A stretch of 64,000 nt of DNA from an uncultured Gemmatimonadales bacterium. GTDB lineage: Bacteria; Gemmatimonadota; Gemmatimonadetes; Gemmatimonadales; GWC2-71-9. The translations under genes and the position numbers were made by a program. The stretch is taken from contig CAVSQW010000002.1 of NCBI GenBank assembly GCA_963730185.1, positions 64,001 through 128,000 on the forward strand, given 5' to 3'. Each line of letters starts with the position of its first letter. Positions within the stretch are counted from its first letter, which is position 1. Of the stretch, positions 1 to 64,000 are shown in pieces. The notes below the pieces were generated by a model. That model had not been told where the DNA came from and ran no database searches. It saw only the letters and a list, made by a program, of their open reading frames with translations.

Positions 1-1166
1 GGGACGAAGTGCTCGACCTGGCGGCCATGGTGGGGCAGGGGCTGCTCGACGGGCTCGATCCCGACCTCCGCACGGCGGCGGCCGGACGCACCCTGAACCC
101 GCTCATGGCGCTCGGCCGCGACGCGGCGACGGCCCTCCGGTACGCTCTGTTCGAGCTGCTCACCGACGCCGGTCCAGGCCGCCGGCTGGCGGCCCCCGCC
201 CTGATGCCGATGGAGGGGATCGAGCTCCTCCGGCCGGTCGACGTGGGCGACTACACCGACTTCTATGCGTCGATCTTCCACGCCACCAACGTCGGCAGCA
301 TGTTCCGGCCCGACAACCCGCTGCTCCCGAACTACAAGTACCTCCCGATCGGCTACCACGGCCGGGCCTCGTCGATCGTGGTCAGCGGCACGCCGGTCCG
401 TCGGCCGATGGGCCAGACCAAGGGCGATCAGGACGTCGCGCCGTCGTTCGGTCCCAGTCGGGCTCTCGACTACGAGTGCGAGGTCGGCGCCTTCGATCGG
501 GCCGGGCAACTCGCTCGGCGAGCGGATCGCGCTCGCCCAGGCCGAGGCCCACCTGTTCGGGCTCTGCCTGCTCAACGACTGGTCGGCGCGGGACATCCAG
601 GCGCTGGGAGTACCAGCCGCTCGGGCCGTTCCTCGCCAAGAGCTTCGCCTCGACCATCTCGCCCTGGGTGGTCACCGCCGACGCCTTGGCGCCGTTCCGG
701 GTGCCGGCCTTCGAGCGCCCCGCCGATGACCCCGACCCGCTGCCCTACCTGTCGCACGAGGCCGACCGGGCCCGGGGCGGCGTCGAGCTCACGGTCGAGG
801 TGCTCCTCGCGTCCGAGCGAATGCGCGCGCGACGGCATGGCGCCCTTCCGGGTGAGCTCGGCCCGCTTCGCCACCATGTACTGGACGGTCGGGCAGATGA
901 TCACCCACCACGCCAGCAACGGCTGCAACCTTCGCCCCGGTGACCTCCTGGGCAGCGGCACCGTGTCCGGGCCGGCGCGGGAGAGCCGGGGGTGCCTTCT
1001 GGAGCTGACTTGGCGGGGCGCCGAGCCCATCGCCCTGCCCACGGGCGAGGAGCGGCGCTTCCTGCTCGACGGCGACGAAGTGCTGATCCGCGGCTTCTGC
1101 GACCGCGCCGGTACGGCCCGGATCGGCCTGGGTGAGTGCCGGGGGATCATTCTTCCCGCCGGGTGA
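1..1166 (+). CDS. fahA: Fumarylacetoacetase (5' partial; three +1 frameshifts at ~495, ~604, ~827)
   Basis: [27 protein letters not shown] and DYECE in frame 9. [11 protein letters not shown] in frame 265. [14 protein letters not shown] in frame 476. [22 protein letters not shown] back in frame 9. Confidence 0.9.
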
Positions 1167-1209
1167 TCCGAATGCCGCGGGCGGAGCGCGTTACCCTCGG
1201 AGGTGAACG

Positions 1210-1845
1210 ATGAGTCTCGCCGACCGGCGGGTCGAATACGGGCGCGCGTCGCTCGATCCCGCCGCCGTAGATCCCGATCCCTTCCGACAGTTCTCGGTCT
1301 GGTTCGACGCCGCCGCGGCCGGCGGGGTGCCGGAGCCGAACGCGATGACCCTGGCCACCGCCAGCGCCGACGGGATGCCGTCCGCTCGGGTGGTGCTGCT
1401 CAAGGGGGTCGATCGCCACGGCTTCGTCTTCTACACCGACTATCGGAGCCGGAAGGGTGGGGAGCTGGCCGCCAACCCGCGGGCCGCGCTCGTCTTCTTC
1501 TGGCCTGCCCTCGAGCGGCAAGTGCGGATCGGCGGCATGGTGGAACGGGTGAGCCCGGCCGAGTCGGACGAGTACTATCAGAGCCGCCCCCACGGGAGCC
1601 GGGTCGGGGCCTGGGTCTCCTCGCAGAGCGCCGTGCTCCCCGACCGGGCCACGCTCGACGCGGCGTGGCGAGATGCCGCGGCCCGCTTCGGCGACGGCCC
1701 GGTGCCCCGGCCCGAGCACTGGGGCGGCTATCGGGTCGTGCCGGACGAGGTCGAGTTCTGGCAGGGGCGTCCCAACCGGCTGCACGACCGGGTCCGCTAT
1801 CGCCGCCTGGCCGATGGCTGGCGGGTCGAGCGACTCTGGCCCTGA
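1210..1845 (+). CDS. pdxH: Pyridoxamine 5'-phosphate oxidase
   Basis: [41 protein letters not shown] upstream. Confidence 0.97.
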
Positions 1846-1879
1846 CGTCACGACCCTCCCACTGAGGAGATAACCCGGC

Positions 1880-4219
1880 ATGGCCTCTGTCCGCTCGGTC
1901 CTCGCTCTCTTCGCCGCCGGCGCGCTCGTCGCGGCCCCGGCCGAGGCCCAGGCGCCGCGCCGGCTCGCGGTCGATTGGATCATGCGAGGCCCGGAGCTGG
2001 TGGGCCGGACCCCGTCGTCCGTTGCCTGGTCGCCCGATGGGCAGTGGCTCTACTTCCAGTGGCTGCCTCCCGGCTCGGCCTGGGACGCCTCGCTCGCCCG
2101 CTATCGGGTCCGGGCGGTGCCCGGCGCGGTGCCCGAGTCGCTCACCACGGCGCAAGCGGATTCGCTGGCGCCGCTCTTCGCCCGGGGCGGTAGCACCAGC
2201 CCGGATCGCCGGCAGCGGGTGGTCTCGGTCGGCGGCGATCTCTTTCTGGTGGCCCAGCCGAGTGGCGCGATTCGCCGGCTCACCCACACCCCCGGCGTCA
2301 CCGAGACCGATCCCCATTTCGACGGCGCCGGCCGGGCGGTGCTGTTCCGGCGCGACCAGAACCTGGTCCGGTTCGACCTGGCGACGGTGGCCGTGACCCA
2401 GCTCACCGATATCCGGCCCGGTCCGGCGCCAGACTCCACGCCCCCCACGGGCCAGCGAGGCTTCGTCGCCCGCGAAGAACGGTCGCTGGTCCGGGCGGTG
2501 GACGAACGGCTGGCACGGGACAGCCTGGACCGGCTGGCGCGCCAGGTCCGGACCGCCGACGACCCCAAGCCCGTCTATCTCGCCAAGGGAGAGCGGGTCT
2601 CCCGGCTGGTCCCCTCCCCGGATGGCTCTCGGGCGCTGATCGTCGTGACCCGGCCGTCCGACCCGCGGCGGACCGAGGTGCCGAACTACGTCACCGAGAG
2701 CGGATACACCGAGGACATTCCCGGCCGGACCAAGGTCGGCGACGTGCAGCCCCGCCAACGGGTCGGCGTCCTCCGGATCGGGTCGGACAGCGTCACCTGG
2801 CTCGATCCCCTCCCCGGCGATTCGAGCGGGGTGTACGTCCGGCTCGACGATCGAGGCTGGAACGACGACGGAACGGCGGTCCTGCTCTGGGTCACCAGTC
2901 GCGACTACAACGAGCGCCGGCTGCTCGCCGTCGACACCGCGGGCGCGATCACCTCCCTCGACGTGCTCCGCGACAGCACCTGGGTGGGCGGCGTCGGGGG
3001 GCGGTGCTTCGGGTGCGCGGGCTGGCTCCCGGGGCGGACCGGAGCCTGGTTCGTGTCCGAGGAGGATGGCTACGCCCACCTGTACACCGTTGGCCCCGAC
3101 GGGTCCGGCAAGGCCCAGCGGACCCGGGGCCAGTGGGAGGTGCTCTCGGCCGAGCTGACCGCCGACCGCTCGGCCTGGGCCCTCCACACCAGCGAAGCCT
3201 CGCCGTTCGAGCGGCAGTTCTACCTGCTTCCAGTGTCGGGCGGTCCCGCCCGCCGGCTCACGAAGGAGGTCGGCGGACATGAGGTCGAGCTCTCGCCCGA
3301 CGGCTCGCTGCTGGCCGACGTCTTCTCGACCGCGAATCATCCCCCCGAGCTCTATCTCCAACCGGCCACGCTGGATGGCGGGCGTGCCCGCCTGACCACT
3401 TCGCCCACGGCGGAGTGGTCCCGCTTTCCGTGGATCAAACCCGAGATCGTCTGGGTTCCGGCGTCCGACGGGGTCAAGGTGCCGGCCCGGATCTATCGCC
3501 CCGCCGATCTCCACGCCCGCCCCAACGGGGCCGGGGTGATCTTCGTCCACGGCGCCGGCTACCTCCACAACGTGCACCGCTACTGGTCCGACTATTTCCG
3601 CGAGTACATGTTCAACCAGCTCCTCGCCCAGCGCGGCTATGTGGTGCTCGACCTCGACTACCGCGCCTCGGCCGGCTACGGCCGGGCCTGGCGGGAGGCC
3701 ATCTACCGGCACATGGGCGGGCGCGATCTCCAGGACCAGGTGGATGGCGCCCGCTACCTGAACCGGCGGTACGGCGTCTCCTTCGATCGAATCGGGATCT
3801 ACGGTGGGAGCTACGGCGGATTCCTCACCCTGATGGCGCTCTTCAGGGAAAGCAAGTACTTCGGCGCCGGCGCGGCGCTTCGAAGCGTGACCGACTGGGC
3901 TCATTACAACCACGGCTATACCGCCGCGATCCTCAACGAGCCCGAGCAGGACTCCGTCGCCTTCCGCCAGTCGTCGCCGATCTACTTCGCCGAGGGGCTT
4001 GAGGATCCGCTCTTGATGGCCCACGGGATGGTGGACGTGAACGTCCACTTCCAGGACATCGTCCGCCTGACGCAGCGCCTGATCGAGCTCGGCAAGACCA
4101 ACTGGGAGCTCGCCGTCTACCCGGTCGAGAGCCACGGCTTCGTCCGGCCCGATTCCTGGACCGACGAATACCGGCGGATCCTCGCCCTCTTCGATCGGTC
4201 GCTCCAACCCAAGCCATGA
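1880..4219 (+). CDS. Secreted S9 family (DPP-IV-like) serine peptidase
   Basis: Signal peptide, beta-propeller-like region, GGSYGG nucleophile, DVNV Asp, ESHGF His. Confidence 0.92.
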   Translation: MASVRSVLALFAAGALVAAPAEAQAPRRLAVDWIMRGPELVGRTPSSVAWSPDGQWLYFQWLPPGSAWDASLARYRVRAVPGAVPESLTTAQADSLAPLFARGGSTSPDRRQRVVSVGGDLFLVAQPSGAIRRLTHTPGVTETDPHFDGAGRAVLFRRDQNLVRFDLATVAVTQLTDIRPGPAPDSTPPTGQRGFVAREERSLVRAVDERLARDSLDRLARQVRTADDPKPVYLAKGERVSRLVPSPDGSRALIVVTRPSDPRRTEVPNYVTESGYTEDIPGRTKVGDVQPRQRVGVLRIGSDSVTWLDPLPGDSSGVYVRLDDRGWNDDGTAVLLWVTSRDYNERRLLAVDTAGAITSLDVLRDSTWVGGVGGRCFGCAGWLPGRTGAWFVSEEDGYAHLYTVGPDGSGKAQRTRGQWEVLSAELTADRSAWALHTSEASPFERQFYLLPVSGGPARRLTKEVGGHEVELSPDGSLLADVFSTANHPPELYLQPATLDGGRARLTTSPTAEWSRFPWIKPEIVWVPASDGVKVPARIYRPADLHARPNGAGVIFVHGAGYLHNVHRYWSDYFREYMFNQLLAQRGYVVLDLDYRASAGYGRAWREAIYRHMGGRDLQDQVDGARYLNRRYGVSFDRIGIYGGSYGGFLTLMALFRESKYFGAGAALRSVTDWAHYNHGYTAAILNEPEQDSVAFRQSSPIYFAEGLEDPLLMAHGMVDVNVHFQDIVRLTQRLIELGKTNWELAVYPVESHGFVRPDSWTDEYRRILALFDRSLQPKP

Positions 4220-5544
4220 CCGAACTCGCCCGCCGCTTCGAGACCCACCTCGCCCGGTTCGGCCTCCCGGCCGGCTCCGCGATGGTCGGGGTCTCGGGTG
4301 GAGTGGACTCGCTCGCGCTCCTCGATCTGTTGAGCCGCGCGGCAGGTCCGCTGGGGCTCGCCCTCGCGGTGCTGCACGTCGATCACGGAATCGACCCCGC
4401 CAGCGGCGAGGTCGCGGAGCGGATTCGCGCGGTCGCGGCTCGCTACGGACTGCCGTGCGTGGTGGAACGTCTGGCCCTCGGCGCCGGAGCGACCGAGACC
4501 GGAGCTCGGCGGGAGCGCTACCGGGCCTTCCGGGGCGCGCTGGCCCGGGAGGACTGCCGCCTGCTCTTCCTGGCTCACCAGGCCGACGATCAGGCCGAGA
4601 CCGTCCTGATGCGGCTCCTCCGGGGGTCGGGACCCGCCGGGTTGGCCGGGATTCCGGAGCGGCGGGGACCGTTCGTCCGGCCCCTGCTTCCGTTCCGCCG
4701 AACGGAGCTGGAGCGGCACCTGGCCCATCTCGGACTCGAGGCCTGGAGCGATCCAGCCAATCACGATCGCCGGCACCTCCGGGCCTGGGTCCGACACGAC
4801 GTGATGCCGGTGCTGGTCGCAAGAATTCCTGAGGTGGTCGCGAATCTGGGCCGGTCTGCCCGTCTGGCAGGGGAGAACCGGCGAGCCTGGCAGGGCGTCG
4901 TGAAGTCGCTGCCGGAGCTCGATTTTCGGGTCGATCAGGGGGTCGCTTCCGTTGCTGCGGTCCCGCTGAAAGGGTATAGTTCGGCGCTCAGGCGTGCGAT
5001 CCTTCGGGCCCTGGCCCGGCGGGTCGGCGTGAGCCTGGGCGCATGCGCTCTCGATCGAGTCGAAGCGCTTGTGAGCCACGGACATACGGGCCAGGTGCTC
5101 GAGCTGGCGGCCGGCGGTCGGGCCGAGTGCGCGTTCGGCCGAATCCGAGTGTTCCAGCCCGCCGGGACTCCGGAGGTCGGTGAGAGGGTGCTGACGGGTG
5201 AGCGGGGCAGCGTGAACCTGGGACCGTGGCGGCTCAGCTGGAGCCCGGACCGAGGGCCCGCGGCGCTCGACCGGGGCGGGATGACCACCTGGGTGTCGCC
5301 AGACGCGGCGCTCTCGGTCCGCGGGTGGCGGCCCGGAGACCGGATTCGGCCTCTGGGAGGTCGCGGTTCGCGGTTGGTGGTGCGGTGTATGCAGGATCTG
5401 AAGGTGGCGCGCAGTCGTCGGCCAGGATGGCCGGTCGTGGAGCAGGGAGGCCGGGTCCTATGGGTGCCCGGCGTCTGCCGAAGCGACGATTTGGTGCCGG
5501 AACCGAAGGGAGATGCGTTGCGGATCGATGCCCGTCCAATCTGA
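4216..5544 (+). CDS. tilS: tRNA(Ile)-lysidine synthetase
   Basis: SGGVDS PP-loop, HVDHG, AHQADDQAET, RPLL; sits in tilS-hpt-ftsH order. Confidence 0.95.
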   Translation: MTELARRFETHLARFGLPAGSAMVGVSGGVDSLALLDLLSRAAGPLGLALAVLHVDHGIDPASGEVAERIRAVAARYGLPCVVERLALGAGATETGARRERYRAFRGALAREDCRLLFLAHQADDQAETVLMRLLRGSGPAGLAGIPERRGPFVRPLLPFRRTELERHLAHLGLEAWSDPANHDRRHLRAWVRHDVMPVLVARIPEVVANLGRSARLAGENRRAWQGVVKSLPELDFRVDQGVASVAAVPLKGYSSALRRAILRALARRVGVSLGACALDRVEALVSHGHTGQVLELAAGGRAECAFGRIRVFQPAGTPEVGERVLTGERGSVNLGPWRLSWSPDRGPAALDRGGMTTWVSPDAALSVRGWRPGDRIRPLGGRGSRLVVRCMQDLKVARSRRPGWPVVEQGGRVLWVPGVCRSDDLVPEPKGDALRIDARPI

Positions 5545-6082
5545 GACCCTGCGTCGGACCGGCGGTCGTTCGCTCAAGTCCATCGTGTTCGAGGCCGAGA
5601 CGATCGGCGCTCGGGTTCGGGAGCTCGGGCAGCAGATCACCGATGCGTATCCGGACGGCGAGCTTCTCGTGCTCGGGTTGCTCAAAGGAAGCTTCATCTT
5701 CCTCGGCGACTTGGTGCGTCAGATCGAGCGGCCGCTGCAGGTGGACTTCCTGGCGGCGAGTTCGTACGGCCGCGGGACGACGTCGAGCGGGGACGTCTCA
5801 TTGCTCTACGATCCCGAGACCACGCTGGAAGGGAAGCACATCGTGTTGGTGGAAGACATCGTCGACAGTGGGAATACCATCCGGAAGCTGATCGGGATGC
5901 TCGAGTCCCGGCGCCCCCGGTCGCTCACCGTCTGCGCGCTGCTCGACAAGGAGGAGCAGCATCCCTCTTTTCCGGCTCTTCGATTCGTCGGCTTCAAGGC
6001 GCCCCCGGCGTTTCTCGTCGGCTATGGTCTCGACCACGCCGAGGATTTCCGGCACCTTCCCTTCATCGCGGATTTGATGTAG
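5528..6082 (+). CDS. hpt: Hypoxanthine phosphoribosyltransferase
   Basis: LLKGS, LVEDIVDSGNT PRPP motif, VGYGLD. Confidence 0.96.
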   Translation: MPVQSETLRRTGGRSLKSIVFEAETIGARVRELGQQITDAYPDGELLVLGLLKGSFIFLGDLVRQIERPLQVDFLAASSYGRGTTSSGDVSLLYDPETTLEGKHIVLVEDIVDSGNTIRKLIGMLESRRPRSLTVCALLDKEEQHPSFPALRFVGFKAPPAFLVGYGLDHAEDFRHLPFIADLM

Positions 6083-8068
<1,986 letters not shown>

Positions 8069-8099
8069 GCCCGGGCTCATCCGCAAGTCCGTAACCCGA

Positions 8100-8132
8100 G
8101 AGAGGCGGTTGGCCCGAGCGGCGCCGCCTCTC
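8100..8132 (+). terminator. Stem-loop after ftsH
   Basis: GAGAGGCGG...CCGCCTCTC 9-bp inverted repeat; weak U-tract. Confidence 0.4.
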
Positions 8133-8160
8133 GTCATTCACGCTCCCTCGATCCCTGGCG

Positions 8161-10557
8161 ATGCGTCCTCCTTACCGCGCCGCGCTCGTCGTCACCCTCC
8201 TGGTCCTCGCGGGATACGTCTTCTCGCTGGCGCCCTCGGTCACCTTCTGGGACGCCGGCGAGTTCATCGCGGCCATGAAGGGCCTGGGCATTCCCCATCC
8301 GCCCGGGACCCCGTTGTTCGTCCTGATGGGCCACGTCTGGGCGGGGCTGATCCCGTTCGGCGAATACGCCTGGCGTACCAATCTGCTGAGCGCCACGTTC
8401 AGCGCCGGCGCCGCCGGGTTCTGGTTCCTCGTCGTGCACGAGGCCCTGCTCCGGGCGATCCCGGGTGACGATCGGGCCGCCAACCGGCTCCGGATCGTCG
8501 GGGCCGGGGCGTCGGCTCTCCTGGCCGCCTTTACCTTCACCAATTGGCAGAACTCCAACGAAACCGAGGTCTACGCGGTCGCCTCGTTCATCGTCGGAGC
8601 GATCGCGTGGTCCTGCCTCCGGTGGCGGGCGGCCCGGGGCACCGATCGGGCCCGCCGGGCGCTCCTGATGATCGCCTACCTCCTGGGGCTCTCGATCGCC
8701 AATCACCTGCTGGCGCTCCTGGCCGGGCCGGCGGTCATCGCGTTCCTGGTGGCGGAGCTCCGGCTCCACCCGGCGGCGAGCGCCGAGGAGCGGCGCGGCG
8801 AGTGGGCTCGCGCCGCGGTCTTCGCCGGGCTTTGGGCGCTGCTGTTGGGCGTCGGGCTCGGCAGCCCGGGGATCGCGGTCGTGGGTGGGCTCGCCTTTCT
8901 GGCGGCCAGTGTCTTCGCGCTCCGGGCCGGGGCGCTGGGCTTCGCCCTCGTCGCGGTGGCGATCGCCTTGGTGGGCGTGACCCCCTACCTCTTTCTCTTC
9001 CTCCGCTCGGCCCAGCACCCGGTCCTCAACGAGGCGGCGCCGTCGACCTGGGACGCGCTGCTCGCCGTGATCCAGCGGGCCCAGTATCCGGTCCGGACAC
9101 CGTTCGACGATCCGACCCACCTCCACGGGCCAGACAACCCGGGGCGGACGCTCTCGATCATCGGGCTCCAGCTCCTCAACTACGTGCAGTACTTCGACTG
9201 GCAGTGGGCCAAGTCGCTGGCGGTCCAGTTCGCCGGGGTGCCGCTTCGCGTCATCGCGACCATCACCTTCTTCTCGCTCGGCCTCTACGGCGCCGGCGTG
9301 CACCGGCGGGCCGACCGGACCGGGTGGTGGTTGATCTTCACGCTCTGGCTGGTCACCGGGCTGGGCCTGGTCGGCTACATGAACTTCAAGCCGGGTTACA
9401 GCCTCGGCTATCAGCTCTTCCCCAGCTCGGGGCAGCACGAGGTCCGGGAGCGCGACTATTTCTTCGTGCTGAGCTTCGTGACCTGGGGCCTCTGGGCCGG
9501 GATGGGCCTCACCTCGCTGGTCCGTCAGGCGGGCGAAGCCGGCCGGGGGCTCAGGCAGGGAGCCTTCCTGGCCTTTGCCCTGGTGCTGGTCCCGCCGGTG
9601 CTCAACTTTCGCGAGGCCGATCGGGCCCACGGTCCCGACACCCACCTTCCCGGCGACTTCGCCTACGACCTCCTCAACTCGGCCCCACCGTACGGGATCC
9701 TCTTCACCTACGGCGACAACGACACCTTCCCGCTCTGGTGGGCCCAGGAGGTGGCGGGCATCCGGCAGGACGTCCGCGTGGTCTGCCTGGCGCTCTCCCG
9801 AACCGACTGGTACATGCGCCAGCTGCGGGAGAATCCGGAGCGTCCGTTCGCACGGGACCGGGCCCCGGCCATCTGGCGCGACAGCTCGGCCGAGCAGCCG
9901 ACCTGGCCGCTCCACAGCATGACCGACGAGGAGATCGCGGCCGCGGTGCCCCAGTATCTGCCCCGGGCCGTCCCGCTCCGGTTCGGACCCTACCGCGCCG
10001 TGCTCGACTCGGGCACGGTGCTCTATCCGGAAGACTTCGCCGTCATCCGCATCGTCCAGCAGAACTTCGGCCGACGGCCGGTGGTCTGGTCGCTGACGAC
10101 GGCGGGGAAGTACTTCGGGTTGGACGGCCTCATCGTCCAGAACGGCCTCGGTCTCGAGCTCCAGACCTCGCCCCCCGATACCACCAGCCCCGCCCTGGAC
10201 TTCAACGGCATGTTCGGCGTTCCGCTCGACGTGCCCACCACCCGCCGACTGGCGATGGAGACCTACCGCTACGGCGGGCTGCTCGAGTCGCCACCCTCGA
10301 CGCTCGAGTCCACGGCCGCCGGCATCGCCCAGACGCTGACGGTCCCACTGACCCAGCTCGCCCTGGCGGCCCGATCGCGGCACGACTACCAGGGCGCGAT
10401 CGGGTACCTCGAGCGGGCCGCCGCCATTACGCCCTCGGCCAGCGTGACCCAGCTGCTTGCCAGCCTCAGGGCAGAAGCCGCCAAGCCGGCCGCGACCGAC
10501 TCCGGCGGCGCGCCGGCCAAGGGCTCCGCCAGGGGGGTGGAAACACCGCGTCCCTGA
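8161..10557 (+). CDS. DUF2723 / TMEM260-like multi-pass GT-C glycosyltransferase
   Basis: FWDAGEF, GIPHPPG, EVY, RERDYFF, GDNDTFPLW; many TM helices; short TPR-like C-terminus. Confidence 0.85.
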   Translation: MRPPYRAALVVTLLVLAGYVFSLAPSVTFWDAGEFIAAMKGLGIPHPPGTPLFVLMGHVWAGLIPFGEYAWRTNLLSATFSAGAAGFWFLVVHEALLRAIPGDDRAANRLRIVGAGASALLAAFTFTNWQNSNETEVYAVASFIVGAIAWSCLRWRAARGTDRARRALLMIAYLLGLSIANHLLALLAGPAVIAFLVAELRLHPAASAEERRGEWARAAVFAGLWALLLGVGLGSPGIAVVGGLAFLAASVFALRAGALGFALVAVAIALVGVTPYLFLFLRSAQHPVLNEAAPSTWDALLAVIQRAQYPVRTPFDDPTHLHGPDNPGRTLSIIGLQLLNYVQYFDWQWAKSLAVQFAGVPLRVIATITFFSLGLYGAGVHRRADRTGWWLIFTLWLVTGLGLVGYMNFKPGYSLGYQLFPSSGQHEVRERDYFFVLSFVTWGLWAGMGLTSLVRQAGEAGRGLRQGAFLAFALVLVPPVLNFREADRAHGPDTHLPGDFAYDLLNSAPPYGILFTYGDNDTFPLWWAQEVAGIRQDVRVVCLALSRTDWYMRQLRENPERPFARDRAPAIWRDSSAEQPTWPLHSMTDEEIAAAVPQYLPRAVPLRFGPYRAVLDSGTVLYPEDFAVIRIVQQNFGRRPVVWSLTTAGKYFGLDGLIVQNGLGLELQTSPPDTTSPALDFNGMFGVPLDVPTTRRLAMETYRYGGLLESPPSTLESTAAGIAQTLTVPLTQLALAARSRHDYQGAIGYLERAAAITPSASVTQLLASLRAEAAKPAATDSGGAPAKGSARGVETPRP

Positions 10558-10620
10558 GGCCCAGAAGACCCCGGATCTCGGTCCCGGGCCGCCGGGGGCC
10601 GACCGAGGTCGCTCCGCGCC

Positions 10621-10649
10621 CTGCCGGTCTGGATAAATCGTTCTATATT
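10621..10649 (+). promoter_or_regulatory. Putative sigma70 promoter for yggS-divIVA-ileS (leaderless-type)
   Basis: CTGCCG-17 nt-TATATT with ATG 8 nt downstream and no clear RBS. Confidence 0.45.
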
Positions 10650-10657
10650 TGGGGGTT

Positions 10658-11344
10658 ATGGATTACCGGGGCGTTTCCGACCGCCTGGCCTGGGTCCGTG
10701 ACCAGATCGCCGAGCGCCAGATGCGGGGCGGGTGGTCGCACCCGGTTCAGGTCGTGGCGGTCACCAAGGGTCATCCGGTCGAGGCGGTCCAAGCCGCGCT
10801 CGACGCCGGACTACCGGATGTCGGTGAGAATCGGGTCCAGGAGGCCCTGGGCAAGCAGGCTCTGTGTCCCGACCCGAGGGTGCGGTGGCACCTGATCGGC
10901 CGCTTGCAGCGGAACAAGGCGAGGCAGGCCGTCGGCCGTTTCGTCCTGATCCACTCGGTCGACCGGCCGGAACTGGTGGTGGAGCTGGGTCGGCGCTGTC
11001 CGGAAGGGAGCCGGCAGCGGGTGCTGTTGGAGGTGAATTGCTCGGGAGAGCCGCAGAAGGGCGGGGCGGAGCCGGACGGGGTGCTGGCGTTGGTTCGCCA
11101 GGTGGCGGCGGAATCCCGATTGGCGTTTGGCGGCCTGATGACGATGGCCGCATTGAGCGAGGATGAAGCGGTGGCCCGATCGGCGTTTCGCCGGCTTCGG
11201 ACCGTGAAAGCGGAGGTGGAGGAGGCCGGGTTTCCGGTCGCCGATCTCTCCATGGGAATGTCGGGCGACTTTCCGGTGGCGGTCGAGGAAGGTGCCACGA
11301 TGATCCGACTCGGAACACTGCTGTTCGGGGAGCGAACGCAATGA
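10658..11344 (+). CDS. yggS: PLP homeostasis protein YggS/PROSC
   Basis: VAVTK, GENRVQE, WHLIGRLQRNK, LSMGMSGDF, IRLGT. Confidence 0.96.
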   Translation: MDYRGVSDRLAWVRDQIAERQMRGGWSHPVQVVAVTKGHPVEAVQAALDAGLPDVGENRVQEALGKQALCPDPRVRWHLIGRLQRNKARQAVGRFVLIHSVDRPELVVELGRRCPEGSRQRVLLEVNCSGEPQKGGAEPDGVLALVRQVAAESRLAFGGLMTMAALSEDEAVARSAFRRLRTVKAEVEEAGFPVADLSMGMSGDFPVAVEEGATMIRLGTLLFGERTQ

Positions 11345-11892
11345 CCGACGAAGGCTTCCAACTCAGCGCGCACGATGTGCGTCACCAGGAGTTCCAGCGG
11401 AGTCTCCGCGGGTATGACATCACCCAGGTGGACGACTTCAAGGAGCGGATCGCGCAGGAGCTCGATCGACTCTGGCGGGAGCGGAGCCAGGGCAGCGATC
11501 GGGTCCAGAGCATGGTGGAGCAGCTCAAGGGCTTCCGAGATCGGGAACGGGCCATGAACGATGCCCTGATCGCGGCCCAGCAGCTCCGGGCCGACGTGCA
11601 GAGTCAGGCCGACAAGGAGGCGGAGCTGATCCTCCAGCGGGCCCGGGCCCAGGCCGACCAGCTCCTGGCGGAGGCCCGCACCGAGGCTCAGCGGATCGTC
11701 GATCATGCCAAGAACGAGGAGCAACGACTCCGTTACGCCAACGAGGCCATCCGACGACAGTTCCTGGCGTATCTGACCAGCTATCGCCGGATGCTGGAGC
11801 GCGAGCTCTCGGAGCTCGATGCCGTGGCATCCTCCGACCAGGCTCCGACCGGGTCGGTCGATTCCGAAGTCTCGTTCCGACGGCCCGCCTAA
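11341..11892 (+). CDS. divIVA: DivIVA domain coiled-coil protein
   Basis: LSAHDVRHQEFQRSLRGYDITQVDDF N-terminal motif followed by a coiled coil. Confidence 0.9.
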   Translation: MTDEGFQLSAHDVRHQEFQRSLRGYDITQVDDFKERIAQELDRLWRERSQGSDRVQSMVEQLKGFRDRERAMNDALIAAQQLRADVQSQADKEAELILQRARAQADQLLAEARTEAQRIVDHAKNEEQRLRYANEAIRRQFLAYLTSYRRMLERELSELDAVASSDQAPTGSVDSEVSFRRPA

Positions 11893-11897
11893 CGCGA

Positions 11898-14800
11898 ATG
11901 ACGTCGTTCCAGCGCTGGCCAGACGGAGGCCCCGACCGACTCGAGACCGAGGTGCTCGAGATCTGGAAGGCCGAGCATCTCTTCGCCCAGGTCCAGGAGG
12001 CGGGGCGGGGCAAGCCGCCGTTCGTCTTTTTCGAAGGTCCGCCCACCGCGAACGGCCGGCCTGGGATCCATCACGTCTTCTCCCGGACCATCAAGGACCT
12101 CTTCTGCCGGTTCCACGCCATGCGGGGGCGGTCGGTGACCCGGATCGCCGGATGGGACACCCACGGCCTCCCGGTCGAGATCGAGGTCGAGAAGCAGCTC
12201 AAGCTCACCGGCAAGAAGGACATCGAAGCCTATGGCGTGGAGGCGTTCAACCGGCTCTGTCGGGAGAACGTCTTCACCTACAAGCACGAGTGGGAAGCTC
12301 TGTCCGACCGGATCGGCTACTGGCTGGACTACGAGCGCCCCTACGTCACCTGCACCCCCGAGTACATCGAGTCGGTCTGGTGGCTGCTCCGCCGGCTGTT
12401 CGACAAGGGCCTCCTGGTCCGGGGCCACCGGGTGCTGCCGTACTGCCCCCGCTGCGGCACCGTGCTCTCGAGCCACGAGCTGTCGCTCGGCTACGAAGAG
12501 GTTCGGGACAAATCGATCTATGTAACGTTTCCACTCGAAGATGGCACCGGACGTGAGCTGGTGGTCTGGACCACCACACCCTGGACCCTGCCGTCCAACG
12601 TCGCCGCGGCCGTCCATCCCGACGAGGAGTACGGGACCTACCCGTTCTCCGACGGGCGCCGACTGGTTCTCGCCACCAGTCGGGCCGCGACCGTGCTGGG
12701 CGACGGCAAGAACCCGCCGCCCGCCCCCGAGGCGACCTATCCGGGGCGCGCGCTCCTGGGGCTGGAGTACCGGCGCGCCCTCGACGTGGTCCCGCTTCCC
12801 GACGACCGGACCCACTCGGTGGTCGTTCCCGGCGACTTCGTCACGTCGGAGGACGGCTCCGGCATCGTCCACATGGCGCCGGCGTTCGGCGCCGACGACT
12901 ACGCCATGGGCCAGACCCACGGCCTGGCCCTGGTCCGACCGGTCGCGGCCGACGGCACCTTCCAGGGAACCACCTGGCCCGAGCTGGAGGGACGGCTGGT
13001 CACCGCTGACGAGACCAACGAGCTCATCATCCGCGAGCTCAAGCGCCTGGGCCGGCACCTCAAGACCGAGCAGCATACCCACAGCTATCCCCATTGCTGG
13101 CGTTGCAAGAGCAAGCTGATCTACTACGCCCGCGACTCCTGGTTCGTCCGGACCTCCGCCGTCAAGGAACGGCTGGTCGAGCTCAACCGGGGCATCGACT
13201 GGCATCCGCCGGAGGTGGGGAGCGGACGGTTCGGCGGCTGGCTCGAGAACAACGTCGATTGGGCGCTCTCCCGGGACCGGTACTGGGGGACCCCGCTCCC
13301 CGTTTGGGTGTCCGACCGGGATCCGGCGGTGGTCGAGGTGATCGGGAGCTTCGAGGAGCTGGCGCGCAAGGTCGGCCGGACCCTGCCGGCCGACTTCGAC
13401 CCCCACAAGCCGTTCATCGACGAGTACACCTGGCCCGATCCGGCCGGCGGCACGATGCGCCGGGTGCCGGAGGTCATCGACACCTGGTTCGATTCGGGGT
13501 CGATGCCCTATGCCCAGTGGCACTACCCCTTCGAGCACGAGGCCGAGTTCGAGGCCCACTTCCCGGCCGACTTCATCTGCGAGGGCGTCGATCAGACCCG
13601 GGGCTGGTTTTACTCGCTCCTGGCCATCGGCGCGACGGTGTTCGAGCGAGCGCCCTATCGCCACGTGGTGGTCAACGAGCTGATCCTGGATGCCCAGGGT
13701 CAGAAGATGTCGAAAAGCCGGGGCAACGTGGTGGAGCCCTGGGAGGCGGTGCGGGAATTCGGGGCCGACACGGTCCGGCTCTACCTCCTGACGTCGAGTC
13801 AGGTATGGCTGCCGAAGCCGTTCGACCGGAGCGCCATTCCGGACGTGGCGGGTGGCTTCCTCAATACCCTCCGCCACACCTACGAGTTCTTCGCCCGTTA
13901 CGCGCCGACCGCCGGCCGCGACGCGCTGCCGCCGACCCGGGAGAGCGGGCTGCTCGATCGCTGGATCCGGAGCCGGCTGGCCGCCACGGTGCGGGTCAGC
14001 CACGCCGCGCTCGCCGGGTACGACGCGACCGCCGCGGTCCGCGCGATCATGGACTTCGTGGTCGACGACCTCTCCAACTGGTACGTCCGGCTCTCCCGGG
14101 CCCGCTTCTGGGCGCCCGACGCCGACGCCGATCCCCAGGCCGTGGCCACCCTCCGCGAGTGCCTGGTGACCGTCGCCCGGCTGCTCGCCCCGGCCGCGCC
14201 CTTCATCAGCGACTGGATCCATCGGGCCATCGAGGACACCAGCGTGCATCTGGCGCCGTATCCCGAGCCTGACCCGGCCCGCGAGGATCCCGAGCTGGAG
14301 CGGGCGATGGACGGCATCCGGCGGCTCGCGTCGCTGGGCCGGAGTGCCCGCGAGGCCGGGAACCTTCGGGTCCGCCAGACGCTCGGTGCCATGCGGGCCG
14401 CGGTTCCAGCCGGGGTTGACGGCGGCCGCTTCCGCGAGCTGCTCGGCCTCCTGGCGCAGGAAGTGAACGTGCGGACGGTCGAGGTCATGTCGTCGGATGC
14501 GGAGCTGGTCCGGCTTCGCGGGCGGGCGAACTTCCGCTCGCTCGGGAAGCGCTTCGCCAAGCGGACGCCGACGGTGGCCCGCTTGGTGGCGGAGCTCGAC
14601 CCGGCCGCGCTCCGGGTCCTGGAGGGCGGCGGCACCGCCACCGTGGCGCTCGACGGCGAGACGCTCGCCATCGAGCCGGACGACGTGGTGGTGGAGCGGG
14701 AGGTGGCGACCAGCTGGTTGGTGCAGAGCGCCGGCGCCTTCGTGGCGGCGGTCGACCCGGAGCTCACGGCCGAGCTCCGGCGGGATGGCTTGGCGAGGGA

Positions 14801-15071
14801 GATCGTGCATCGTGTCCAACGGCTCCGCAAGGACGCCGGTTTCGAATACACCACGCGCATTGCGCTGGCCGTCGAGGGGGACGACCCCGTCCTCGAAGCG
14901 GCGCGCGCGCATCAGACGTTCATCGAGGGCGAAACCCTGGCCCGGTCGCTCCGGGTCGGGCGACCGCTCGAGGGCTGGCAGGCTCGGGACGACGCCTCGA
15001 TCGACGACTATCACGTGACCCTGACGGTGGCCCCCTGGACCGGTGGGACCCCGGAGAACGCCGAGAGGTAG
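11898..15071 (+). CDS. ileS: Isoleucine--tRNA ligase, type 2
   Basis: EGPPTANGRPGIHH, GWDTHGLP, WTTTPWTLPSN, KMSKS; type-2 C-terminus AREIVHRVQRLRK with no terminal Zn finger. Confidence 0.97.
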   Translation: MTSFQRWPDGGPDRLETEVLEIWKAEHLFAQVQEAGRGKPPFVFFEGPPTANGRPGIHHVFSRTIKDLFCRFHAMRGRSVTRIAGWDTHGLPVEIEVEKQLKLTGKKDIEAYGVEAFNRLCRENVFTYKHEWEALSDRIGYWLDYERPYVTCTPEYIESVWWLLRRLFDKGLLVRGHRVLPYCPRCGTVLSSHELSLGYEEVRDKSIYVTFPLEDGTGRELVVWTTTPWTLPSNVAAAVHPDEEYGTYPFSDGRRLVLATSRAATVLGDGKNPPPAPEATYPGRALLGLEYRRALDVVPLPDDRTHSVVVPGDFVTSEDGSGIVHMAPAFGADDYAMGQTHGLALVRPVAADGTFQGTTWPELEGRLVTADETNELIIRELKRLGRHLKTEQHTHSYPHCWRCKSKLIYYARDSWFVRTSAVKERLVELNRGIDWHPPEVGSGRFGGWLENNVDWALSRDRYWGTPLPVWVSDRDPAVVEVIGSFEELARKVGRTLPADFDPHKPFIDEYTWPDPAGGTMRRVPEVIDTWFDSGSMPYAQWHYPFEHEAEFEAHFPADFICEGVDQTRGWFYSLLAIGATVFERAPYRHVVVNELILDAQGQKMSKSRGNVVEPWEAVREFGADTVRLYLLTSSQVWLPKPFDRSAIPDVAGGFLNTLRHTYEFFARYAPTAGRDALPPTRESGLLDRWIRSRLAATVRVSHAALAGYDATAAVRAIMDFVVDDLSNWYVRLSRARFWAPDADADPQAVATLRECLVTVARLLAPAAPFISDWIHRAIEDTSVHLAPYPEPDPAREDPELERAMDGIRRLASLGRSAREAGNLRVRQTLGAMRAAVPAGVDGGRFRELLGLLAQEVNVRTVEVMSSDAELVRLRGRANFRSLGKRFAKRTPTVARLVAELDPAALRVLEGGGTATVALDGETLAIEPDDVVVEREVATSWLVQSAGAFVAAVDPELTAELRRDGLAREIVHRVQRLRKDAGFEYTTRIALAVEGDDPVLEAARAHQTFIEGETLARSLRVGRPLEGWQARDDASIDDYHVTLTVAPWTGGTPENAER

Positions 15072-15078
15072 AGCGCGG

Positions 15079-15462
15079 ATGACCAAGGACCAGTTGAAGC
15101 ACCTCGAGAAGCGATTGCTCGACGAGCGAGCGCGGGTGATGAAGGAGCTCGGCTTCTACGGCGACGCCTTCAACGCGACGCTCCAGGGCGGCGACGGCGA
15201 CCTGTCGTCCTACTCGTTCCACATGGCCGATCAGGGCACCGACACCATGGAGCGCGAAAAGCAGTTTCTCTTCGCCTCCCAGGAGGGCCGGTACCTCTGG
15301 CACGTGAACCAGGCGCTCCGTCGGCTGTACAACTCGCCCGACAAGTTCGGCCACTGCCACACGTGCGGGCAGCCGATCAGCTTCGAGCGGCTCGACGCCC
15401 TGCCGCACGCCCGGCTCTGCATTAGCTGCAAGGAGAAGGAAGAGGATGAAAAGCGGCGCTGA
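15079..15462 (+). CDS. TraR/DksA C4-type zinc finger protein
   Basis: HMADQGTD coiled-coil tip; CHTC...RLDALP...CISC. Confidence 0.9.
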   Translation: MTKDQLKHLEKRLLDERARVMKELGFYGDAFNATLQGGDGDLSSYSFHMADQGTDTMEREKQFLFASQEGRYLWHVNQALRRLYNSPDKFGHCHTCGQPISFERLDALPHARLCISCKEKEEDEKRR

Positions 15463-15964
15463 CCCGCGCCGCGTGTTCTGGCCGATCGCCCTCGTCTGGG
15501 TCGGCCTCGACACCGTGACGAAGCGGTGGGCCGAACAGGCCCTGCTGCCGGTGCCCCCGATCCACGTGATCGGCGACTGGGTCCAGCTTCGTCTGGTCTA
15601 CAACCAGGGCGCCGCGTTCGGGCTCCATTTGGGCGCCTACTCCCGCTGGATCTTCCTGGTCGTGGCGGCGGCCGCGGTAGTCGGCATCGCCTGGAAGGCG
15701 CGGGACCCGTCGTGGGCCGAATGGCTCCGCCAGATCGCCGCCAGTCTGGTGGTGGGCGGGGCCGCAGGGAACCTGATCGATCGGATCCGGGGCTCCGCCG
15801 GCGTGGTCGACTTCATCGACGTGGGGGTCCACGCGCTCCGCTGGCCCACCTTCAACGTGGCCGACATCGGGGTGAGCTGCGGGGCCGTCGGGCTTGCCAT
15901 CTCGTTCTGGCTCGAGGACACCCGCCGGGCCCGCGAAGCGGCGCGGGCCCGAACCTCGGCCTGA
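15446..15964 (+). CDS. lspA: Lipoprotein signal peptidase II
   Basis: NQGAAFG, GNLIDR, VVDFID, FNVAD. Confidence 0.97.
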   Translation: MKSGADPRRVFWPIALVWVGLDTVTKRWAEQALLPVPPIHVIGDWVQLRLVYNQGAAFGLHLGAYSRWIFLVVAAAAVVGIAWKARDPSWAEWLRQIAASLVVGGAAGNLIDRIRGSAGVVDFIDVGVHALRWPTFNVADIGVSCGAVGLAISFWLEDTRRAREAARARTSA

Positions 15965-15971
15965 GGGCGTT

Positions 15972-16967
15972 CTGGCCACCACCCGGTTCACGGTCCTGGC
16001 CGACGAAACCGAGCGCCTCGACCGCTTCCTCGCCGATCAGCTGAGCTTCTCCCGAACCCAGGCCTCGCGGCTCGTGGCCGAGGGGCGGGTCCGGGTCAAC
16101 GACCTCCGGGCCCGGGCCTCGCGGCTGTTGGCGCGGGGTGACACGGTTGACGTCCGGATCGACGACGAGCGTCCGCCGCGGACGCTGGCCCCCCATCCAA
16201 TCCCGCTGAACGTGGTCTACGAAGACGAGTACCTGGCGGTCATCAACAAGCCGGCCGGGCTGGTGGTGCACCCGGCGCCGGGTCATTGGGACGACACCTT
16301 GGTCAACGCCTTGGTGGCCCGGGGGACGTCCCTGTCGGACGGGACCGGCGGCCGGCCGGGGATTGTCCACCGCCTCGATCGCGACACATCGGGGCTGATG
16401 TTGATCGCCAAGACCGACGTCGCCCATCGGAAGCTCGGCGCCGCCATCGCGGCTCGCCGGGTGGAGCGGTGTTATGCGGTGCTGGCCTGGGGGCACCTGC
16501 CGGAGTCGCCCCTCGACGTCAACGCCCCGATCGGCCGCCATTCCTCCGACCGAAAGCGGATGGTGGTGCGGGAGGACGGGCGGACCGCTCGGACCCGGTT
16601 CGAGGTCGTGGCCCGATTTTCGGTGGGGGAGTTGCTTCGGGCCAGGCTGGAGACCGGCCGGACCCACCAGATCCGGGTCCACCTGGCCCACGTGGGCCAC
16701 CCGGTGGTCGGCGACCCCGTGTATGGGGCCGGGGGGGCCCGTCGGATCACCGGGGGGGCCCGGAGTCTGGCGGAACGCCTCGAACGGGCGACGCCCCGCC
16801 AGGCCCTCCACGCGGCCCAGCTCCGGTTCCGCCACCCGATCACGGGGGCGGCCCTGGCCTTCGAGAGCGATTGGCCCGGGGATCTGGCCGAGTCGCTCCG
16901 AATCCTGCAACTTGTTGCAGATCAAGTTGATCCGCCTCATTGGCTGACATATCTTGGGTTCTTCTGA
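15972..16967 (+). CDS. rluD: RluA/RluD family pseudouridine synthase (start codon uncertain, possibly CTG)
   Basis: S4-like N-terminus RLDRFLA; NKPAGLVVHP, HRLDRDTSG, TGRTHQIRVH, QALHA. Confidence 0.92.
   Translation: MATTRFTVLADETERLDRFLADQLSFSRTQASRLVAEGRVRVNDLRARASRLLARGDTVDVRIDDERPPRTLAPHPIPLNVVYEDEYLAVINKPAGLVVHPAPGHWDDTLVNALVARGTSLSDGTGGRPGIVHRLDRDTSGLMLIAKTDVAHRKLGAAIAARRVERCYAVLAWGHLPESPLDVNAPIGRHSSDRKRMVVREDGRTARTRFEVVARFSVGELLRARLETGRTHQIRVHLAHVGHPVVGDPVYGAGGARRITGGARSLAERLERATPRQALHAAQLRFRHPITGAALAFESDWPGDLAESLRILQLVADQVDPPHWLTYLGFF
16905..16955 (+). promoter_or_regulatory. Internal sigma70-like promoter with tandem palindromes, upstream of cheW
   Basis: TTGATC(16927-32)-17 nt-TATCTT(16950-55); palindromes CTGCAAC-TT-GTTGCAG and GATCAA-G-TTGATC. 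Confidence 0.55.
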
Positions 16968-16974
16968 GCGGAGC

Positions 16975-17340
16975 ATGAGCGAGACACCAGCATCCCGGGC
17001 GGTCGTGTGCCAGGCGGGGGGGCAGCGCTTCGCGTTGGCGCTGGAAGACGTGCGCGAAGTTTGCACGGACGTACTGGTGGTCCCGATGCCGGGAGTTGCA
17101 GCTCCGGTCGAGGGTGTCGCGAATGTTCGCGGGACGGTGGTGACCGTGGTGCGCGCCGCCGACCTGCTGGGCGTGACGCCGACCCGATCGGGGCCCTCGC
17201 CGTGGCTGGTCGTTCTCCGATTTCGGGACGGACGAGTGGCCCTCGGCGTCGAGGACATCGAAGATCTGGCGCCGGTCGGGATCGGCTTGAGTCGATTGGC
17301 GGTCGACGCACACCTCGGTCCGCTGTTTGGATCGCGCTAA
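16975..17340 (+). CDS. cheW: CheW-like coupling protein (short, divergent)
   Basis: FALALEDVREV, VPMPG...VEGVANVRGTVVTVV, VALGVEDI; GGAG RBS. Confidence 0.85.
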   Translation: MSETPASRAVVCQAGGQRFALALEDVREVCTDVLVVPMPGVAAPVEGVANVRGTVVTVVRAADLLGVTPTRSGPSPWLVVLRFRDGRVALGVEDIEDLAPVGIGLSRLAVDAHLGPLFGSR

Positions 17341-17352
17341 CTGGAGGCTCTT

Positions 17353-17715
17353 GTGGGGCACACGGTTCTCGTTTGCGACGACGCGATGTTCATGCGGACT
17401 ATGATCGCCGACATCCTCACCCAAGCCGGGTTCGAGGTGGTGGGCGAAGCGGAGTCGGGTGAGCAGGCGCTCGCCCGGTACCGGGAGCTCAAGCCCGATC
17501 TGGTCACCATGGACATCGTGATGCCCAACATGGGCGGAATCGAGGCCGTCCGGGCCATCTGCAAGGAAGATCCGGAGGCCAAGATTCTGATGTGCAGCGC
17601 GATGGGACAGCAGGCCCTGGTGGTGGAGGCCATCCAGGCCGGCGCCAAGGACTTCGTCGTCAAACCCTTCCAGCCTTCCCGCGTTCTGGAGGCGGTTCAG
17701 CGGCTCCTGGGGTGA
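17353..17715 (+). CDS. cheY: Single-domain response regulator CheY (DifD/Bacillus-type)
   Basis: VCDDAMFMR, TMDIVMP phospho-Asp, CSAMGQ, KPF. Confidence 0.95.
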   Translation: MGHTVLVCDDAMFMRTMIADILTQAGFEVVGEAESGEQALARYRELKPDLVTMDIVMPNMGGIEAVRAICKEDPEAKILMCSAMGQQALVVEAIQAGAKDFVVKPFQPSRVLEAVQRLLG

Positions 17716-17722
17716 GCCCGCG

Positions 17723-19330
17723 GTGGATCTGAGCCGCTATACCGCCCTCTTCCTCGCTGACACCCGGGAGCATCTCGACCGGGCCAGCCGGATCTTGCTC
17801 GACTGGGAGCGCGAGCCTGGAACGCTCGAGCCGGTGGCCGAGCTGTTCCGGGCGTTCCACTCGGTCAAAGGCTCGGCGGCCACGATGGAGTACACGGCCC
17901 TGGCCGACCTGGCGCATGCCGCCGAGCACCTGCTCGACGCCGTCCGGAAGGGTGACCTCGGGCCGTCGCGGGCGGTGGTGAGCCTGCTGCTTCGAGCGGT
18001 CGACGTGCTGGAGCGGGGCGCGGAGCTGGTGGTGGCCGGCGAAGCGGTGCCGGACGCGCCGGCGCTGGTGGGGGTCCTCGAGCGGATGGTTGCGTCCGGG
18101 GCGCCGCCGGCGCCCGCCGAGCCCCCGCTGGAGCGCCGGACCCCGACCCGCGTCCCCCGGCCCTCGGCCCGCTTTACCCTGTCCGCGGTCCGGGTCGACC
18201 GGAGCCGGCTGGACGAGCTCCTCCACCGGGCGGCCGAGCTGGTGGTGGCGCGGAATCGGCTGGACGGGCTCGTCGCCAGGAGCAGCGACCCCGAGCTCGA
18301 GGCGGTCGCCGGCCAGGTCGGGACCTTGGCCCGGTCGATGCACGCCGGAGTGCTCCGGGCCCGGCTGGCCCCGGTCGCTGAGCTCTTCGACCGGCTGCCC
18401 CGGGTGGCCCGGGACCTGGGGCAGTCGCTCGATCGGGAGGTGGAGCTCAAGCTTCGGAGCGACGGGATCGAGTTGGATCGCGGGATGCTGGAGGAGTTGC
18501 TCGACCCGCTGGTGCACTTGGTGCGGAACGCGGTCGATCACGGCATCGAGCCCCCCGCCGAGCGGCTGCTCGCGGGCAAGCCGCCCGAGGGGCGGCTTCT
18601 CCTCAGCGCCTCGCGGGAGCGGGAGTTCGTCACCGTGCGTCTAGCCGACGACGGACGGGGCATCGACCGCGACGCGGTCGCCCGGCGGGCCGAAGAGGCC
18701 GGACTTCGGCCGGCCGGCCGGCCGCCGCCCGACGACCACGAGCTCCTCGGGCTGCTGGCTCGGCCCGGGTTCACGCTCCGGCACGAGGTCACCTCGATCT
18801 CGGGACGTGGCGTCGGGATGGACGTGGTGCTGAGCACCGTGCGCAGCCTGGGCGGCCAGGTCGAGGTGAGCTCGGAGCCCGGACAGGGCACCACCTTCAC
18901 GCTGACCCTGCCGCTCACCACCGCGATTCAGCGGGTGCTCCTGGTGGGGGCGGCTGGCGAGCGGTACGCGATCCCCTTTCGGATCGTGGCCGAAGCGGTG
19001 CGGGGGCCCGGGCCGGCGGCGACCGAAACGACCGGGGGGCGGTTTAGCTTTCGGGATCGCTCGTTGCCGATGGTGGACCTGGCCCGCGCGACCGGGCTGA
19101 AGGGAGCGACGGCCGGGCGGGTGCGTCCGATGCTGGTGCTCGAATGGGGGACCCGGCAGGGCGCGCTGGCGGTCGACGCCGTGCTGGGGCAGCTGGACGT
19201 GGTGATCGAGCGGGTGGAGGCGCCGGTCGGCCTGCCCGCCTGGGTGAGCGGTGCGACCATTCTTGCCGACGGGTCGCCCGCACTGGTGCTGGATCCAACC
19301 GCCCTGTTCCAGGCGGAGGCCTCGCGATGA
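17723..19330 (+). CDS. cheA: Chemosensory histidine kinase CheA (Hpt-dimerisation-HATPase-CheW; no P2)
   Basis: FRAFHSVKG, HLVRNAVDHGIE, DDGRG, SGRGVGMDVV, GATILADG. Confidence 0.95.
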   Translation: MDLSRYTALFLADTREHLDRASRILLDWEREPGTLEPVAELFRAFHSVKGSAATMEYTALADLAHAAEHLLDAVRKGDLGPSRAVVSLLLRAVDVLERGAELVVAGEAVPDAPALVGVLERMVASGAPPAPAEPPLERRTPTRVPRPSARFTLSAVRVDRSRLDELLHRAAELVVARNRLDGLVARSSDPELEAVAGQVGTLARSMHAGVLRARLAPVAELFDRLPRVARDLGQSLDREVELKLRSDGIELDRGMLEELLDPLVHLVRNAVDHGIEPPAERLLAGKPPEGRLLLSASREREFVTVRLADDGRGIDRDAVARRAEEAGLRPAGRPPPDDHELLGLLARPGFTLRHEVTSISGRGVGMDVVLSTVRSLGGQVEVSSEPGQGTTFTLTLPLTTAIQRVLLVGAAGERYAIPFRIVAEAVRGPGPAATETTGGRFSFRDRSLPMVDLARATGLKGATAGRVRPMLVLEWGTRQGALAVDAVLGQLDVVIERVEAPVGLPAWVSGATILADGSPALVLDPTALFQAEASR

Positions 19331-19950
19331 TGGATGCTTCGAAGCTGACCGACGTGGAGCGCGACGCGCTGCGCGAGATCGCCAACATCGGGGCCGGGCA
19401 CGCGGCCACGGCCCTGTCGCAGATGACGGGTCGCCGGATCATGATCGACGTGCCCGAGGTCTCGGTCAAGCGGCTGGAGGAGGCCAGCGATCTGATCGGT
19501 CCGCCCGACACGATCATCGCCGCCGTGCTGATGCACATGATGGGCGACATGACCGGCCGCACCCTCCTGGTCCTGCCCGAGGGGAGCGCCCGCGCCCTCT
19601 GCGCCATCCTGCTCCGCAACGCGGCCCAGGACGGTCCCGGGTTCACCGACATGCAGCGCTCCACCGTGATGGAGACCGGCAACATCCTCTGCAGCGCGTA
19701 CCTCAACGCGCTCTCCGACTTCATGGGGATGATGCTGCTCCCGTCGGTGCCGGCCCTGGTGGTCGATCAAGCCGGCGCCGTGCTCACCACGGCCTATCTC
19801 AACTTCGGCCACGCCCGCGATCACGTGATCTGCGTCGAGACCTCGTTCCGGATCGACGGCTCGCCCGAGCAGCTGAGCGGCCAGTTCATCCTGATGCCGG
19901 ACGTCGCGTCGTTGGCGGCGATCTTCGACGCGATCCGTCTCCCCCGGTAG
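19327..19950 (+). CDS. cheC: CheC-family CheY-P phosphatase
   Basis: DALREIANIGAG and STVMETGNIL (two E-x-x-N active-site motifs). Confidence 0.93.
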   Translation: MMDASKLTDVERDALREIANIGAGHAATALSQMTGRRIMIDVPEVSVKRLEEASDLIGPPDTIIAAVLMHMMGDMTGRTLLVLPEGSARALCAILLRNAAQDGPGFTDMQRSTVMETGNILCSAYLNALSDFMGMMLLPSVPALVVDQAGAVLTTAYLNFGHARDHVICVETSFRIDGSPEQLSGQFILMPDVASLAAIFDAIRLPR

Positions 19951-19954
19951 GCGG

Positions 19955-22627
19955 ATGACGGGGTCCGGGTCGTCGGAGCGGGAGCTCGGTGTCCTGCGCT
20001 CCCTCGCGCGGCGGATCGATCCGTCGGACCCGGGCGCGCACAACAACCTCGGGGTGCTCTACTACGAGCGCGGGATGGTGCCCGAGGCGATCGCCGCGTT
20101 CGCCCGGGCGCTCGAGCTCGATCCGCACATGCGGGTGGCCCAGGACAACCTCGAGGCCGTCCAGCGCGAGACCGGCTTCTACGACCGCCGGATCCACGAG
20201 CTTCGAGAGCAGGTGCTCCGCCAGCCGTCCGACCGCCAGCTGAAGCTCGAGCTCGGCCGGGCCTATCTCGCCCTGGGGCAGTTCGACCGGGCGGCCGAGC
20301 AGTTCGAGGATCTGCTCAAGGGGCACCCCAACGACGGTACCGCCCTGGTGCAGCTTGGTCTGGTCGAGCACGCGCGGGGCCGCCAGGAGACCGCCACCGG
20401 CTGGTTCGAGCGGGCCTGCGAGGTGGATCCCAAGAGCACCGTCGCCCGGCTCTACCTCGGCCAGGCCCTCTACAACCGGGGCCTGGTGGACGCCGCCCTC
20501 GCGGTGCTGAGCGAGGCCGCCGCCCTCAATCCCGACCACGCCGACGTCCAGTACCTGCTCGGCTTCGTGTACGGCGACCTCGGGTATCACGACGCCGCCC
20601 GCGCCGCCACCCGCCGGGCCATCGGGCTCAATCCGTCGCTGGGGACCGCGCAGACCAACCTCCGGATCGGGGGCCGGCCGAACCCGTCGGCCCCCGACCC
20701 GCCTCGGGCCCCGGTTCGGGTCGACCAGTCGGGCGGCGAAGCCCATCTCCACCTGGCCGAAGCGTTTCGGCGGCGCGGGTATCTGGTCGAGGCTCTCCGG
20801 GAGTACCGGCTGGCGCACGAGAGCGGGGAAGACCCCCGGGCCGCGCTCGAGGGCATGGCCGAGATCTATCTCCTCAAGCGGGAGACCCGGAACGCCCTGG
20901 AGCTCTACGACCGGCTGCTGGCCGAGGCGCCCGACGCGGCCAAGCTCTGGACCGAGCGCGGGGTGGTCCTCCACCAGGCCGGCCGCCGGGACGAGGCCCG
21001 GGCGGCCTACGATCGGGCCCTCGAGGCCGACCCGGGTTACGCGCTGGCCTGGAACGACCTCGGCGTGCTCCGGGCCGGCGACTCCGACCCCGGCCCGGCC
21101 GCCGAGGCGTTCGAGGCCGCCTTGGGCCGGCGCCCCGACTTCGTGGCCGCCCGGCTCAACCTCGCCCTCCTCCACTTCCAGCGGCAGCGGCTCCAGCTCG
21201 CCCTGGAGGGCTACCGGGCGGTGCTGGCCGAGGAGGCCGAGCACCCGGTGGCCTGGAATGGGGTCGGCCTGGTCCTGATGGAGCTCAAGCGCTACGCCGA
21301 TGCCCGGAACGCCTTCGGGCGGGCGGTCGAGGCCGACCCCGACTCCGCCGCGGCCCACTACAACCTCGGGTTCGCCCTGAGCCAGCTCGGCGCCTTCGAC
21401 GACGCCCTCCGCGAGACCCGCCGCGCCCTGGAGCTCGATCCGTTCTACGTACCCCAGAAGTTCGCCCTCTCGATCGAGCTCCAGCTCACCGAGTCGCTCC
21501 TCCCGATCGCTCCCTCGCTGGTGGGCGACGTGGCCGCCGACGCCGCGGCCGAGGACTTCAGCTTCGACCCCGCCGCCCTCGACGAGCTATTCGTCGAGCT
21601 GGCGCCCGGCGAGTCGGCCGCGCCGGTGGCACCGGTCGATCCCTACTCCCTGGTCCGCGACCTGGTCGGGAAGGGGCTCCTGGAGTCGGCCACGGCGGAG
21701 GTGCACCGGGTGCTCCGGCGGGGGGGGCCGGCCGGTCCGGGGATCGCGCTGCTCGGGACGATCTTCGCCAAGCGGGGCCTTCACGGCGAAGCCCTGGAAC
21801 GGTTCCGCGAAGCCCGCCGTGAGTCGCCCGACGATGCCGGTATCCTCCTCGGCGAAGCGACCTCGCTCCTCGCCCTGGGCCGCTCCCGCGAGGCGGCCGA
21901 GACCGCCGACGAGCTGGTCCGGCGCCGCCCCGACGACGCCGAGGCCCTGGTGGTTCGGGCCCGGGCCCGGCTGGCCGAGGGCGATCTAGGCGGCGCCCAG
22001 GACGACGCGCTCGGCGCCCTCGCGGCGGCGCCGGGCCGGGCCGACCTGCTGGTGCTTCGGGGCGTGGTCGCCCGGCGCCTCAACGACCCCGAGGAGGCGC
22101 TCGATGCGTTCCGGGGGGCGGTCGACCTGGAGCCCGACCTGGTCCAGGCCTGGTACGAGATCGGGATGGTGGAGGAGGAGCGCCGTGATCCGGCCGCGGC
22201 CCGCGCGGCCTACGAACGCGCCCTCGCCATCCTGCCGACCTATCTCGAAGCGGGGTTGGCCCTGGCCGAACTGCATCGCCGGCAGGGGCGCACCGGGGAC
22301 GCGGTCCGGCTGCTGGTCGACCTCCTCCTGGTGGAGCCCTACGCCTTCGACGCGCTCCTCCTGCTGGGTCGCACGCTGGCCGACGAACGCCGCCACCAAG
22401 ATGCCGTGGTGGCCTTCAACCGGGTCCTCCAGTTCTTGCCCGAGCACACGGTCGCCCGCTTCTATCGGGGCGTGTCGCTCAACGCCCTCGGGCGGTTCGA
22501 CCTGGCTCTGGCCGATTGGGATGAGACGCTCCGGCTCGCCCCGACCGGTCCGCTCGCGGCGGCCGCCCGGGCCCAGGCCCGCTCCACCCGGGACCTCCTC
22601 CACATCCTGCAACCGGTGGAGGTGTAG
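19955..22627 (+). CDS. Large cytoplasmic TPR protein (890 aa)
   Basis: Recurrent AHNNLG/AWNDLG/AHYNLG/ALELDP TPR signatures along the whole length; no signal peptide. Confidence 0.9.
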   Translation: MTGSGSSERELGVLRSLARRIDPSDPGAHNNLGVLYYERGMVPEAIAAFARALELDPHMRVAQDNLEAVQRETGFYDRRIHELREQVLRQPSDRQLKLELGRAYLALGQFDRAAEQFEDLLKGHPNDGTALVQLGLVEHARGRQETATGWFERACEVDPKSTVARLYLGQALYNRGLVDAALAVLSEAAALNPDHADVQYLLGFVYGDLGYHDAARAATRRAIGLNPSLGTAQTNLRIGGRPNPSAPDPPRAPVRVDQSGGEAHLHLAEAFRRRGYLVEALREYRLAHESGEDPRAALEGMAEIYLLKRETRNALELYDRLLAEAPDAAKLWTERGVVLHQAGRRDEARAAYDRALEADPGYALAWNDLGVLRAGDSDPGPAAEAFEAALGRRPDFVAARLNLALLHFQRQRLQLALEGYRAVLAEEAEHPVAWNGVGLVLMELKRYADARNAFGRAVEADPDSAAAHYNLGFALSQLGAFDDALRETRRALELDPFYVPQKFALSIELQLTESLLPIAPSLVGDVAADAAAEDFSFDPAALDELFVELAPGESAAPVAPVDPYSLVRDLVGKGLLESATAEVHRVLRRGGPAGPGIALLGTIFAKRGLHGEALERFREARRESPDDAGILLGEATSLLALGRSREAAETADELVRRRPDDAEALVVRARARLAEGDLGGAQDDALGALAAAPGRADLLVLRGVVARRLNDPEEALDAFRGAVDLEPDLVQAWYEIGMVEEERRDPAAARAAYERALAILPTYLEAGLALAELHRRQGRTGDAVRLLVDLLLVEPYAFDALLLLGRTLADERRHQDAVVAFNRVLQFLPEHTVARFYRGVSLNALGRFDLALADWDETLRLAPTGPLAAAARAQARSTRDLLHILQPVEV

Positions 22628-23779
22628 GTGGCGATCCAGGGTCCGCTCCGCGAGCTCGGCATCCACGACGTCTTCCAGCTCCTCGATCTGGGCCGGAAGA
22701 CCGGGTTGCTCCGGATCGTGTCCGAACTCCGCCAGAACGAGGGCACGATCTGGTTCCACGAGGCCGCGGTGGTCGGCGCCACCATCCGCTCCAACCCGCA
22801 TCTGCTGGGGCAGCAGCTGCTTCGGGCGGGCAAGGTCCGGAACGAGGACCTGGCCCGGGCTGAGGCGCTCAAGGACGGCGGCGACGGCCGCCGGATCGGC
22901 GAGATGCTGGTGTCGTTCGGCGCGATCACCGCGCGGGAGCTCGCCACCCAGGTCCGGCTCCAGATCGAGGAGGTCGTGTTCACCCTGCTCGGGTGGTCGG
23001 AGGGCCACTTCATCTTCGAGGAGCGGAGCGCCGACGCCATCCCGCGCGAGGCCGACGTCCGGATCTCGGTCGAGTCGCTCCTGCTCGAGGCGGCCCGCCG
23101 GATCGACGAGTGGTCCCGGATCCGCACCCGGATCCCGCACCTCGGCGTGATTCCCCGGCTGGCGCCCTCCCAACAGGAGGAGGCCGGCTCGTTGGTGTTG
23201 ACGCCGTTCGAATGGCGGGTGCTGGCGGCGTCCGACGGCGTGCGCGACGTCCAGGCCCTCGCCGTCACCATGAGCGAGCCGGAGTTCGACGTGGCTCGGG
23301 CCATCTTCGGGCTGGCTTCCGCCGGGGTGGTGATCGTCCGCGACCCGGTGGAGGAGTCGGCGGCGGCGGCCCCGCGGGAGGACGCTGGGCCCCTGTTGGC
23401 GGAAGCCGAGCGGTTGGTGAAGGCCGGGAACTTCGAGGCGGCCCGGAGCATGGCGAGCGCCGCCTTCGACGCCTTCCCGAACGACCCCCGTCCGTATCTT
23501 TTGGTAGGACGAACGTTGATCGCTGAGCAGCGCTTCGACGAGGCGGAAGCGCCGCTTCGGGAGGCGGTCCGGCTCGATCCGGCGTCACCTCGGGCCCTGC
23601 GGCTGCTCTCCTGGTCGCTGCTTGGCACCGGTCGCCTCGGCGAAGCGGTGCACGGATTCGAGGCCTGGCTGGCGCTCCCGTCGCTCGGCCCCGAGGAGGA
23701 ACGGCGGGTCGCGTCGGTCGGCGCGGCCATTCCGGCGGCCCGGCAGTTGGCCGCGTTGCTCAGAGGCTCGCATGACTGA
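22628..23779 (+). CDS. DUF4388 (PatA-N) + degenerate MshEN + TPR protein
   Basis: MAIQGPLRELGIHDVFQLLDLGRKTG, WSEGHFIF, LLLEAARRIDEW; C-terminal TPRs. Confidence 0.85.
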   Translation: MAIQGPLRELGIHDVFQLLDLGRKTGLLRIVSELRQNEGTIWFHEAAVVGATIRSNPHLLGQQLLRAGKVRNEDLARAEALKDGGDGRRIGEMLVSFGAITARELATQVRLQIEEVVFTLLGWSEGHFIFEERSADAIPREADVRISVESLLLEAARRIDEWSRIRTRIPHLGVIPRLAPSQQEEAGSLVLTPFEWRVLAASDGVRDVQALAVTMSEPEFDVARAIFGLASAGVVIVRDPVEESAAAAPREDAGPLLAEAERLVKAGNFEAARSMASAAFDAFPNDPRPYLLVGRTLIAEQRFDEAEAPLREAVRLDPASPRALRLLSWSLLGTGRLGEAVHGFEAWLALPSLGPEEERRVASVGAAIPAARQLAALLRGSHD

Positions 23780-24563
23780 CGACATCGCGACGATGACCGT
23801 GCAGCTGGCGCAGGATCCGACCAGCCTGGTGTTTCTGCCGCTGGCCGAGGCGCTCCGCGGCCGGGGACAGCTGGACGCCGCCCTCACGGTCGCCCTCCGT
23901 GGCCTGAGCCGCTATCCCGAGGTGGCCGACGCCTACGACTTGGTCGCTCGGATCCAGTGCGATCGGGGCGACGGCGACGCCGCCTTCGATGCCTGGACCA
24001 ATGTGCTCCGCCTCGCGCCCGACCATCTGGGCGCGCACAAGGGGCTCGCCTTTCTCTTCTACCGCGGCGGCGAGGTCACCCGGAGTCTCCGCCACCTGAC
24101 CCGGGCGCTCGAGATCGCGCCCGGCGACGCCAGCCTCACCGCCGCGGTCGACCGGATTCGGATCCAGGCCGAGGCCGGCCTCGAGCGGCCCAGCGTGCCG
24201 GACCAGGCGGCGCCGCAGGCGGTCCGCCGGGGGGGCGACCAGGCCACCCTGCTGTTCGATCAGCAGGGGCGGGTGCTCCGGGGCGACGTGGTGCGGCCCG
24301 ACGGCAGCGACGCCAGCGAGGCCGTCGCCGCAGGCCTGGCCGGCGTGAGTCGGGAGGCCGAGCGCACCGCCCGGATGCTCGGCCTGGGCGAATGGCGGGC
24401 CATCGCGGTCGAGGGCGGGCCGGTCAACTACGAGATTCGGAGCCCGTCCGAGGAGACCCTCCTGCTCCTGATGCGGGGGCGCGAGGTGCCGGCCGGTCGG
24501 CTGTCGCGGATCGCCGATCGCGCCGTCGCTGACTCGGTGCGCTGGCTGGAGGAACTGGAATGA
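23772..24563 (+). CDS. TPR + roadblock/LC7-like fusion protein
   Basis: N-terminal TPRs (FLPLAEALR, AHKGLAFLFY); C-terminal LLFDQQGRVL...AAGLAGVSREAERTARMLGLGEW roadblock pattern. Confidence 0.7.
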   Translation: MTDDIATMTVQLAQDPTSLVFLPLAEALRGRGQLDAALTVALRGLSRYPEVADAYDLVARIQCDRGDGDAAFDAWTNVLRLAPDHLGAHKGLAFLFYRGGEVTRSLRHLTRALEIAPGDASLTAAVDRIRIQAEAGLERPSVPDQAAPQAVRRGGDQATLLFDQQGRVLRGDVVRPDGSDASEAVAAGLAGVSREAERTARMLGLGEWRAIAVEGGPVNYEIRSPSEETLLLLMRGREVPAGRLSRIADRAVADSVRWLEELE

Positions 24564-24910
24564 CCTTTCCCGAACAGGCGGTCCTCGATGAGGTCACCCG
24601 GCTGCCGGGAGTCCGGAGCGCGCTCCTGGTCGGGCTCGAGGACGGGATCGTGGTGGCCGAGACCGCGCTCGAGGGAGAGGACACCCGGGCGGCGGCGGCC
24701 CTGGCGGCCCGGCTGGCCCAGCGCCTGGCCGAGCTGCCTCGAACGGTCGGCCATCCCGCCCTCACCATGATCCTGCTTCAGGGCTCGGAGGGACAGCTCT
24801 TCGCTGCCCCGGGTGGCGACGGCTTGCTGCTGGTCGCGGTGGCGGACAACGACGTGAACATCGGCGAGGTGCGGCTCGCCCTGCTCGACGCCGCGGGGCG
24901 GCTCAGCTGA
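24560..24910 (+). CDS. Roadblock/LC7 protein (MglB/MglC-like)
   Basis: LPGVRSALLVGLEDGIVV, AAALAA, LVAVAD..VNIGEVRL. Confidence 0.85.
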   Translation: MTFPEQAVLDEVTRLPGVRSALLVGLEDGIVVAETALEGEDTRAAAALAARLAQRLAELPRTVGHPALTMILLQGSEGQLFAAPGGDGLLLVAVADNDVNIGEVRLALLDAAGRLS

Positions 24911-25371
24911 TGCGAGCCATCGAGCCCTGGGTCGAACGGCCGCTGGCGGGCTTCGTGGAGGAGTCCGGGGCGCGGATCGCGGTCCTGATGACCGGAGCGG
25001 GCCAGGTGGTGGCCCAACACGGCTTCACCCGGTCGCTCGACCTGATGTCGGCCGCGGCGCTCGGCGCCGGCATCGTGGCGTCGACCCGCGAGATGGCTCG
25101 CGAACTGGGTTCGGACGGGTTCGGAGCGATCGTTCACCAGGGCCAGCAGCTGGGCGTGTTTCTCGCCCCGTTCGATCTCCCCGCCGCGTCGTGGATCGGC
25201 CTGGTCGTGTTCGGGCCGGAGACCTCACTCGGGCTGGTGCAGCTCTTCTTCGATCAGATGGTGGACGGGCTGACCCGGGCGGCGCCGCGCGAGGCGCCCG
25301 CGCGCCAGGTCTTGCCCGAGGCCTTCGAAGACGAGCTGAACGCCAGCCTGCGCGCCCTCTTTGGACGGTGA
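24910..25371 (+). CDS. mglB: MglB-type roadblock GAP
   Basis: GQVVAQHG, AALGAGIVASTREMA, HQG, VVF..ETSLGLV; directly upstream of mglA. Confidence 0.8.
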   Translation: MRAIEPWVERPLAGFVEESGARIAVLMTGAGQVVAQHGFTRSLDLMSAAALGAGIVASTREMARELGSDGFGAIVHQGQQLGVFLAPFDLPAASWIGLVVFGPETSLGLVQLFFDQMVDGLTRAAPREAPARQVLPEAFEDELNASLRALFGR

Positions 25372-25374
25372 CCC

Positions 25375-25977
25375 ATGCCGCTCGTCAACTTCACCGCCCG
25401 CGAAATCACCTGCAAGCTGGTCTACTACGGACCGGGCCGCTGCGGCAAGACGACCAATCTCCAGTACATTCATGGCCGGGTGCCGGAGCACCGCCGGGGT
25501 CGGATGGTCTCGCTGGCCACCCAGTCCGATCGCACCCTCTTCTTCGACTTCCTGCCCCTCGAGCTGGGGGTGATCTCCGGGTTCACCACCCGATTCCAGC
25601 TCTACACCGTGCCGGGTCAGGTCTACTACAACGCCACCCGCCGGCTGGTGCTCCAGGGCGCCGACGGGGTGGTGTTCGTGGTCGACAGCCAGGCCCGCCG
25701 GTTCGACGACAACATCGAGAGCTTCCAGAACCTGCAGGAGAATTTCCTGGATCAGGGGGTCGACATCCGCCAGGTGCCGCTGGTGCTCCAGTACAACAAG
25801 CAGGACCTGCCCGCCGATCTCGTCCTCGGTCCCTCCGATCTCGACGAGACCTTCAACTTCCGCTCCGTTCCCAGCCTGCCGGCCGACGCCCTGCACGGCA
25901 CCGGCGTGTTCGAGACGCTCAAGGCGCTGTCCACGCTCGTCCTGCAACGGCTCGCCGCGCGGCCGCCGACGCTGTGA
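25375..25977 (+). CDS. mglA: MglA-family small Ras-like GTPase
   Basis: KLVYYGPGRCGKTTNL, DRTLFFDFLP, LYTVPGQVYY, QYNKQD. Confidence 0.95.
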   Translation: MPLVNFTAREITCKLVYYGPGRCGKTTNLQYIHGRVPEHRRGRMVSLATQSDRTLFFDFLPLELGVISGFTTRFQLYTVPGQVYYNATRRLVLQGADGVVFVVDSQARRFDDNIESFQNLQENFLDQGVDIRQVPLVLQYNKQDLPADLVLGPSDLDETFNFRSVPSLPADALHGTGVFETLKALSTLVLQRLAARPPTL

Positions 25978-27950
25978 CGGACCCGTTCGCTTTGTTCGTC
26001 ACCGATCCGGCCAATGCGGCGGCGGTGGCAGCGGCCCGGACGGTCGCCGATGCGAGCCGTACCCTCTACGGCCCCCTGGTGATGGTGGGAATCCGGGGCG
26101 CCGGGAAGTCGCATCTTCTCCGCGCCGTGCGTGACCGGGCCGCCGCCCAGTCGCCCCCCCGGCGGGCGGAGCTCATCTCGCTCCTTCGGCTCGCCGACGT
26201 GGTGCACGCCCGCGGCTTGGGCGAGGGGGGATCGGCGCTTCGCGACCGGCTGCTCGACGCCGACCTGCTGCTGATCGACGATTTCGAGGCGGTGACCCGC
26301 CATCTGCCGGTGCAGGCCTTCGTCTTCGACCTTCTCGAATCGCGGATCACCAAGGGCCGCGAGGTCGTGGTCGCGAGCGCCCTGCCGGTCGCCGGGCTGG
26401 CCGGTCTCGACGCCCGGCTTCGCCGCCGGCTCGAGGCAGGCACCGTCGTCACGCTCGGGCTTCCCGGCTCCGACGCCAGGCAGGTGATCCTGGACCGGCG
26501 GGTGGCCGAAAGCGGCGTTCGCCTTGCGCCGGCGGTGGTCGAGGCCCTGGCCCACCAGCCGTTCCGGTCGATCAAGGAATACCTGGGCGCGCTCCAGCGG
26601 GTCCTCGCCTTCCAGCAAACGACGCCCGAAGCGCTCTCGGCGGCCGACGCGCTGGCGTTGCTCGGCCTCGAGAGCACCAACGGGCGCCTCGGTCCGGCCG
26701 AGGCCGGACCAGCCCCCGCCGCTGCCGACGCACCCCAGGAGCCGCCCAGCCTCGAGGAAGCGGAGTTCGACGCCTTCCTCTCCGAGGTCGTGGCCAACGT
26801 TTCGCATCAGTTCGACCGGTGGCGGGGCCGGATTCGCGAAGCCATCGCCCACTGGCAGTCGCGGGGCCTCCGGGCCCGTCGGCTGGAGCGGGCCCTGACC
26901 GACGAGATGGGCGGCGACCCGGAGCCGGTGATCAGCGACTTCGGCCGCGACGCCACCGAGCTGGAGCGGCTGGTGGCCGAGGTTCGAGCCATCGCGCCCG
27001 ACCTGGCCGGCGCCGAGGTCCTCCGTGATCCCGATCAGCTCCCGGCCGCCCGCGAGCTGGTGGACGAGGCCCGGCGCCGGCGGGCCCCGCTGTCGGCCCC
27101 GTTGCCGGAGCTCACCCTCGACACCCTCGGCGTGGGCCCCTCCAACCGGCTGGCCGTCGAGGCGGCCCGCGCCCGGGTGGCCGACGCCGGCGGGCAGGAC
27201 AACCCCCTGGTCGTGGTCGGGGCCAGCGGGTTGGGCAAGACCCATCTGCTCCACGGGATCGGTAACGCGCTGATCGAGCGACAGGTCTCACCCATCGCTT
27301 GCCTGAGCGCCCACAGCTTCCTGGGCGAAGTCTCCGCCCTCCGGACCGCGGAGGAGACCGCCGCCTGGCGGACCCGCTATCAGTGGGTGGCCGGCCTCCT
27401 GGTCGACGATCTTCACGTGCTCGCCCACGAGGGCCGCGCCCAGGAGGAGCTGCTCCAGATCTTCGGGGCGCTCGCCGACGGCGGCCGCCCCCTGGTCTTC
27501 GCGTCGGCCCGCCGGCTGAGCGAGCTCGAGGGCTTCGATCCCCGGCTCCTGACCCGGCTCGAGGCGGGCCTGGTGGTGGAGATCCTCCCGCCCGATCGAG
27601 AGGTGCGCCTGACCGTCGTCAAGGCGCTGCTGGCCGGCACTCCCATGGCCGACGACGCCGCGCTGATCGACTACCTCGCCGGCCGCCCGGCCGACTCCAT
27701 CCGGGCGGTGCAGGGGGCGGTGCATCGAGTGCTCGGTGAAGCGCGGGGCCAGCGGGTCACGCCCTCGCCCGCGCTGGCCCGCGAGGTGCTCGAGGTGGTC
27801 TTGTCCAAGGGCACCCGGCCGGGCCGGCGGAGCGCGACCCCGCGAGGGAGCGGGATCCTCTCGCCCGGGATGGGGGTGGTCCGAAGCCGGGAGAAGATGA
27901 TTCAGCGCTGGCCGCACCCGGCCGAGCGGCTGATGGTGGAGCTGCGCTGA
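25974..27950 (+). CDS. Tandem DnaA/Hda-type AAA+ ATPase lacking DnaA domains I and IV
   Basis: Module 1: GIRGAGKSHLL, LLLIDD, LDARLRRRL. Module 2: NPL..GASGLGKTHLL, LLVDD, QEEL, DPRLLTRL, SIRAVQGA. GTG start overlaps the mglA stop. Confidence 0.85.
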   Translation: MTDPFALFVTDPANAAAVAAARTVADASRTLYGPLVMVGIRGAGKSHLLRAVRDRAAAQSPPRRAELISLLRLADVVHARGLGEGGSALRDRLLDADLLLIDDFEAVTRHLPVQAFVFDLLESRITKGREVVVASALPVAGLAGLDARLRRRLEAGTVVTLGLPGSDARQVILDRRVAESGVRLAPAVVEALAHQPFRSIKEYLGALQRVLAFQQTTPEALSAADALALLGLESTNGRLGPAEAGPAPAAADAPQEPPSLEEAEFDAFLSEVVANVSHQFDRWRGRIREAIAHWQSRGLRARRLERALTDEMGGDPEPVISDFGRDATELERLVAEVRAIAPDLAGAEVLRDPDQLPAARELVDEARRRRAPLSAPLPELTLDTLGVGPSNRLAVEAARARVADAGGQDNPLVVVGASGLGKTHLLHGIGNALIERQVSPIACLSAHSFLGEVSALRTAEETAAWRTRYQWVAGLLVDDLHVLAHEGRAQEELLQIFGALADGGRPLVFASARRLSELEGFDPRLLTRLEAGLVVEILPPDREVRLTVVKALLAGTPMADDAALIDYLAGRPADSIRAVQGAVHRVLGEARGQRVTPSPALAREVLEVVLSKGTRPGRRSATPRGSGILSPGMGVVRSREKMIQRWPHPAERLMVELR

Positions 27951-29566
27951 TGGCGATCAAGGGCAGCCTCAAGGAGGCCAGCCTCCCCGACGTGATCCAG
28001 CTGCTCTTCTTCGGGCGGCGGACGGGGTGTCTGGCGCTGGCCGATCGGCAGCGCTTCGGCTCGATCTTCTTCGAGGACGGCTGGATCGCCTACGCGACGA
28101 TCGTGAACCGGCGCGATCGGCTGGGCGACATCCTGCTCCGGGCCGGGACCATCAGCCGGGAGCAGCTCGACCAGGCCCTCGCCATGCAACAGGTCTCGCG
28201 GGGCCGGCGTTTGGGCGAGATCCTGGTCAGCCTGGGCGCCCTGGCGCCGGAAGAGCTCCGCCGGCTGCTCCGCTTTCAGATCGAGGAAGCGGTCTACGCG
28301 CTCTTCTCCTGGTCGACCGGCACCTTCACCTTCGATGCCGGCGTGCGCCCCGAATGGGAGGGCGATCTCGACCGGATCAACCCCGAAAACCTGTTGCTCG
28401 AGGGTGCCCGCCGGGTGGACGAGTGGAGCCTGATCGAGAAGAAGATTCCGTCGTTCGACGCCGTCTTCTCCGTCGACCGGGGCGCGCTGGCCAACCCCGC
28501 GCTCAGCTTCACCGAGGCGCAGCGCCGGATCCTGCCGCTGCTCGACGGCGAGCGCGACACCCGCGAGGTCATCGACGCCTCCGGCCTCTCCGATTTCGAG
28601 GCCGCGCAGGCGCTGTTCGGGCTGATCACCGCGGGGCTGGCCCAGCGGACCGGAACCTCGTCCAAGGCGGCGCCGTCGCGGCTGCTCGAGGCCCAGCTCG
28701 ACGAGCACCGAAACCTGGGCGTGGCGTTCCTCCGAAGCGACATGCTCGACGAGGCCTCCCGCGAGTTCCGCCGGGTCATGGAGCTGCGGCCGTCCGAAGG
28801 AACCTCGCCATTCTATCTGGGCGTCATCGCCGCCCGCCAGGACAACTGGCCCGACGCCGTCACCCTCTTCCGGCAGGCGCTCGACCGGAGCGGCCCCCGC
28901 GGCGCGATCCTTCACAACCTGGCCGTGGCCCTCGAGGCGATCGGCCGGACCGACCAGGCCGACGCCATCGGCGCCGAGGCCGCGAGCCGGCTGCCGGACG
29001 ACCCCAGGATCTTCCTCGACTGGGGGATCCTGGCTCTCGAGCGCGACGAGCCCCAGGTGGCCTGGGCCCGGCTGGATCGCGCCCGCGAGCTCTTCGGAGT
29101 GGCGGCCCCGCCGATCTGGTTCTGGGCTGCCGCGCTGACCCAGGTGGCCCTCGACCAGATCGAATCCGCCGTGAGCCTGGCGCGCGAAGGCGTCACGGCC
29201 TTTCCTCAGCACAGCGTGCTCCGGAACAACTACGCCGTCCTGCTCGAGGCCACCGGTGCCTTTACCGAGGCGCAGGTCCTCCTCGAGGAGATCATCGGCG
29301 ACGAGCCGTCGCAGCCCCAGCCGTTCAAGAACCTGGGCGATCTCTACTACCGGGGCGGCCGCTACGAGGACGCCGCCCGGGTTTACGAGCGGGCGGCCAC
29401 GATCGCCCCCGAGCTGGGCGACGATCTCTTCTTCAAACTCGGGAACCTCGCCTTCCGGGGGCGGGAAGCGTCCCGGGCCCGCGAGTTCTGGGAGCGGGCC
29501 CTGGCGCTCAACCCGGGGCACCAGCTGGCCCGGGCCAACCTCGAGCTCTTGCCGGTGTCCGCATGA
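27950..29566 (+). CDS. DUF4388 (PatA-N) + MshEN c-di-GMP-binding motif + TPR protein
   Basis: MAIKGSLKEASLPDVIQLL; RLGDILLRAGTISREQLDQALAMQ-x6-RLGEILVSLGALAPEELRRLLRFQ; C-terminal TPRs. Confidence 0.87.
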   Translation: MAIKGSLKEASLPDVIQLLFFGRRTGCLALADRQRFGSIFFEDGWIAYATIVNRRDRLGDILLRAGTISREQLDQALAMQQVSRGRRLGEILVSLGALAPEELRRLLRFQIEEAVYALFSWSTGTFTFDAGVRPEWEGDLDRINPENLLLEGARRVDEWSLIEKKIPSFDAVFSVDRGALANPALSFTEAQRRILPLLDGERDTREVIDASGLSDFEAAQALFGLITAGLAQRTGTSSKAAPSRLLEAQLDEHRNLGVAFLRSDMLDEASREFRRVMELRPSEGTSPFYLGVIAARQDNWPDAVTLFRQALDRSGPRGAILHNLAVALEAIGRTDQADAIGAEAASRLPDDPRIFLDWGILALERDEPQVAWARLDRARELFGVAAPPIWFWAAALTQVALDQIESAVSLAREGVTAFPQHSVLRNNYAVLLEATGAFTEAQVLLEEIIGDEPSQPQPFKNLGDLYYRGGRYEDAARVYERAATIAPELGDDLFFKLGNLAFRGREASRAREFWERALALNPGHQLARANLELLPVSA

Positions 29567-30366
29567 GCCTCGTCGACCATCCCGCCTTCGGTCGGGTGAC
29601 CGAGCACCTCGAGCGGCTGGGCGCCGGGGCGTTCGTGCTGTACAAGACGCCCTGCCTGGAGCGGCGGCTCGCCTCCCGGATCCGGGCCCGCCGCCAGCAC
29701 GGCCTGGCCGAGTACGCCGCCCTGCTCGACAGCGATGCCGGTGAGCGCGACCGGCTGGTGAGGGCGCTCTCGATCGGCGTCACCAGCTTCTTCCGGAATC
29801 CGACGGCGTGGCGCCGGCTCGCCGAGCTGCTCGAGGAGCGGAAGCCGGCGGGCGGGCTCCGAGGCTGGAGCGCCGGCTGCGCGAGCGGCGAGGAGGCCTG
29901 GTCGCTGGCCATGGTCCTCTCCGATCGGGCCCTCACCGGGTCAGGCGACCCGACCGCCTTCCGGGTCGACGCCACCGATCTCGACCTGGCCGGGCTGGCC
30001 CTCGGTCGGATGGGCGAGTATCCCGGGCAGGTAACCGCGCCCCTTCGGCTGGCCGGCGACCTTCGCCACGGTCGGCTGGTGGGTGACCGGTTCCTGGTGG
30101 AGCCGGCGCTCCGGGGGCGAGTCCACTTCCGCCGAGACGATCTCACCGAGTCGCGGGTGCGCGGGCCGTACGACGTGGTCACCTGCCGGAACGTGCTCAT
30201 CTACTTTGGCGACGAGGGGCAGTCGCGGGCCTTGGCCGCGCTGGTTCGCTCCCTCGCGCCGGGCGGCCTCCTGATGCTCGGCCGGGCCGAGCTCGCCGCC
30301 CGATCGGTTGCCGAGGAGCTGGAGATCGTCGACTCGCGGGAACGGATCTACCGGAGGGTCGAATGA
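29563..30366 (+). CDS. cheR: CheR-type protein-glutamate methyltransferase
   Basis: GVTSFFRN, WSAGCASGEEAWSLAM, ATDLD, CRNVLIYF. Confidence 0.93.
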   Translation: MSLVDHPAFGRVTEHLERLGAGAFVLYKTPCLERRLASRIRARRQHGLAEYAALLDSDAGERDRLVRALSIGVTSFFRNPTAWRRLAELLEERKPAGGLRGWSAGCASGEEAWSLAMVLSDRALTGSGDPTAFRVDATDLDLAGLALGRMGEYPGQVTAPLRLAGDLRHGRLVGDRFLVEPALRGRVHFRRDDLTESRVRGPYDVVTCRNVLIYFGDEGQSRALAALVRSLAPGGLLMLGRAELAARSVAEELEIVDSRERIYRRVE

Positions 30367-30851
30367 CGGGGCTCCGGGTCGTCGTCCGGGTGAGCGGCCT
30401 GATCGTGGCCGAGGCGCCGGCGACGCTCGTGGCGCTCGCCCTCGGGAGCTGCGTCGCGATCGCCCTCTACGATCCCCAGGCCAAGATCGGCGGCATGGCC
30501 CACGTGCTCCTGCCCTCGGCGGCGATGGGACGGGACCAGGGACAACCTGGCCGCTTCGCCCAGACCGCGGTGCCCACCCTCCTGGAACGGCTGATTGCCC
30601 GGGGTGCGCGGGCGCCGGCCATCACCGCCCGGCTGGTCGGCGGGGCCAGCATGTTCACCTCGCTGGCCCCTCCGGGCACCATCCAAATGGGCGACCGGAA
30701 CGTGGTGGCGGCCCGCGAGGCGCTCCACCGCAACGGCATCCGCCTGGTCGGTGAAGCGGTCGGCGGCGACTTCGGCCGGACGGCCGAGTTCGACGTGGAG
30801 ACCGGCCGGATCCGGGTCGCCTCGTACCTCCGCGGCGAGCAGCTGCTGTGA
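30363..30851 (+). CDS. cheD: CheD chemoreceptor glutamine deamidase
   Basis: LGSCVAIALYD, GGMAHVLLP, GGASMF, MGDRN, VGG..GR. Confidence 0.93.
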   Translation: MTGLRVVVRVSGLIVAEAPATLVALALGSCVAIALYDPQAKIGGMAHVLLPSAAMGRDQGQPGRFAQTAVPTLLERLIARGARAPAITARLVGGASMFTSLAPPGTIQMGDRNVVAAREALHRNGIRLVGEAVGGDFGRTAEFDVETGRIRVASYLRGEQLL

Positions 30852-31726
30852 CCGACGTCCGACGGACGGCCTGGCTGGCCGCGCTGGTCGAGGAGCTCGA
30901 CGCGATCGACCGCGAGCTCGAGGCTGGCGCCGCCGATCGGGCTCGTCTCAAGACCCGGATCGTCGCCACCTTCCGCCAAGTGGAGGGGAGCCTGTCGGAG
31001 CTCGGCGGCCTCAAGGACCGGATCAAAGGGCAGGTGGACCGCTTCAAGCAGCTCGCCACCAGCGGCCCCGGCCACCCCGACCCGGCCGAGGCGGGGCCGA
31101 TGCCGGTGCGGGCCGACCACCTCGGCGCCTCGACCTTCATCGAGAAGGGCTGGAGCCTGATCTCGGCGGGCGACCCCGCTGGTGCGATCGACGCGCTCCA
31201 CCGAGCGCTCGAGCTCGCCCCCGACGACGTCCACGCGAAGGCCCTCGTTGGATGGGCCCAGATGCTCGGGGAGCACTATGACGACGCCCTGGTGACCTTC
31301 TCCGAGGTGCTGGCCCGCGAGCCCGCCCACGCGCTGGCCCGGGTGAACGTGGGCTTCATCTGCCTCAAGAAGCGAATCTTCGGCGAGGCGATCGAGCACC
31401 TCTCCCGGGTCATCCGGCTCGACAACGACCGGAAGGCCACGCTGTACGCCCACTACTATCTGGGACTCGTCTACCTCGAGCGGGCGATGTACCTCGACGC
31501 CGAGACCTTTCTCACCAAGGCCATCGCGCTGGGGCCGAATCTGATCGAGGCGTACTACGACTTGGGGCGGGCCCGCTGGTTCGCGGGCGATCAGGAAGGG
31601 GCCCGCGCCACCTGGCGCAAAGGGGCCAAGGCCAACAAATATGCTCCGTGGGCCAAGCGTTGCCAGGAACTCCTCGAAGCCGTCGAGCGCGGCGAGTCGG
31701 TGCCGCCCTCCTCGCCGGCGGCCTGA
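30848..31726 (+). CDS. Coiled-coil + TPR protein
   Basis: Heptad-rich N-terminus; ARVNVG, AHYYLGLVY, AYYDLG TPRs. Confidence 0.85.
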   Translation: MTDVRRTAWLAALVEELDAIDRELEAGAADRARLKTRIVATFRQVEGSLSELGGLKDRIKGQVDRFKQLATSGPGHPDPAEAGPMPVRADHLGASTFIEKGWSLISAGDPAGAIDALHRALELAPDDVHAKALVGWAQMLGEHYDDALVTFSEVLAREPAHALARVNVGFICLKKRIFGEAIEHLSRVIRLDNDRKATLYAHYYLGLVYLERAMYLDAETFLTKAIALGPNLIEAYYDLGRARWFAGDQEGARATWRKGAKANKYAPWAKRCQELLEAVERGESVPPSSPAA

Positions 31727-32634
31727 TCGTCGCCGGGCCCGTCCGGGCCCAGGCGCAGCGTGAGATCGTCCGGGTAGGGCAGGCGACCGCGCTGGCGGCT
31801 CCGTCCGATCTCGATCTGGCGGTGGCCCTGGCCGAGCGAGCCGACCAGCCGGCCGAGTATTACGGCCTGGGACGGCGGTCGATCGGCCCCGTCGCGATCG
31901 CCGTGGTGCGGGGCCGGGGCGGGTTCGACTCGGTCTCGCGGGGCCGGATCCCGTCGTGGGGCGCGGGGCTCGCCCTGCCGGCCGCCCGCTTCATCGCGAT
32001 CCGGGCCGATGCCGGCGATCCGTTCGACATCCTCCGGCACGAGCTGGCCCATCTGGCCCTCCGGCAGGCGGTCAAGGGTCGCGTCCCGCTCTGGTTCGAC
32101 GAGGGGTACGCGGCCGTGTCCGCGGGCGAGTTCGGGCGGCTCGAGTCGTTGGAGCTCAACCTCAGCCTGGCGCTGGGGCGGGTGCCGTCGCTGGATGCGC
32201 TGGATGCCGGGTTACGAGGCGCGGAGGCCACCGCCACCACCGCCTATGCCCTGGCGGCTACGGCGGTGCTGGATCTGGCCCGGCGCAATCCCACTGGGAC
32301 CCTCACCCCCCTCCTTGCCCGGCTAGGCGCGGCGGTGCCGTTCGACTCGGCGGTCGTGCTCACGACCGGGCTCCGGATCGAAGGATTCGAGGAGGCCTGG
32401 CAGAAGGACGTCAAACGGCGCTACAGTCTTGGCCTCTGGCTCCTGGGTGGGGGGCTCTGGGCGGTGGCGGGTCTCCTGGTGGTGATCGCCGCGCGGATGC
32501 GGCGGCGGCGGGAGGCGCCCCGCCGGGCGGCGCTGGACGCCGGCTGGGTCGTTCCGCCGGGAGAGGACGAGCCGGCTGCGCAGCTTGAAACGCCAGTGGC
32601 ACGGCCGCTTGACCGTGACCGGCCACCGTCATAG
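31648..32634 (+). CDS. Membrane-anchored peptidase MA-like (gluzincin) protein; start uncertain
   Basis: Signal-like N-terminus, HELAH...PLWFDEG, C-terminal TM followed by RRRR. Confidence 0.7.
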   Translation: MGQALPGTPRSRRARRVGAALLAGGLIVAGPVRAQAQREIVRVGQATALAAPSDLDLAVALAERADQPAEYYGLGRRSIGPVAIAVVRGRGGFDSVSRGRIPSWGAGLALPAARFIAIRADAGDPFDILRHELAHLALRQAVKGRVPLWFDEGYAAVSAGEFGRLESLELNLSLALGRVPSLDALDAGLRGAEATATTAYALAATAVLDLARRNPTGTLTPLLARLGAAVPFDSAVVLTTGLRIEGFEEAWQKDVKRRYSLGLWLLGGGLWAVAGLLVVIAARMRRRREAPRRAALDAGWVVPPGEDEPAAQLETPVARPLDRDRPPS

Positions 32635-32645
32635 ACTTAAAGTCT
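32609..32645 (+). promoter_or_regulatory. Sigma70-like promoter with overlapping palindrome
   Basis: TTGACC-17 nt-TAGACT; AGACTT-A-AAGTCT at 32633-32645; ATG at 32647. Confidence 0.55.
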
Positions 32646-32646
32646 T

Positions 32647-32838
32647 ATGGCGCAAACGGATGCGCAGTCCAAGCCGCGGCGCGGGCTTTTCGGTACGCGC
32701 AACCTGCTCGCGTTCGGCGCGGCAGGGTTGTGTCTGATCGTGGGATACGTCGTGCTGTCAGCGGGTCAGGCGAGCCTCGCTGCAGTCCTGCTCGTCGTTG
32801 GGTATTGTGTGCTGTTTCCCTTGGCCATCGCTCTGTAG
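32647..32838 (+). CDS. Small two-TM membrane protein (DUF3098-like)
   Basis: FGTRN..TM..GY..L, LA.VLLVVGYCVLFPLAI. Confidence 0.65.
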   Translation: MAQTDAQSKPRRGLFGTRNLLAFGAAGLCLIVGYVVLSAGQASLAAVLLVVGYCVLFPLAIAL

Positions 32839-32933
32839 AGCTGCCCCGGCTGGTCTCGTTCGGGTGTAGGATTCGACGCGGCAACGCGTCTCCCTGTACG
32901 AGCGGCTCCTTCGGGAGGGCCGAGGCGCGCGCG

Positions 32934-33007
32934 GGGCGAATAGCTCAGCGGTTCAGAGCGCCTGCCTTACACGCAGGATGTCGGGGGTTCGAATCCCTCT
33001 TCGCCCA
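32934..33007 (+). tRNA. tRNA-Val(TAC), CCA not encoded
   Basis: GGGCGAA/TTCGCCC acceptor stem, CCTGC-CTTACAC-GCAGG anticodon arm, GGTTCGAATCC T-arm. Confidence 0.96.
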
Positions 33008-33080
33008 TGCACCGACGCCACGGAGGGCGTCGGCTCAGCCGCCTGGATCCGGGCGGACCTCGCTATGGAGGTTGTTCAGA

Positions 33081-34810
33081 ATGCATTCGCGTGTTGCCCC
33101 CCTGCTTTTCGGCTTGATGGCGCTGTCGGTGGTTCCGGCCCAAGCGCAGCTCCGCGCCAGCCGACCGCCTCGCCCGGTCCAAAATCTGCCGCGCCTGATG
33201 GTTGCCAACCCGCACTCGTTCGACGCCAAGGACTCCGCGGCGGCGGTGCGGGTTGGGAGTGGGATGCGTGAGAAGATGGAGGACGTGGCGGACAAGTGGT
33301 ATCAGGTCATCGCCCGAAACCAGATGAACGACGCCCTGGTCCAGTACGGATATCCGCCCGACGCGGTGCTCCCCCCGCTCGTCGCCCGGCAGCTTGCCTC
33401 CCAGCTCCAGGCTCGCGCCTACGTCACCTCGACCCTCCAGCGCGGCGATGCCGGCCGGGTGACGGTCGAGTCGAGGCTCCAGGGGATCAGCGACCAGTCG
33501 GGCTTCATCGTGAAGCTGGCCCAGGAGTCCAATCAGAGCTTCGAGGATCTCGGCAAGAAGATCGCCGAGGACCTGAAGGGTGCCTTCAACGCCCTGCCCG
33601 AAGCCAAGAAGTGCGAAGAGCAGATGGCGGCCGAGCCGAAGAAGGCGACCGAGGCGGCCGAGAAGGCCCTCAAGGAGCAGCCTCACTTCGCGCCCGCCGA
33701 CATCTGCCTGGCCCAGATGGCCATCGCCCAGAAGGCGCCGGCCGATCAGGTCATCGGCTACTTCAAGGACGCGGTCGAGGGAGACCGGCTCAGCCTCGAG
33801 GCCTGGGGCGGCCTGCTGGGCCAGTACCAGCAGCAGAACGACACGGCCCAGGTGGTCAGCGCCTACACCGAGATCCTCCGGGTCGCGCCCACCAACCAGG
33901 ACGTGCGCGAGTCGGCGCTCAAGTACTTCATCGCGGCCGGTAAGCCGGAGTTGGGTGAGCAGATCGCCCGCGAAGGCATTCAGAACGATCCGAACAACCC
34001 CGACCTCTGGGACCTGCTCGCCACCGCGCTGCTCCTCCAGGAGAAGCCGGAGAAGAACGCCCAGGCGCTCGACGCGCTCCAGCGCGTGGTCCAGCTGGAC
34101 TCGACCAAGGCCGACACGTCCTTCTACTACAAGGCGACCTACGTCGCCTCGCGCGAACCGGTCGACACCGCGGCCTACCTCGAATGGTCCAAGCGGGCGA
34201 CCAACAAGTACCCCAGAATTCCATCCTCCTGGGCGAGCTGATCAAGGCTTACGGCATGGCCGGCCCGCTTGACAGCGTCGTCTCGGTCACCAAGCGCCTC
34301 GTCGCGGTGGACACCAGCGACGTGACCCCGGTGGTGCGGGCGGTCCGGGCCCTGCTGGCCGCCAAGCGGTACCGGGACGCGATGGACCTCGGCTCGTACA
34401 TCGAGCGCTACGGAAACGACAACGACAAGCGGAACCTCGGCGTCGTGCTGGCCCAGGAAGGCGGCCTCGAGATCCTCCGGACCCAACCGGTGGACTTCCC
34501 GCTCGCGGTGGAGATCGGCAAGAAGGCCGTGTCGTTGGTCCAACCGGGTACCCGGGAGAACCAGCTCGCCAACTACGTGCTCGGCATCGGCCTCATGGGC
34601 GGCATCACCGAGCGCCACCAGGCGGTGGCCGACAACAAGACCTGCGAGTCGGTCGACAGCCTGGAGTCCTGGGTCAACGCCACCAAGGAAGCGCTGACCG
34701 CCGGCGCGCCGATCAACGCCGACTTCGTAAACCAGCGGCTGGCCCAGATCAACGAGGTCTACGACAAGGCTCTGCCGCAGATGCGGAAGGCCTTTTGCAA
34801 GAAGGATTGA
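33081..34810 (+). CDS. Secreted helical/TPR-like protein (single frameshift at ~34212)
   Basis: GGAGG RBS, AQA signal peptide, strong codon bias. Reading continues YPQNSILLGELIK if one C is added to the CCCC run. Confidence 0.75.
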
Positions 34811-34822
34811 GCCCCCTATATT
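34795..34822 (+). promoter_or_regulatory. Putative promoter of tRNA-Asp
   Basis: TTGCAA-16 nt-TATATT. Confidence 0.5.
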
Positions 34823-34840
34823 GCACGGTTCTCAGGTAGA

Positions 34841-34915
34841 GGGGCTGTAGCTCAGCTTGGTTAGAGTGCCGCACTGTCACTGCGGAGGTCGCGGGTTCGA
34901 GCCCCGTCAGCCCCG
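34841..34915 (+). tRNA. tRNA-Asp(GTC), CCA not encoded
   Basis: GGGGCTG/CAGCCCC acceptor stem, CCGCA-CTGTCAC-TGCGG anticodon arm, GGTTCGAGCCC T-arm. Confidence 0.96.
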
Positions 34916-34928
34916 TCCCGTTCCCTCG

Positions 34929-34968
34929 ATCACCCCGCCTCGGCGTCCGAGCGCGGGGTGATTCGTTT
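34929..34968 (+). terminator. Intrinsic terminator-like hairpin after tRNA-Asp
   Basis: ATCACCCCGC...GCGGGGTGAT followed by TCGTTT. Confidence 0.65.
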
Positions 34969-34989
34969 CCCGGACTGGACCGGCTCGTC

Positions 34990-35913
34990 ATGACCTATCA
35001 TCTCCCCGTCCTGGCCGATGCCGTCGAGAGCGTGGCCTCCGCCGCCAAACGGGTCGTCGACGGCACCCTGGGTGACGGGGGCCACGCGCAGCGGTTCCTG
35101 GCTCGAGGGGCGGAGGTGCTGGGGGTCGACCGGGATCCCGAAGCCCTGGCCCGGGCCCGAGCCCGCCTCGGGAGCGACCGGATCCGCTACCGGCAGGGGA
35201 GTGCCTACGATGCGGAGGTCGGGGCTGAGATCGTCGCGTTTCGCCCTGACCTGATCCTGCTCGACCTCGGGGTGTCGTCCCGGCAGCTGGACGACGAGGG
35301 GCTCGGCTTCACCTTCCGGCCCGGTGCCTTGCTCGACATGCGGATGAGTCGGGACGGCCCCACGGCGGCGGACCTCCTCAACGAGGCGCCCGAGGCCGAC
35401 CTGGCCGCTTGGTTCAAGGACTTCGGGGACGAGCCCCGGGCGCGGCGTCTGGCCCGGATCGTGGCCCGCCGACGGACGAGCCAGCCGTTCGCGACCAGCG
35501 ACGATCTGGTCAACGCGATCCGGGAGGCGTTGGGCCCCCGGGCCGGCCCGGGCGAGTTCGCCCGCCTCTTCCAGGCGGTCCGGATCGCGGTGAACGACGA
35601 GCTCACCGGCCTCGCCGACGCGCTGCCCCGGCTCCGCGACGCCTTGGCCGATCGGGGAACCCTTGCGGTCATCAGTTATCATTCGGGGGAAGATCGGATC
35701 GTCAAACACGCCTTTCGTGACTGGAGCCGCGCCTGCGTCTGTCCGCCGGAATTTCCCGTCTGCCGCTGCCGGGGCCGGCCGTTAGGCCGGACCCTGACCC
35801 GGCGGGCGCTGACGGCGTCCGACTCAGAGGTGGCCGCCAACCCCCGGGCCCGGAGCGCCCGGCTCCGGGCCTTCGAGGTGGCCGGCGATGGCGGTGAGAG
35901 CGCCGAGCCCTAA
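34990..35913 (+). CDS. rsmH: 16S rRNA m4C1402 methyltransferase
   Basis: HLPVL, DGTLGDGGH, DLGVSSRQLD, LDMRM, ISYHSGEDRIVK, NPRARSARLR. Confidence 0.97.
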   Translation: MTYHLPVLADAVESVASAAKRVVDGTLGDGGHAQRFLARGAEVLGVDRDPEALARARARLGSDRIRYRQGSAYDAEVGAEIVAFRPDLILLDLGVSSRQLDDEGLGFTFRPGALLDMRMSRDGPTAADLLNEAPEADLAAWFKDFGDEPRARRLARIVARRRTSQPFATSDDLVNAIREALGPRAGPGEFARLFQAVRIAVNDELTGLADALPRLRDALADRGTLAVISYHSGEDRIVKHAFRDWSRACVCPPEFPVCRCRGRPLGRTLTRRALTASDSEVAANPRARSARLRAFEVAGDGGESAEP

Positions 35914-36202
35914 GGGGCGGTACTGGGTGCTGCTCTGGCTGGGCCTGTTCCTGGCCGTCGCGCTGATGGTGGTGGCCCGCCAGAAGGCCAGCCTGGAGAC
36001 CGCCCGACGCCTGGCCAGACTCCGGGAGACTCGGGCGGTGCTCGAGGCCCGCCGGGCCGGGCTGGAGCGGACCATCAAGACCCAGTCGTCGGCCCTGGTG
36101 ATCGAGCCCGAGGTGGCCGGTGACGGCCTGGCCGTCCGGCAGGACACGGCCTACACCTATCTCAAGGTCGAGGGCGGCCCGGCCGCCCGGCCCGATCGCT
36201 GA
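35888..36202 (+). CDS. ftsL: FtsL-like cell division protein
   Basis: Single TM plus coiled coil, located between rsmH and ftsI. Confidence 0.7.
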   Translation: MAVRAPSPKGRYWVLLWLGLFLAVALMVVARQKASLETARRLARLRETRAVLEARRAGLERTIKTQSSALVIEPEVAGDGLAVRQDTAYTYLKVEGGPAARPDR

Positions 36203-38187
36203 TGGCCAAGCCGGTCGCCCGGATCGCGGCCTTGCAGGCCTTTCTCGTCCTGGGCGGCGGCGCCTTGGTGGCCCGGGCCGCGTACCTCCAACTGGTGCAT
36301 GGGAACGCGTATGCCCGCCAGGCGGTGGCGGAGCGGACCGTCCCCCGGAAGCTCGAGCCCCATCGCGGGACCATCTTCGACCGCCGCGGCGCCCCGCTCG
36401 CCACCTCGCTCGAGCAGTACCACCTCGGCGTCGCCCCGGACCAGGTCCGCTCGTCGGCCGTCGACTCGGTCGTCCGCTTCGCTCGCAACGACCTGGGCAT
36501 CGACGTGACCCGGCTCCGCCGTACCCTCAGGGAGCGGGGCCGGTACTTCTACGCCCACGGGCCGTTCACGGCCTCCCAGGTGGAGCGACTCCGTCACATC
36601 CGCGGGGTGGAGCTGAGTCCTCTCTACCGCCGTGAGTACCCCTCCGGTCCGCTGGCCCGGCCCCTGATCGGCTCGCTTTCACCCGACAGCTCGCTGGGGA
36701 CGTCGGGGCTGGAACGCTTCCTCGATTCCCTCCTCAGCGGCGTTCCCGGGAAGGCGGTCCTGCTCAAGGACGCCAACGGCCGGACCTACGAGTCGCCCGG
36801 GCGGGTGATCCGCCAGCCGGTGGCCGGCAACGACGTGGTGCTGACCATCGACCGCGAGCTACAGGAGATCGCCGAGGCCGGGCTCGCGGCCGCGTTCGCG
36901 GAGTACCAGCCCGCCCGGGGCGACGTGGTATTTCTCGATCCCCGGAGCGGCGAGCTCCTGGCCGCGGCCTCCCGGCAGGCGGGGGACGATGGAGGGAGCG
37001 CGCCGAGCGCGTCGTTCTTCGTGACGTCGTTCGAGCCGGGGTCGACCGCCAAGCCGTTCACAGCCGCTGCCCTGCTGTCCCTCGGCCGGGTCGACTCCAC
37101 CGATACCGTGACCGGCGAGGGCGGGAAGTGGGTGCTGACCACCGCCGGGGGCGGCACCCGGACGGTGGAGGACGACCACGCCCAGCACGAGCCGATCACC
37201 CTGGCCCGGGCGATCCAAGTGTCGAGCAACATCGCCATGGGCAAGTTCTCCGAGCGGCTCCGGCCGGAGGAGCAGTACGACATGCTGCGTTCGTTCGGGT
37301 TCGGCAGCCCGACCGGGATCGAGTTCGGGGCGGAGGCGTCGGGGTCGCTGCCCCGGCCGGGGCTCTGGCGGGCCGGGCTGCAGGGCGTGAGCGCGGCGAT
37401 GGGCTACGCCTTCACCGTGACGCCGATCCAGCTGGCGGCGGCCTACGCCGCGATCGCCAACGACGGGGTGCTGCTGGCGCCGTCGATGATCAAGGAGATT
37501 CGCGATCCGGCGGGACGGGTGATCTATCACCACGAGCCGCTGGTGGTCCGCCGGGTCGTCTCGTCCGAGATCGCGGCCCGACTCCGCGGCTTTCTGGCGT
37601 TGGCCGCGGGCGATTCCGGCACCGGCGAGCGGGCCCAGGTCCGGGGCGGGGTGCTGGGCAAGACTGGGACGGCCAAGCTGGTGCGGAACCGGGTCTACAC
37701 CGCCCACTACGCCGCCTCGTTCGCAGGGATCTTCCCGGCGAAGGATCCCCAGATCGTCGTCGTGGTCCGGATCGAGGACCCCAAGGGTGGTCGGTATTAC
37801 GGCGGCTTGGTCGCGGCTCCGCTCACCGCCCGGATGCTTCGCCAGGCGCTCGCGGCCCGCCTCACGGCCATCGACCGGGCCCGGCTGGCCGACGGCGAGG
37901 TCGTGGCGACGCGGCCGGCCCGCCGGTCGGGGTCGGCCGAACGGGCGCCGGTCCGGGTGATTACCTGGCCGCCGGGCCCCGACGCCGGCCGGTCCCATCC
38001 GGCGGTCGTGGTTCCCGACGTGGTCGGGCAGACGGTGCGGGCCGCGGCTCACGCGCTCCATCGACGGGGCTTCCGGGTGGAGCTCGACGGGGGGCTCGGA
38101 CGGGTTACGGAGACCCGGCCTGCCGCCGGCGATTCCCTGCCGGCGGGACGGACGGTCCGGGTCGTGGCAGGGAGGAGTCGGCGATGA
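36202..38187 (+). CDS. ftsI: Division transpeptidase PBP3 with C-terminal PASTA
   Basis: RGTIFDR, EPGSTAK (SxxK), SSN, KTGT, VPDVVG PASTA. Confidence 0.93.
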   Translation: MAKPVARIAALQAFLVLGGGALVARAAYLQLVHGNAYARQAVAERTVPRKLEPHRGTIFDRRGAPLATSLEQYHLGVAPDQVRSSAVDSVVRFARNDLGIDVTRLRRTLRERGRYFYAHGPFTASQVERLRHIRGVELSPLYRREYPSGPLARPLIGSLSPDSSLGTSGLERFLDSLLSGVPGKAVLLKDANGRTYESPGRVIRQPVAGNDVVLTIDRELQEIAEAGLAAAFAEYQPARGDVVFLDPRSGELLAAASRQAGDDGGSAPSASFFVTSFEPGSTAKPFTAAALLSLGRVDSTDTVTGEGGKWVLTTAGGGTRTVEDDHAQHEPITLARAIQVSSNIAMGKFSERLRPEEQYDMLRSFGFGSPTGIEFGAEASGSLPRPGLWRAGLQGVSAAMGYAFTVTPIQLAAAYAAIANDGVLLAPSMIKEIRDPAGRVIYHHEPLVVRRVVSSEIAARLRGFLALAAGDSGTGERAQVRGGVLGKTGTAKLVRNRVYTAHYAASFAGIFPAKDPQIVVVVRIEDPKGGRYYGGLVAAPLTARMLRQALAARLTAIDRARLADGEVVATRPARRSGSAERAPVRVITWPPGPDAGRSHPAVVVPDVVGQTVRAAAHALHRRGFRVELDGGLGRVTETRPAAGDSLPAGRTVRVVAGRSRR

Positions 38188-39650
38188 CGATGATGCGAGA
38201 GTGGCCGGGACTTCTGGACGAGCTCCGGCGCGAAGGTCTTCTGACCCGGGCCCCGGACGCGCTGCCGCCGGTCACCTCGATCACGACCGACAGCCGCCGG
38301 GTGACCCCCGGGGCCGTCTTCGTCGCGGTGCGGGGCTCGGTGGAAGACGGACACCGCTACGCCGCCGCGGCCGCCCGGCAGGGCGCCGGGGTGCTGGTGG
38401 TGGAGCAGCCGGTCGAGGAGGCCACCCCGCAGGTGGTGGTCGCCGACGCCCGCCGGGCCGCGATCGTGCTGGCCCGGGCCTGGCACGGCCGGCCGGCCGA
38501 GCGGCTGGACCTGATCGGGGTGACCGGGACCAGCGGCAAGAGCACCACCACGCTCCTGATGCGGCACCTGCTCAACGCCGGGGGCACGGCCGGGGCGATC
38601 GGGACGCTGGGGGCGTTCGACGGCGCCGGGCTTCCCATTTCCTCGACCGCGGGATCGCTCACGACTCCGGGACCCGTGGACCTCCAGGCCACCTTGGCAG
38701 CGCTGCTGGCCGCGGGCGTCGACCGGGTCGCGATGGAAGCGTCGTCCCACAGCCTCGATCAGGGTCGGCTCGACGGGCTGCTCTTCGCCGGCGCCATCTT
38801 CACCAATTTGAGCCGCGAGCACCTCGACTATCACCTCGACATGAGCCACTACCGGGCGGCCAAGCTCCGGCTGCTCGGGCTGCTCGCGCCCGGCGGCGTC
38901 GCGGCCGTGAATCGTGACGACCGGGCCTGGAGTGCGATTTCCGAGGGCACGGGGGTGGTGAGTTACGGGTTTCAGCCCGACGCGGCGCTCCGGGCGCGCG
39001 ACGCGGTGCTGGGACCGCTCGGGAGCCGGTTCGTGATCGAAGGCCGGTTCGGAACGGCGGAAGTGTCGCTGCCGCTGCCCGGCGAGTTCAACATCTCGAA
39101 CGCGCTCGGGGCCGCCGCCTGTGCCGTGGGGATGGGGCTCGAGCTCCCGGAGGTGGTTGGGCGGTTGGCCACCGCACCCCAGGTGCCCGGCCGGATGGAG
39201 CGGCTGGTCGAGCGTCCCTGCGTGGTGATCCGCGACTACGCCCACAAGCCCGATGCCCTGGAACGGGTGCTCAAAAGCCTCGCGCCGCTCAGCGTGGGAC
39301 GCCTGATCGTCCTCTTCGGGTGCGGTGGTGATCGCGATCGGGGCAAGCGCCCGATCATGGGCCGGATCGCGGCCGAGCTGGCCGACCTGGTGGTGGTCAC
39401 CTCCGACAATCCGCGAACCGAGGACCCGGAGCGGATCATCGACGAGATCCTGGCCGGGATCGCCGAGCGGGGCGCCACCCGGCGGATCGTGGACCGGCGC
39501 GAGGCGATCCGCTGGGTGCTCGGCGAAGCTCGTCCGGACGACACCGTGTTGCTGGCCGGGAAGGGGCACGAGACGTACCAGGTGATCGGCCAGGAGTACC
39601 TGCCGTTCGACGAGCGCGAGATCGTGCACGAGCTGGTGGGGGAGGGCTGA
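38184..39650 (+). CDS. murE: UDP-MurNAc-tripeptide (meso-DAP) ligase
   Basis: MEASSH, FTNLSREHLDYH, DYAHKPDAL, DNPR, AGKGHE. Confidence 0.96.
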   Translation: MTMMREWPGLLDELRREGLLTRAPDALPPVTSITTDSRRVTPGAVFVAVRGSVEDGHRYAAAAARQGAGVLVVEQPVEEATPQVVVADARRAAIVLARAWHGRPAERLDLIGVTGTSGKSTTTLLMRHLLNAGGTAGAIGTLGAFDGAGLPISSTAGSLTTPGPVDLQATLAALLAAGVDRVAMEASSHSLDQGRLDGLLFAGAIFTNLSREHLDYHLDMSHYRAAKLRLLGLLAPGGVAAVNRDDRAWSAISEGTGVVSYGFQPDAALRARDAVLGPLGSRFVIEGRFGTAEVSLPLPGEFNISNALGAAACAVGMGLELPEVVGRLATAPQVPGRMERLVERPCVVIRDYAHKPDALERVLKSLAPLSVGRLIVLFGCGGDRDRGKRPIMGRIAAELADLVVVTSDNPRTEDPERIIDEILAGIAERGATRRIVDRREAIRWVLGEARPDDTVLLAGKGHETYQVIGQEYLPFDEREIVHELVGEG

Positions 39651-40999
39651 TGCGCTGGACCGACGACCGGGTGCGCGCGGCGCTCGACCTCGCCTCGGGG
39701 ACGGAGGCCCCCGAGTACCGACGGATCTGGACCGACAGCCGGACCGTGGCCCCCGGTGACCTGTTCGTCGCGCTGGCGGGCGAACGGTTCGATGGCCACC
39801 GGTACCTCGCCGCCGCCGCCCGGGCGGGAGCGGCCGGCGCCGTGGTGCGGCACGGGACCGCGTCCGTTCCGGGCCTGACGCTCTATCCGGTGGACGACAC
39901 CCTGGTGGCGTATGGTCGACTGGCCCTCGCCCGGCGGCGGGCGGTGCCGGGACCGGTGGTGGCGATCACGGGGACCAACGGTAAGACGACCACCAAGGAG
40001 ATGCTGGCCGCCGTGCTCCGGACCAGGTATCGGACCCACGCCACCCGGGCCAACCTCAACAACCTGGTCGGGGTACCCCAAACCATTCTCGAAGCGCCGG
40101 ACGAGGTCGAGGCGCTGGTGGTCGAGGCGGGCGCCAATCTGCCCGGCGAGATCGCCCGGTATCGGGAGATCATCGAGCCCGACCTGACGGTGATCACCAA
40201 CGTCGCGGCCGGCCATTTGGAGGGCTTCGGATCGCTGGATGGCGTCCGGGCCGAGAAGCTGGCCCTCGCCCGCGGGGTGCCGGTGGTCGTGGTGGGGGCC
40301 GGCGACTCGGCCCTGGCGGCCGGAGCCCGGGCGGCCGCTGGACGCACGGTCACCGCCGGGTTCGAGCCCGAGGCCGACGTCCGGCCCGATCGGGTGGAGA
40401 TGCTCGAGGGGTACGCCCGGCTCACGATCGACGGGCGGGTCGTGACCCTGGCGGTGCTGGGACGGCACCAGGGCCGGAACGCAGTGCTGGCCTGGGCGGT
40501 GAGCCGAGAGCTGGGCCTCGACCCCGACCGGGTGGCATCGGCGCTCGGGGCTGTTACGATTCCAGGAGGCCGCGGCGAGCTGGTCTCGCTGGGCGACCTC
40601 TTCGTCCTCAACGACTGCTACAACGCCAACCCGGCGTCGTTCCGGGCCGCCATCGAGGTGGCCGAGTCGATTCGGGCCGGGCGGCGGCTGGTGTTCGTCG
40701 CTGGCAGCATGTTGGAGCTCGGCGCCGAGAGTGCGGCCCGCCATGCCGAGATCGCGGAGCGCCTGGTGGCGCTCAAGCCCGACCTGCTGGCGGGCGTCGG
40801 CGAGTTCGGCTCGGCTCTGGAGCCCCACCGCGCCGAACTGGACGACCGGCTACTGCTGGCGCCCGACGTGGCGACGATGGGCCCGATGCTCGCGACCCGC
40901 CTTCGGGGCGGGGATCTGGTGGTGCTGAAGGGCTCCCGCGGCGTCGCGCTCGAGAGGATGCTGCCCTTGCTTACGTCTCGTACCGTCCATCCGGACTAG
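39650..40999 (+). CDS. murF: UDP-MurNAc-tripeptide--D-Ala-D-Ala ligase
   Basis: GTNGKTTTKEM, DCYNANP, MLELG, KGSRG. Confidence 0.96.
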   Translation: MRWTDDRVRAALDLASGTEAPEYRRIWTDSRTVAPGDLFVALAGERFDGHRYLAAAARAGAAGAVVRHGTASVPGLTLYPVDDTLVAYGRLALARRRAVPGPVVAITGTNGKTTTKEMLAAVLRTRYRTHATRANLNNLVGVPQTILEAPDEVEALVVEAGANLPGEIARYREIIEPDLTVITNVAAGHLEGFGSLDGVRAEKLALARGVPVVVVGAGDSALAAGARAAAGRTVTAGFEPEADVRPDRVEMLEGYARLTIDGRVVTLAVLGRHQGRNAVLAWAVSRELGLDPDRVASALGAVTIPGGRGELVSLGDLFVLNDCYNANPASFRAAIEVAESIRAGRRLVFVAGSMLELGAESAARHAEIAERLVALKPDLLAGVGEFGSALEPHRAELDDRLLLAPDVATMGPMLATRLRGGDLVVLKGSRGVALERMLPLLTSRTVHPD

Positions 41000-41008
41000 A
41001 CTGGCCCG

Positions 41009-42136
41009 ATGCTCTACCATCTGCTCGCGCCGCTGGGCCGCGACCACATCCTGTTCAATCTCTTCAACTACATCAGCTTCCGGGCGGCCGGCGCGACGGT
41101 CACCGCGCTGTTCTTGGCCTTTGCCGCCGGGCCCTGGATCATCCGGCGGCTGGAGCAGCTCAAGGTGGGCCAGGTGGTCCGGACCGGCCTCCTGGCGAGC
41201 CATGAGGGCAAGCGGGGCACCCCCACGATGGGCGGGGTGATCATCCTGTTCTCGACCCTGGTGCCGACCCTTCTCTGGGCGCCGCTCACCAATCGCTTCG
41301 TCCTGGTGGCGATCCTGGCCACCCTCTGGACCGGCGCGATCGGCTTCGTCGACGACTACCTCAAGGTGGTGGAGGGCAAGCCGCGAGGGCTGGTGGCCCG
41401 CTGGAAGCTGATCGGACAGTCGACCTTCGGCGTGGCCCTCGGCGCCTATCTGATCTTCTACCCGGTGGTGCCCGAGACCACCTTGCCGGCGACGGCCACG
41501 GTGTTGCCGTTCGTCAAGTATACCGTGGTGCTCTTCGTGCCGGTGGTGTACGTGCTCTTCGTCACCTTCGTGGTCACCGGCTCGAGCAACGCCGTCAACA
41601 TGACCGACGGCCTGGACGGGCTGGCGGCCGGTCTCACGGCCATCGCCGCGGCGACGTTCGCGTTCTTCGCCTACGTCTTCGGCCGGGTCGACATGACGCA
41701 GTATCTCAACTTCTACTACCTGCCCGGGGCGGGCGAGCTGACCGTGTTCTGCACCGCGTTGATGGGGGCCGCGCTCGGCTTTCTCTGGTACAACGCCCAT
41801 CCGGCCAAGGTCTTCATGGGCGACACCGGGAGTCTCGCCATCGGCGGGGCGCTGGGCACGGTGGCGATCCTCCTCCGGGCCGAGTTCCTGCTCCTGATCA
41901 TCGGCGGGGTGTTCGTGGCCGAGCAGGTGTCGGTGATTCTCCAGGTGGGCGTCTACCAGTGGTTCAAGCGCACCCGGGGCCGCGAGTACGCCGATGCGCA
42001 CCGGGTCTTTCGGATGGCGCCGCTCCACCACCACTTCGAGAAGAAGGGGTGGCAGGAGACCACCGTGGTCACCCGCTTCTATATCCTGGGCCTGCTCTGC
42101 GCCCTCCTGGCGCTGGCGACGCTCAAGATCCGCTGA
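41009..42136 (+). CDS. mraY: Phospho-MurNAc-pentapeptide transferase
   Basis: GTPTMGG, GFVDDY, NMTDGLDG, FMGDTGS, MAPLHHHFE. Confidence 0.98.
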   Translation: MLYHLLAPLGRDHILFNLFNYISFRAAGATVTALFLAFAAGPWIIRRLEQLKVGQVVRTGLLASHEGKRGTPTMGGVIILFSTLVPTLLWAPLTNRFVLVAILATLWTGAIGFVDDYLKVVEGKPRGLVARWKLIGQSTFGVALGAYLIFYPVVPETTLPATATVLPFVKYTVVLFVPVVYVLFVTFVVTGSSNAVNMTDGLDGLAAGLTAIAAATFAFFAYVFGRVDMTQYLNFYYLPGAGELTVFCTALMGAALGFLWYNAHPAKVFMGDTGSLAIGGALGTVAILLRAEFLLLIIGGVFVAEQVSVILQVGVYQWFKRTRGREYADAHRVFRMAPLHHHFEKKGWQETTVVTRFYILGLLCALLALATLKIR

Positions 42137-43488
42137 TGGCCGATCTGCTGGAGGGCCGGACCGGCGAGGTCGCCGTGATCGGCCTGGGGCGGAGCGGGGG
42201 CGCGGCGGCTCGGTTGCTCCGGGCCCGCGGCGCACCGGTGTACGCGTCGGACGCCGGCGCGACCCCGGCCTTGGCCGCGGTGGCCGACGCGCTCCGACCC
42301 CTCGGGGTGACGGTGGACCTGGGCCGCCACGACCTGGACCGGATTGCCCGGGCGGCCCTGGTGGTGCTGTCGCCCGGGGTGCCGCCGGATGCGCCGGCCG
42401 TGGCCGCCGCCCGCCGGGCCGACCGGGCGATCTGGTCCGAGGCCGAGCTCGGGCTTCGGGCCCTGGAGGGGCGGGTGCCGTTCGCGGCCGTGACCGGCAC
42501 CAACGGCAAGACCACCACCACCACCCTCGTCGCCCACCTCCTGGTGGCGGGTGGGCGGCGGGCCCTCGCGGCGGGCAACATCGGGACCCCGCTCTCCGAG
42601 GTCGCCCTGAGGCCGGAGCTGCCCGAGGTGCTGGCGGTGGAGCTCTCCAGCTTCCAGCTCCACGACATGCCCACCCTCACCCCGACCGTCGGGGTCCTCA
42701 CCAACCTGGCGCCGGACCACCTGGACCGGTATCCCGGCCTGGACGAGTACTACGCCGACAAGGTGCGCCTCTTCGCCCGGGCGAGCCCGGACTCCGTCTG
42801 GGTGCTCAACGCCGACGACCCGACCTCGGCGGCGTGGGTGGGGCGCCCGGCGGGCCGGCGGCTCGGGTTCAGCCTGATCCGGGAGGCCGATGGCTGGCTC
42901 GACCGCGAGGCCGGCCTCCTCCGGCTCGGCGCCGAGCCGCTCCTTGCCCGGGCGGAGCTCCCGCTCCTTGGCGATCACAACGCCGCGAATGCCCTGGCGG
43001 CGGCGCTGGCGGCCCGAGCGCTCGGCGTGGCACCGGCCGCCCTCGCCGCCGGCCTTCGGACCGCGCGCCCGCTGGCCCATCGGATGGAGCCGGTCCGCGA
43101 GGTGCGGGGCGTGCTCTGGGTCAACGACTCGAAGGCGACCAACATCGCGTCGACCGAAGTGGCGGTGGCCGCCCTGGACCGGCCTTTCATTCTCCTCCTC
43201 GGCGGGCGCCACAAGGGTGAGCCCTACACCCGGCTCGGCCCCGGCCTCCGCGACCGGTGCCGGGCCGTGGTCGCCTACGGGGAGGCCGGCGACCGGGTGG
43301 TGGCCGATCTCCAAGGCACGGTGCCGGTGGCCCGGGCCACGACCTTCGACCAGGTGATGGCGACGGCCGCGGCTCTGGCCCAGCCGGGCGACGCGGTCCT
43401 GCTCTCGCCCGCCTGCTCGAGCTACGACATGTTCACGAACTACGAAGCCCGCGGCGACCGGTTCCGCGCCATCGTGGAGGGCCTGTGA
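42136..43488 (+). CDS. murD: UDP-MurNAc-L-Ala--D-Glu ligase
   Basis: GLGRSG, ELSSFQL, DHLDRY, NDSKATN, LSPACSSYD. Confidence 0.97.
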   Translation: MADLLEGRTGEVAVIGLGRSGGAAARLLRARGAPVYASDAGATPALAAVADALRPLGVTVDLGRHDLDRIARAALVVLSPGVPPDAPAVAAARRADRAIWSEAELGLRALEGRVPFAAVTGTNGKTTTTTLVAHLLVAGGRRALAAGNIGTPLSEVALRPELPEVLAVELSSFQLHDMPTLTPTVGVLTNLAPDHLDRYPGLDEYYADKVRLFARASPDSVWVLNADDPTSAAWVGRPAGRRLGFSLIREADGWLDREAGLLRLGAEPLLARAELPLLGDHNAANALAAALAARALGVAPAALAAGLRTARPLAHRMEPVREVRGVLWVNDSKATNIASTEVAVAALDRPFILLLGGRHKGEPYTRLGPGLRDRCRAVVAYGEAGDRVVADLQGTVPVARATTFDQVMATAAALAQPGDAVLLSPACSSYDMFTNYEARGDRFRAIVEGL

Positions 43489-44651
43489 CCGACCGATCCG
43501 CACCTCGACACCCCGCCGATTTCCGGTGGGAGACCAGGCTCCTCGGCGTGGTCGTGGCGATTCTGACCGTGTTCGGGATCGCCAGCGTCTACTCGGCTGC
43601 CAGCTTCCAGGCCAACGCCATCCGGGAGGTGCTCAAACAACTGTCGGCGGCGCTGGTCGGCGGCATCGGCATGGTGGTCGCGTCGCGAGTGGACTACCGG
43701 CGGTGGCGGCAGGGTGCCTGGATCCTGTTGCTGATCACCATGGTGCTGCTCCTGATCTGCGTGATCCCCGGGACCGAGGCGCTGGCCCCGCGCACCAACG
43801 GGGCCCGGCGGTGGCTCCGGCTGCCGGGGGGGACCTTCCAGCCGTCCGAGCTGGCCCGGTTCGCGATCGTGGTCTGGGCCGCGGCGCTGGCGACGAAGAA
43901 GGGCGAGCGGATCCGCGACTTCAAGAAGGGCATGGTGCCCATTCTGCTGATTACCGGGCTGGTGTCTCTCCTGGTCCTCCTCGAGCCGAACCTCTCGATG
44001 GCCACGGTAGTGGCGCTCCTCGGCGGCGTGGTGCTCTTCACCGCCGGTGCCCGGATCGGCCAGTTCCTGCTCCTCGGCGTCGCCGCCGTGTTCCTGGCGG
44101 TGGCGGCGATCCAGGCGGAGCCCTACCGGTTCGCGCGGGTCCGCTGCTTTCTCGGCCTGGCGGGCAAGTGCGAGGGCGGCACCGGCTGGCAGGTGGGGCA
44201 AGCCACGATCGGGTTCGCCTCCGGCCGGGTGATGGGCGTCGGCTTCGGGGAGGGGCAGCTCAAGCTCAACTATCTCCCGGAGGCCCCCTCGGACTTCCTC
44301 TTCGCCACCATTGGGGAGGAGTGGGGCTTCCTGGGGGTCGCGGTCATCGTGCTCCTGTTCGCGGCCTTCTGCGGGCTCGGCTTCCGAATCGCGAAGACTG
44401 CGCCCGATCCTTTTGGCCAGCTGCTCGCGACCGGCCTGACCGCCTCGGTGGGGCTCACCGCCTTGATGCACATGGCCGTGAATACCAATCTGATGCCGAC
44501 GACCGGGTTAGGTCTTCCTTTCATGTCGGCTGGGCGGTCGAATCTCCTGGTCACCCTGGTGGCGACCGGCGTGCTGATCAGCGTCGGGCGGATGCGCGGG
44601 AAGCCGCTCCCCGAGCGGGGAACCCGGGCGGCGGGCCGGCGGGCGGCGTGA
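43485..44651 (+). CDS. ftsW: SEDS peptidoglycan polymerase FtsW
   Basis: NGARRW, FQPSE, LPEAPSDF, GEEWG, LPFMS. Confidence 0.93.
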   Translation: MTDRSAPRHPADFRWETRLLGVVVAILTVFGIASVYSAASFQANAIREVLKQLSAALVGGIGMVVASRVDYRRWRQGAWILLLITMVLLLICVIPGTEALAPRTNGARRWLRLPGGTFQPSELARFAIVVWAAALATKKGERIRDFKKGMVPILLITGLVSLLVLLEPNLSMATVVALLGGVVLFTAGARIGQFLLLGVAAVFLAVAAIQAEPYRFARVRCFLGLAGKCEGGTGWQVGQATIGFASGRVMGVGFGEGQLKLNYLPEAPSDFLFATIGEEWGFLGVAVIVLLFAAFCGLGFRIAKTAPDPFGQLLATGLTASVGLTALMHMAVNTNLMPTTGLGLPFMSAGRSNLLVTLVATGVLISVGRMRGKPLPERGTRAAGRRAA

Positions 44652-45739
44652 CCACCGTCCTGATCGCGGGGGGCGGGACCGGCGGCCACCTGATGCCGGC
44701 GCTCGCGATCGCGAGCGCGCTCCGGGAGCGGCACCCCGGCTGGCGGCTGATGCTGGTCGGGGCGGAGCGGGGGGTGGAGGCCCGGCTCCTGCCCGAGCGC
44801 GACTTCCCCTACGTCCTGCTGCCCTTCGAGCCCATCTATCGCCGCCAGTGGTGGAAGAACCTTCGGTGGCCGGTTCTCGCGCTCCGGCTGATCGGTCGGG
44901 TCCGCCACCTCCTCGGGCGGGAGCGTCCGGGGTTGGTGGTGGGGACCGGCGGGTACGTGGCCGGGCCGGTGGTGTGGCTGGCCGCCCGGCGCGGGATTCC
45001 CACCGCGATGATGGAGCAGGACGCCTATCCGGGGCTGGTGACGCGGCGGCTGGCCTCCCGGGTCGACGAGATCTTCCTGGGTGCTCCGGAGGGCGCGGCG
45101 CACCTTCGGGTGGGCCCCCGTACGGTGGTGCGGTTCACCGGGAGTCCGATCGTTCCGCCGACCCCCGAGCGCCGGGCGGCCGCCCGGGCCCGCTTCGGTC
45201 TCGACGACGAGCGCCCGGTGGTGCTGGTGACCGGGGGGAGCCAGGGCTCGCTCGCGATCAACCAGCTGGTGGCCGGTTGGCTCGACGAGGACGGGGGCCG
45301 GGACCGGGTGGTACTCTGGGCGGCGGGGCGGGTTACGGTCGACCGCTTCCGGTCGCACCACCGGCCGCCGGCGGTCCAGGTGTTCGAGTTTCTCGACCCG
45401 ATCGCCGACGCCTATGCCGTGGCCGATCTGGTGGTGGGTCGGGCCGGGATGACCACCATCGCCGAGCTCTGCGCCTGGGGCCTCCCGAGCCTCCTCATTC
45501 CGCTCCCGACCGCCGCCGCCGATCATCAGCGCCGGAACGCGGAGGCGATGGTGGCGGCCGGCGCGGCTCGGTCGGCGGAGCAGGCGGCGCTCACCCCGGC
45601 CGGTCTGGGGCGGCTGATCGACGAGATCCTCCAGAATCCGGACACCCGGCGGACCCTGGCGGCCCGAGCCAAGGCGCGGGGCCGGCCCGGGGCGGTGATC
45701 GAGATCGCGACCCGGCTGGAGGCCCTGGTTGGGCACTGA
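44648..45739 (+). CDS. murG: Lipid II GlcNAc transferase
   Basis: GGGTGGH, GTGGY, GGSQG, RAG.TTIAE, HQRRNA. Confidence 0.96.
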   Translation: MTTVLIAGGGTGGHLMPALAIASALRERHPGWRLMLVGAERGVEARLLPERDFPYVLLPFEPIYRRQWWKNLRWPVLALRLIGRVRHLLGRERPGLVVGTGGYVAGPVVWLAARRGIPTAMMEQDAYPGLVTRRLASRVDEIFLGAPEGAAHLRVGPRTVVRFTGSPIVPPTPERRAAARARFGLDDERPVVLVTGGSQGSLAINQLVAGWLDEDGGRDRVVLWAAGRVTVDRFRSHHRPPAVQVFEFLDPIADAYAVADLVVGRAGMTTIAELCAWGLPSLLIPLPTAAADHQRRNAEAMVAAGAARSAEQAALTPAGLGRLIDEILQNPDTRRTLAARAKARGRPGAVIEIATRLEALVGH

Positions 45740-45787
45740 TCCGGGCTTTCCCAAGCTATGGTGGCTATTTAGATTAGGCCGCTAGGG

Positions 45788-47169
45788 ATGAACCTGTTTC
45801 TCCAGTCCGATCCGCGCCCGCTCCACTTTGTGGGGATCGGTGGTGCCGGGATGAGCGCCCTTGCGCTGATTGCGCTCGAGCGGCGTCTTCCGGTGTCGGG
45901 GACCGACGCCGACCCGAGCGGCTGCGGAGAGTTGCAGGCTGCCGGGGCTCGGGTGGTCCCCGGTCAGGCGCCGGACTTGGCGGCGGCCAGCCGGGCGGTG
46001 ATCGTGAGCGCGGCGGTCCCCGCGACCCATCCGGATCTGGTCCGAGCCCGGTCGTTAGGCATCCCGGTGGTGCCCCGGAAGGTCGCGCTGGCGGGGCTGA
46101 TCGGCGACACGCCGTCGGTCTGCATCGCCGGCACACACGGCAAGACCACCACCACCGTCATGGCCACCGAGGCGCTGACGGCGGCCGGGTTCGAGCCCAC
46201 GGGGTTGGCGGGTGGCCGGGTCGCGGCTTGGGGTGGCAACGCGCACCTGGGCGGCGAGGGGCTCTACGTGGTGGAAGCGGACGAGTACGACCAGGCCTTT
46301 CTGACGCTCCGCCCGGAGATCGCAGTGATCGGCAACGTCGAGCCCGACCATCTGGAGTGCTACGGCTCGGTCGAGGCGCTGGAAGCGGCGTTCGGCCGGT
46401 TCGCCGCGCCGGCCCGGCGGGTGCTGATCGGGACCGACAGCGCCGGCGCCGACCGGGTAGCGGCCCCCCTGGACCGGGGCCGGGTCTGGCGCTTCGGACT
46501 CGCGGCCGAGGGAACGCCCGATCTGGCGCTCGACGGGCTCGAGCTCGGCCGGCCGGGAGTACCGCCAGGGTCCAGCTGCCGGGGGGTGGGGCGGTGACCC
46601 TTCGGCTCGGGGTACCGGGGCTCCACAACCTCCGGAACGCCACGGCCGCGCTGGGCGCGGTCCACGCGCTGGGCGGTCCGCTGGAGCCCGCCCTCGACGC
46701 CTTGGCGCGGTTTGGCGGGGTCGGCCGGCGGTTCGATCGGATAGGGGAGGCTGGTGGCGTCACCATCGTGGACGACTACGCCCACCACCCGACCGAGCTC
46801 CGGGCCACGCTCGCCGCGGCCCGACAGGCGTTCCCCGCGCGACGACTGGTGGCGGCGTTCCAGCCCCATCTCTACTCGCGCACCGCGGCGCATGGAGACG
46901 CCATGGGTGAGGCGCTCGCACAAGCCGATCTGGCCATCGTGACCGACGTCTACGCCGCCCGGGAGGCGCCGATCGCCGGCGTCTCGGGCGCGCTCGTGGC
47001 TCAGGCCGCCGAGCGCCGGGGTGCCCGGGTGGTCTACGAGGCCCGTCGCGCGGCCCTCACCGACCGGGTCGCCGGACTGCTGGAGCCCGGCGACGTGCTG
47101 CTCACGCTGGGCGCCGGCGACATCACCCGGCTCGGGCCTGAGATCTTGGCGCGGCGCGGGGCCCAATGA
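45788..47169 (+). CDS. murC: UDP-MurNAc--L-Ala ligase (apparent single-base deletion at ~46550)
   Basis: GIGGAGMS, GTHGKTTT and EADEYD in frame 45788; HNLRNA, DDYAHHPTE and FQPHLYSR in frame 46228. Confidence 0.93.
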
Positions 47170-47846
47170 CCCGTCGGCGACTGGCCCTCGGCGTGCTGGT
47201 CACCGCGGTGGTCGCGACCGGCGTATGGCTGGCGCCTCGGGGCCTCCGGCGCCTCGCGATCTTCGACGTCCGCCGGGTTGAGCTCGTCGGCACCCGGTTC
47301 CTCGAGCCATCGCACCTGATTGCCGTGCTCGGGCTGCCGCCGGGAGCCAACATCTTCGATCCGACCGAGCCGCTCGAGCGCCGGTTGTTCACGGTCCGGG
47401 GGGTGGCCAGGATCACGATCCACCGGCGGATTCCCGGCACCCTGGTGCTCGAGATCCAGGAGCGACCGCCGGTGGCGCTGGCCCGGACCGACGACGGACT
47501 GGTGCTGGTGGACCGGGAGGGCCGGGCGCTTCCCTACGATCCGGCCGGCGTCGACGTTGATCTCCCCATCGCCGACGCCGATTCGGCCGTGCTCGGGGTG
47601 GTGGAACGAGTGCGGGAGACCGATCCCGAGCTCTTCGCCAAAGTGGTGGCCGCGGTGCGGGCGCCGCACGCCGTGGTGCTGGAGATCCCCGGCCACCGGC
47701 TGCTGCTGTCGCTGGGGGCCACGCCCAGGGAGATCGAGGACCTGGGGTTGGTGCTGCACGAGGCGGCCCGGCGGGGGCTCGCGGCGGCGGAGTTCGACGC
47801 CCGGTTCGCGGGGCGGGTCATCGTGCGCGGAGGACGGAGCTCATGA
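47166..47846 (+). CDS. ftsQ: Cell division protein FtsQ/DivIB
   Basis: TM plus POTRA (RRIPGTLVLEIQERPPVA), DARF; upstream of ftsA. Confidence 0.88.
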   Translation: MTRRRLALGVLVTAVVATGVWLAPRGLRRLAIFDVRRVELVGTRFLEPSHLIAVLGLPPGANIFDPTEPLERRLFTVRGVARITIHRRIPGTLVLEIQERPPVALARTDDGLVLVDREGRALPYDPAGVDVDLPIADADSAVLGVVERVRETDPELFAKVVAAVRAPHAVVLEIPGHRLLLSLGATPREIEDLGLVLHEAARRGLAAAEFDARFAGRVIVRGGRSS

Positions 47847-49096
47847 CGACGACGGAGCGGCTGGTGGCCGCGCTCGATCTGGGAACGACCCGGGTGCTCG
47901 CCGCGATCGGTGAGGTCACCGGCGATGCCCGGGCCCCGGGCGTCCGGGTGCTGGGCGTGGGGTCGGAGCGGACCACCGGCATCCGCCGGGGCGTGGTCCG
48001 CGACATCGAGGAGACCACCCGGGCGATCGGCCGGGCGTTGAAGGACGCCCAGCTGATGGCGGGGGTCGAGGTCGGGACGGTCTACTGTGGAGTGGCGGGC
48101 GAACACCTGGCCGGGCGGATCTCGCACGGAGTGGTTTCGGTCACCGGCAATGAAATCCGGACCGCTGACGTGGCCCGGGTCAACGATGTCGCCGCCAACG
48201 TGTCGTTCAGTCGCGATCACGAGCTGCTCCACGCCATTCCCCAGGACTATCTGGTGGACCAACAGGGCGGGATCACCGATCCGATTGGGATGATCGGCTC
48301 CCGGCTCGAGGCCGAGGTGTATCTGGTCACGGTGCTGACCAGCGCGCTGGTCAATCTCAAGAAGTGCGTCGAGCGGGCCGGTTTCCACGTAGCCGAGTTC
48401 GTGCTCGAGCCGCTGGCGGCGTCGCTGGCGGTGCTCACGCCCGACGAGCGCGAGCTGGGCTGCGCCATCGTGGAGCTCGGGGGCGGGTCCACCAACGTCT
48501 CCGTCTTTCAGAACGGCACCATCCGGCACACCGCCTCGCTGATGTTCGCGGGCGGGCACGTCACCAACGACATCGTCCACGGGCTCCAGGTCCCCCAGGT
48601 CGAGGCCGAGCGGCTCAAGGAAGCCTCGGGGGCGGCCTACGAGCACCAGGTGGGAGACGACGAGACGATCGACCTGGCCGGCGCCCCGGGGCAGCCGGCC
48701 CGGCAGGCGTCGCGACGGGTGCTCGCCCACATCATGCACATGCGGATGCAGGAAATTCTCGAGCTGGCGGTCGACGAGCTCAACCGCACGGGGTACCGCC
48801 AGCGGCTCTCTTCGGGCATCGTGCTTACCGGGGGAGGGGCGGAGGCCCCCGGGGTCGTGGACCTGGCCCGCGAGGTGTTCGCCCTGCCGGTCCGAATCGG
48901 GATGCCGGGCGCGGGCCTGAGCGGCCTGGTGGATCGGGTGCAGAGTCCCCGGCTCACGGTGCCGGTCGGGCTCCTGCTCTACGGCGCGAAGCAGGGAGGG
49001 CAGAGTGGTGGGTTCGCGGCCGCCGCGCGTCGCGCGGCGCCGCCCGTGGATCGCGTGATCGGCCCCGTCAAGCGTTGGCTACAGGACTTCTTCTGA
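47843..49096 (+). CDS. ftsA: Cell division protein FtsA
   Basis: LDLGTT, LEPLAA, ELGGGST, AERLKE, VLTGGG, C-terminal amphipathic helix KRWLQDFF. Confidence 0.97.
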   Translation: MTTTERLVAALDLGTTRVLAAIGEVTGDARAPGVRVLGVGSERTTGIRRGVVRDIEETTRAIGRALKDAQLMAGVEVGTVYCGVAGEHLAGRISHGVVSVTGNEIRTADVARVNDVAANVSFSRDHELLHAIPQDYLVDQQGGITDPIGMIGSRLEAEVYLVTVLTSALVNLKKCVERAGFHVAEFVLEPLAASLAVLTPDERELGCAIVELGGGSTNVSVFQNGTIRHTASLMFAGGHVTNDIVHGLQVPQVEAERLKEASGAAYEHQVGDDETIDLAGAPGQPARQASRRVLAHIMHMRMQEILELAVDELNRTGYRQRLSSGIVLTGGGAEAPGVVDLAREVFALPVRIGMPGAGLSGLVDRVQSPRLTVPVGLLLYGAKQGGQSGGFAAAARRAAPPVDRVIGPVKRWLQDFF

Positions 49097-49118
49097 GGAC
49101 AGGCACGAGGAACCGGAC

Positions 49119-50288
49119 ATGACCTTCCGAATCGAAGATCCGCAGACGCAGAACGCGCGGATGAAGGTGATCGGCGTCGGTGGCGGCGGCGGCAACGCCG
49201 TCAACCGGATGATCGAAGAGCGCCTGGTCGGCGTCGAGTTCATCTCGGTGAACACCGACGCCCAGGCGCTCACCTCCAACCGGGCCGACGTGAAGGTCCA
49301 GATCGGGAAGAAGCTCACCCGAGGGCTCGGCGCGGGCGCCCGGCCGGAGATCGGCCGCCAGGCGATCGACGAGAACCGCGACGAGGTGCTCGAGGCCATG
49401 CAGGGCGCGGACCTGGTGTTCGTGACCTGCGGCATGGGTGGTGGCACCGGCACCGGGGCCGCCCCGGTCATCGCCCAGATGGCCAAGGACGTCGGCGCCC
49501 TCACGGTGGGGATCGTCACCAAGCCCTTCCTGTTCGAGGGCAAGAAGCGGATGAAGCAGGCCGACACCGGCATCGCCGAGATGCGGCTCAACGTCGACAC
49601 CATGATCGTGGTGCCGAACGAGCGGCTGCTGGCGGTGGTGGGGAAGGGCATCCTCTTCCAGGACGCCCTGAAGAAGGCCGACGAGGTGCTGCTCCACGCC
49701 ACCCAGGGCATCGCCGGCCTGATCACCGCGACCGGAATGATCAACGTCGACTTCGCCGACGTCCGGACCGTGATGCAGAACGGCGGCTCTGCTCTGATGG
49801 GGACCGGCAGCGGTCGGGGTGAGAACCGGGCCCTCGAGGCGGCTCAGCAGGCCATCTCGAGCCCGCTCCTCGACAACGTCTCGATCGGCGGGGCCACCGG
49901 CGTGCTGATCAACATCCTGGGCGGCGACTTGACCATGGGCGAAGTGACCCAGATCAGCGAGATCGTCCACGACGCCGCCGGCGACGAGGCCGAGATCATC
50001 TTCGGCGCCGCGATCGACCAGACGCTGCAGGGCGAGATCCGGGTCACGGTGATCGCGACCGGGTTCGACCGCGCCGTGACCGGCGACGTGCCGCTCGGCG
50101 TGAGCCCCTCGTCCCCGAAGACCCCGGGCGTGCTGCCGTTCCCGAGTGCCCGGAAGGCGTCGCCCCCCGCCGCCCAGCAGGGTGGTGGCGCCCGCCCGCC
50201 GGTTCCGCCCCGGCCGGCCCCGGGCTACCCTGGTGGGGACGTGCCGGACATGGAAATCCCGACCTTCATTCGGCGGCAGATGGACTGA
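49119..50288 (+). CDS. ftsZ: Cell division protein FtsZ
   Basis: GGGTGTG, INVDFAD, C-terminal EIPTFIRRQMD. Confidence 0.99.
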   Translation: MTFRIEDPQTQNARMKVIGVGGGGGNAVNRMIEERLVGVEFISVNTDAQALTSNRADVKVQIGKKLTRGLGAGARPEIGRQAIDENRDEVLEAMQGADLVFVTCGMGGGTGTGAAPVIAQMAKDVGALTVGIVTKPFLFEGKKRMKQADTGIAEMRLNVDTMIVVPNERLLAVVGKGILFQDALKKADEVLLHATQGIAGLITATGMINVDFADVRTVMQNGGSALMGTGSGRGENRALEAAQQAISSPLLDNVSIGGATGVLINILGGDLTMGEVTQISEIVHDAAGDEAEIIFGAAIDQTLQGEIRVTVIATGFDRAVTGDVPLGVSPSSPKTPGVLPFPSARKASPPAAQQGGGARPPVPPRPAPGYPGGDVPDMEIPTFIRRQMD

Positions 50289-51547
50289 TGCGGCGGCGGT
50301 TGCTCGGGGTACTGGCTTCGCTCGTGGTGCTGGCCGGCGCCGGATCGCTGGCGCTCGGGGGCTCCTGGCCCTGGCGCCGAATCAAGGAACAGCCGCCCGC
50401 GCCGATCGGCCCGGTGCTCACCTCGTCGACCGATACGCTCCGCTCGGGCGAGCCGCTCGGCGCGCTGTTCGGTCGCCACGGGATCGGCGCCGTCGAGCTC
50501 CCGAGAGTGGTCGGCCTGCTTGGGCTGGATCCGCGGCGGGTCCGGGCCGGTCAGGTCTTTCGGTTCGCCCACGTCGAGGCCGACTCGGTGGTCGCCCAGA
50601 TCACCCTCCGCCGGAGCCCCACCGAGCAGGTCCGCCTCCACCGCGGGGCCGACGACAGCACCTGGGTCGCCGAGGTCCACGAGATCCACTGGACGCCGCA
50701 CCCGGTCCGCGTCGAGGGGACGATCACTACCTCGCTCTACGACGCGATGGCCGACGCCCGGGCCGACCTCGACCTGTCCACCGGCGACCGCATCAACCTC
50801 GCCTGGGATCTGGCCGACGTCTTTGCCTGGCAGGTCGATTTCTCGCGTGACCTCCAGGAGGGCGACCGCTTTGCGGTGGTCTTCGAGGAGGAGCAGTCCG
50901 ACCTGGGCGAGACCCGGGTGGGCCGGGTGCTGGCCAGCCGGCTCGACGTGGGCGGCCGGGCGCTGAGCGCGTTTCTCTTTCCCGAAGACGGCCGGCCCGA
51001 GTACTTCGACGCCGACGGTGAGTCGCTCCGTCGGGCCTTCCTTCGCGCGCCGGTCGAGTTCCGGCGGATCTCGTCCGGGTTCAGCCGGGCCCGGAAGCAC
51101 CCGATTCTGGGCATCTTTCGGCGGCACCAGGGTGTGGACTACGCCGCCGACGCCGGCACACCCGTCCTCGCGGCCGCCGACGGCACCGTCCGTTCGGCCG
51201 GCTGGGCCGGTGGCTACGGCCGGATGATCGAGCTTCGCCACCGGAACGGGATTACCACTCGCTACGCCCACCTCCGAGCCTTCGCGACAGGTCTCCGGCC
51301 CGGACGGCTGGTGAGCCAGGGCGAGGTGATCGGTTACGTTGGCTCCTCCGGCCTGGCCACCGCGGCGCACCTCCACTACGAGTTTCGCCAGAACGGGGTG
51401 GCTCTCGATCCCCGCCGAGTCGATCCCGGCGCCGGCGAGCCCGTGCCGACCGATCAGCGGGTTGCCTTCCTGGCGGAGCGCGACCGGCTGCTCATGCTGC
51501 TCCGTTCGACCCCGACCCCGGTGACCATGGCCGACGGGTCGGACTAG
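50288..51547 (+). CDS. M23 family peptidoglycan DD-endopeptidase (MepM/Csd3-like)
   Basis: HQGVD, YAHL, HLHYE. Confidence 0.92.
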   Translation: MRRRLLGVLASLVVLAGAGSLALGGSWPWRRIKEQPPAPIGPVLTSSTDTLRSGEPLGALFGRHGIGAVELPRVVGLLGLDPRRVRAGQVFRFAHVEADSVVAQITLRRSPTEQVRLHRGADDSTWVAEVHEIHWTPHPVRVEGTITTSLYDAMADARADLDLSTGDRINLAWDLADVFAWQVDFSRDLQEGDRFAVVFEEEQSDLGETRVGRVLASRLDVGGRALSAFLFPEDGRPEYFDADGESLRRAFLRAPVEFRRISSGFSRARKHPILGIFRRHQGVDYAADAGTPVLAAADGTVRSAGWAGGYGRMIELRHRNGITTRYAHLRAFATGLRPGRLVSQGEVIGYVGSSGLATAAHLHYEFRQNGVALDPRRVDPGAGEPVPTDQRVAFLAERDRLLMLLRSTPTPVTMADGSD

Positions 51548-51593
51548 CCTCCTCTGCCTGCCCGTCGTTCCCCTCCGCGGCTAGCTTCAGCCC

Positions 51594-53384
51594 GTGCTGG
51601 TGACACTCGTCCTCCTGGCCGCCGCGGTCCTCGCGGCGGGGACCTACCTCGGCGTCGAGCGCCTCGGGCGAAAGGCCGTCGTGCCGATCGTGCTTCGGAC
51701 GGCGACCTACGGGGCCACCGGACTGCTGATCGCCAACGTGTCCTGTCCTCGTCCTCCGACCGCGACCCGGCCGCTCGCGCTGCTCGATGCATCGCTGAGC
51801 ATGGCCCAAGTCGACGGCGGATGGTCGAGGGCGAAGGCCGAGGCCGCCCGCTTGGGCGACGTCCGCCTGGTGGGCGCCGCGTCGCCGGCAGACTCGGTCC
51901 CGACCGGGGGGCGCTCGCTGGTCGCGTCCGACGTGATCGCCGCGGCGGCGGGCGGGCGGCCGGTATGGCTGGTGACCGACGGCGCCGTCGAGGACGCCGA
52001 CGAAATTCCGCCCGATATCCGGCGCCGGATCGGGGTCGCGATCGTGCCGCATCCCGCCGGCGCCGACCTGGCGATCACCCGGGTCGAGGTGCCGGAGCGG
52101 GTGGCGGCCGGCGACACGCTCCGACTCGATCTCGAGGTCACCGGCTTCGGCGAGCCGCCCCGTCGCGAGGTGGTGGTGGAGGTTCGCTCCGAGGGCCGGC
52201 GCTGGTTGGCCGGAACCCTCCAGGCCGGTCCAGGCACGACCTCGCTCCACCTTCAGGGCCCCGTGCCGCCGGTGGCCGCCGGCCCGCATCTGGTCGAGAT
52301 CGCGCTCCAGGACGCCGGCGACGCCGACCCCCGAACCGACCGCCGCCTCGCCGTGATTACGGTTACGCCCACGCCGGGCATCGTGCTCGTGGCAGCGCCC
52401 GGCGACTGGGAGAGCCGCTTCCTCTACCGGGCCCTGCTCGACGTGGCGGCCCTGCCGGTGCGCGGGTACCTGGGCCTCGAGGGTGGCCAGTGGCGGCGGA
52501 TGGGCGACCTGGCCCACGTCTCGGCCACCGAAGTCGACCAGGCCGCGGCCCGGGCCGATCTCCTCGCGCTGGTCGGCGACGTGCCCGAGCGGATCCGCCG
52601 GCTCCGGGTCCGGGGGCGCTGGGACTTCGTGGCGACCCGGCCGTCGAGCGCGCCGGCGGCGGGCGACTGGTATCTCGCGCCGGGTGGCGCGTCGCCGGTG
52701 AGCGGCGCCTTCGTCGGGCTTCCGATCGACAGCTTCCCGCCGGCGGTTGCCCTGGCGGCGGTGCCCGCGGGACCCGGCGACTGGGTCGGACTCACCGCCC
52801 AGCTCAATCGGCGGGGGCTCGCTCGCCCCGCCGTCGTGGGGCGCGACTCGGCCGGGCGCCGCGAGATGCTGGTGGCCGTCGACGGGCTCTGGCGCTGGGG
52901 TTTCCGCGGTGGCGCAAGCGAGGAAGCGTACCGCGCTTGGGTGGCCGCCGCCGCCTCCTGGCTTCTCGGCGGCACCGACTCCACCACCGGCGCGGCCCAT
53001 CCGATCAAATCGGTGGTCGAGCAGGGCCGCCCGCTGATCTTCGAGCGAACCCGGCCGGACTCGGTGCCACTGCCGATCGAGCTGACGACCAATGGTGTGC
53101 GGCGGTCTGACACGCTCCGGTTCGACGGCGCCGGCCGGGCAGAGCTTCGACTGCCGCCGGGCGGATACGGCTACCGACTCGCCGGCGGCGGGACCGGCAT
53201 GGTGGCGGTGGAGGAGTTCACCGACGAGTGGCTTTCCCGTCCGGTGACCCTCTCGGCCCACCAGCCGACCGGCGGTCTCCCTCCCGGGCGCGAACCGCTC
53301 CGCGATCTGCCGTGGCTCTTCGGGATCGCGATCGCGGCCCTGTCGGGAGAGTGGTGGTGGCGTCGCCGAGCCGGGCTCCGCTGA
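51594..53384 (+). CDS. Membrane protein with vWA-like MIDAS and Ig-like domains
   Basis: N-terminal TMs, LLDASLSM (DxSxS), LVTDG, DLAITRVEVP, C-terminal TM with EWWWRRRAGL. Confidence 0.6.
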   Translation: MLVTLVLLAAAVLAAGTYLGVERLGRKAVVPIVLRTATYGATGLLIANVSCPRPPTATRPLALLDASLSMAQVDGGWSRAKAEAARLGDVRLVGAASPADSVPTGGRSLVASDVIAAAAGGRPVWLVTDGAVEDADEIPPDIRRRIGVAIVPHPAGADLAITRVEVPERVAAGDTLRLDLEVTGFGEPPRREVVVEVRSEGRRWLAGTLQAGPGTTSLHLQGPVPPVAAGPHLVEIALQDAGDADPRTDRRLAVITVTPTPGIVLVAAPGDWESRFLYRALLDVAALPVRGYLGLEGGQWRRMGDLAHVSATEVDQAAARADLLALVGDVPERIRRLRVRGRWDFVATRPSSAPAAGDWYLAPGGASPVSGAFVGLPIDSFPPAVALAAVPAGPGDWVGLTAQLNRRGLARPAVVGRDSAGRREMLVAVDGLWRWGFRGGASEEAYRAWVAAAASWLLGGTDSTTGAAHPIKSVVEQGRPLIFERTRPDSVPLPIELTTNGVRRSDTLRFDGAGRAELRLPPGGYGYRLAGGGTGMVAVEEFTDEWLSRPVTLSAHQPTGGLPPGREPLRDLPWLFGIAIAALSGEWWWRRRAGLR

Positions 53385-53401
53385 CGGATTAGCTTTCCAG
53401 C

Positions 53402-54343
53402 ATGGCATCCAATCGCATCACGGCCGGCAAGCGGCTCGGCCTCTGGGGGCGTCTCAAACGCCTGGCGCTCACCGACGTCGGGGCCCTGGTCCGGGGCTTC
53501 AAGGCGGCCGACATCGAGGCCATGGAGCGGACCCTGCTCGAGGCCGATCTCGGCATCGGGGCGACGACCGAGATCGTCGACCTGCTCGACGAGGCGGTCC
53601 GGCGGGGGAAGCTCAAGTCGGAGGATGATCTCAAGGCGGCCATCGTCGATCGGATCGCGACCCTGCTGGCCGGGCCAGACGACCCGGCTCGCCTCGCCCG
53701 AGCGGCGACCGGACCGACGGTCGTGTTGGTGATGGGAGTGAATGGGAGCGGCAAGACCACCACCGTCGCCAAGCTGGGACACCGCTACGCCCGCTCCGGC
53801 GACTCGGTCCTGCTGGTGGCGGCCGACACCTATCGGGCCGGCGCCATCGACCAGCTCAAGACCTGGGCGGATCGGCTCAAGCTCCCCTGCGTGGCTGGGG
53901 CGCCCGGCGGTGATCCGGCCGCGGTCGCCTTCGACGGCATCGAGGCGGCCGCGGCTCGCGGGTCGAGTCTGGTGCTGATCGACACGGCGGGCCGGCTCCA
54001 CACCCAGGAGGGGCTGATGGACGAGCTCCGGAAGGTGGGGCGGGTGGTGGGTCGGAAGGCCGCCGGCGCGCCGCACGAATGCCTGCTGGTGCTCGACGGC
54101 ACGGTGGGGCAGAACGCGGTCCAGCAAGGCAAGCTCTTCGCTCAGGCCATCCCGCCCACGGGCCTGGTGGTGACCAAGCTCGACGGCAGTGCCCGGGGAG
54201 GCGCGGTCGTGGCGCTCCGGCGCGAGCTCGAGGTCCCGATCCGCTTCATCGGGGTCGGCGAAGGCGTCGACGACCTGCTGCCGTTCGATCCCCGGGCGTT
54301 CGCCGAGGAGCTGCTCGCCGACGACGATCGGCCGGAGTCCTGA
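53402..54343 (+). CDS. ftsY: SRP receptor FtsY
   Basis: GVNGSGKTTT, DTAGR, TKLDG. Confidence 0.97.
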   Translation: MASNRITAGKRLGLWGRLKRLALTDVGALVRGFKAADIEAMERTLLEADLGIGATTEIVDLLDEAVRRGKLKSEDDLKAAIVDRIATLLAGPDDPARLARAATGPTVVLVMGVNGSGKTTTVAKLGHRYARSGDSVLLVAADTYRAGAIDQLKTWADRLKLPCVAGAPGGDPAAVAFDGIEAAAARGSSLVLIDTAGRLHTQEGLMDELRKVGRVVGRKAAGAPHECLLVLDGTVGQNAVQQGKLFAQAIPPTGLVVTKLDGSARGGAVVALRRELEVPIRFIGVGEGVDDLLPFDPRAFAEELLADDDRPES

Positions 54344-54360
54344 CCAGCGGTCGCCGGCCC

Positions 54361-56433
54361 ATGCCGACGCTCAGGCTCGACACCCCCGTCAAGTTCCTGA
54401 AGGGCATCGGTGAGCATCGCGCCGAGGCGCTCGGCCGGCTCGGGGTCCGGACCGCCCACGACCTCCTCTGGCACCTCCCCCATCGCTACGTCGACGCGTC
54501 GTCCGTCACCCCGATCGTCAAGCTCCGGATCGGCGAAGATGCCGCCGCGGCCGGCCGGGTCGTCGCCAAGGGGATCCTCCCCACCCGGAAGGGAATCCGG
54601 ATCTTCCACGCCGTGCTCCGCGACGCGAGCGGGGCGATCGAGTGCGTTTGGCCGGGGCAGGCCTTTCTGGACCGGACCATCGAAGTGGGTCAGGTCCTGT
54701 TGGTGGCGGGACCGGTCCGCTTCTACCACGGCCGCCAGATGGCGCCCCGGGAATACCAGATCCTGAGCGAAGGCGCGGAGGGCGACGACGACGACCCGAT
54801 CAACGGTGGCCGGGTGCTGCCGGTCTACCCGGCGACGCAGGGCATGAGCCACAAGGTGATCCGGGGCCTGATCGGCCGCCACCTCGACGCCCTCATCGCC
54901 CTCTCTCGCGAGATCCTTCCCGAGGACCTTCGGACCCGCTTCGACCTCCCGCCGCTGCCGGACGCCCTCCGCGCCGTGCACCACCCCGCGTCCGTGGCCG
55001 AGGCCGAGCGGGGCCGGCGCCGGCTGGCGCTGGACGAGCTGCTCGACCTCCAGCTGATGCTGGGCCGGGCTCGGCACGTGGCCAAGCGGGGTCGGACCGG
55101 GGTGCAGTTCGAGAATCGCCGCGAGCTCACCAGCCGCCTCAAGGACTCGCTGCCCTGGCCGCTCACCAAGGATCAACGACAGGCCGTCCGCGAGATCGTG
55201 GGCGACATGACCGCCACCGACCGGATGCACCGACTCCTGATGGGCGACGTCGGAACCGGCAAGACGGTCGTCGCTCTCTTCGGCATGCTGGTCGCGGTCG
55301 AGAACGGGTACCAGGCCGCCCTCATGGCGCCCACCGAGCTGCTGGCCGAGCAGCACTTCGCCACCCTGAGCCGGCTCCTCGAGCCCCTCGAGCTCGCCCC
55401 GGGACTCCTCCTCGGTCGCTTGCCCGCGTCGGACAAGCAGCAGGTCCGCCGGCAGCTCGAATCGGGCGCGATGCGTCTGGTCGTGGGAACCCACGCACTG
55501 CTGCAGGAGACGGTCAGCTTCCATCGGCTGGGCCTGGTGGTCATCGACGAGCAGCACCGGTTCGGTGTGGAGCAGCGGGCTGCGCTGATGGGGAAGGGAG
55601 ACGTCCCGGACGTCCTGCTCCTATCCGCCACCCCGATCCCGCGATCCCTGGCCCTGACCCGTTACGGCGACCTCGACCTGAGCCTGCTCAGGGAGCGGCC
55701 TCCGGGCCGGGGGACGATCCGGACCGCGATCCGGCCGGCCAAACAGCGGGACCGCGTGCTCGATTTCGTCCATGAGGCCTGTCTGGCCGGACGCCAGGCC
55801 TATGTCGTCCTGCCGCTGATCGACGAGACCGAAAAGGCCGATCTGCTCGCCGCCCGCACCACGGCCGACGTCCTGACCGGCCGCTGGCCGGACGTGTCGG
55901 TCGGCCTGGTGCACGGCAAGCTGAAGGCTCAGGAGCGCGATCAGGTGATGCGGGAGTTCCGGGAAGGGAGGGTCCAGGTCCTGGTCGCCACAACGGTGAT
56001 CGAGGTCGGGATCGATGTCCCCAATGCCTCGGTCATGGTGATCGAGCACCCGGAGCGGTTCGGGCTGGCGCAACTCCATCAGCTCCGCGGCCGGATTGGC
56101 CGGGGCGGCGACACCAGCCACTGCGTTCTGCTGGCGGATCGGCCCAGCCGCCGCCTCTCGGCCTTCGCCGCCACGACTGACGGCTTTCGGATCGCGGAGT
56201 TGGACCTCGAAGAGCGCCGCCAGGGCGACCTCCTGGGCCAGCGTCAATCGGGCGATGCCGACATCCGGGTGGCCCGCTTCCCGGACGATGCCGACCTGCT
56301 GGGCCAGGCCCGGGAGCTGGCCCGCGCAGTCCTCGGGGCCGATCCGGGGCTCGATCGATCCGAGCACCGGGCCCTTCGAGAGCGTGCGCTGGCTCGATAT
56401 CCCAAGGCAGAGGTGCTGTTTCGGGTCGGGTGA
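54361..56433 (+). CDS. recG: ATP-dependent DNA helicase RecG
   Basis: GDVGTGKT, DEQHRFG, ATPIPRSL, LHQLRGRIGRG. Confidence 0.98.
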   Translation: MPTLRLDTPVKFLKGIGEHRAEALGRLGVRTAHDLLWHLPHRYVDASSVTPIVKLRIGEDAAAAGRVVAKGILPTRKGIRIFHAVLRDASGAIECVWPGQAFLDRTIEVGQVLLVAGPVRFYHGRQMAPREYQILSEGAEGDDDDPINGGRVLPVYPATQGMSHKVIRGLIGRHLDALIALSREILPEDLRTRFDLPPLPDALRAVHHPASVAEAERGRRRLALDELLDLQLMLGRARHVAKRGRTGVQFENRRELTSRLKDSLPWPLTKDQRQAVREIVGDMTATDRMHRLLMGDVGTGKTVVALFGMLVAVENGYQAALMAPTELLAEQHFATLSRLLEPLELAPGLLLGRLPASDKQQVRRQLESGAMRLVVGTHALLQETVSFHRLGLVVIDEQHRFGVEQRAALMGKGDVPDVLLLSATPIPRSLALTRYGDLDLSLLRERPPGRGTIRTAIRPAKQRDRVLDFVHEACLAGRQAYVVLPLIDETEKADLLAARTTADVLTGRWPDVSVGLVHGKLKAQERDQVMREFREGRVQVLVATTVIEVGIDVPNASVMVIEHPERFGLAQLHQLRGRIGRGGDTSHCVLLADRPSRRLSAFAATTDGFRIAELDLEERRQGDLLGQRQSGDADIRVARFPDDADLLGQARELARAVLGADPGLDRSEHRALRERALARYPKAEVLFRVG

Positions 56434-56522
56434 GCAGTTGGGAGAGATCCTATTGATTGTCTGGAGGATACGGCTTGGACGAGTTGTGCGGTAGCACTCG
56501 TTTGTTGAAAAGAGACGCAACG

Positions 56523-56720
56523 ATGGTGCGACGAGTGTTGGCGGTCTGGTTTACGCTGGTCCTGGCGGTCATGCTCTACGTCACCGTCGCGGCCAGCCTG
56601 GGTGGGCTGGTCCTGCTCCTCGTCCTCGGCAACATCGCGATCGCCGGCTACCTCCTCTGGGCCCTGTCGCGTCTCGATCCGCGCGATGGGATCGACGGCC
56701 TCTTCCGGCGGGCCTCGTGA
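56523..56720 (+). pseudogene. DUF1475-like membrane protein, apparently internally deleted
   Basis: MLYVTVAAS joined directly to LLLVLGNIAIAGY; only 65 aa. Confidence 0.45.
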
Positions 56721-57517
56721 CGACCCTCTCAGCGGGCGAGGCGGCCGTCGCCGGGCTGGCGGGCTCGGTTGGCCTGATGGGGGCAGTGTGGCTGGCCAGC
56801 CTCGTCCGGCGCGACGCCAGCCTGATCGACCGCGCCTGGGGTCTTGGCTTCGTGGTGGCCGCCTGGTTGTACCGGCTGACGGCGCCGCCGGGCGGGAGCT
56901 GGGAGGGCTGGCTTCTGGTCGGGCTGGTCACGGTGTGGGGGCTTCGACTCTCCGCCTACCTCACATGGCGGAACTGGGGGCGCGGCGAAGATCCCCGCTA
57001 CCGAGCCATGCGGCAGGCGGCCGGCCGGTCCTTTCCCCTCCGCAGCTTGGTCACGGTCTTTGGGCTCCAGGCCGTGCTCCTCTGGATCATCTCGCTGGCC
57101 TTGCTGCCCGGCGCCCGTGCGGGCGGCAGGCCGGAGAGGTGGCTGGTCGGGGCGGGAGTGGCGCTCTGGATGGTCGGCTTCGTCTTCGAGGCCCTGGGCG
57201 ACTGGCAGTTGGCTCGCTTCAAGGCCGACCCGTCGACCCGGGGCCGGGTACTCGACCGCGGCGTCTGGCGGTGGACTCGCCACCCGAACTACTTCGGCGA
57301 CGCCTGCCTCTGGTGGGGGTTCTTCGCGTGCTCCGCGGCGGCGGGGGGCTGGTGGACGGTGTTCGCGCCGGCCCTGATGAACGTGCTCCTGCTCAAGGTG
57401 TCCGGGGTGGCCCTCTTGGAGCGAGGGTTGGTGGAGAGCAAGCCCGCCTATCGGGACTACGTGGCTCGAACCAGCGCCTTCATCCCCCGGCCGCCGAAGC
57501 GGGCCGCGGGGGGTTGA
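56717..57517 (+). CDS. DUF1295 (steroid 5-alpha-reductase-like) membrane protein
   Basis: DASLIDRAW, WGLRL, EDPRY, WRWTRHPNYFG. Confidence 0.92.
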   Translation: MTTLSAGEAAVAGLAGSVGLMGAVWLASLVRRDASLIDRAWGLGFVVAAWLYRLTAPPGGSWEGWLLVGLVTVWGLRLSAYLTWRNWGRGEDPRYRAMRQAAGRSFPLRSLVTVFGLQAVLLWIISLALLPGARAGGRPERWLVGAGVALWMVGFVFEALGDWQLARFKADPSTRGRVLDRGVWRWTRHPNYFGDACLWWGFFACSAAAGGWWTVFAPALMNVLLLKVSGVALLERGLVESKPAYRDYVARTSAFIPRPPKRAAGG

Positions 57518-57721
57518 TCTCGGCCCGGGCGTGGCTGACGAGGAACGGCAGGGCAACTCCCCAGACGATGGCCAGGCTCAGGTAGGACCGCCACGCGCGT
57601 CGGGCGCGAATCGCACCGCTCCGAGAGCGGCGCCGAGCCACGGGTGACCGTGGGCGCCCCCGAGCACGCAGGCGAACCAGCCGGCTTGGTAGGCCACAAA
57701 GTTGGCGGCGGGATGGGTCAA
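57480..57721 (-). pseudogene. DUF2878-like remnant (internal deletion plus frameshift)
   Basis: NFVAYQAGWFACVLG..PWLG fused to AALGAVRF; SLAIVWGVALPFL continues in another frame after ~57594. Confidence 0.55.
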
Positions 57722-57777
57722 CCCCACCCCGCCGTGACGGACGGGCAAGCTGCCTGCTTGGGCTGGAGGTCGGTCGC

Positions 57778-58014
57778 TCAGGCGAGCGCGGCCTGTTCCT
57801 CTTCGACCGGTCTGGCGCGGAACTCGAAGTGCGCGGCCTGCACGGTCTCGTAGTCCCGGGTGGTCCGGATCCGGGTGATGCGCCGCCCGAAAATGTCGAC
57901 CCGCCGGGTCGTGACTCCGGGGAAGATGGGAGAGACTTCGTACCACATGTGAGGGCTCAGCCGGGGGTAGCGCAGCGTGTGCTCCGGCTTGAGACGTGCC
58001 TGCATCGCCGACAT
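57778..58014 (-). CDS. Small hypothetical protein (78 aa)
   Basis: GAGG RBS, codon bias, non-shadow composition (ARLKPE..RYP.L...WY...AAHFEFR). Confidence 0.65.
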   Translation of the reverse strand: MSAMQARLKPEHTLRYPRLSPHMWYEVSPIFPGVTTRRVDIFGRRITRIRTTRDYETVQAAHFEFRARPVEEEQAALA

Positions 58015-58337
58015 GAAGGGAACCTCGCAGTGCCTGGGGCGTGATGGGGTCTTCCGGCGTGGAAACCGTCGTGGAACCGGTCCCAACCGAGCACAAACAT
58101 TAGACAGTTACAAGGTCAGCGCAAGATAGGAAATTCGATGCACTGTATCGATTCTGTCCAGATCGTGTCGTCGGACTCGCCCGAAGTTGCACCTCTCCGT
58201 GTACCTGTGGGTGACGACCGGGGACCCGCAGGGCTGCACACTCTTGCGCGTGGGCGCCCGGCTGGAGCGATGGCCGGTGCCAGCGGGGGTCCGCAACCCG
58301 AAGGCACCTCGCGATTTGCGGGTTATCGGCCCGGCGA

Positions 58338-58367
58338 TTGACCGCGATCCCCGGCTGCCGGTACTAT
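58338..58367 (+). promoter_or_regulatory. Putative sigma70 promoter of asnS
   Basis: TTGACC-18 nt-TACTAT. Confidence 0.55.
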
Positions 58368-58391
58368 AGGGCCCACTCCAGAGGGAAGCGC

Positions 58392-59687
58392 ATGGACAGG
58401 ACGGAAATTCGGGGGTTACCGGAGCGAGTGGGTGAGCCGGTCCGCGTCGCGGGCTGGGTCGCCACGATCCGGTCGAGCGGCAAGATCGCCTTCGTGGTGA
58501 TCCGGGACGGGTCGGGCTACCTCCAGTGCGTGGTCTCCAAACGCGACGTGCCCGAGGCGGTCTGGACGACGGTCACGGGCCTGACCCAGGAGGCCTCGGT
58601 GGCGGCCACCGGCACGGTGCGGGCGGATGCCCGCTCGCCCGGCGGGGTGGAGCTCTCGGTCGAGCGGCTCGAGCTGCTGGGGGCGTCGGTCGATTTCCCG
58701 ATCAGTCCCAAGGAGCACGGGACCTCGTTTCTGTTCGAGCACAGGCACCTGTGGCTCCGGAGCCGGCGACAGGTGGCGATCGCGAAGGTCCGTCACCACG
58801 TTTTCCAGGCGATCCACGATTTCTTCGACGAGCGCGGCTTCTACCACGTGAGCACGCCGATCCTCACCGGCAGCATCGGCGAGGAAGCCGGGAACCTTTT
58901 CGCGACCGACTATTTCGATCTGGGCCAAGCCTATCTGGCGCAGACCGGTCAGCTCTACGTCGAAGCCGCCTGTGCGGCGCTGGGCAAGGTCTACTGCTTC
59001 GGGCCGACCTTCCGGGCCGAGAAGTCGAAGACCCGCCGCCATCTGACCGAGTTCTGGATGGTGGAGCCCGAGGTGGCGTTTGCCGACTCGAACGACAACA
59101 TGCGGCTCCAGGAAGACTTCGTGAGCGCCATCGTGGCCCGGGCGCTCGACCGCTGCGGCGAGGAGCTGAAGGAACTGGAGCGCGACACCTCGGTACTCGA
59201 GCGGGTGACGCCCCCCTTCCCGCGGATCGAGTACACCGACGCGGTGGCTCGGCTCAACGAGCTGGGCTCCGACCTGACGTGGGGCAGCGACCTGGGCGGC
59301 GACGACGAGACGCTCCTCGCCAAGCAGTACGACCGGCCGGTGCTGGTGATGAACTATCCCAAGGCGGTCAAAGCGTTCTACATGAAGGAAAACCCGGCCG
59401 ATCCCCGGACCATTCTTGGGAACGATTGCCTGGCGCCGGAAGGTTACGGTGAGATCATCGGGGGATCCCAGCGCGAAGACGACTACGATCGGCTGCTCGC
59501 CCGGATCAACGAGCAGGGACTCGATCCGGCCGCCTACGGTTGGTACCTCGACCTCCGCAAGTACGGCACCTTCGAGCACTCCGGGTTCGGCTTGGGGGTG
59601 GAGCGGACGGTTGCCTGGATCACCGGGATTCCGCACATCCGCGAAACGATCGCGTTCCCCCGACAGATTCACCGACTCTATCCCTGA
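58392..59687 (+). CDS. asnS: Asparagine--tRNA ligase
   Basis: [40 protein letters not shown]. Confidence 0.97.
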
Positions 59688-59699
59688 CCCGGCGGGGCG

Positions 59700-59723
59700 G
59701 GCGGAGCGGTGGGCCGCTCCGCC
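59700..59723. terminator. Hairpin between convergent asnS and csbD
   Basis: GGCGGAGCGG-TGGG-CCGCTCCGCC perfect 10-bp stem. Confidence 0.6.
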
Positions 59724-59735
59724 TCCCGGCGGTGG

Positions 59736-59954
59736 TCAGCGGCCTGGGCCGGCCGCCTCGTATTCATTCCGGTAGCGGGCCAGGTCCTCCTCGATCCGCT
59801 CCCGCGCGACGCCGTATTCCTCCTGGATCACGCCGGCCAGCTGCTCCCACTGGCCTTCGAGCTGATCCAGCTTGTCGTCGGTCAGCTTGCCCCACCGTTC
59901 CTTGATCTTGCCCTTGGTCTGCTGCCAGCGGCCCTCGATCTGATGCTTGTTCAC
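59736..59954 (-). CDS. csbD: CsbD family stress protein
   Basis: IEGRWQQTKGKIKERWGKLTDD...LAGVIQEEYG; AAAGGAGA RBS before GTG. Confidence 0.92.
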   Translation of the reverse strand: MNKHQIEGRWQQTKGKIKERWGKLTDDKLDQLEGQWEQLAGVIQEEYGVARERIEEDLARYRNEYEAAGPGR

Positions 59955-60202
59955 GTGATCTCCTTTGCGGTCGGGGTACACTAGGGCGACGGGGCGAGAC
60001 GCCCAGTGTTGCACATGTCGAGCCGCGGCGAGGGTCGGCTGCTCGAAAAGCGGCGACGACCGCGTGATGGCGATCACGGAACCACGGGGCCTGTGCAATC
60101 AACGGCAGCAGGCACCGTCTGCTCATTCGAAGGGGGGGCCGCCGGTGCAGCCGGCGATGCCCTCCGGGCGGGTTATGACACCTAGCGAAGGGAGGTCGCG
60201 GT

Positions 60203-60409
60203 ATGGGGACGGTCGCGACGGACGAGGCCTGGGCCCGGTTGAAGCAGCGGGCGGCGGCCCGGTGGCCGATGCTCGACCCGGAGGACCTCGAGGCGTGCCG
60301 GGACGACGACTGGCGGCTCGTGCTGCTGGTTCAGCGGCGGTGCGGGGTGACTCGTCGCCGAGCGGTCGAGTCACTGGTGGCGCTCCAGACCGAATGCCTG
60401 CGACGCTGA
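60203..60409 (+). CDS. Divergent CsbD-like small protein
   Basis: W..LK......W..L...DL.......LV..VQRR.G pattern; GGGAGG RBS. Confidence 0.55.
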   Translation: MGTVATDEAWARLKQRAAARWPMLDPEDLEACRDDDWRLVLLVQRRCGVTRRRAVESLVALQTECLRR

Positions 60410-60449
60410 GGAACCGAAGCCGTCATGCGGACGAAAGGACGGGTGCAAC

Positions 60450-60602
60450 GTGCTCTACACGATCGCCGTACTGCTGATTCTTCTCTGGCTCCTGGGGGTG
60501 GTGTCCTCCTATACCATGAGCGGATTCATCCACGTGCTCCTGGTGGTGGCCGTGGTCATGATCCTGGTGCGCCTGATCAGCGGACGGCGGCCCGTGGCGT
60601 AG
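60450..60602 (+). CDS. lmo0937-family small membrane protein (50 aa; not in ORF track)
   Basis: GTG start: MLYTIAVLLILLWLLGVVSSYTMSGFIHVLLVVAVVMILVRLISGRRPVA; AAAGGA RBS. Confidence 0.88.
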   Translation: MLYTIAVLLILLWLLGVVSSYTMSGFIHVLLVVAVVMILVRLISGRRPVA

Positions 60603-60720
60603 CCCGCGGAGACGCGCTCAACGCCGACGGCCGGTTGCGCGTAGACGAGACATCCGGTACTCTGGTCGCTCGGGCCGGAGGCCGGCTCGTTCTCGCCCAA
60701 CCAATCGTTCAGGAGAGCGC

Positions 60721-63648
60721 ATGTCGCGTACGTACGGGTCGGTGCGCCGGCTGGCGTGGTCGTTGGCAATCGTCGCCGGCACGCTGGCGCGAGTCCCCTC
60801 GGCCCACGCCCAGACGAGTCAGAAGGTCGACGAGGAGTACACCCGGAAGATCAAGGAGTATCTCCGCGACCCCCGGATCACGACCGAGCTGGTGGACCAC
60901 CTCCCGGCTTCGGCCACGGTCCCCTCGCCCCTCAAGTTTCTGGGGCGGATCATCGGCACCCCCGGCGAGCTGACCTACGCCCGGGACATCGAGCGGTACT
61001 TCAGAGCCCTGGACCAGGCCTCCGATCGGGTCAAGGTCTGGAGCATCGGCAAGACCGAGGAAGGCCGGGACATGATCATCGCCGCGGTCGGCGACGCGGC
61101 GGCGATCAAGGACTTGGACCGCGACAAGGCGGCGCTCCACGCGCTGACCGATCCGCGGAAGACCAGCGAGGCCCAGGCTCGCCAGCTGATCAAGACCAGC
61201 AAGCCGATCTACTGGATCACCAGCGGGATGCATTCTCCGGAGACCGGTGGCCCCGAGATGCTGATGGAGCTGGGCTACCGGCTGGCGGTGGAAGAGACGC
61301 CGTTCATCCAGCAGATCCGGAAGAACCTGATCGTCTTCATCACCCCGGTGGTGGAGGTCGACGGCCGCGAGAAGGAGGTCGACACCTACTACTTCAACAA
61401 GAAGCGGCCCGAGGGCGCCGCCCGGCTGCCGCTGATGTATTGGGGCAAGTACGTCGCCCACGACAACAACCGGGACGGGATGGGCCAGTTCCTCGCCCTG
61501 ACCCGGAACACCACCCGGGCCTTCCTGGAGTGGACTCCGACGGTCCTGCACGACCTCCACGAGGCGCAGACCTATCTCTATACCTCGACCGGGACCGGGC
61601 CCTACAACGAGGCGCTCGACCCGATCACCATCGACGAATGGTGGCTGCTGGCTCAGACCGAGGTGATGGAGATGACCAAGCGGGGCGTGCCCGGCGTCTG
61701 GACCTACGGGTTCTACGATGGCTGGACCCCGAACTATCTCTTCTTCATCGCGCACACCCACAACGCGATCGGCCGGTTCTACGAGGTGCAGAGCTACGGT
61801 CCCGACACCACCACGGTTCGGGCGGGTGCCACCACCACCAGCCGCGAGTGGTTCCGACCCAACCCGCCGCTCCCGTCGATCGCCTGGGGGCCCCGGAACA
61901 ACACCAACATCCAGGAATCGGCGCTCCTGATCGGCCTCAATCACGTGGCCAGGAACAAGGAGCTCTATCTCGAGAACTACTGGCTCAAGAACAAGCGGGC
62001 CGTGGACAAAGGGCGGAACGGCCCCGGCTACGGGTGGCTGATTCCCGCGGGCCAGCGGCGGAAGGCCGACGCGGCCGATGCGGTAAACGAGCTCCGGCGG
62101 CAGGGCCTCGAGGTTCATCGGGCCGACGCGGCCTTCAGGGCAGGCTCCCTGGAGGTCCAGGCGGGCGACTACATCGTGCGGGGTGATCAGCCGTACCGGA
62201 CCCTCGCCGACATGTACTTCTCACTCCAGAACTTTTCGGTCGCCAACCCGCGGCCCTACGACGATACCGGCTGGACCTTCCCGCTGATGCGGAACGTCGA
62301 GATCACGCCGATCACGGACAAGGGCGTCCTCGACCAGAAGATGACCCTGCTTACGGCGCCGGCCAGAGCGCCGGGCGGGATCGAGGGCAGCGGGCCGGTG
62401 GTGATCGTCGATCACACCACCGACAACAACCTGATGTCGTTCCGGTACCGGAACGCGAGCGTTGCCATGCAGGCGGCCGAGGAGGACTTCGAGGTCGAGG
62501 GACACCACTTCCGGGCCGGCGCCTTCATCGTCCCGAACGCCGACCCCCGGGCCCTCGGCGCCAGCCTGACCGATCTCGGTCTCACGGGTTATGCAGTCGC
62601 CGCGGCGCCCTCGGTCAAGACCCACGATCTGGACCTGCCCCGGATCGGGTACGTCCACAGCTGGCAGCGAACCCAGGACGAGGGGTGGGTGCGGGCCGCG
62701 CTCGATACCTACGGCGTGCCCTACACCTACTTCGCCGATCAGATGCTCCGCGAGGGCAACCTCCGGGCGAAGTACGACGTGATCATCTACCCCGACGTCG
62801 GCGGGAGCGCGACGTCGCAGGTGAACGGGATCCCGAAAGTCGGCGACCTGGCCTTGCCGTATCGCCGGACCGACGCCACGCCAAACCTCGGGGCCCTCGA
62901 TCAGAGCGACGACATCCGGGGCGGGATGGGGCTCGAGGGCCTGGCCGAGCTGGCCCGGTTCGTGGAGCAGGGTGGGACCCTGATCGTCGAAGGCTCGACC
63001 TCGACCATCTTCCCCGAGTACGGCATCACCAGCGGGGTGAACGTCGAGAATCCCGATCAGCTCTTCGCCCGGGGCTCGATCTTCCGCGGCGTCGTGAAGG
63101 ACAAGAAGAGTCCGCTGGCCTACGGATTCGAGGCCCAGGTCCCGGTCTACTTCAATCAGGATCCGGTGCTCAGCACCGGCGGCTTCGGCCGGTTCTTCGG
63201 GGGTGGCGGCAATCAGATTCCGGGCGTGGGGCAGAACACCACCCCGATGGCGTCACCGGTCCATCTGTCGCCCTGGAAGGAAGACTCCACCGCCCAGCGC
63301 GGCCGTCGGGGCGGCGGGGACGATCAGGCGGCCCAGGCGGCCCAGTTCCGCCGGCTGGCCCGGGCGTTCGGGCTCAATCTCGCCGAGGCGCGGCCCCGGG
63401 TGGTCATGGCGTTCCCGGCCAACGCCAACGACATGCTGCTCTCGGGCACGCTGTCGGGCGGCGAGGCGCTCGCCAACCGGGCCCAGCTGATCGACGAGCC
63501 GCTCGGCCAAGGGCACGTGGTGATGTTCGCGATCCGGCCGTTCTGGCGCTGGCAGAGCCAGGGCACGTTCTTCCTCGGGTTCAACGCGATCCTGAACTGG
63601 AACGACCTCGACGCGGGCAAGCCGGCCGACGACGAAGCCGGTCACTGA
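60721..63648 (+). CDS. Secreted M14 family zinc carboxypeptidase
   Basis: Signal peptide, GMHSPE (HxxE), DNNRD, HDLHE; GATase-like C-terminal region. Confidence 0.88.
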   Translation: MSRTYGSVRRLAWSLAIVAGTLARVPSAHAQTSQKVDEEYTRKIKEYLRDPRITTELVDHLPASATVPSPLKFLGRIIGTPGELTYARDIERYFRALDQASDRVKVWSIGKTEEGRDMIIAAVGDAAAIKDLDRDKAALHALTDPRKTSEAQARQLIKTSKPIYWITSGMHSPETGGPEMLMELGYRLAVEETPFIQQIRKNLIVFITPVVEVDGREKEVDTYYFNKKRPEGAARLPLMYWGKYVAHDNNRDGMGQFLALTRNTTRAFLEWTPTVLHDLHEAQTYLYTSTGTGPYNEALDPITIDEWWLLAQTEVMEMTKRGVPGVWTYGFYDGWTPNYLFFIAHTHNAIGRFYEVQSYGPDTTTVRAGATTTSREWFRPNPPLPSIAWGPRNNTNIQESALLIGLNHVARNKELYLENYWLKNKRAVDKGRNGPGYGWLIPAGQRRKADAADAVNELRRQGLEVHRADAAFRAGSLEVQAGDYIVRGDQPYRTLADMYFSLQNFSVANPRPYDDTGWTFPLMRNVEITPITDKGVLDQKMTLLTAPARAPGGIEGSGPVVIVDHTTDNNLMSFRYRNASVAMQAAEEDFEVEGHHFRAGAFIVPNADPRALGASLTDLGLTGYAVAAAPSVKTHDLDLPRIGYVHSWQRTQDEGWVRAALDTYGVPYTYFADQMLREGNLRAKYDVIIYPDVGGSATSQVNGIPKVGDLALPYRRTDATPNLGALDQSDDIRGGMGLEGLAELARFVEQGGTLIVEGSTSTIFPEYGITSGVNVENPDQLFARGSIFRGVVKDKKSPLAYGFEAQVPVYFNQDPVLSTGGFGRFFGGGGNQIPGVGQNTTPMASPVHLSPWKEDSTAQRGRRGGGDDQAAQAAQFRRLARAFGLNLAEARPRVVMAFPANANDMLLSGTLSGGEALANRAQLIDEPLGQGHVVMFAIRPFWRWQSQGTFFLGFNAILNWNDLDAGKPADDEAGH

Positions 63649-63653
63649 GCGAA

Positions 63654-64000
63654 TCAGCTCAGCCGCTTGGCCTCGTCCCAGAGCCGGTCGAGCTGCTCGA
63701 GGCCGGCCTCGTGGAGGTCGACGTCGCGCTCGTCGGCGAGGCGCTCGACGGTCTCGAACCGCTCCTGGAACCGCCGGTTGGCGCGTTCCAGGGCGGGCCC
63801 GGGCGGGACCCCGGCCTTCCGGGCGAGGTTCACGACCGAGAAGAGGAGGTCGCCGACCTCGTGCTCCAGGGCGACCCGATCGGGTCGCTTCCGGGCCAGC
63901 TCCTCCTCGACCTCGGCCAACTCCTCCCGCACCTTGTCGGCCGGGCCGCGGGTGTCGGGCCAGTCGAAGCCCACCGCCGCCGCCCGCTCCTGCAGTCGGC
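63654..64000 (-). CDS. mazG: MazG nucleoside triphosphate pyrophosphohydrolase, C-terminal part (runs off window)
   Basis: QERAAAVGFDW, EVGDLLFSVVNLAR, LDRLWDEAK. Confidence 0.93.
   Translation of the reverse strand, partial: RLQERAAAVGFDWPDTRGPADKVREELAEVEEELARKRPDRVALEHEVGDLLFSVVNLARKAGVPPGPALERANRRFQERFETVERLADERDVDLHEAGLEQLDRLWDEAKRLS

Follow-up and report, generated by a model that had tools for sequence, protein, structure and literature searches.

A chemosensory operon of Gemmatimonadota joins MglA, PATAN-TPR scaffolds and a DnaA-derived ATPase and may control type IV pilus polarity

The window analysed here, a 64,000-nucleotide stretch from an uncultured member of the Gemmatimonadota whose genome is 82% complete, holds 16 intact, co-directional genes on its plus strand, all in frame and without internal stops in an ORF check. 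Their order had been claimed in a sequence-only reading and was borne out, and Pfam and NCBIfam profile searches agree with the domain identities given there. The series opens with cheW1 (16975..17340; 121 aa, a short protein spanning positions 2-90 of the 138-position CheW profile), cheY (17353..17715; 120 aa, with D54 and K104), cheA (17723..19330; 535 aa, with Hpt, dimerisation, HATPase_c and CheW domains and without P2) and the gene of the CheC phosphatase (19327..19950; 207 aa, both E-x-x-N motifs). Next lie TPR1 (19955..22627; 890 aa, all TPR), DUF4388a (22628..23779; 383 aa, a PATAN (DUF4388) domain with a degenerate MshEN-like insert, plus TPRs), a TPR-roadblock fusion (23772..24563; 263 aa), the roadblock/LC7 protein RB2 (24560..24910; 116 aa), the roadblock protein RB3 (24910..25371; 153 aa) and mglA, which encodes a Ras-like GTPase (25375..25977; 200 aa). 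They are followed by a DnaA-derived tandem AAA+ ATPase with two Bac_DnaA stretches (25974..27950; 658 aa, arranged as AAA+, helical middle domain, AAA+ and tail) and by DUF4388b (27950..29566; 538 aa, with PATAN, MshEN, a small helix/strand domain and TPRs). The last genes are cheR (29563..30366; 267 aa), cheD (30363..30851; 162 aa, Cys and His motifs present), TPR2 (30848..31726; 292 aa, TPRs preceded by a helical N-terminal region; kept in both phyla considered below) and a Peptidase_MA_2 gene (31648..32634; HELAH motif), which is an operon neighbour in Gemmatimonadota only and probably lies outside the system. The ten junctions listed earlier as overlapping or abutting indeed measure -4, 0, -8, -4, -1, -4, -1, -4, -4 and -4; the other five are +12, +7, +4, +3 and -79, the last using the longest peptidase ORF. 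The key residues of CheA, CheY, CheC, CheD, MglA and of the two ATPase domains are in place. No transcription boundary is visible at the 5' edge, where yggS-divIVA-ileS-dksA-lspA-rluA continue into cheW at spacings of -71 to +10; divIVA lies 5 kb upstream of the operon, and the dcw cluster begins with rsmH 2.4 kb downstream.

A synteny check found the gene order kept across the class; a second phylum (Edwardsbacteria/TA06-like) shares it, and in both phyla che genes lie on either side of the polarity genes, as had been remarked for the window. The neighbours share the same order at 53 of 80 loci fetched with MglA, which excludes a chance arrangement. In a 120-genome sample of the phylum, 64 of 76 operon-type mglA genes have 5.1-7.8 kb upstream a cheA that shares their contig and strand. 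The second phylum carries mglA-ATPase-DUF4388b-cheR-cheD at 11 of 12 mglA loci and, where the contig reaches, cheA-cheC-TPR1-DUF4388a-roadblocks upstream; operon products of the two phyla are 24-72% identical. The canonical operon comprises 19 genes, cheD being followed by cheB-cheW2-cheW3 in most relatives, and the window copy is a trimmed form without these three genes and without the CheA P2 segment that most relatives have. DUF4388b is present in 39 of 39 operon-bearing G loci. We propose that the operon is old and vertically inherited.

What kind of chemosensory pathway does it encode? CheY D54 and K104 are invariant across 53 orthologues, and CheY is 72% identical to its second-phylum counterpart. 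CheC and CheD score above their Pfam cut-offs and stand together with CheA, CheW and CheY, the combination that defines class F1 in excerpts of PMC10746217; the top NCBIfam matches are CheA_Halo, CheC_Thtogales and CheD_Thtga, each under its own cut-off. Receptors are encoded outside the operon in the window genome. From receptor tip to C-terminus, 11 of the 12 receptors that could be measured span 155-161 residues and one 173 (6 of 18 loci gave no extracted or measurable receptor); three complete receptors of the second phylum span 161-162. These values fit class 44H, judged by length rather than by a class HMM, a class that according to the same excerpts also serves F9 systems (PMC10746217). 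In 17 of 19 second-phylum genomes two MCP genes lie 4-17 kb downstream of mglA and share its contig and strand, and MCP hits were absent from five operon-bearing genomes in which cheA is broken or gone (G037, G042, G068, G107 and G110). This linkage, together with the joint absence, indicates that the MCP receptors belong to the system. FlhA went unmatched in 49 of 64 genomes with a linked cheA-mglA pair and in 19 of 19 second-phylum genomes. Because FlhA is mostly absent, the order is shared by two phyla and receptors adjoin, the chemosensory part is, to judge by gene content, a non-flagellar F1-type (Dif-like) system linked to MglA/MglB, PATAN-TPR scaffolds and a DnaA-derived ATPase.

It is highly improbable that the operon serves as a flagellar chemotaxis pathway, even in flagellated members such as the window genome alone. 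That genome does have a flagellar cluster, and its only stand-alone CheW (cheW1), CheC and CheD hits lie in the operon; five flagellated genomes show only the operon CheA, and F1 systems usually drive flagella (PMC10746217). Yet CheY is 89% conserved by column although FlhA is mostly absent, and the flagellar cluster of the window genome ends with another cheA.

In FrzE, the CheA part is fused to a receiver domain. Membership of the Frz (ACF) class was rejected: the CheA encoded here is without a receiver domain, and the receptor lengths fit 44H rather than the ACF-type 40H. Like the Frz-MglA/MglB/RomR-SgmX-PilB system of Myxococcus xanthus, the operon belongs to a pilus-bearing cell and brings together a Group 1 MglA and MglB-type roadblocks with a chemosensory pathway and a large TPR protein. 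In contrast to Frz, an ACF system (PMC3441718), it is F1-like with stand-alone CheY, CheC and CheD, adds mglA, two PATAN-TPR proteins and the ATPase within one operon, and has no RomR-like receiver fusion. With Dif of M. xanthus and the Dif-like clusters of Geobacter it shares non-flagellar CheA, CheW, CheY, CheC, CheD, 44H receptors and, for Geobacter, CheR; the extracts of PMC2577667 name no GTPase, roadblock, PATAN or ATPase there, only 'genes with unidentified function', whereas the canonical operon here also adds CheB and three CheWs.

MglA matches solved MglA end to end (239 bits over residues 1-193), and its P-loop (G1), DRTLFF (intrinsic Arg), PGQ and NKxD motifs are kept in 90 orthologues except in one genus (g11), where the catalytic motifs are lost and TPR1 is reduced to about 210-280 matched residues. 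By these motifs it is a catalytically intact Group 1 protein. RB3, encoded directly upstream, matches solved MglB at E 1e-8 and lies far under the NCBIfam MglB cut-off (34 vs 200 bits); we regard it as an MglB homologue and a candidate GAP for MglA. Of the three roadblocks proposed from the sequence, the one in the TPR fusion falls short of the Pfam cut-off (18.1 vs 23 bits); the second-phylum orthologue of that fusion passes at 38.6. TPR1 matched only generic TPR profiles and is a candidate MglA effector, with a role that may resemble that of SgmX.

The two PATAN scaffolds had both been credited with an MshEN module, and only one keeps an intact motif. MshEN consists of two 24-residue RLGxxLxxxGxIxxxxLxxxLxxQ motifs (PMC5013675). 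In DUF4388b, which scores 65 bits against NF053729 (cut-off 38), the pair occupies residues 57-110 with a spacer of 6 residues rather than 5, and R57 (66/66 orthologues), G59 (65/66), Q80 (65/66), G89 (64/66) and Q110 (64/66) are conserved; a TPR superhelix follows at about residues 240-538. This protein thus carries the canonical c-di-GMP motif and is a putative receptor as well as a candidate hub of the system. DUF4388a, unmatched by NF053729 at E 1e-4, has the Arg before LG in 12 of 75 orthologues, and the window copy is without that Arg and the first Gln.

The ATPase retains Walker A, Walker B and arginine residues in both AAA+ domains, as expected of DnaA domain III. Among 123 tandem forms, K45 (122), D102 (122), R152 (102) and R/K201 (121) are conserved in the first domain and K422 (123), D478 (123), R528 (116) and R577 (116) in the second; in the first domain of the window protein, Ala replaces the sensor I Asp and Lys the sensor II Arg. 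DnaA domain III gives the top matches in both sequence and fold (29-32% identity, rmsd 2.2-3.0 A). The protein shares with DnaA domain III and Hda the AAA+ fold and motifs and differs from them in having an unrelated helical domain with one or two AAA+ modules around it, as well as a conserved tail (REK..W.WP; the predicted structure has a disordered stretch and a short helix at its end), in yielding no Pfam hits to DnaA domain I or to the DNA-binding domain IV, and in scoring under both cut-offs (280 vs 344 bits for TIGR00362, DnaA; 121 vs 195 bits for TIGR03420, Hda). Databases label members of this family replication initiators, though they lack the DNA-binding domain; the operon brings this family of DnaA-derived ATPases to light.

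Budding occurs in Gemmatimonadota. It is conceivable, if unlikely, that the operon governs asymmetric division, budding or replication timing, with the ATPase acting Hda-like on DnaA or the origin and MglA marking the growth pole. The DnaA ancestry of the ATPase with its intact arginine fingers and the location between divIVA-ileS-lspA-rluA and rsmH/dcw speak for such a role, and that location had suggested an asymmetric cell cycle from the outset. These flanks hold in Gemmatimonadota, but rluA, ileS and rsmH are not beside the operon in the second phylum, so that the argument from position is weakened; so is it by four Gemmatimonadales genomes of 98-100% completeness with zero matches to the DUF4388b profile. 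The whole operon went undetected in G041, G083, G087 and G089, the ATPase is missing at nine loci and showed no DnaA DNA-binding domain, and the window genome has a separate full dnaA-like gene on contig C9.

Natural deletions indicate which parts pair. At the nine ATPase-less loci DUF4388b matches its profile only to positions 462-486 of 538 (9/9; two of these loci, L051 and L109, lie near a contig end), and the MshEN insert is missing in 8 of the 9. This co-loss, which also counts against a role of the ATPase in replication, corresponds to two events on the tree; co-losses overall amount to two or three independent events. L162 lacks both ATPase and DUF4388b and yet keeps che genes and mglA, which weakens DUF4388b as an obligate hub. 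The core persists without any che gene in G107, G110 and G042, che genes persist without mglA in G070, G072 and G050, and mglA persists without the three roadblocks in G065, G090, G101, L062 and G092. The reading advanced from the window is partly upheld: the conserved order and intact key residues agree with it, but its notion of a single signalling machine is weakened by the nine loci without the ATPase and by lineages that lose all che genes, or mglA, and keep the rest, which counts against an obligate machine. A tentative version, less likely than not, is an undescribed kind of chemosensory system that predates the divergence of the two phyla. Sensing, phosphorelay, Ras-like switch, three roadblocks, PATAN scaffold and a new DnaA-derived ATPase would together make up a single physical polarity machine, in which CheY-phosphate would act directly on the c-di-GMP-reading scaffold and the MglA pole would be moved or reset by the ATPase.

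Rather doubtful, in our estimation, is an alternative in which the operon houses two co-regulated but mechanistically separate modules, a core independent of CheY and a Dif-like che pathway controlling, for example, exopolysaccharide or adhesion. Each block can be lost cleanly while the other persists; cheW-cheY-cheA-cheC with CheD, CheR and 44H receptors resembles the matrix-linked Dif-like clusters in the extracts of PMC2577667; and PATAN-roadblock-mglA clusters occur without nearby che genes at four loci of Ignavibacteria and Zixiibacteriota and in many phyla (PMC4316618 Table S2). Against this, che genes bracket the core identically in two phyla despite the divergence of the proteins, and DUF4388b stays with the che genes after mglA and the roadblocks have gone (G070, G072).

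We favour, with a probability of about one in two, control of type IV pilus polarity; the cluster probably steers pilus-driven surface movement. We envision a scenario whereby the F1-type pathway, complete with 44H-length membrane receptors, CheW, CheA, CheY, CheC, CheD and CheR (and CheB in relatives), is wired to the MglA/roadblock switch and sets the place and time of pilus activity. CheY-phosphate would bind a PATAN scaffold, most likely DUF4388b, which would also read c-di-GMP and whose last TPRs might hold the ATPase as an oligomerising or remodelling switch on the scaffold complex rather than on DNA. TPR1 could serve as MglA-GTP effector and RB3 as GAP, and the output might reach the PilB/PilC motor at one pole, such that twitching or adhesion would vary in direction or amount with the signals. 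A pilus output, suggested earlier, fits the gene content: PilT occurs in 117 of 121 Gemmatimonadota genomes and 19 of 19 second-phylum genomes (4-7 matches each in the latter), FlhA is scarce, and the window genome has PilB-PilT-PilC-like genes, PilM and 13 GGDEF matches. No pilus genes lie within the operon, and PilT discriminates little because it is near-universal in the phylum, operon-less genomes included. There are precedents: PATAN domains serve as binding partners of PilB1 and PilC in Synechocystis (10.1101/2021.06.11.447907), and the TPR protein SgmX connects MglA to PilB localisation (PMC11580455). Cyanobacterial Tax systems (PatA-type PATAN-REC) likewise have a PATAN domain with a helical MshEN-like insert, there the output of a chemosensory system to the pilus motor. 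Their PATAN is fused to a receiver; in the operon CheY is encoded apart from PATAN, which is joined to TPRs instead, and a GTPase and an ATPase come in as further parts. Polarity and reversal control of an Agl-Glt-like gliding machine instead of pili is very unlikely: MglA governs both Myxococcus motility systems, but NF033768, the single myxobacterial gliding-associated family searched, was unmatched in the 82%-complete window genome. Nearly all these genomes carry another mglB-mglA pair elsewhere, which could be the one that really regulates the pili.

PATAN-MglA(-MglB) gene neighbourhoods were reportedly noted by Makarova in 2006. As in those of Wuichet and Sogaard-Andersen (2014), PATAN genes adjoin a Group 1 mglA here. 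Gemmatimonas aurantiaca GAU_1409 is entered as 'PATAN>MglA>-PATAN>' (PMC4316618 Table S2), the roadblock-less form also seen in L062; neither that table nor the main text gives flanking che genes, the ATPase or a function (word counts are 0 for 'CheA' and 'CheY' in supplementary file 3 and 0 for 'chemotaxis' in the main text). We found no description of the whole operon, in line with the earlier statement that no characterised system has this make-up; its PATAN-MglA-PATAN core is listed in that 2014 supplement. Most of what is known of chemosensory flipping of MglA polarity comes from Myxococcus; there the genes lie scattered, mglA is not near those of its partners, and the FrzZ-RomR step is marked in a figure as not shown to be direct (PMC4316618). 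The operon keeps a short list of candidate linkers together and, if its parts do form one physical machine, would be a hard-wired version of that link. It adds a non-flagellar use of class F1 outside the delta-proteobacteria. For a soil phylum that is abundant, mostly without flagella and represented in culture, it gives the principal chemosensory system a testable role. Both phyla carrying the operon are little studied and mostly without flagella.

The window copy may represent a simplified version without CheB-based adaptation. The CheR-CheB pair is incomplete there, cheB being absent from this copy, L008 and L172-L176 and present at 44 of 49 metagenome loci spanning the site. The remaining CheB domains of the window genome, at its 82% completeness, sit in CheB/CheR-kinase fusions, and its operon CheR deviates at several positions conserved in at least 90% of relatives.

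The operon is real and is conserved across two phyla. In the window, its 16 genes are unbroken, in-frame open reading frames on the + strand (16975-32634), and the ten junctions named as overlapping or abutting in the sequence-only reading all lie at -8 to 0; at four further junctions the genes stand 3-12 bases apart, and the peptidase ORF overlaps the gene before it. Pfam and NCBIfam assignments bear out the gene order that this reading had given: cheW, cheY, cheA, cheC, TPR1, DUF4388a, TPR-roadblock, roadblock, roadblock, mglA, tandem DnaA-type ATPase, DUF4388b, cheR, cheD, TPR2 and peptidase, where DUF4388a and DUF4388b denote PATAN-TPR proteins, TPR1 an all-TPR protein and TPR2 a protein of TPRs preceded by an N-terminal helical region. 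An assembly artefact or chance is rejected by the conservation of the operon across many independent assemblies, and a recent horizontal island by a GC content resembling the rest of the window and a DUF4388b tree that broadly follows families. Upstream, the housekeeping genes yggS-divIVA-ileS-dksA-lspA-rluA run into cheW with equally tight spacing, and the transcript may therefore start further upstream. A promoter and terminator scan, uninformative at 72% GC, returned no promoter-like site 5' of cheW, a single + strand one past the operon end (32609-32637) and one weak terminator-like site within the ATPase gene, such sites being fewer than in shuffles (2 versus 4.8). After the peptidase comes a 63-aa hydrophobic ORF (32647-32835) with no Pfam match, and a conserved TPR gene beyond the operon lies between genes for tRNA-Val and tRNA-Asp (32934-33007 and 34841-34915). 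Apparent frame splits elsewhere in the window's genome, G000, affect a pilB-like gene (G000:C14:58-62 kb), one CheB/CheR fusion (C8:218 kb) and the window's first gene (1-1166); they are possibly sequencing indels of the assembly, and the operon itself is free of them.

What does the core between the che genes consist of? MglA can be aligned over its whole length with solved MglA, its catalytic motifs being retained, and the MglB-like roadblock, RB3, is a distant MglB homologue. DUF4388b carries the MshEN motif pair, as defined in passages of PMC5013675, with R57 in 66/66 and Q80 in 65/66 orthologues, and the window's genome has 13 GGDEF matches. The proposed involvement of c-di-GMP is matched by this motif pair in DUF4388b but not in DUF4388a, which has no such pair and is rejected as a c-di-GMP sensor. 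The ATPase, whose best matches are DnaA domain III, is confidently predicted (mean pLDDT 89.7) to fold as a helical domain flanked by two AAA+ modules, both of which keep Walker A/B and the arginines. A role as replication initiator is rejected; no DNA-binding domain was detected in the protein, and a full dnaA-like gene lies elsewhere in the genome. No tandem ATPase match was found on plasmids, and the Atlas matches are Gemmatimonadota clusters and DnaA fragments. Basal lineages and the second phylum have a form with a single AAA+ module (L047, L049, L053, L059, L097, L099, L151-L161), in which the middle helical domain is retained, as is the C-terminal W-P tail where examined; the tandem protein looks like a later duplication. 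A second mglB-mglA pair (G000:C15:298326-299675) follows dnaX-ybaB-recR, and nearly all Gemmatimonadales sampled have a second mglA among the matches listed.

Parts of this arrangement have been described before. Passages and Table S2 rows of PMC4316618 already place PATAN genes close to Group 1 mglA and list G. aurantiaca GAU_1409 as PATAN>MglA>-PATAN>; the entry appears to be the core of the present operon without che genes or ATPase. Of the whole, for which the sequence-only reading had named no characterised system, we found no description in the literature searched (most subscription papers lying outside its coverage); the arrangement is described in part in those rows of Table S2. The searched passages of PMC3441718, PMC10782961 and 10.64898/2026.05.11.724246 make no mention of Gemmatimonadota. 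The che part resembles Dif-like clusters as presented in part of PMC2577667, and the operon shares with Frz a proposed chemosensory action on MglA/MglB, although it is not a Frz system. Known families make up the operon, together with an ATPase family that is apparently undescribed; for the way they are arranged, we found only partial descriptions.

The synteny search proposed earlier came out in favour of a conserved gene order. Within Gemmatimonadota, operon neighbours stand in the same order at 53/80 loci fetched with MglA, the other 27 being different mglA loci. In a phylum sample of 120 genomes, 76 have an operon-type mglA as best match, and in 64 of these, cheA precedes mglA by 5.1-7.8 kb on one strand of one contig; in the remaining 12, cheA is on another contig or elsewhere (8) or not found (4), all among the matches listed. 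Within the same limit, no operon was found in the three families outside the class and, for the most part, none in families f6, f7 and f9. In its usual form the operon is longer, at 19 genes: cheD is followed by cheB-cheW2-cheW3, as in 44/49 metagenome loci spanning that site. All three are absent in the window and its closest relatives (L008, L172-L176); a cheB copy may lie elsewhere in the window's genome, which is 82% complete. Because these genes and the P2 segment of CheA are missing, CheW is short and CheR departs from conserved positions, the window copy is a simplified one. The P2 loss is ordinary, as over half of CheAs have no P2 according to passages of PMC10782961. One contig titled Acidimicrobiia (L014) carries the Gemmatimonadales-type operon and falls within Gemmatimonadales in the tree, which probably reflects a binning error.

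A single distant locus, L059, led to the second phylum, represented by 19 genomes; the nearest entries to their proteins bear the names Ca. Edwardsbacteria or TA06. There, 11/12 mglA-centred regions keep the same order, mglA-ATPase-DUF4388b-cheR-cheD, usually followed by cheB-TPR2-cheW and preceded, wherever the contig reaches, by cheA-cheC-TPR1-DUF4388a-roadblocks; the twelfth, L162, has neither ATPase nor DUF4388b. Identity to the window proteins is 72% for CheY, 62% for MglA and down to 24-39% for others. The upstream divIVA run is present in the window as reported, but no rluA, ileS, rsmH or peptidase stands beside the operon in the second phylum, which makes local features of both the divIVA/dcw setting and the peptidase; the latter is rejected as a core part. 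Cell-cycle control, a reading which this setting and a DnaA-derived ATPase might bring to mind, we regard as quite unlikely. Elsewhere, the metagenome scan matched close relatives only, and no full DUF4388b orthologue was found in the phyla of G125 and G123 (41 genomes searched in each), where the profile matched in its N-terminal part only (positions 1-268). In one second-phylum genome, four extra genes, restriction-modification-like by eye, lie between TPR1 and DUF4388a (L151:13673-16581).

Natural deletions were surveyed in 40 fetched regions, 39 of them operon-bearing, picked to span families and odd cases. Three genomes (G107, G110, G042) retain the core but have lost all che genes, in two (G070, G072) only DUF4388b and TPR2 remain beside the che genes, and roadblocks are lost in G065, G090, G101, G092 and L062. 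In genus g11, MglA is degenerate and TPR1 shrunken. The MglA of its loci L105, L106, L110, L111 and L112 has neither DRTLFF nor PGQ, has an altered P-loop and is likely a pseudo-GTPase; the same loci keep three roadblocks, ATPase and DUF4388b, with cheR, cheD and cheB gone. The ATPase is missing at nine loci (two of them near contig ends), which represent two events on the DUF4388b tree; DUF4388b is C-terminally shortened in 9/9 and its MshEN insert absent in 8/9. DUF4388b is present in 39/39 operon-bearing regions, yet missing from L162, and its profile had no match in G041, G083, G087 and G089. The blocks are therefore separable, which argues against the single machine proposed earlier as an obligate one. 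Two separate modules housed in one operon are an improbable reading in our estimate. The deletion pattern does suggest the pairings ATPase with DUF4388b, MglA with TPR1, and che genes with DUF4388b.

How might the parts work together? We envision a scenario whereby a receptor would signal through CheW/CheA to CheY-phosphate and on to the PATAN scaffold DUF4388b, which would also read c-di-GMP and carry the ATPase, while TPR1 would be the effector of MglA-GTP, under the control of RB3 and the other roadblocks, the output falling onto a pilus motor at one pole. We infer every connection between these observed parts and motifs from gene order, co-loss and analogy: PATAN binds PilB1 and PilC (passages of 10.1101/2021.06.11.447907), a parallel for the scaffold output, and SgmX links MglA to PilB (passages of PMC11580455), a parallel for the role of TPR1. 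As a whole, a chemosensory pathway acting via PATAN scaffold and MglA on a pilus motor at one pole has a probability of roughly 0.5 in our judgement; a direct link from CheY through the scaffold to MglA is a more doubtful proposition.

The distribution of motility genes bears on the output. PilT is present in 117/121 genomes of Gemmatimonadota and 19/19 of the second phylum, and passages of a phylum survey describe flagella as patchy and type IV pili as widespread (PMC10581226). Within the class, 14 genomes from f6, f7 and f9 lack a CheA match and show 0-2 PilT matches, versus 4 in the DUF4388b-bearing G114, these being kin and not independent. Gliding as the output seems to us very unlikely. 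Flagellar chemotaxis is slightly less probable still. The flagellum marker FlhA is present in 9/55 and 11/28 genomes of the two main families; it is absent from 49/64 genomes with linked cheA-mglA, among the matches listed, and from all 19 of the second phylum. Receptors were measured in five genomes without FlhA and with the operon CheA only, plus both receptors of the window's genome: 11/12 measurable ones have a tip-to-end length of 155-161 residues, the 44H length, which with CheC and CheD fits the F1 class as outlined in passages of PMC10746217. No receptor match was found in genomes with cheA broken or lost, and 17/19 second-phylum genomes have two receptor genes 4-17 kb downstream of mglA. 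A recurring receptor type (L001, L128, L130, L134, L143) starts with a multi-pass membrane N-terminus that Pfam does not match and continues with GAF and a signalling domain of 44H length; the N-terminal membrane domain gave one match between such GAF-type and second-phylum receptors (E 9e-7), too weak for a claim of shared ancestry. The flagellar cluster ends, 3 kb short of the window, in a lone cheA (G000:C2:59278-61308) with no adjoining cheW, cheY or receptor gene; beside this cheA stand motAB, a GGDEF gene and one that, by eye, is possibly of HDOD type.

Follow-up and report, generated by a model that had tools for sequence, protein, structure and literature searches.

A tandem DnaA-like ATPase encoded in a che–mgl operon of Gemmatimonadota: a candidate signalling adaptor with a conserved tail

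In the stretch of 64,000 nucleotides analysed here, referred to as the window, the gene at 25974..27950 encodes a 658-aa protein with two DnaA-type ATPase modules in one chain. We read this tandem protein as a signalling adaptor with an optional, DnaA-derived, single-site ATP switch, and not as a replication protein, and give this reading a probability of roughly 55%. The family's most constant part is a short C-terminal tail, its constant partner is the PATAN-MshEN-TPR gene directly downstream, and the ATPase modules are dispensable in some relatives. DnaA-clade ATPases are known to act in replication, helicase loading, and transposition; here the engine of replication has, it seems, been put to new use as an optional signalling switch and, if this is true, the initiator's engine has moved into signal transduction. 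The protein is real, conserved, and apparently undescribed: a literature search by title and opening abstract, with subscription papers outside its scope, found no description of it. The new elements are the predicted contact between tail and partner, the micro-protein relatives, and a family-wide split of module faces deduced from conserved residues.

Results

The tandem gene and its product

All features given here with coordinates in the window are on the forward strand. The tandem gene starts with GTG, at the same position as in its genus relatives, and overlaps the stop codon of mglA by 4 nt. Bac_DnaA (PF00308) matched the protein twice in Pfam, scoring 111.5 and 76.7 bits (cut-off 23), and both modules correspond to domain III of DnaA: module 1 spans residues 3–231 (25980..26666) and module 2 residues 375–612 (27096..27809). 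Between them lie a linker (residues 237–264; 26682..26765), which AlphaFold predicts to be disordered (pLDDT < 50), and a conserved helical domain (residues 263–369; 26760..27080) that opens with an EFxxFL helix. The protein ends in a tail of 25 residues (634–658; 27873..27947) with the consensus EK.vw.WP....Rl.EE, a predicted ligand of a TPR groove. The motifs reported by the first-pass annotation were all found at the positions it gave: Walker A at 26088 and 27219, Walker B at 26268 and 27396, Box VII at 26415 and 27543, the sensor-II boxes at 26565 and 27693 (modules 1 and 2, respectively), and the tail motif at 27888. No Pfam family scored above its cut-off on the helical domain, the tail, or the micro-proteins described below, and the Atlas gave only unnamed clusters for them.

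The AlphaFold model of the window protein (mean pLDDT 88.6, pTM 0.51, 40 sequences) comprised two confident AAA+ modules, the disordered linker, the helical domain, and an ordered short tail; at a pTM of 0.51, this prediction is no support for a fixed contact between the modules. AAA+ matches dominated the fold searches with both this model and that of a family-typical member. Because the modules are only 32% identical as proteins, they are, judged from their sequences, the product of an old duplication. Assembly duplication was rejected on the same 32% identity, on the lack of any shared DNA match > 35 nt, and on the occurrence of two modules in all 120 homologues among the matches listed; the tandem architecture is thus no artefact.

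Relationship to DnaA and Hda

The absence of domains I and IV, noticed in the first reading of the sequence, was borne out: module 1 begins at residue 3, which leaves no domain I or II, and a Pfam scan of the protein gave no match to Bac_DnaA_C, the helix-turn-helix of domain IV. The genome's single Bac_DnaA_C match falls on a canonical dnaA with a complete N-terminal part, located on a different contig (G000:C9); apart from the tandem gene, only this dnaA matched Bac_DnaA. The whole-protein DnaA equivalog TIGR00362 scored 279.9 on the tandem protein (cut-off 343.9), the Hda model TIGR03420 121 bits (cut-off 194.8), and two HdaA models 39 (cut-off 297) and 32.6 (cut-off 300). The clamp-binding motif of the QLSLF type, which defines Hda in the accessible part of PMC5397184, was found at the N-terminus of none of 169 sequences, one of which had an internal look-alike.

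Within the modules, the Box VII Arg finger was present in module 2 of 120/120 homologues and in module 1 of 116/120 among the matches listed. The combination of sensor-I Asp, sensor-II Arg, and Arg finger in one module was found in module 1 of most family members but not in the window copy, which has Ala at sensor I of both modules and Lys at sensor II of module 1. The sensor changes that had been reported (ASA and SIK) are therefore real in this copy, but they do not describe the family, because module 1 has the sensor-I Asp and the sensor-II Arg in 119 of the 120 homologues each (among the matches listed). The ssDNA-binding residues I190, K222, and T225 are likewise missing from the window copy and present in module 2 of most homologues, so that the claim of a protein with no DNA-binding domain holds for double-stranded DNA and has to be softened for the base-capture residues.

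Structure matches support an initiator-clade domain III (phmmer E = 2e-30), and the family-typical model superimposed on DnaA domain III with Z = 31.8 and an rmsd of 1.5 over 235 residues. In a quick tree of the modules, in which the base of module 1 and the single forms was not separated, module 2 and canonical DnaA each formed a clade of its own (support 99 and 85, respectively); E. coli Hda was distant from all clades (branch 2.8), with the modules far nearer DnaA. By membership, the tandem protein is neither DnaA nor Hda, and these results support the earlier description of a repurposed initiator-clade ATPase. Databases label the family as chromosomal replication initiator or DnaA/Hda family; it is thus mis-annotated across the phylum, and its micro-protein relatives are unnamed hypotheticals.

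Distribution in the phylum

We searched 200 genomes of the phylum together with the source genome. A second DnaA-like gene was found in 96 of 97 genomes of family f1, 27 of 38 of f2, 3/3 of f3, 4/4 of f4, 1/1 of f5, 2 of 24 of f7, and 3/3 each of f8, f11, and f12; the tandem query found no second DnaA-like match in f6, f9, and f10. FlhA occurred in only 21 of the 97 f1 genomes, and a flagellar role was rejected as the cause of conservation. Named homologues and Atlas clusters of such length all came from Gemmatimonadota, which says nothing on other phyla, and a single-protein scan of genome contigs found no relatives. Gemmatimonadetes MglA proteins are listed in PMC4316618, where Table S2 describes the neighbourhood in Gemmatimonas aurantiaca as “PATAN>MglA>-PATAN>”; from this entry, a cultured Gemmatimonas appears to carry the locus. 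The word “DnaA” is absent from the main text and three supplementary files of that paper, and the accessible part of PMC9862903 likewise makes no mention of DnaA.

For the neighbourhood analysis, we took 52 loci, a subset of those detected. The tallies include genomes marked as unpublished (G055, G095, G155, and G180, with locus L063 from G095), and the conclusions are independent of them. The motif counts exclude L063 (split match), L064 (contig end), and also L019, which has a frameshift. The tree and the tail table omit L016 because of its frameshifted tail, and the full-length alignment omits L048, which has masked bases.

The operon and its constant partner

In the window, the operon runs through cheW, cheY, cheA, and cheC (16954..19950), a large TPR gene (19955-22627), a second PATAN-TPR gene (22628-23779), a TPR-Roadblock gene (23772..24563), two Roadblock/LC7 genes (24560-24910 and, mglB-like, 24910-25371), the small GTPase gene mglA (25375..25977), and the tandem gene. 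It continues with the partner gene (27950..29566), whose start codon shares 1 nt with the tandem stop codon, and then with cheR, cheD, a coiled-coil-TPR gene, and a peptidase-MA-like gene, the last with an uncertain start (29563..32634). The partner has a PATAN (DUF4388) domain with a double MshEN-like c-di-GMP motif inserted at residues 57–110 (MshE-related motif match of 65.2 bits, cut-off 38) and TPR repeats at residues of about 250–538. A second mglBA pair is also present in this genome, as are a further cheA close to flhA, several ATPases of the PilB/PilT type, and two matches to chemoreceptors.

The partner gene was directly downstream in all 52 loci, as a TPR-only homologue in f11/f12, and this gene, not mglA, is the constant partner of the family. 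In nine of the 52 loci the DnaA-like gene was a single-module form, which still ended in the tail. The first-pass annotation had proposed translational coupling to mglA and a possible role as an MglA effector; in such a role, MglA-GTP would directly bind and control the tandem protein. What favours this is position: mglA was directly upstream in 44 of the 51 assessable loci, with the 4-nt overlap in 19 of these 44. The overlap is genuine, but it is not special, because every one of the 13 junctions in the stretch between cheY and the TPR gene at 30848 is equally tight (−8 to +7 nt). Moreover, the gene, in one form or another, was kept without a neighbouring mglA in seven of the 51 loci (two f7 loci, in which the Che core was also lost, and five f11/f12 loci) and in four of the eight micro-protein loci, with the TPR gene always present. 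Six f11/f12 genomes had no MglA match at E 1e-30, and at least five of these had a single-module form with the tail and a TPR partner. We therefore consider direct control by MglA unlikely.

The tail and the micro-proteins

The tail was confirmed and is kept from the tandem forms to the outgroup single-module forms, with the strict pattern in 110 of the 120 homologues among the matches listed. It is the one part that all forms examined share, whether full, single-module, or micro, except for a frameshifted copy; every other part of the tandem protein has been lost in some relative. In f2, eleven genomes had only the canonical dnaA, and eight of these had the TPR partner. In all eight, an ORF of 60–73 aa takes the place of the tandem gene and consists of the EFxxFL helix and the tail, both ATPase modules having gone. 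The partner gene was directly downstream in 8/8 of these loci, and the micro ORF overlapped or abutted its start in seven; the CheA core was missing from two. The micro-proteins were called as genes in public collections in all six cases looked up. In a profile search, 1074 short proteins scored E ≤ 0.01, of which all 120 among the matches listed were 60–77 aa long with both the helix and the tail motif, and the unlisted ones may include fragments.

Across f2, the TPR of the partner and the helix/tail motifs occurred in the same 35 of 38 genomes and were both missing from the same three; the helix/tail profile was too weak to score families beyond f2 and did not detect the window's own genus. 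The micro forms fell into a clade of seven and one separate row, which corresponds to one or two evolutionary events. Co-loss of the MshEN insert of the partner with the ATPase modules (7/8 micro loci) was not taken as support for a link, because one clade is one event. In addition, a search of cluster representatives gave three clusters, with 1, 6, and 6 members, in which the helix and tail occur as a natural fusion with the TPR region of the TPR-Roadblock protein encoded upstream. This natural deletion series of tandem, single module, TPR fusion, and 60-aa micro-protein points to the essential interface.

A contact between tail and TPR is expected because the outgroup partners are TPR-only. 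We modelled the whole 658-aa chain against partner residues 240–538, with ATP and Mg. The complex score was 0.73 in three runs, compared with 0.00 for the best of three controls; the runs agreed in ≥ 61% of contacts, the partner pLDDT was ≥ 83, and the confident interface on the 658-aa chain was limited to residues 634–658. The mark for this score was reached by 116 of 157 solved pairs and 2 of 215 mismatched pairs, counts that are only roughly applicable here. On this model, the tail probably docks in the TPR groove of the partner. The pass may come from likeness to solved TPR-peptide complexes, because TPR grooves bind many peptides. Conservation across 44 sequences was 0.65 for the 50 predicted interface residues and 0.58 for 231 others (p = 0.027), and among polar residues it was 0.70 in the interface and 0.55 elsewhere (p = 0.002), in columns that are non-independent and in the same alignment that was fed to the complex model. 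Every outgroup partner that could be assessed has Asn at the positions of Asn323, 357, 426, 427, and 461 of the partner; Asn at groove positions is a conserved feature of TPRs in general.

Split faces of the two modules

Which of the two interface faces of DnaA is the nucleotide side we take to be a matter of established knowledge. Residues are numbered as in B. subtilis, and faces follow the order of the Fig EV3 legend of PMC6669920. In the 120 homologues among the matches listed, module 1 had K157 in 120, D248 in 119, R313 in 119, F218 in 117, and G317 in 119, with R206 outside the four commonest residues and H231 absent. In the same 120, module 2 had R202 in 114, R206 in 110, R264 in 120, and L269 in 118, with D248 in only 12 and F218 in only 4, and its sensor I is mostly lost family-wide. 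By these residues, module 1 retains an intact ATP site throughout the family, and module 2 the Arg-finger face and a degenerate site, the pattern to be expected if a single step of a DnaA filament were contained in one chain. The 41 tandems derived from loci had the same split, with the lid of module 2 absent in 10, and decay of the nucleotide face of module 1 tracked decay of the Arg face of module 2 (rho = 0.66, n = 41, a value inflated by kinship). Three of the four in-class single-module forms had a damaged site. The family-typical member reached a pTM of 0.75 (141 sequences) despite a disordered linker of 33 residues, which suggests that its modules pack rigidly; this model and that of the window copy differ in both protein and alignment depth, and the contacting faces are not visible from the score. 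The family would offer a natural, soluble, single-chain DnaA dimer in which to see how an Arg finger fires one ATP site.

The asymmetry of the modules noted at first exists in the window genus through decay of module 1, but the asymmetry of the family runs in the opposite direction, with module 2 degenerate. Besides Ala at sensor I and Lys at sensor II, module 1 of this genus has Ala at the position of Phe218; all four sequences examined have Lys at sensor II and lack the sensor-I Asp, and module 1 is on a long stem in the quick tree (0.81, vs. 0.33 for module 2). Because module 1 has decayed in the genus, the window copy is probably a slow or dead ATPase that serves mainly as a scaffold.

The split of faces also bears on the earlier suggestion of an Hda-like regulator that ties replication initiation to polarity signalling; in such a role, the Arg-finger face of module 2 would meet canonical DnaA-ATP. 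This face is conserved as well as that of DnaA, and the genome (82% complete) has no other PF00308 gene fit for hda. However, the conserved ATP face of module 1 already explains the face of module 2, and the two faces decay jointly, in sequences that are related and so not independent. The lack of an N-terminal clamp motif, the sub-threshold Hda score, the far closer relationship to DnaA, the deletion of both modules in eight genomes, and the lack of a second DnaA-like match with the tandem query in f6, f9, f10, and most of f7 also argue against it, and we regard this role as improbable.

A further proposal starts from the bipartite base-capture pocket, whose positions in the B. subtilis origin structure are given in the accessible parts of PMC10721633 and bioRxiv 2022.03.18.484894. 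The junction of module 2 with module 1 would form one pocket of the DnaA-trio type and report ssDNA or a dinucleotide to the partner. Besides R202, module 2 keeps E228 in 120, I/V190 in 108, I/L193 in 113, and K222 in 105 of the 120 homologues among the matches listed, and module 1 is acidic at 183 in 112 and at 187 in 118 of the same 120. However, the acidic residue (Glu or Asp) at 187 stands in place of N187, the pocket residues also serve the protein interface, and the window copy has lost two base-capture residues of module 2 (Ser at 190 and Glu at 222); such a nucleic-acid or dinucleotide sensor is a decidedly doubtful candidate. A wider version, in which the duplicated DnaA engine is frozen as one filament step and the ssDNA or dinucleotide sensor, tethered through its tail to a PATAN-TPR protein that reads c-di-GMP, steers the pilus or polarity machinery, is improbable as well. 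It would combine one ATP site with one remodelled base-capture pocket, the chemistry of origin melting being reused as a signalling receptor. Equally doubtful is an ATP-dependent filament or ring, whose units would stack head to tail so that many tails cluster the PATAN-TPR protein at the pole: such oligomers are allowed because module 1 keeps R264 (116/120) and module 2 the Walker A Lys (118/120), and most of the 120 homologues (all counts among the matches listed) also keep R260 and L269 in module 1 and Walker A, Walker B, and R313 in module 2, but R206 and H231 are lost from module 1, and among the 41 locus-derived sequences module 2 lacks the lid in 10 and the Walker A Lys in three.

Discussion

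A putative mechanism for the adaptor

For the signalling adaptor that we favour, we suggest four steps. First, the 25 residues of the tail would sit in the TPR groove of the co-translated partner, as predicted by the complex model and in line with conservation and the natural deletions. Second, the EFxxFL helix, which is also kept in the micro-proteins, may be a second docking or oligomerisation element. Third, as the complementary conservation of the faces suggests, the chain would double back so that its two modules pair like neighbouring subunits in a DnaA filament, with module 1 holding ATP, module 2 lending the Arg finger, and the outer faces having drifted; the protein would then work as a switch complete in itself, with a single main site, and not as a filament. 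Fourth, by analogy, the nucleotide state would control what the adaptor delivers to the PATAN protein; the latter, alongside MglAB and the Che core, would act on the machinery of the type IV pilus or of polarity. The MshE-related motif match suggests a c-di-GMP input to the partner.

By analogy, the output is probably to pilus or polarity control. In the accessible parts of these papers, PATAN domains of Synechocystis bind PilB1 and PilC (bioRxiv 2021.06.11.447907), and TPR proteins are scaffolds of MglA in Myxococcus (PMC11580455). The basis for the suggested pilus output thus comes from cyanobacteria, with their PATAN proteins, and from Myxococcus, which belong to phyla other than Gemmatimonadota.

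Comparison with known systems

Type II tandem AAA+ proteins (p97/Cdc48 and Rix7) also have two AAA+ modules per chain, but they belong to the classical clade, whereas the tandem protein belongs to the initiator clade, with Bac_DnaA as its best family; whole-chain matches to them had TM < 0.31 and an rmsd of about 18–24 Å, in a model whose domain arrangement is uncertain. Like the tandem protein, Hda and HdaA are DnaA-like AAA+ proteins without domain IV, and both offer a conserved Arg finger to a DnaA-type ATP site. In contrast to them, the tandem protein lacks the clamp-binding motif, has two modules, and is much nearer DnaA, and the ATP site that it serves is probably that of its own module 1. 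Compared with domain III of DnaA (B. subtilis 8BV3/8BTG, T. maritima 2Z4R, and A. aeolicus 1L8Q/2HCB/3R8F), both modules have the same fold and motifs. Unlike DnaA, the tandem protein lacks domains I, II, and IV, has two modules per chain between which the cis and trans interface residues are divided, adds a helical domain and a conserved tail, and is encoded in a che–mgl operon.

Finally, the operon resembles systems in which MglA/MglB work with TPR and PATAN proteins, namely SgmX-FrzS-SopA of M. xanthus and the cyanobacterial PATAN regulators. Parallels for the small GTPase, Roadblock, TPR scaffold, and PATAN output in one module are found in the accessible parts of PMC11580455, bioRxiv 2021.06.11.447907, and PMC4316618. 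The descriptions compared, as far as those sources give them, include no DnaA-type ATPase and no tail adaptor. Here these components are co-encoded with a CheA/CheC/CheD/CheR core.

Micro-Proteins and Fusions Carrying the Helix and Tail

In eight loci of Gemmatimonadota relatives (L147–L154) that lack both ATPase modules, we found members of a family of micro-proteins of 60–77 aa that consist of the helix (the EFxxFL helix that opens the helical domain) and the C-terminal tail of the tandem protein. The genes of these micro-proteins, which are annotated only as hypothetical, lie directly 5′ of the PATAN-TPR partner gene (e.g., L148:7747–7926, minus strand), and in L152 the micro-ORF and the partner gene are set apart by a short tandem repeat (L152:11985–12092) whose unit is five codons long. 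The partner is also altered in L147–L151, L153, and L154, where a clean deletion has removed the MshEN-like insert of its PATAN domain and the last pair of TPRs is also gone; both were lost in the same clade as the ATPase modules. Natural fusions of the helix and tail to the TPR part of the TPR-Roadblock protein were found in three homologs of the protein encoded at 23772–24563 in the window (P0320, P0340, and P0346), and in these fusions the TPR part takes the place of the ATPase modules.

Neighboring Genes and Other Loci

Downstream of the tandem gene and its partner, the window contains a peptidase-MA-like gene (31648–32634). This gene is kept 3′ of the pair even in loci that have lost the che and mgl genes, and one outgroup locus also has it downstream of the pair (L039, L043, L048, and L050 for both observations). 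A second CheY-like gene, present in most relatives between cheD and the TPR gene, is absent from the window's genus (window 30363–30851; L005–L007). In L013 and genus g11, an intact tandem gene and an intact partner accompany a strongly diverged operon mglA. In L016 the tandem gene carries a frameshift near the tail, and in L019 one after module 1; either may be a sequencing error.

Elsewhere in the window's genome (G000), a PilB/PilT-type secretion ATPase gene occurs as several short pieces in different frames (C14:58411–59561), representing a broken gene or a sequencing error. The same genome has a second mglBA pair (C15:298545–299675) and, just upstream of the window and approximately 14 kb from flhA, a second cheA (C2:59521–61260).
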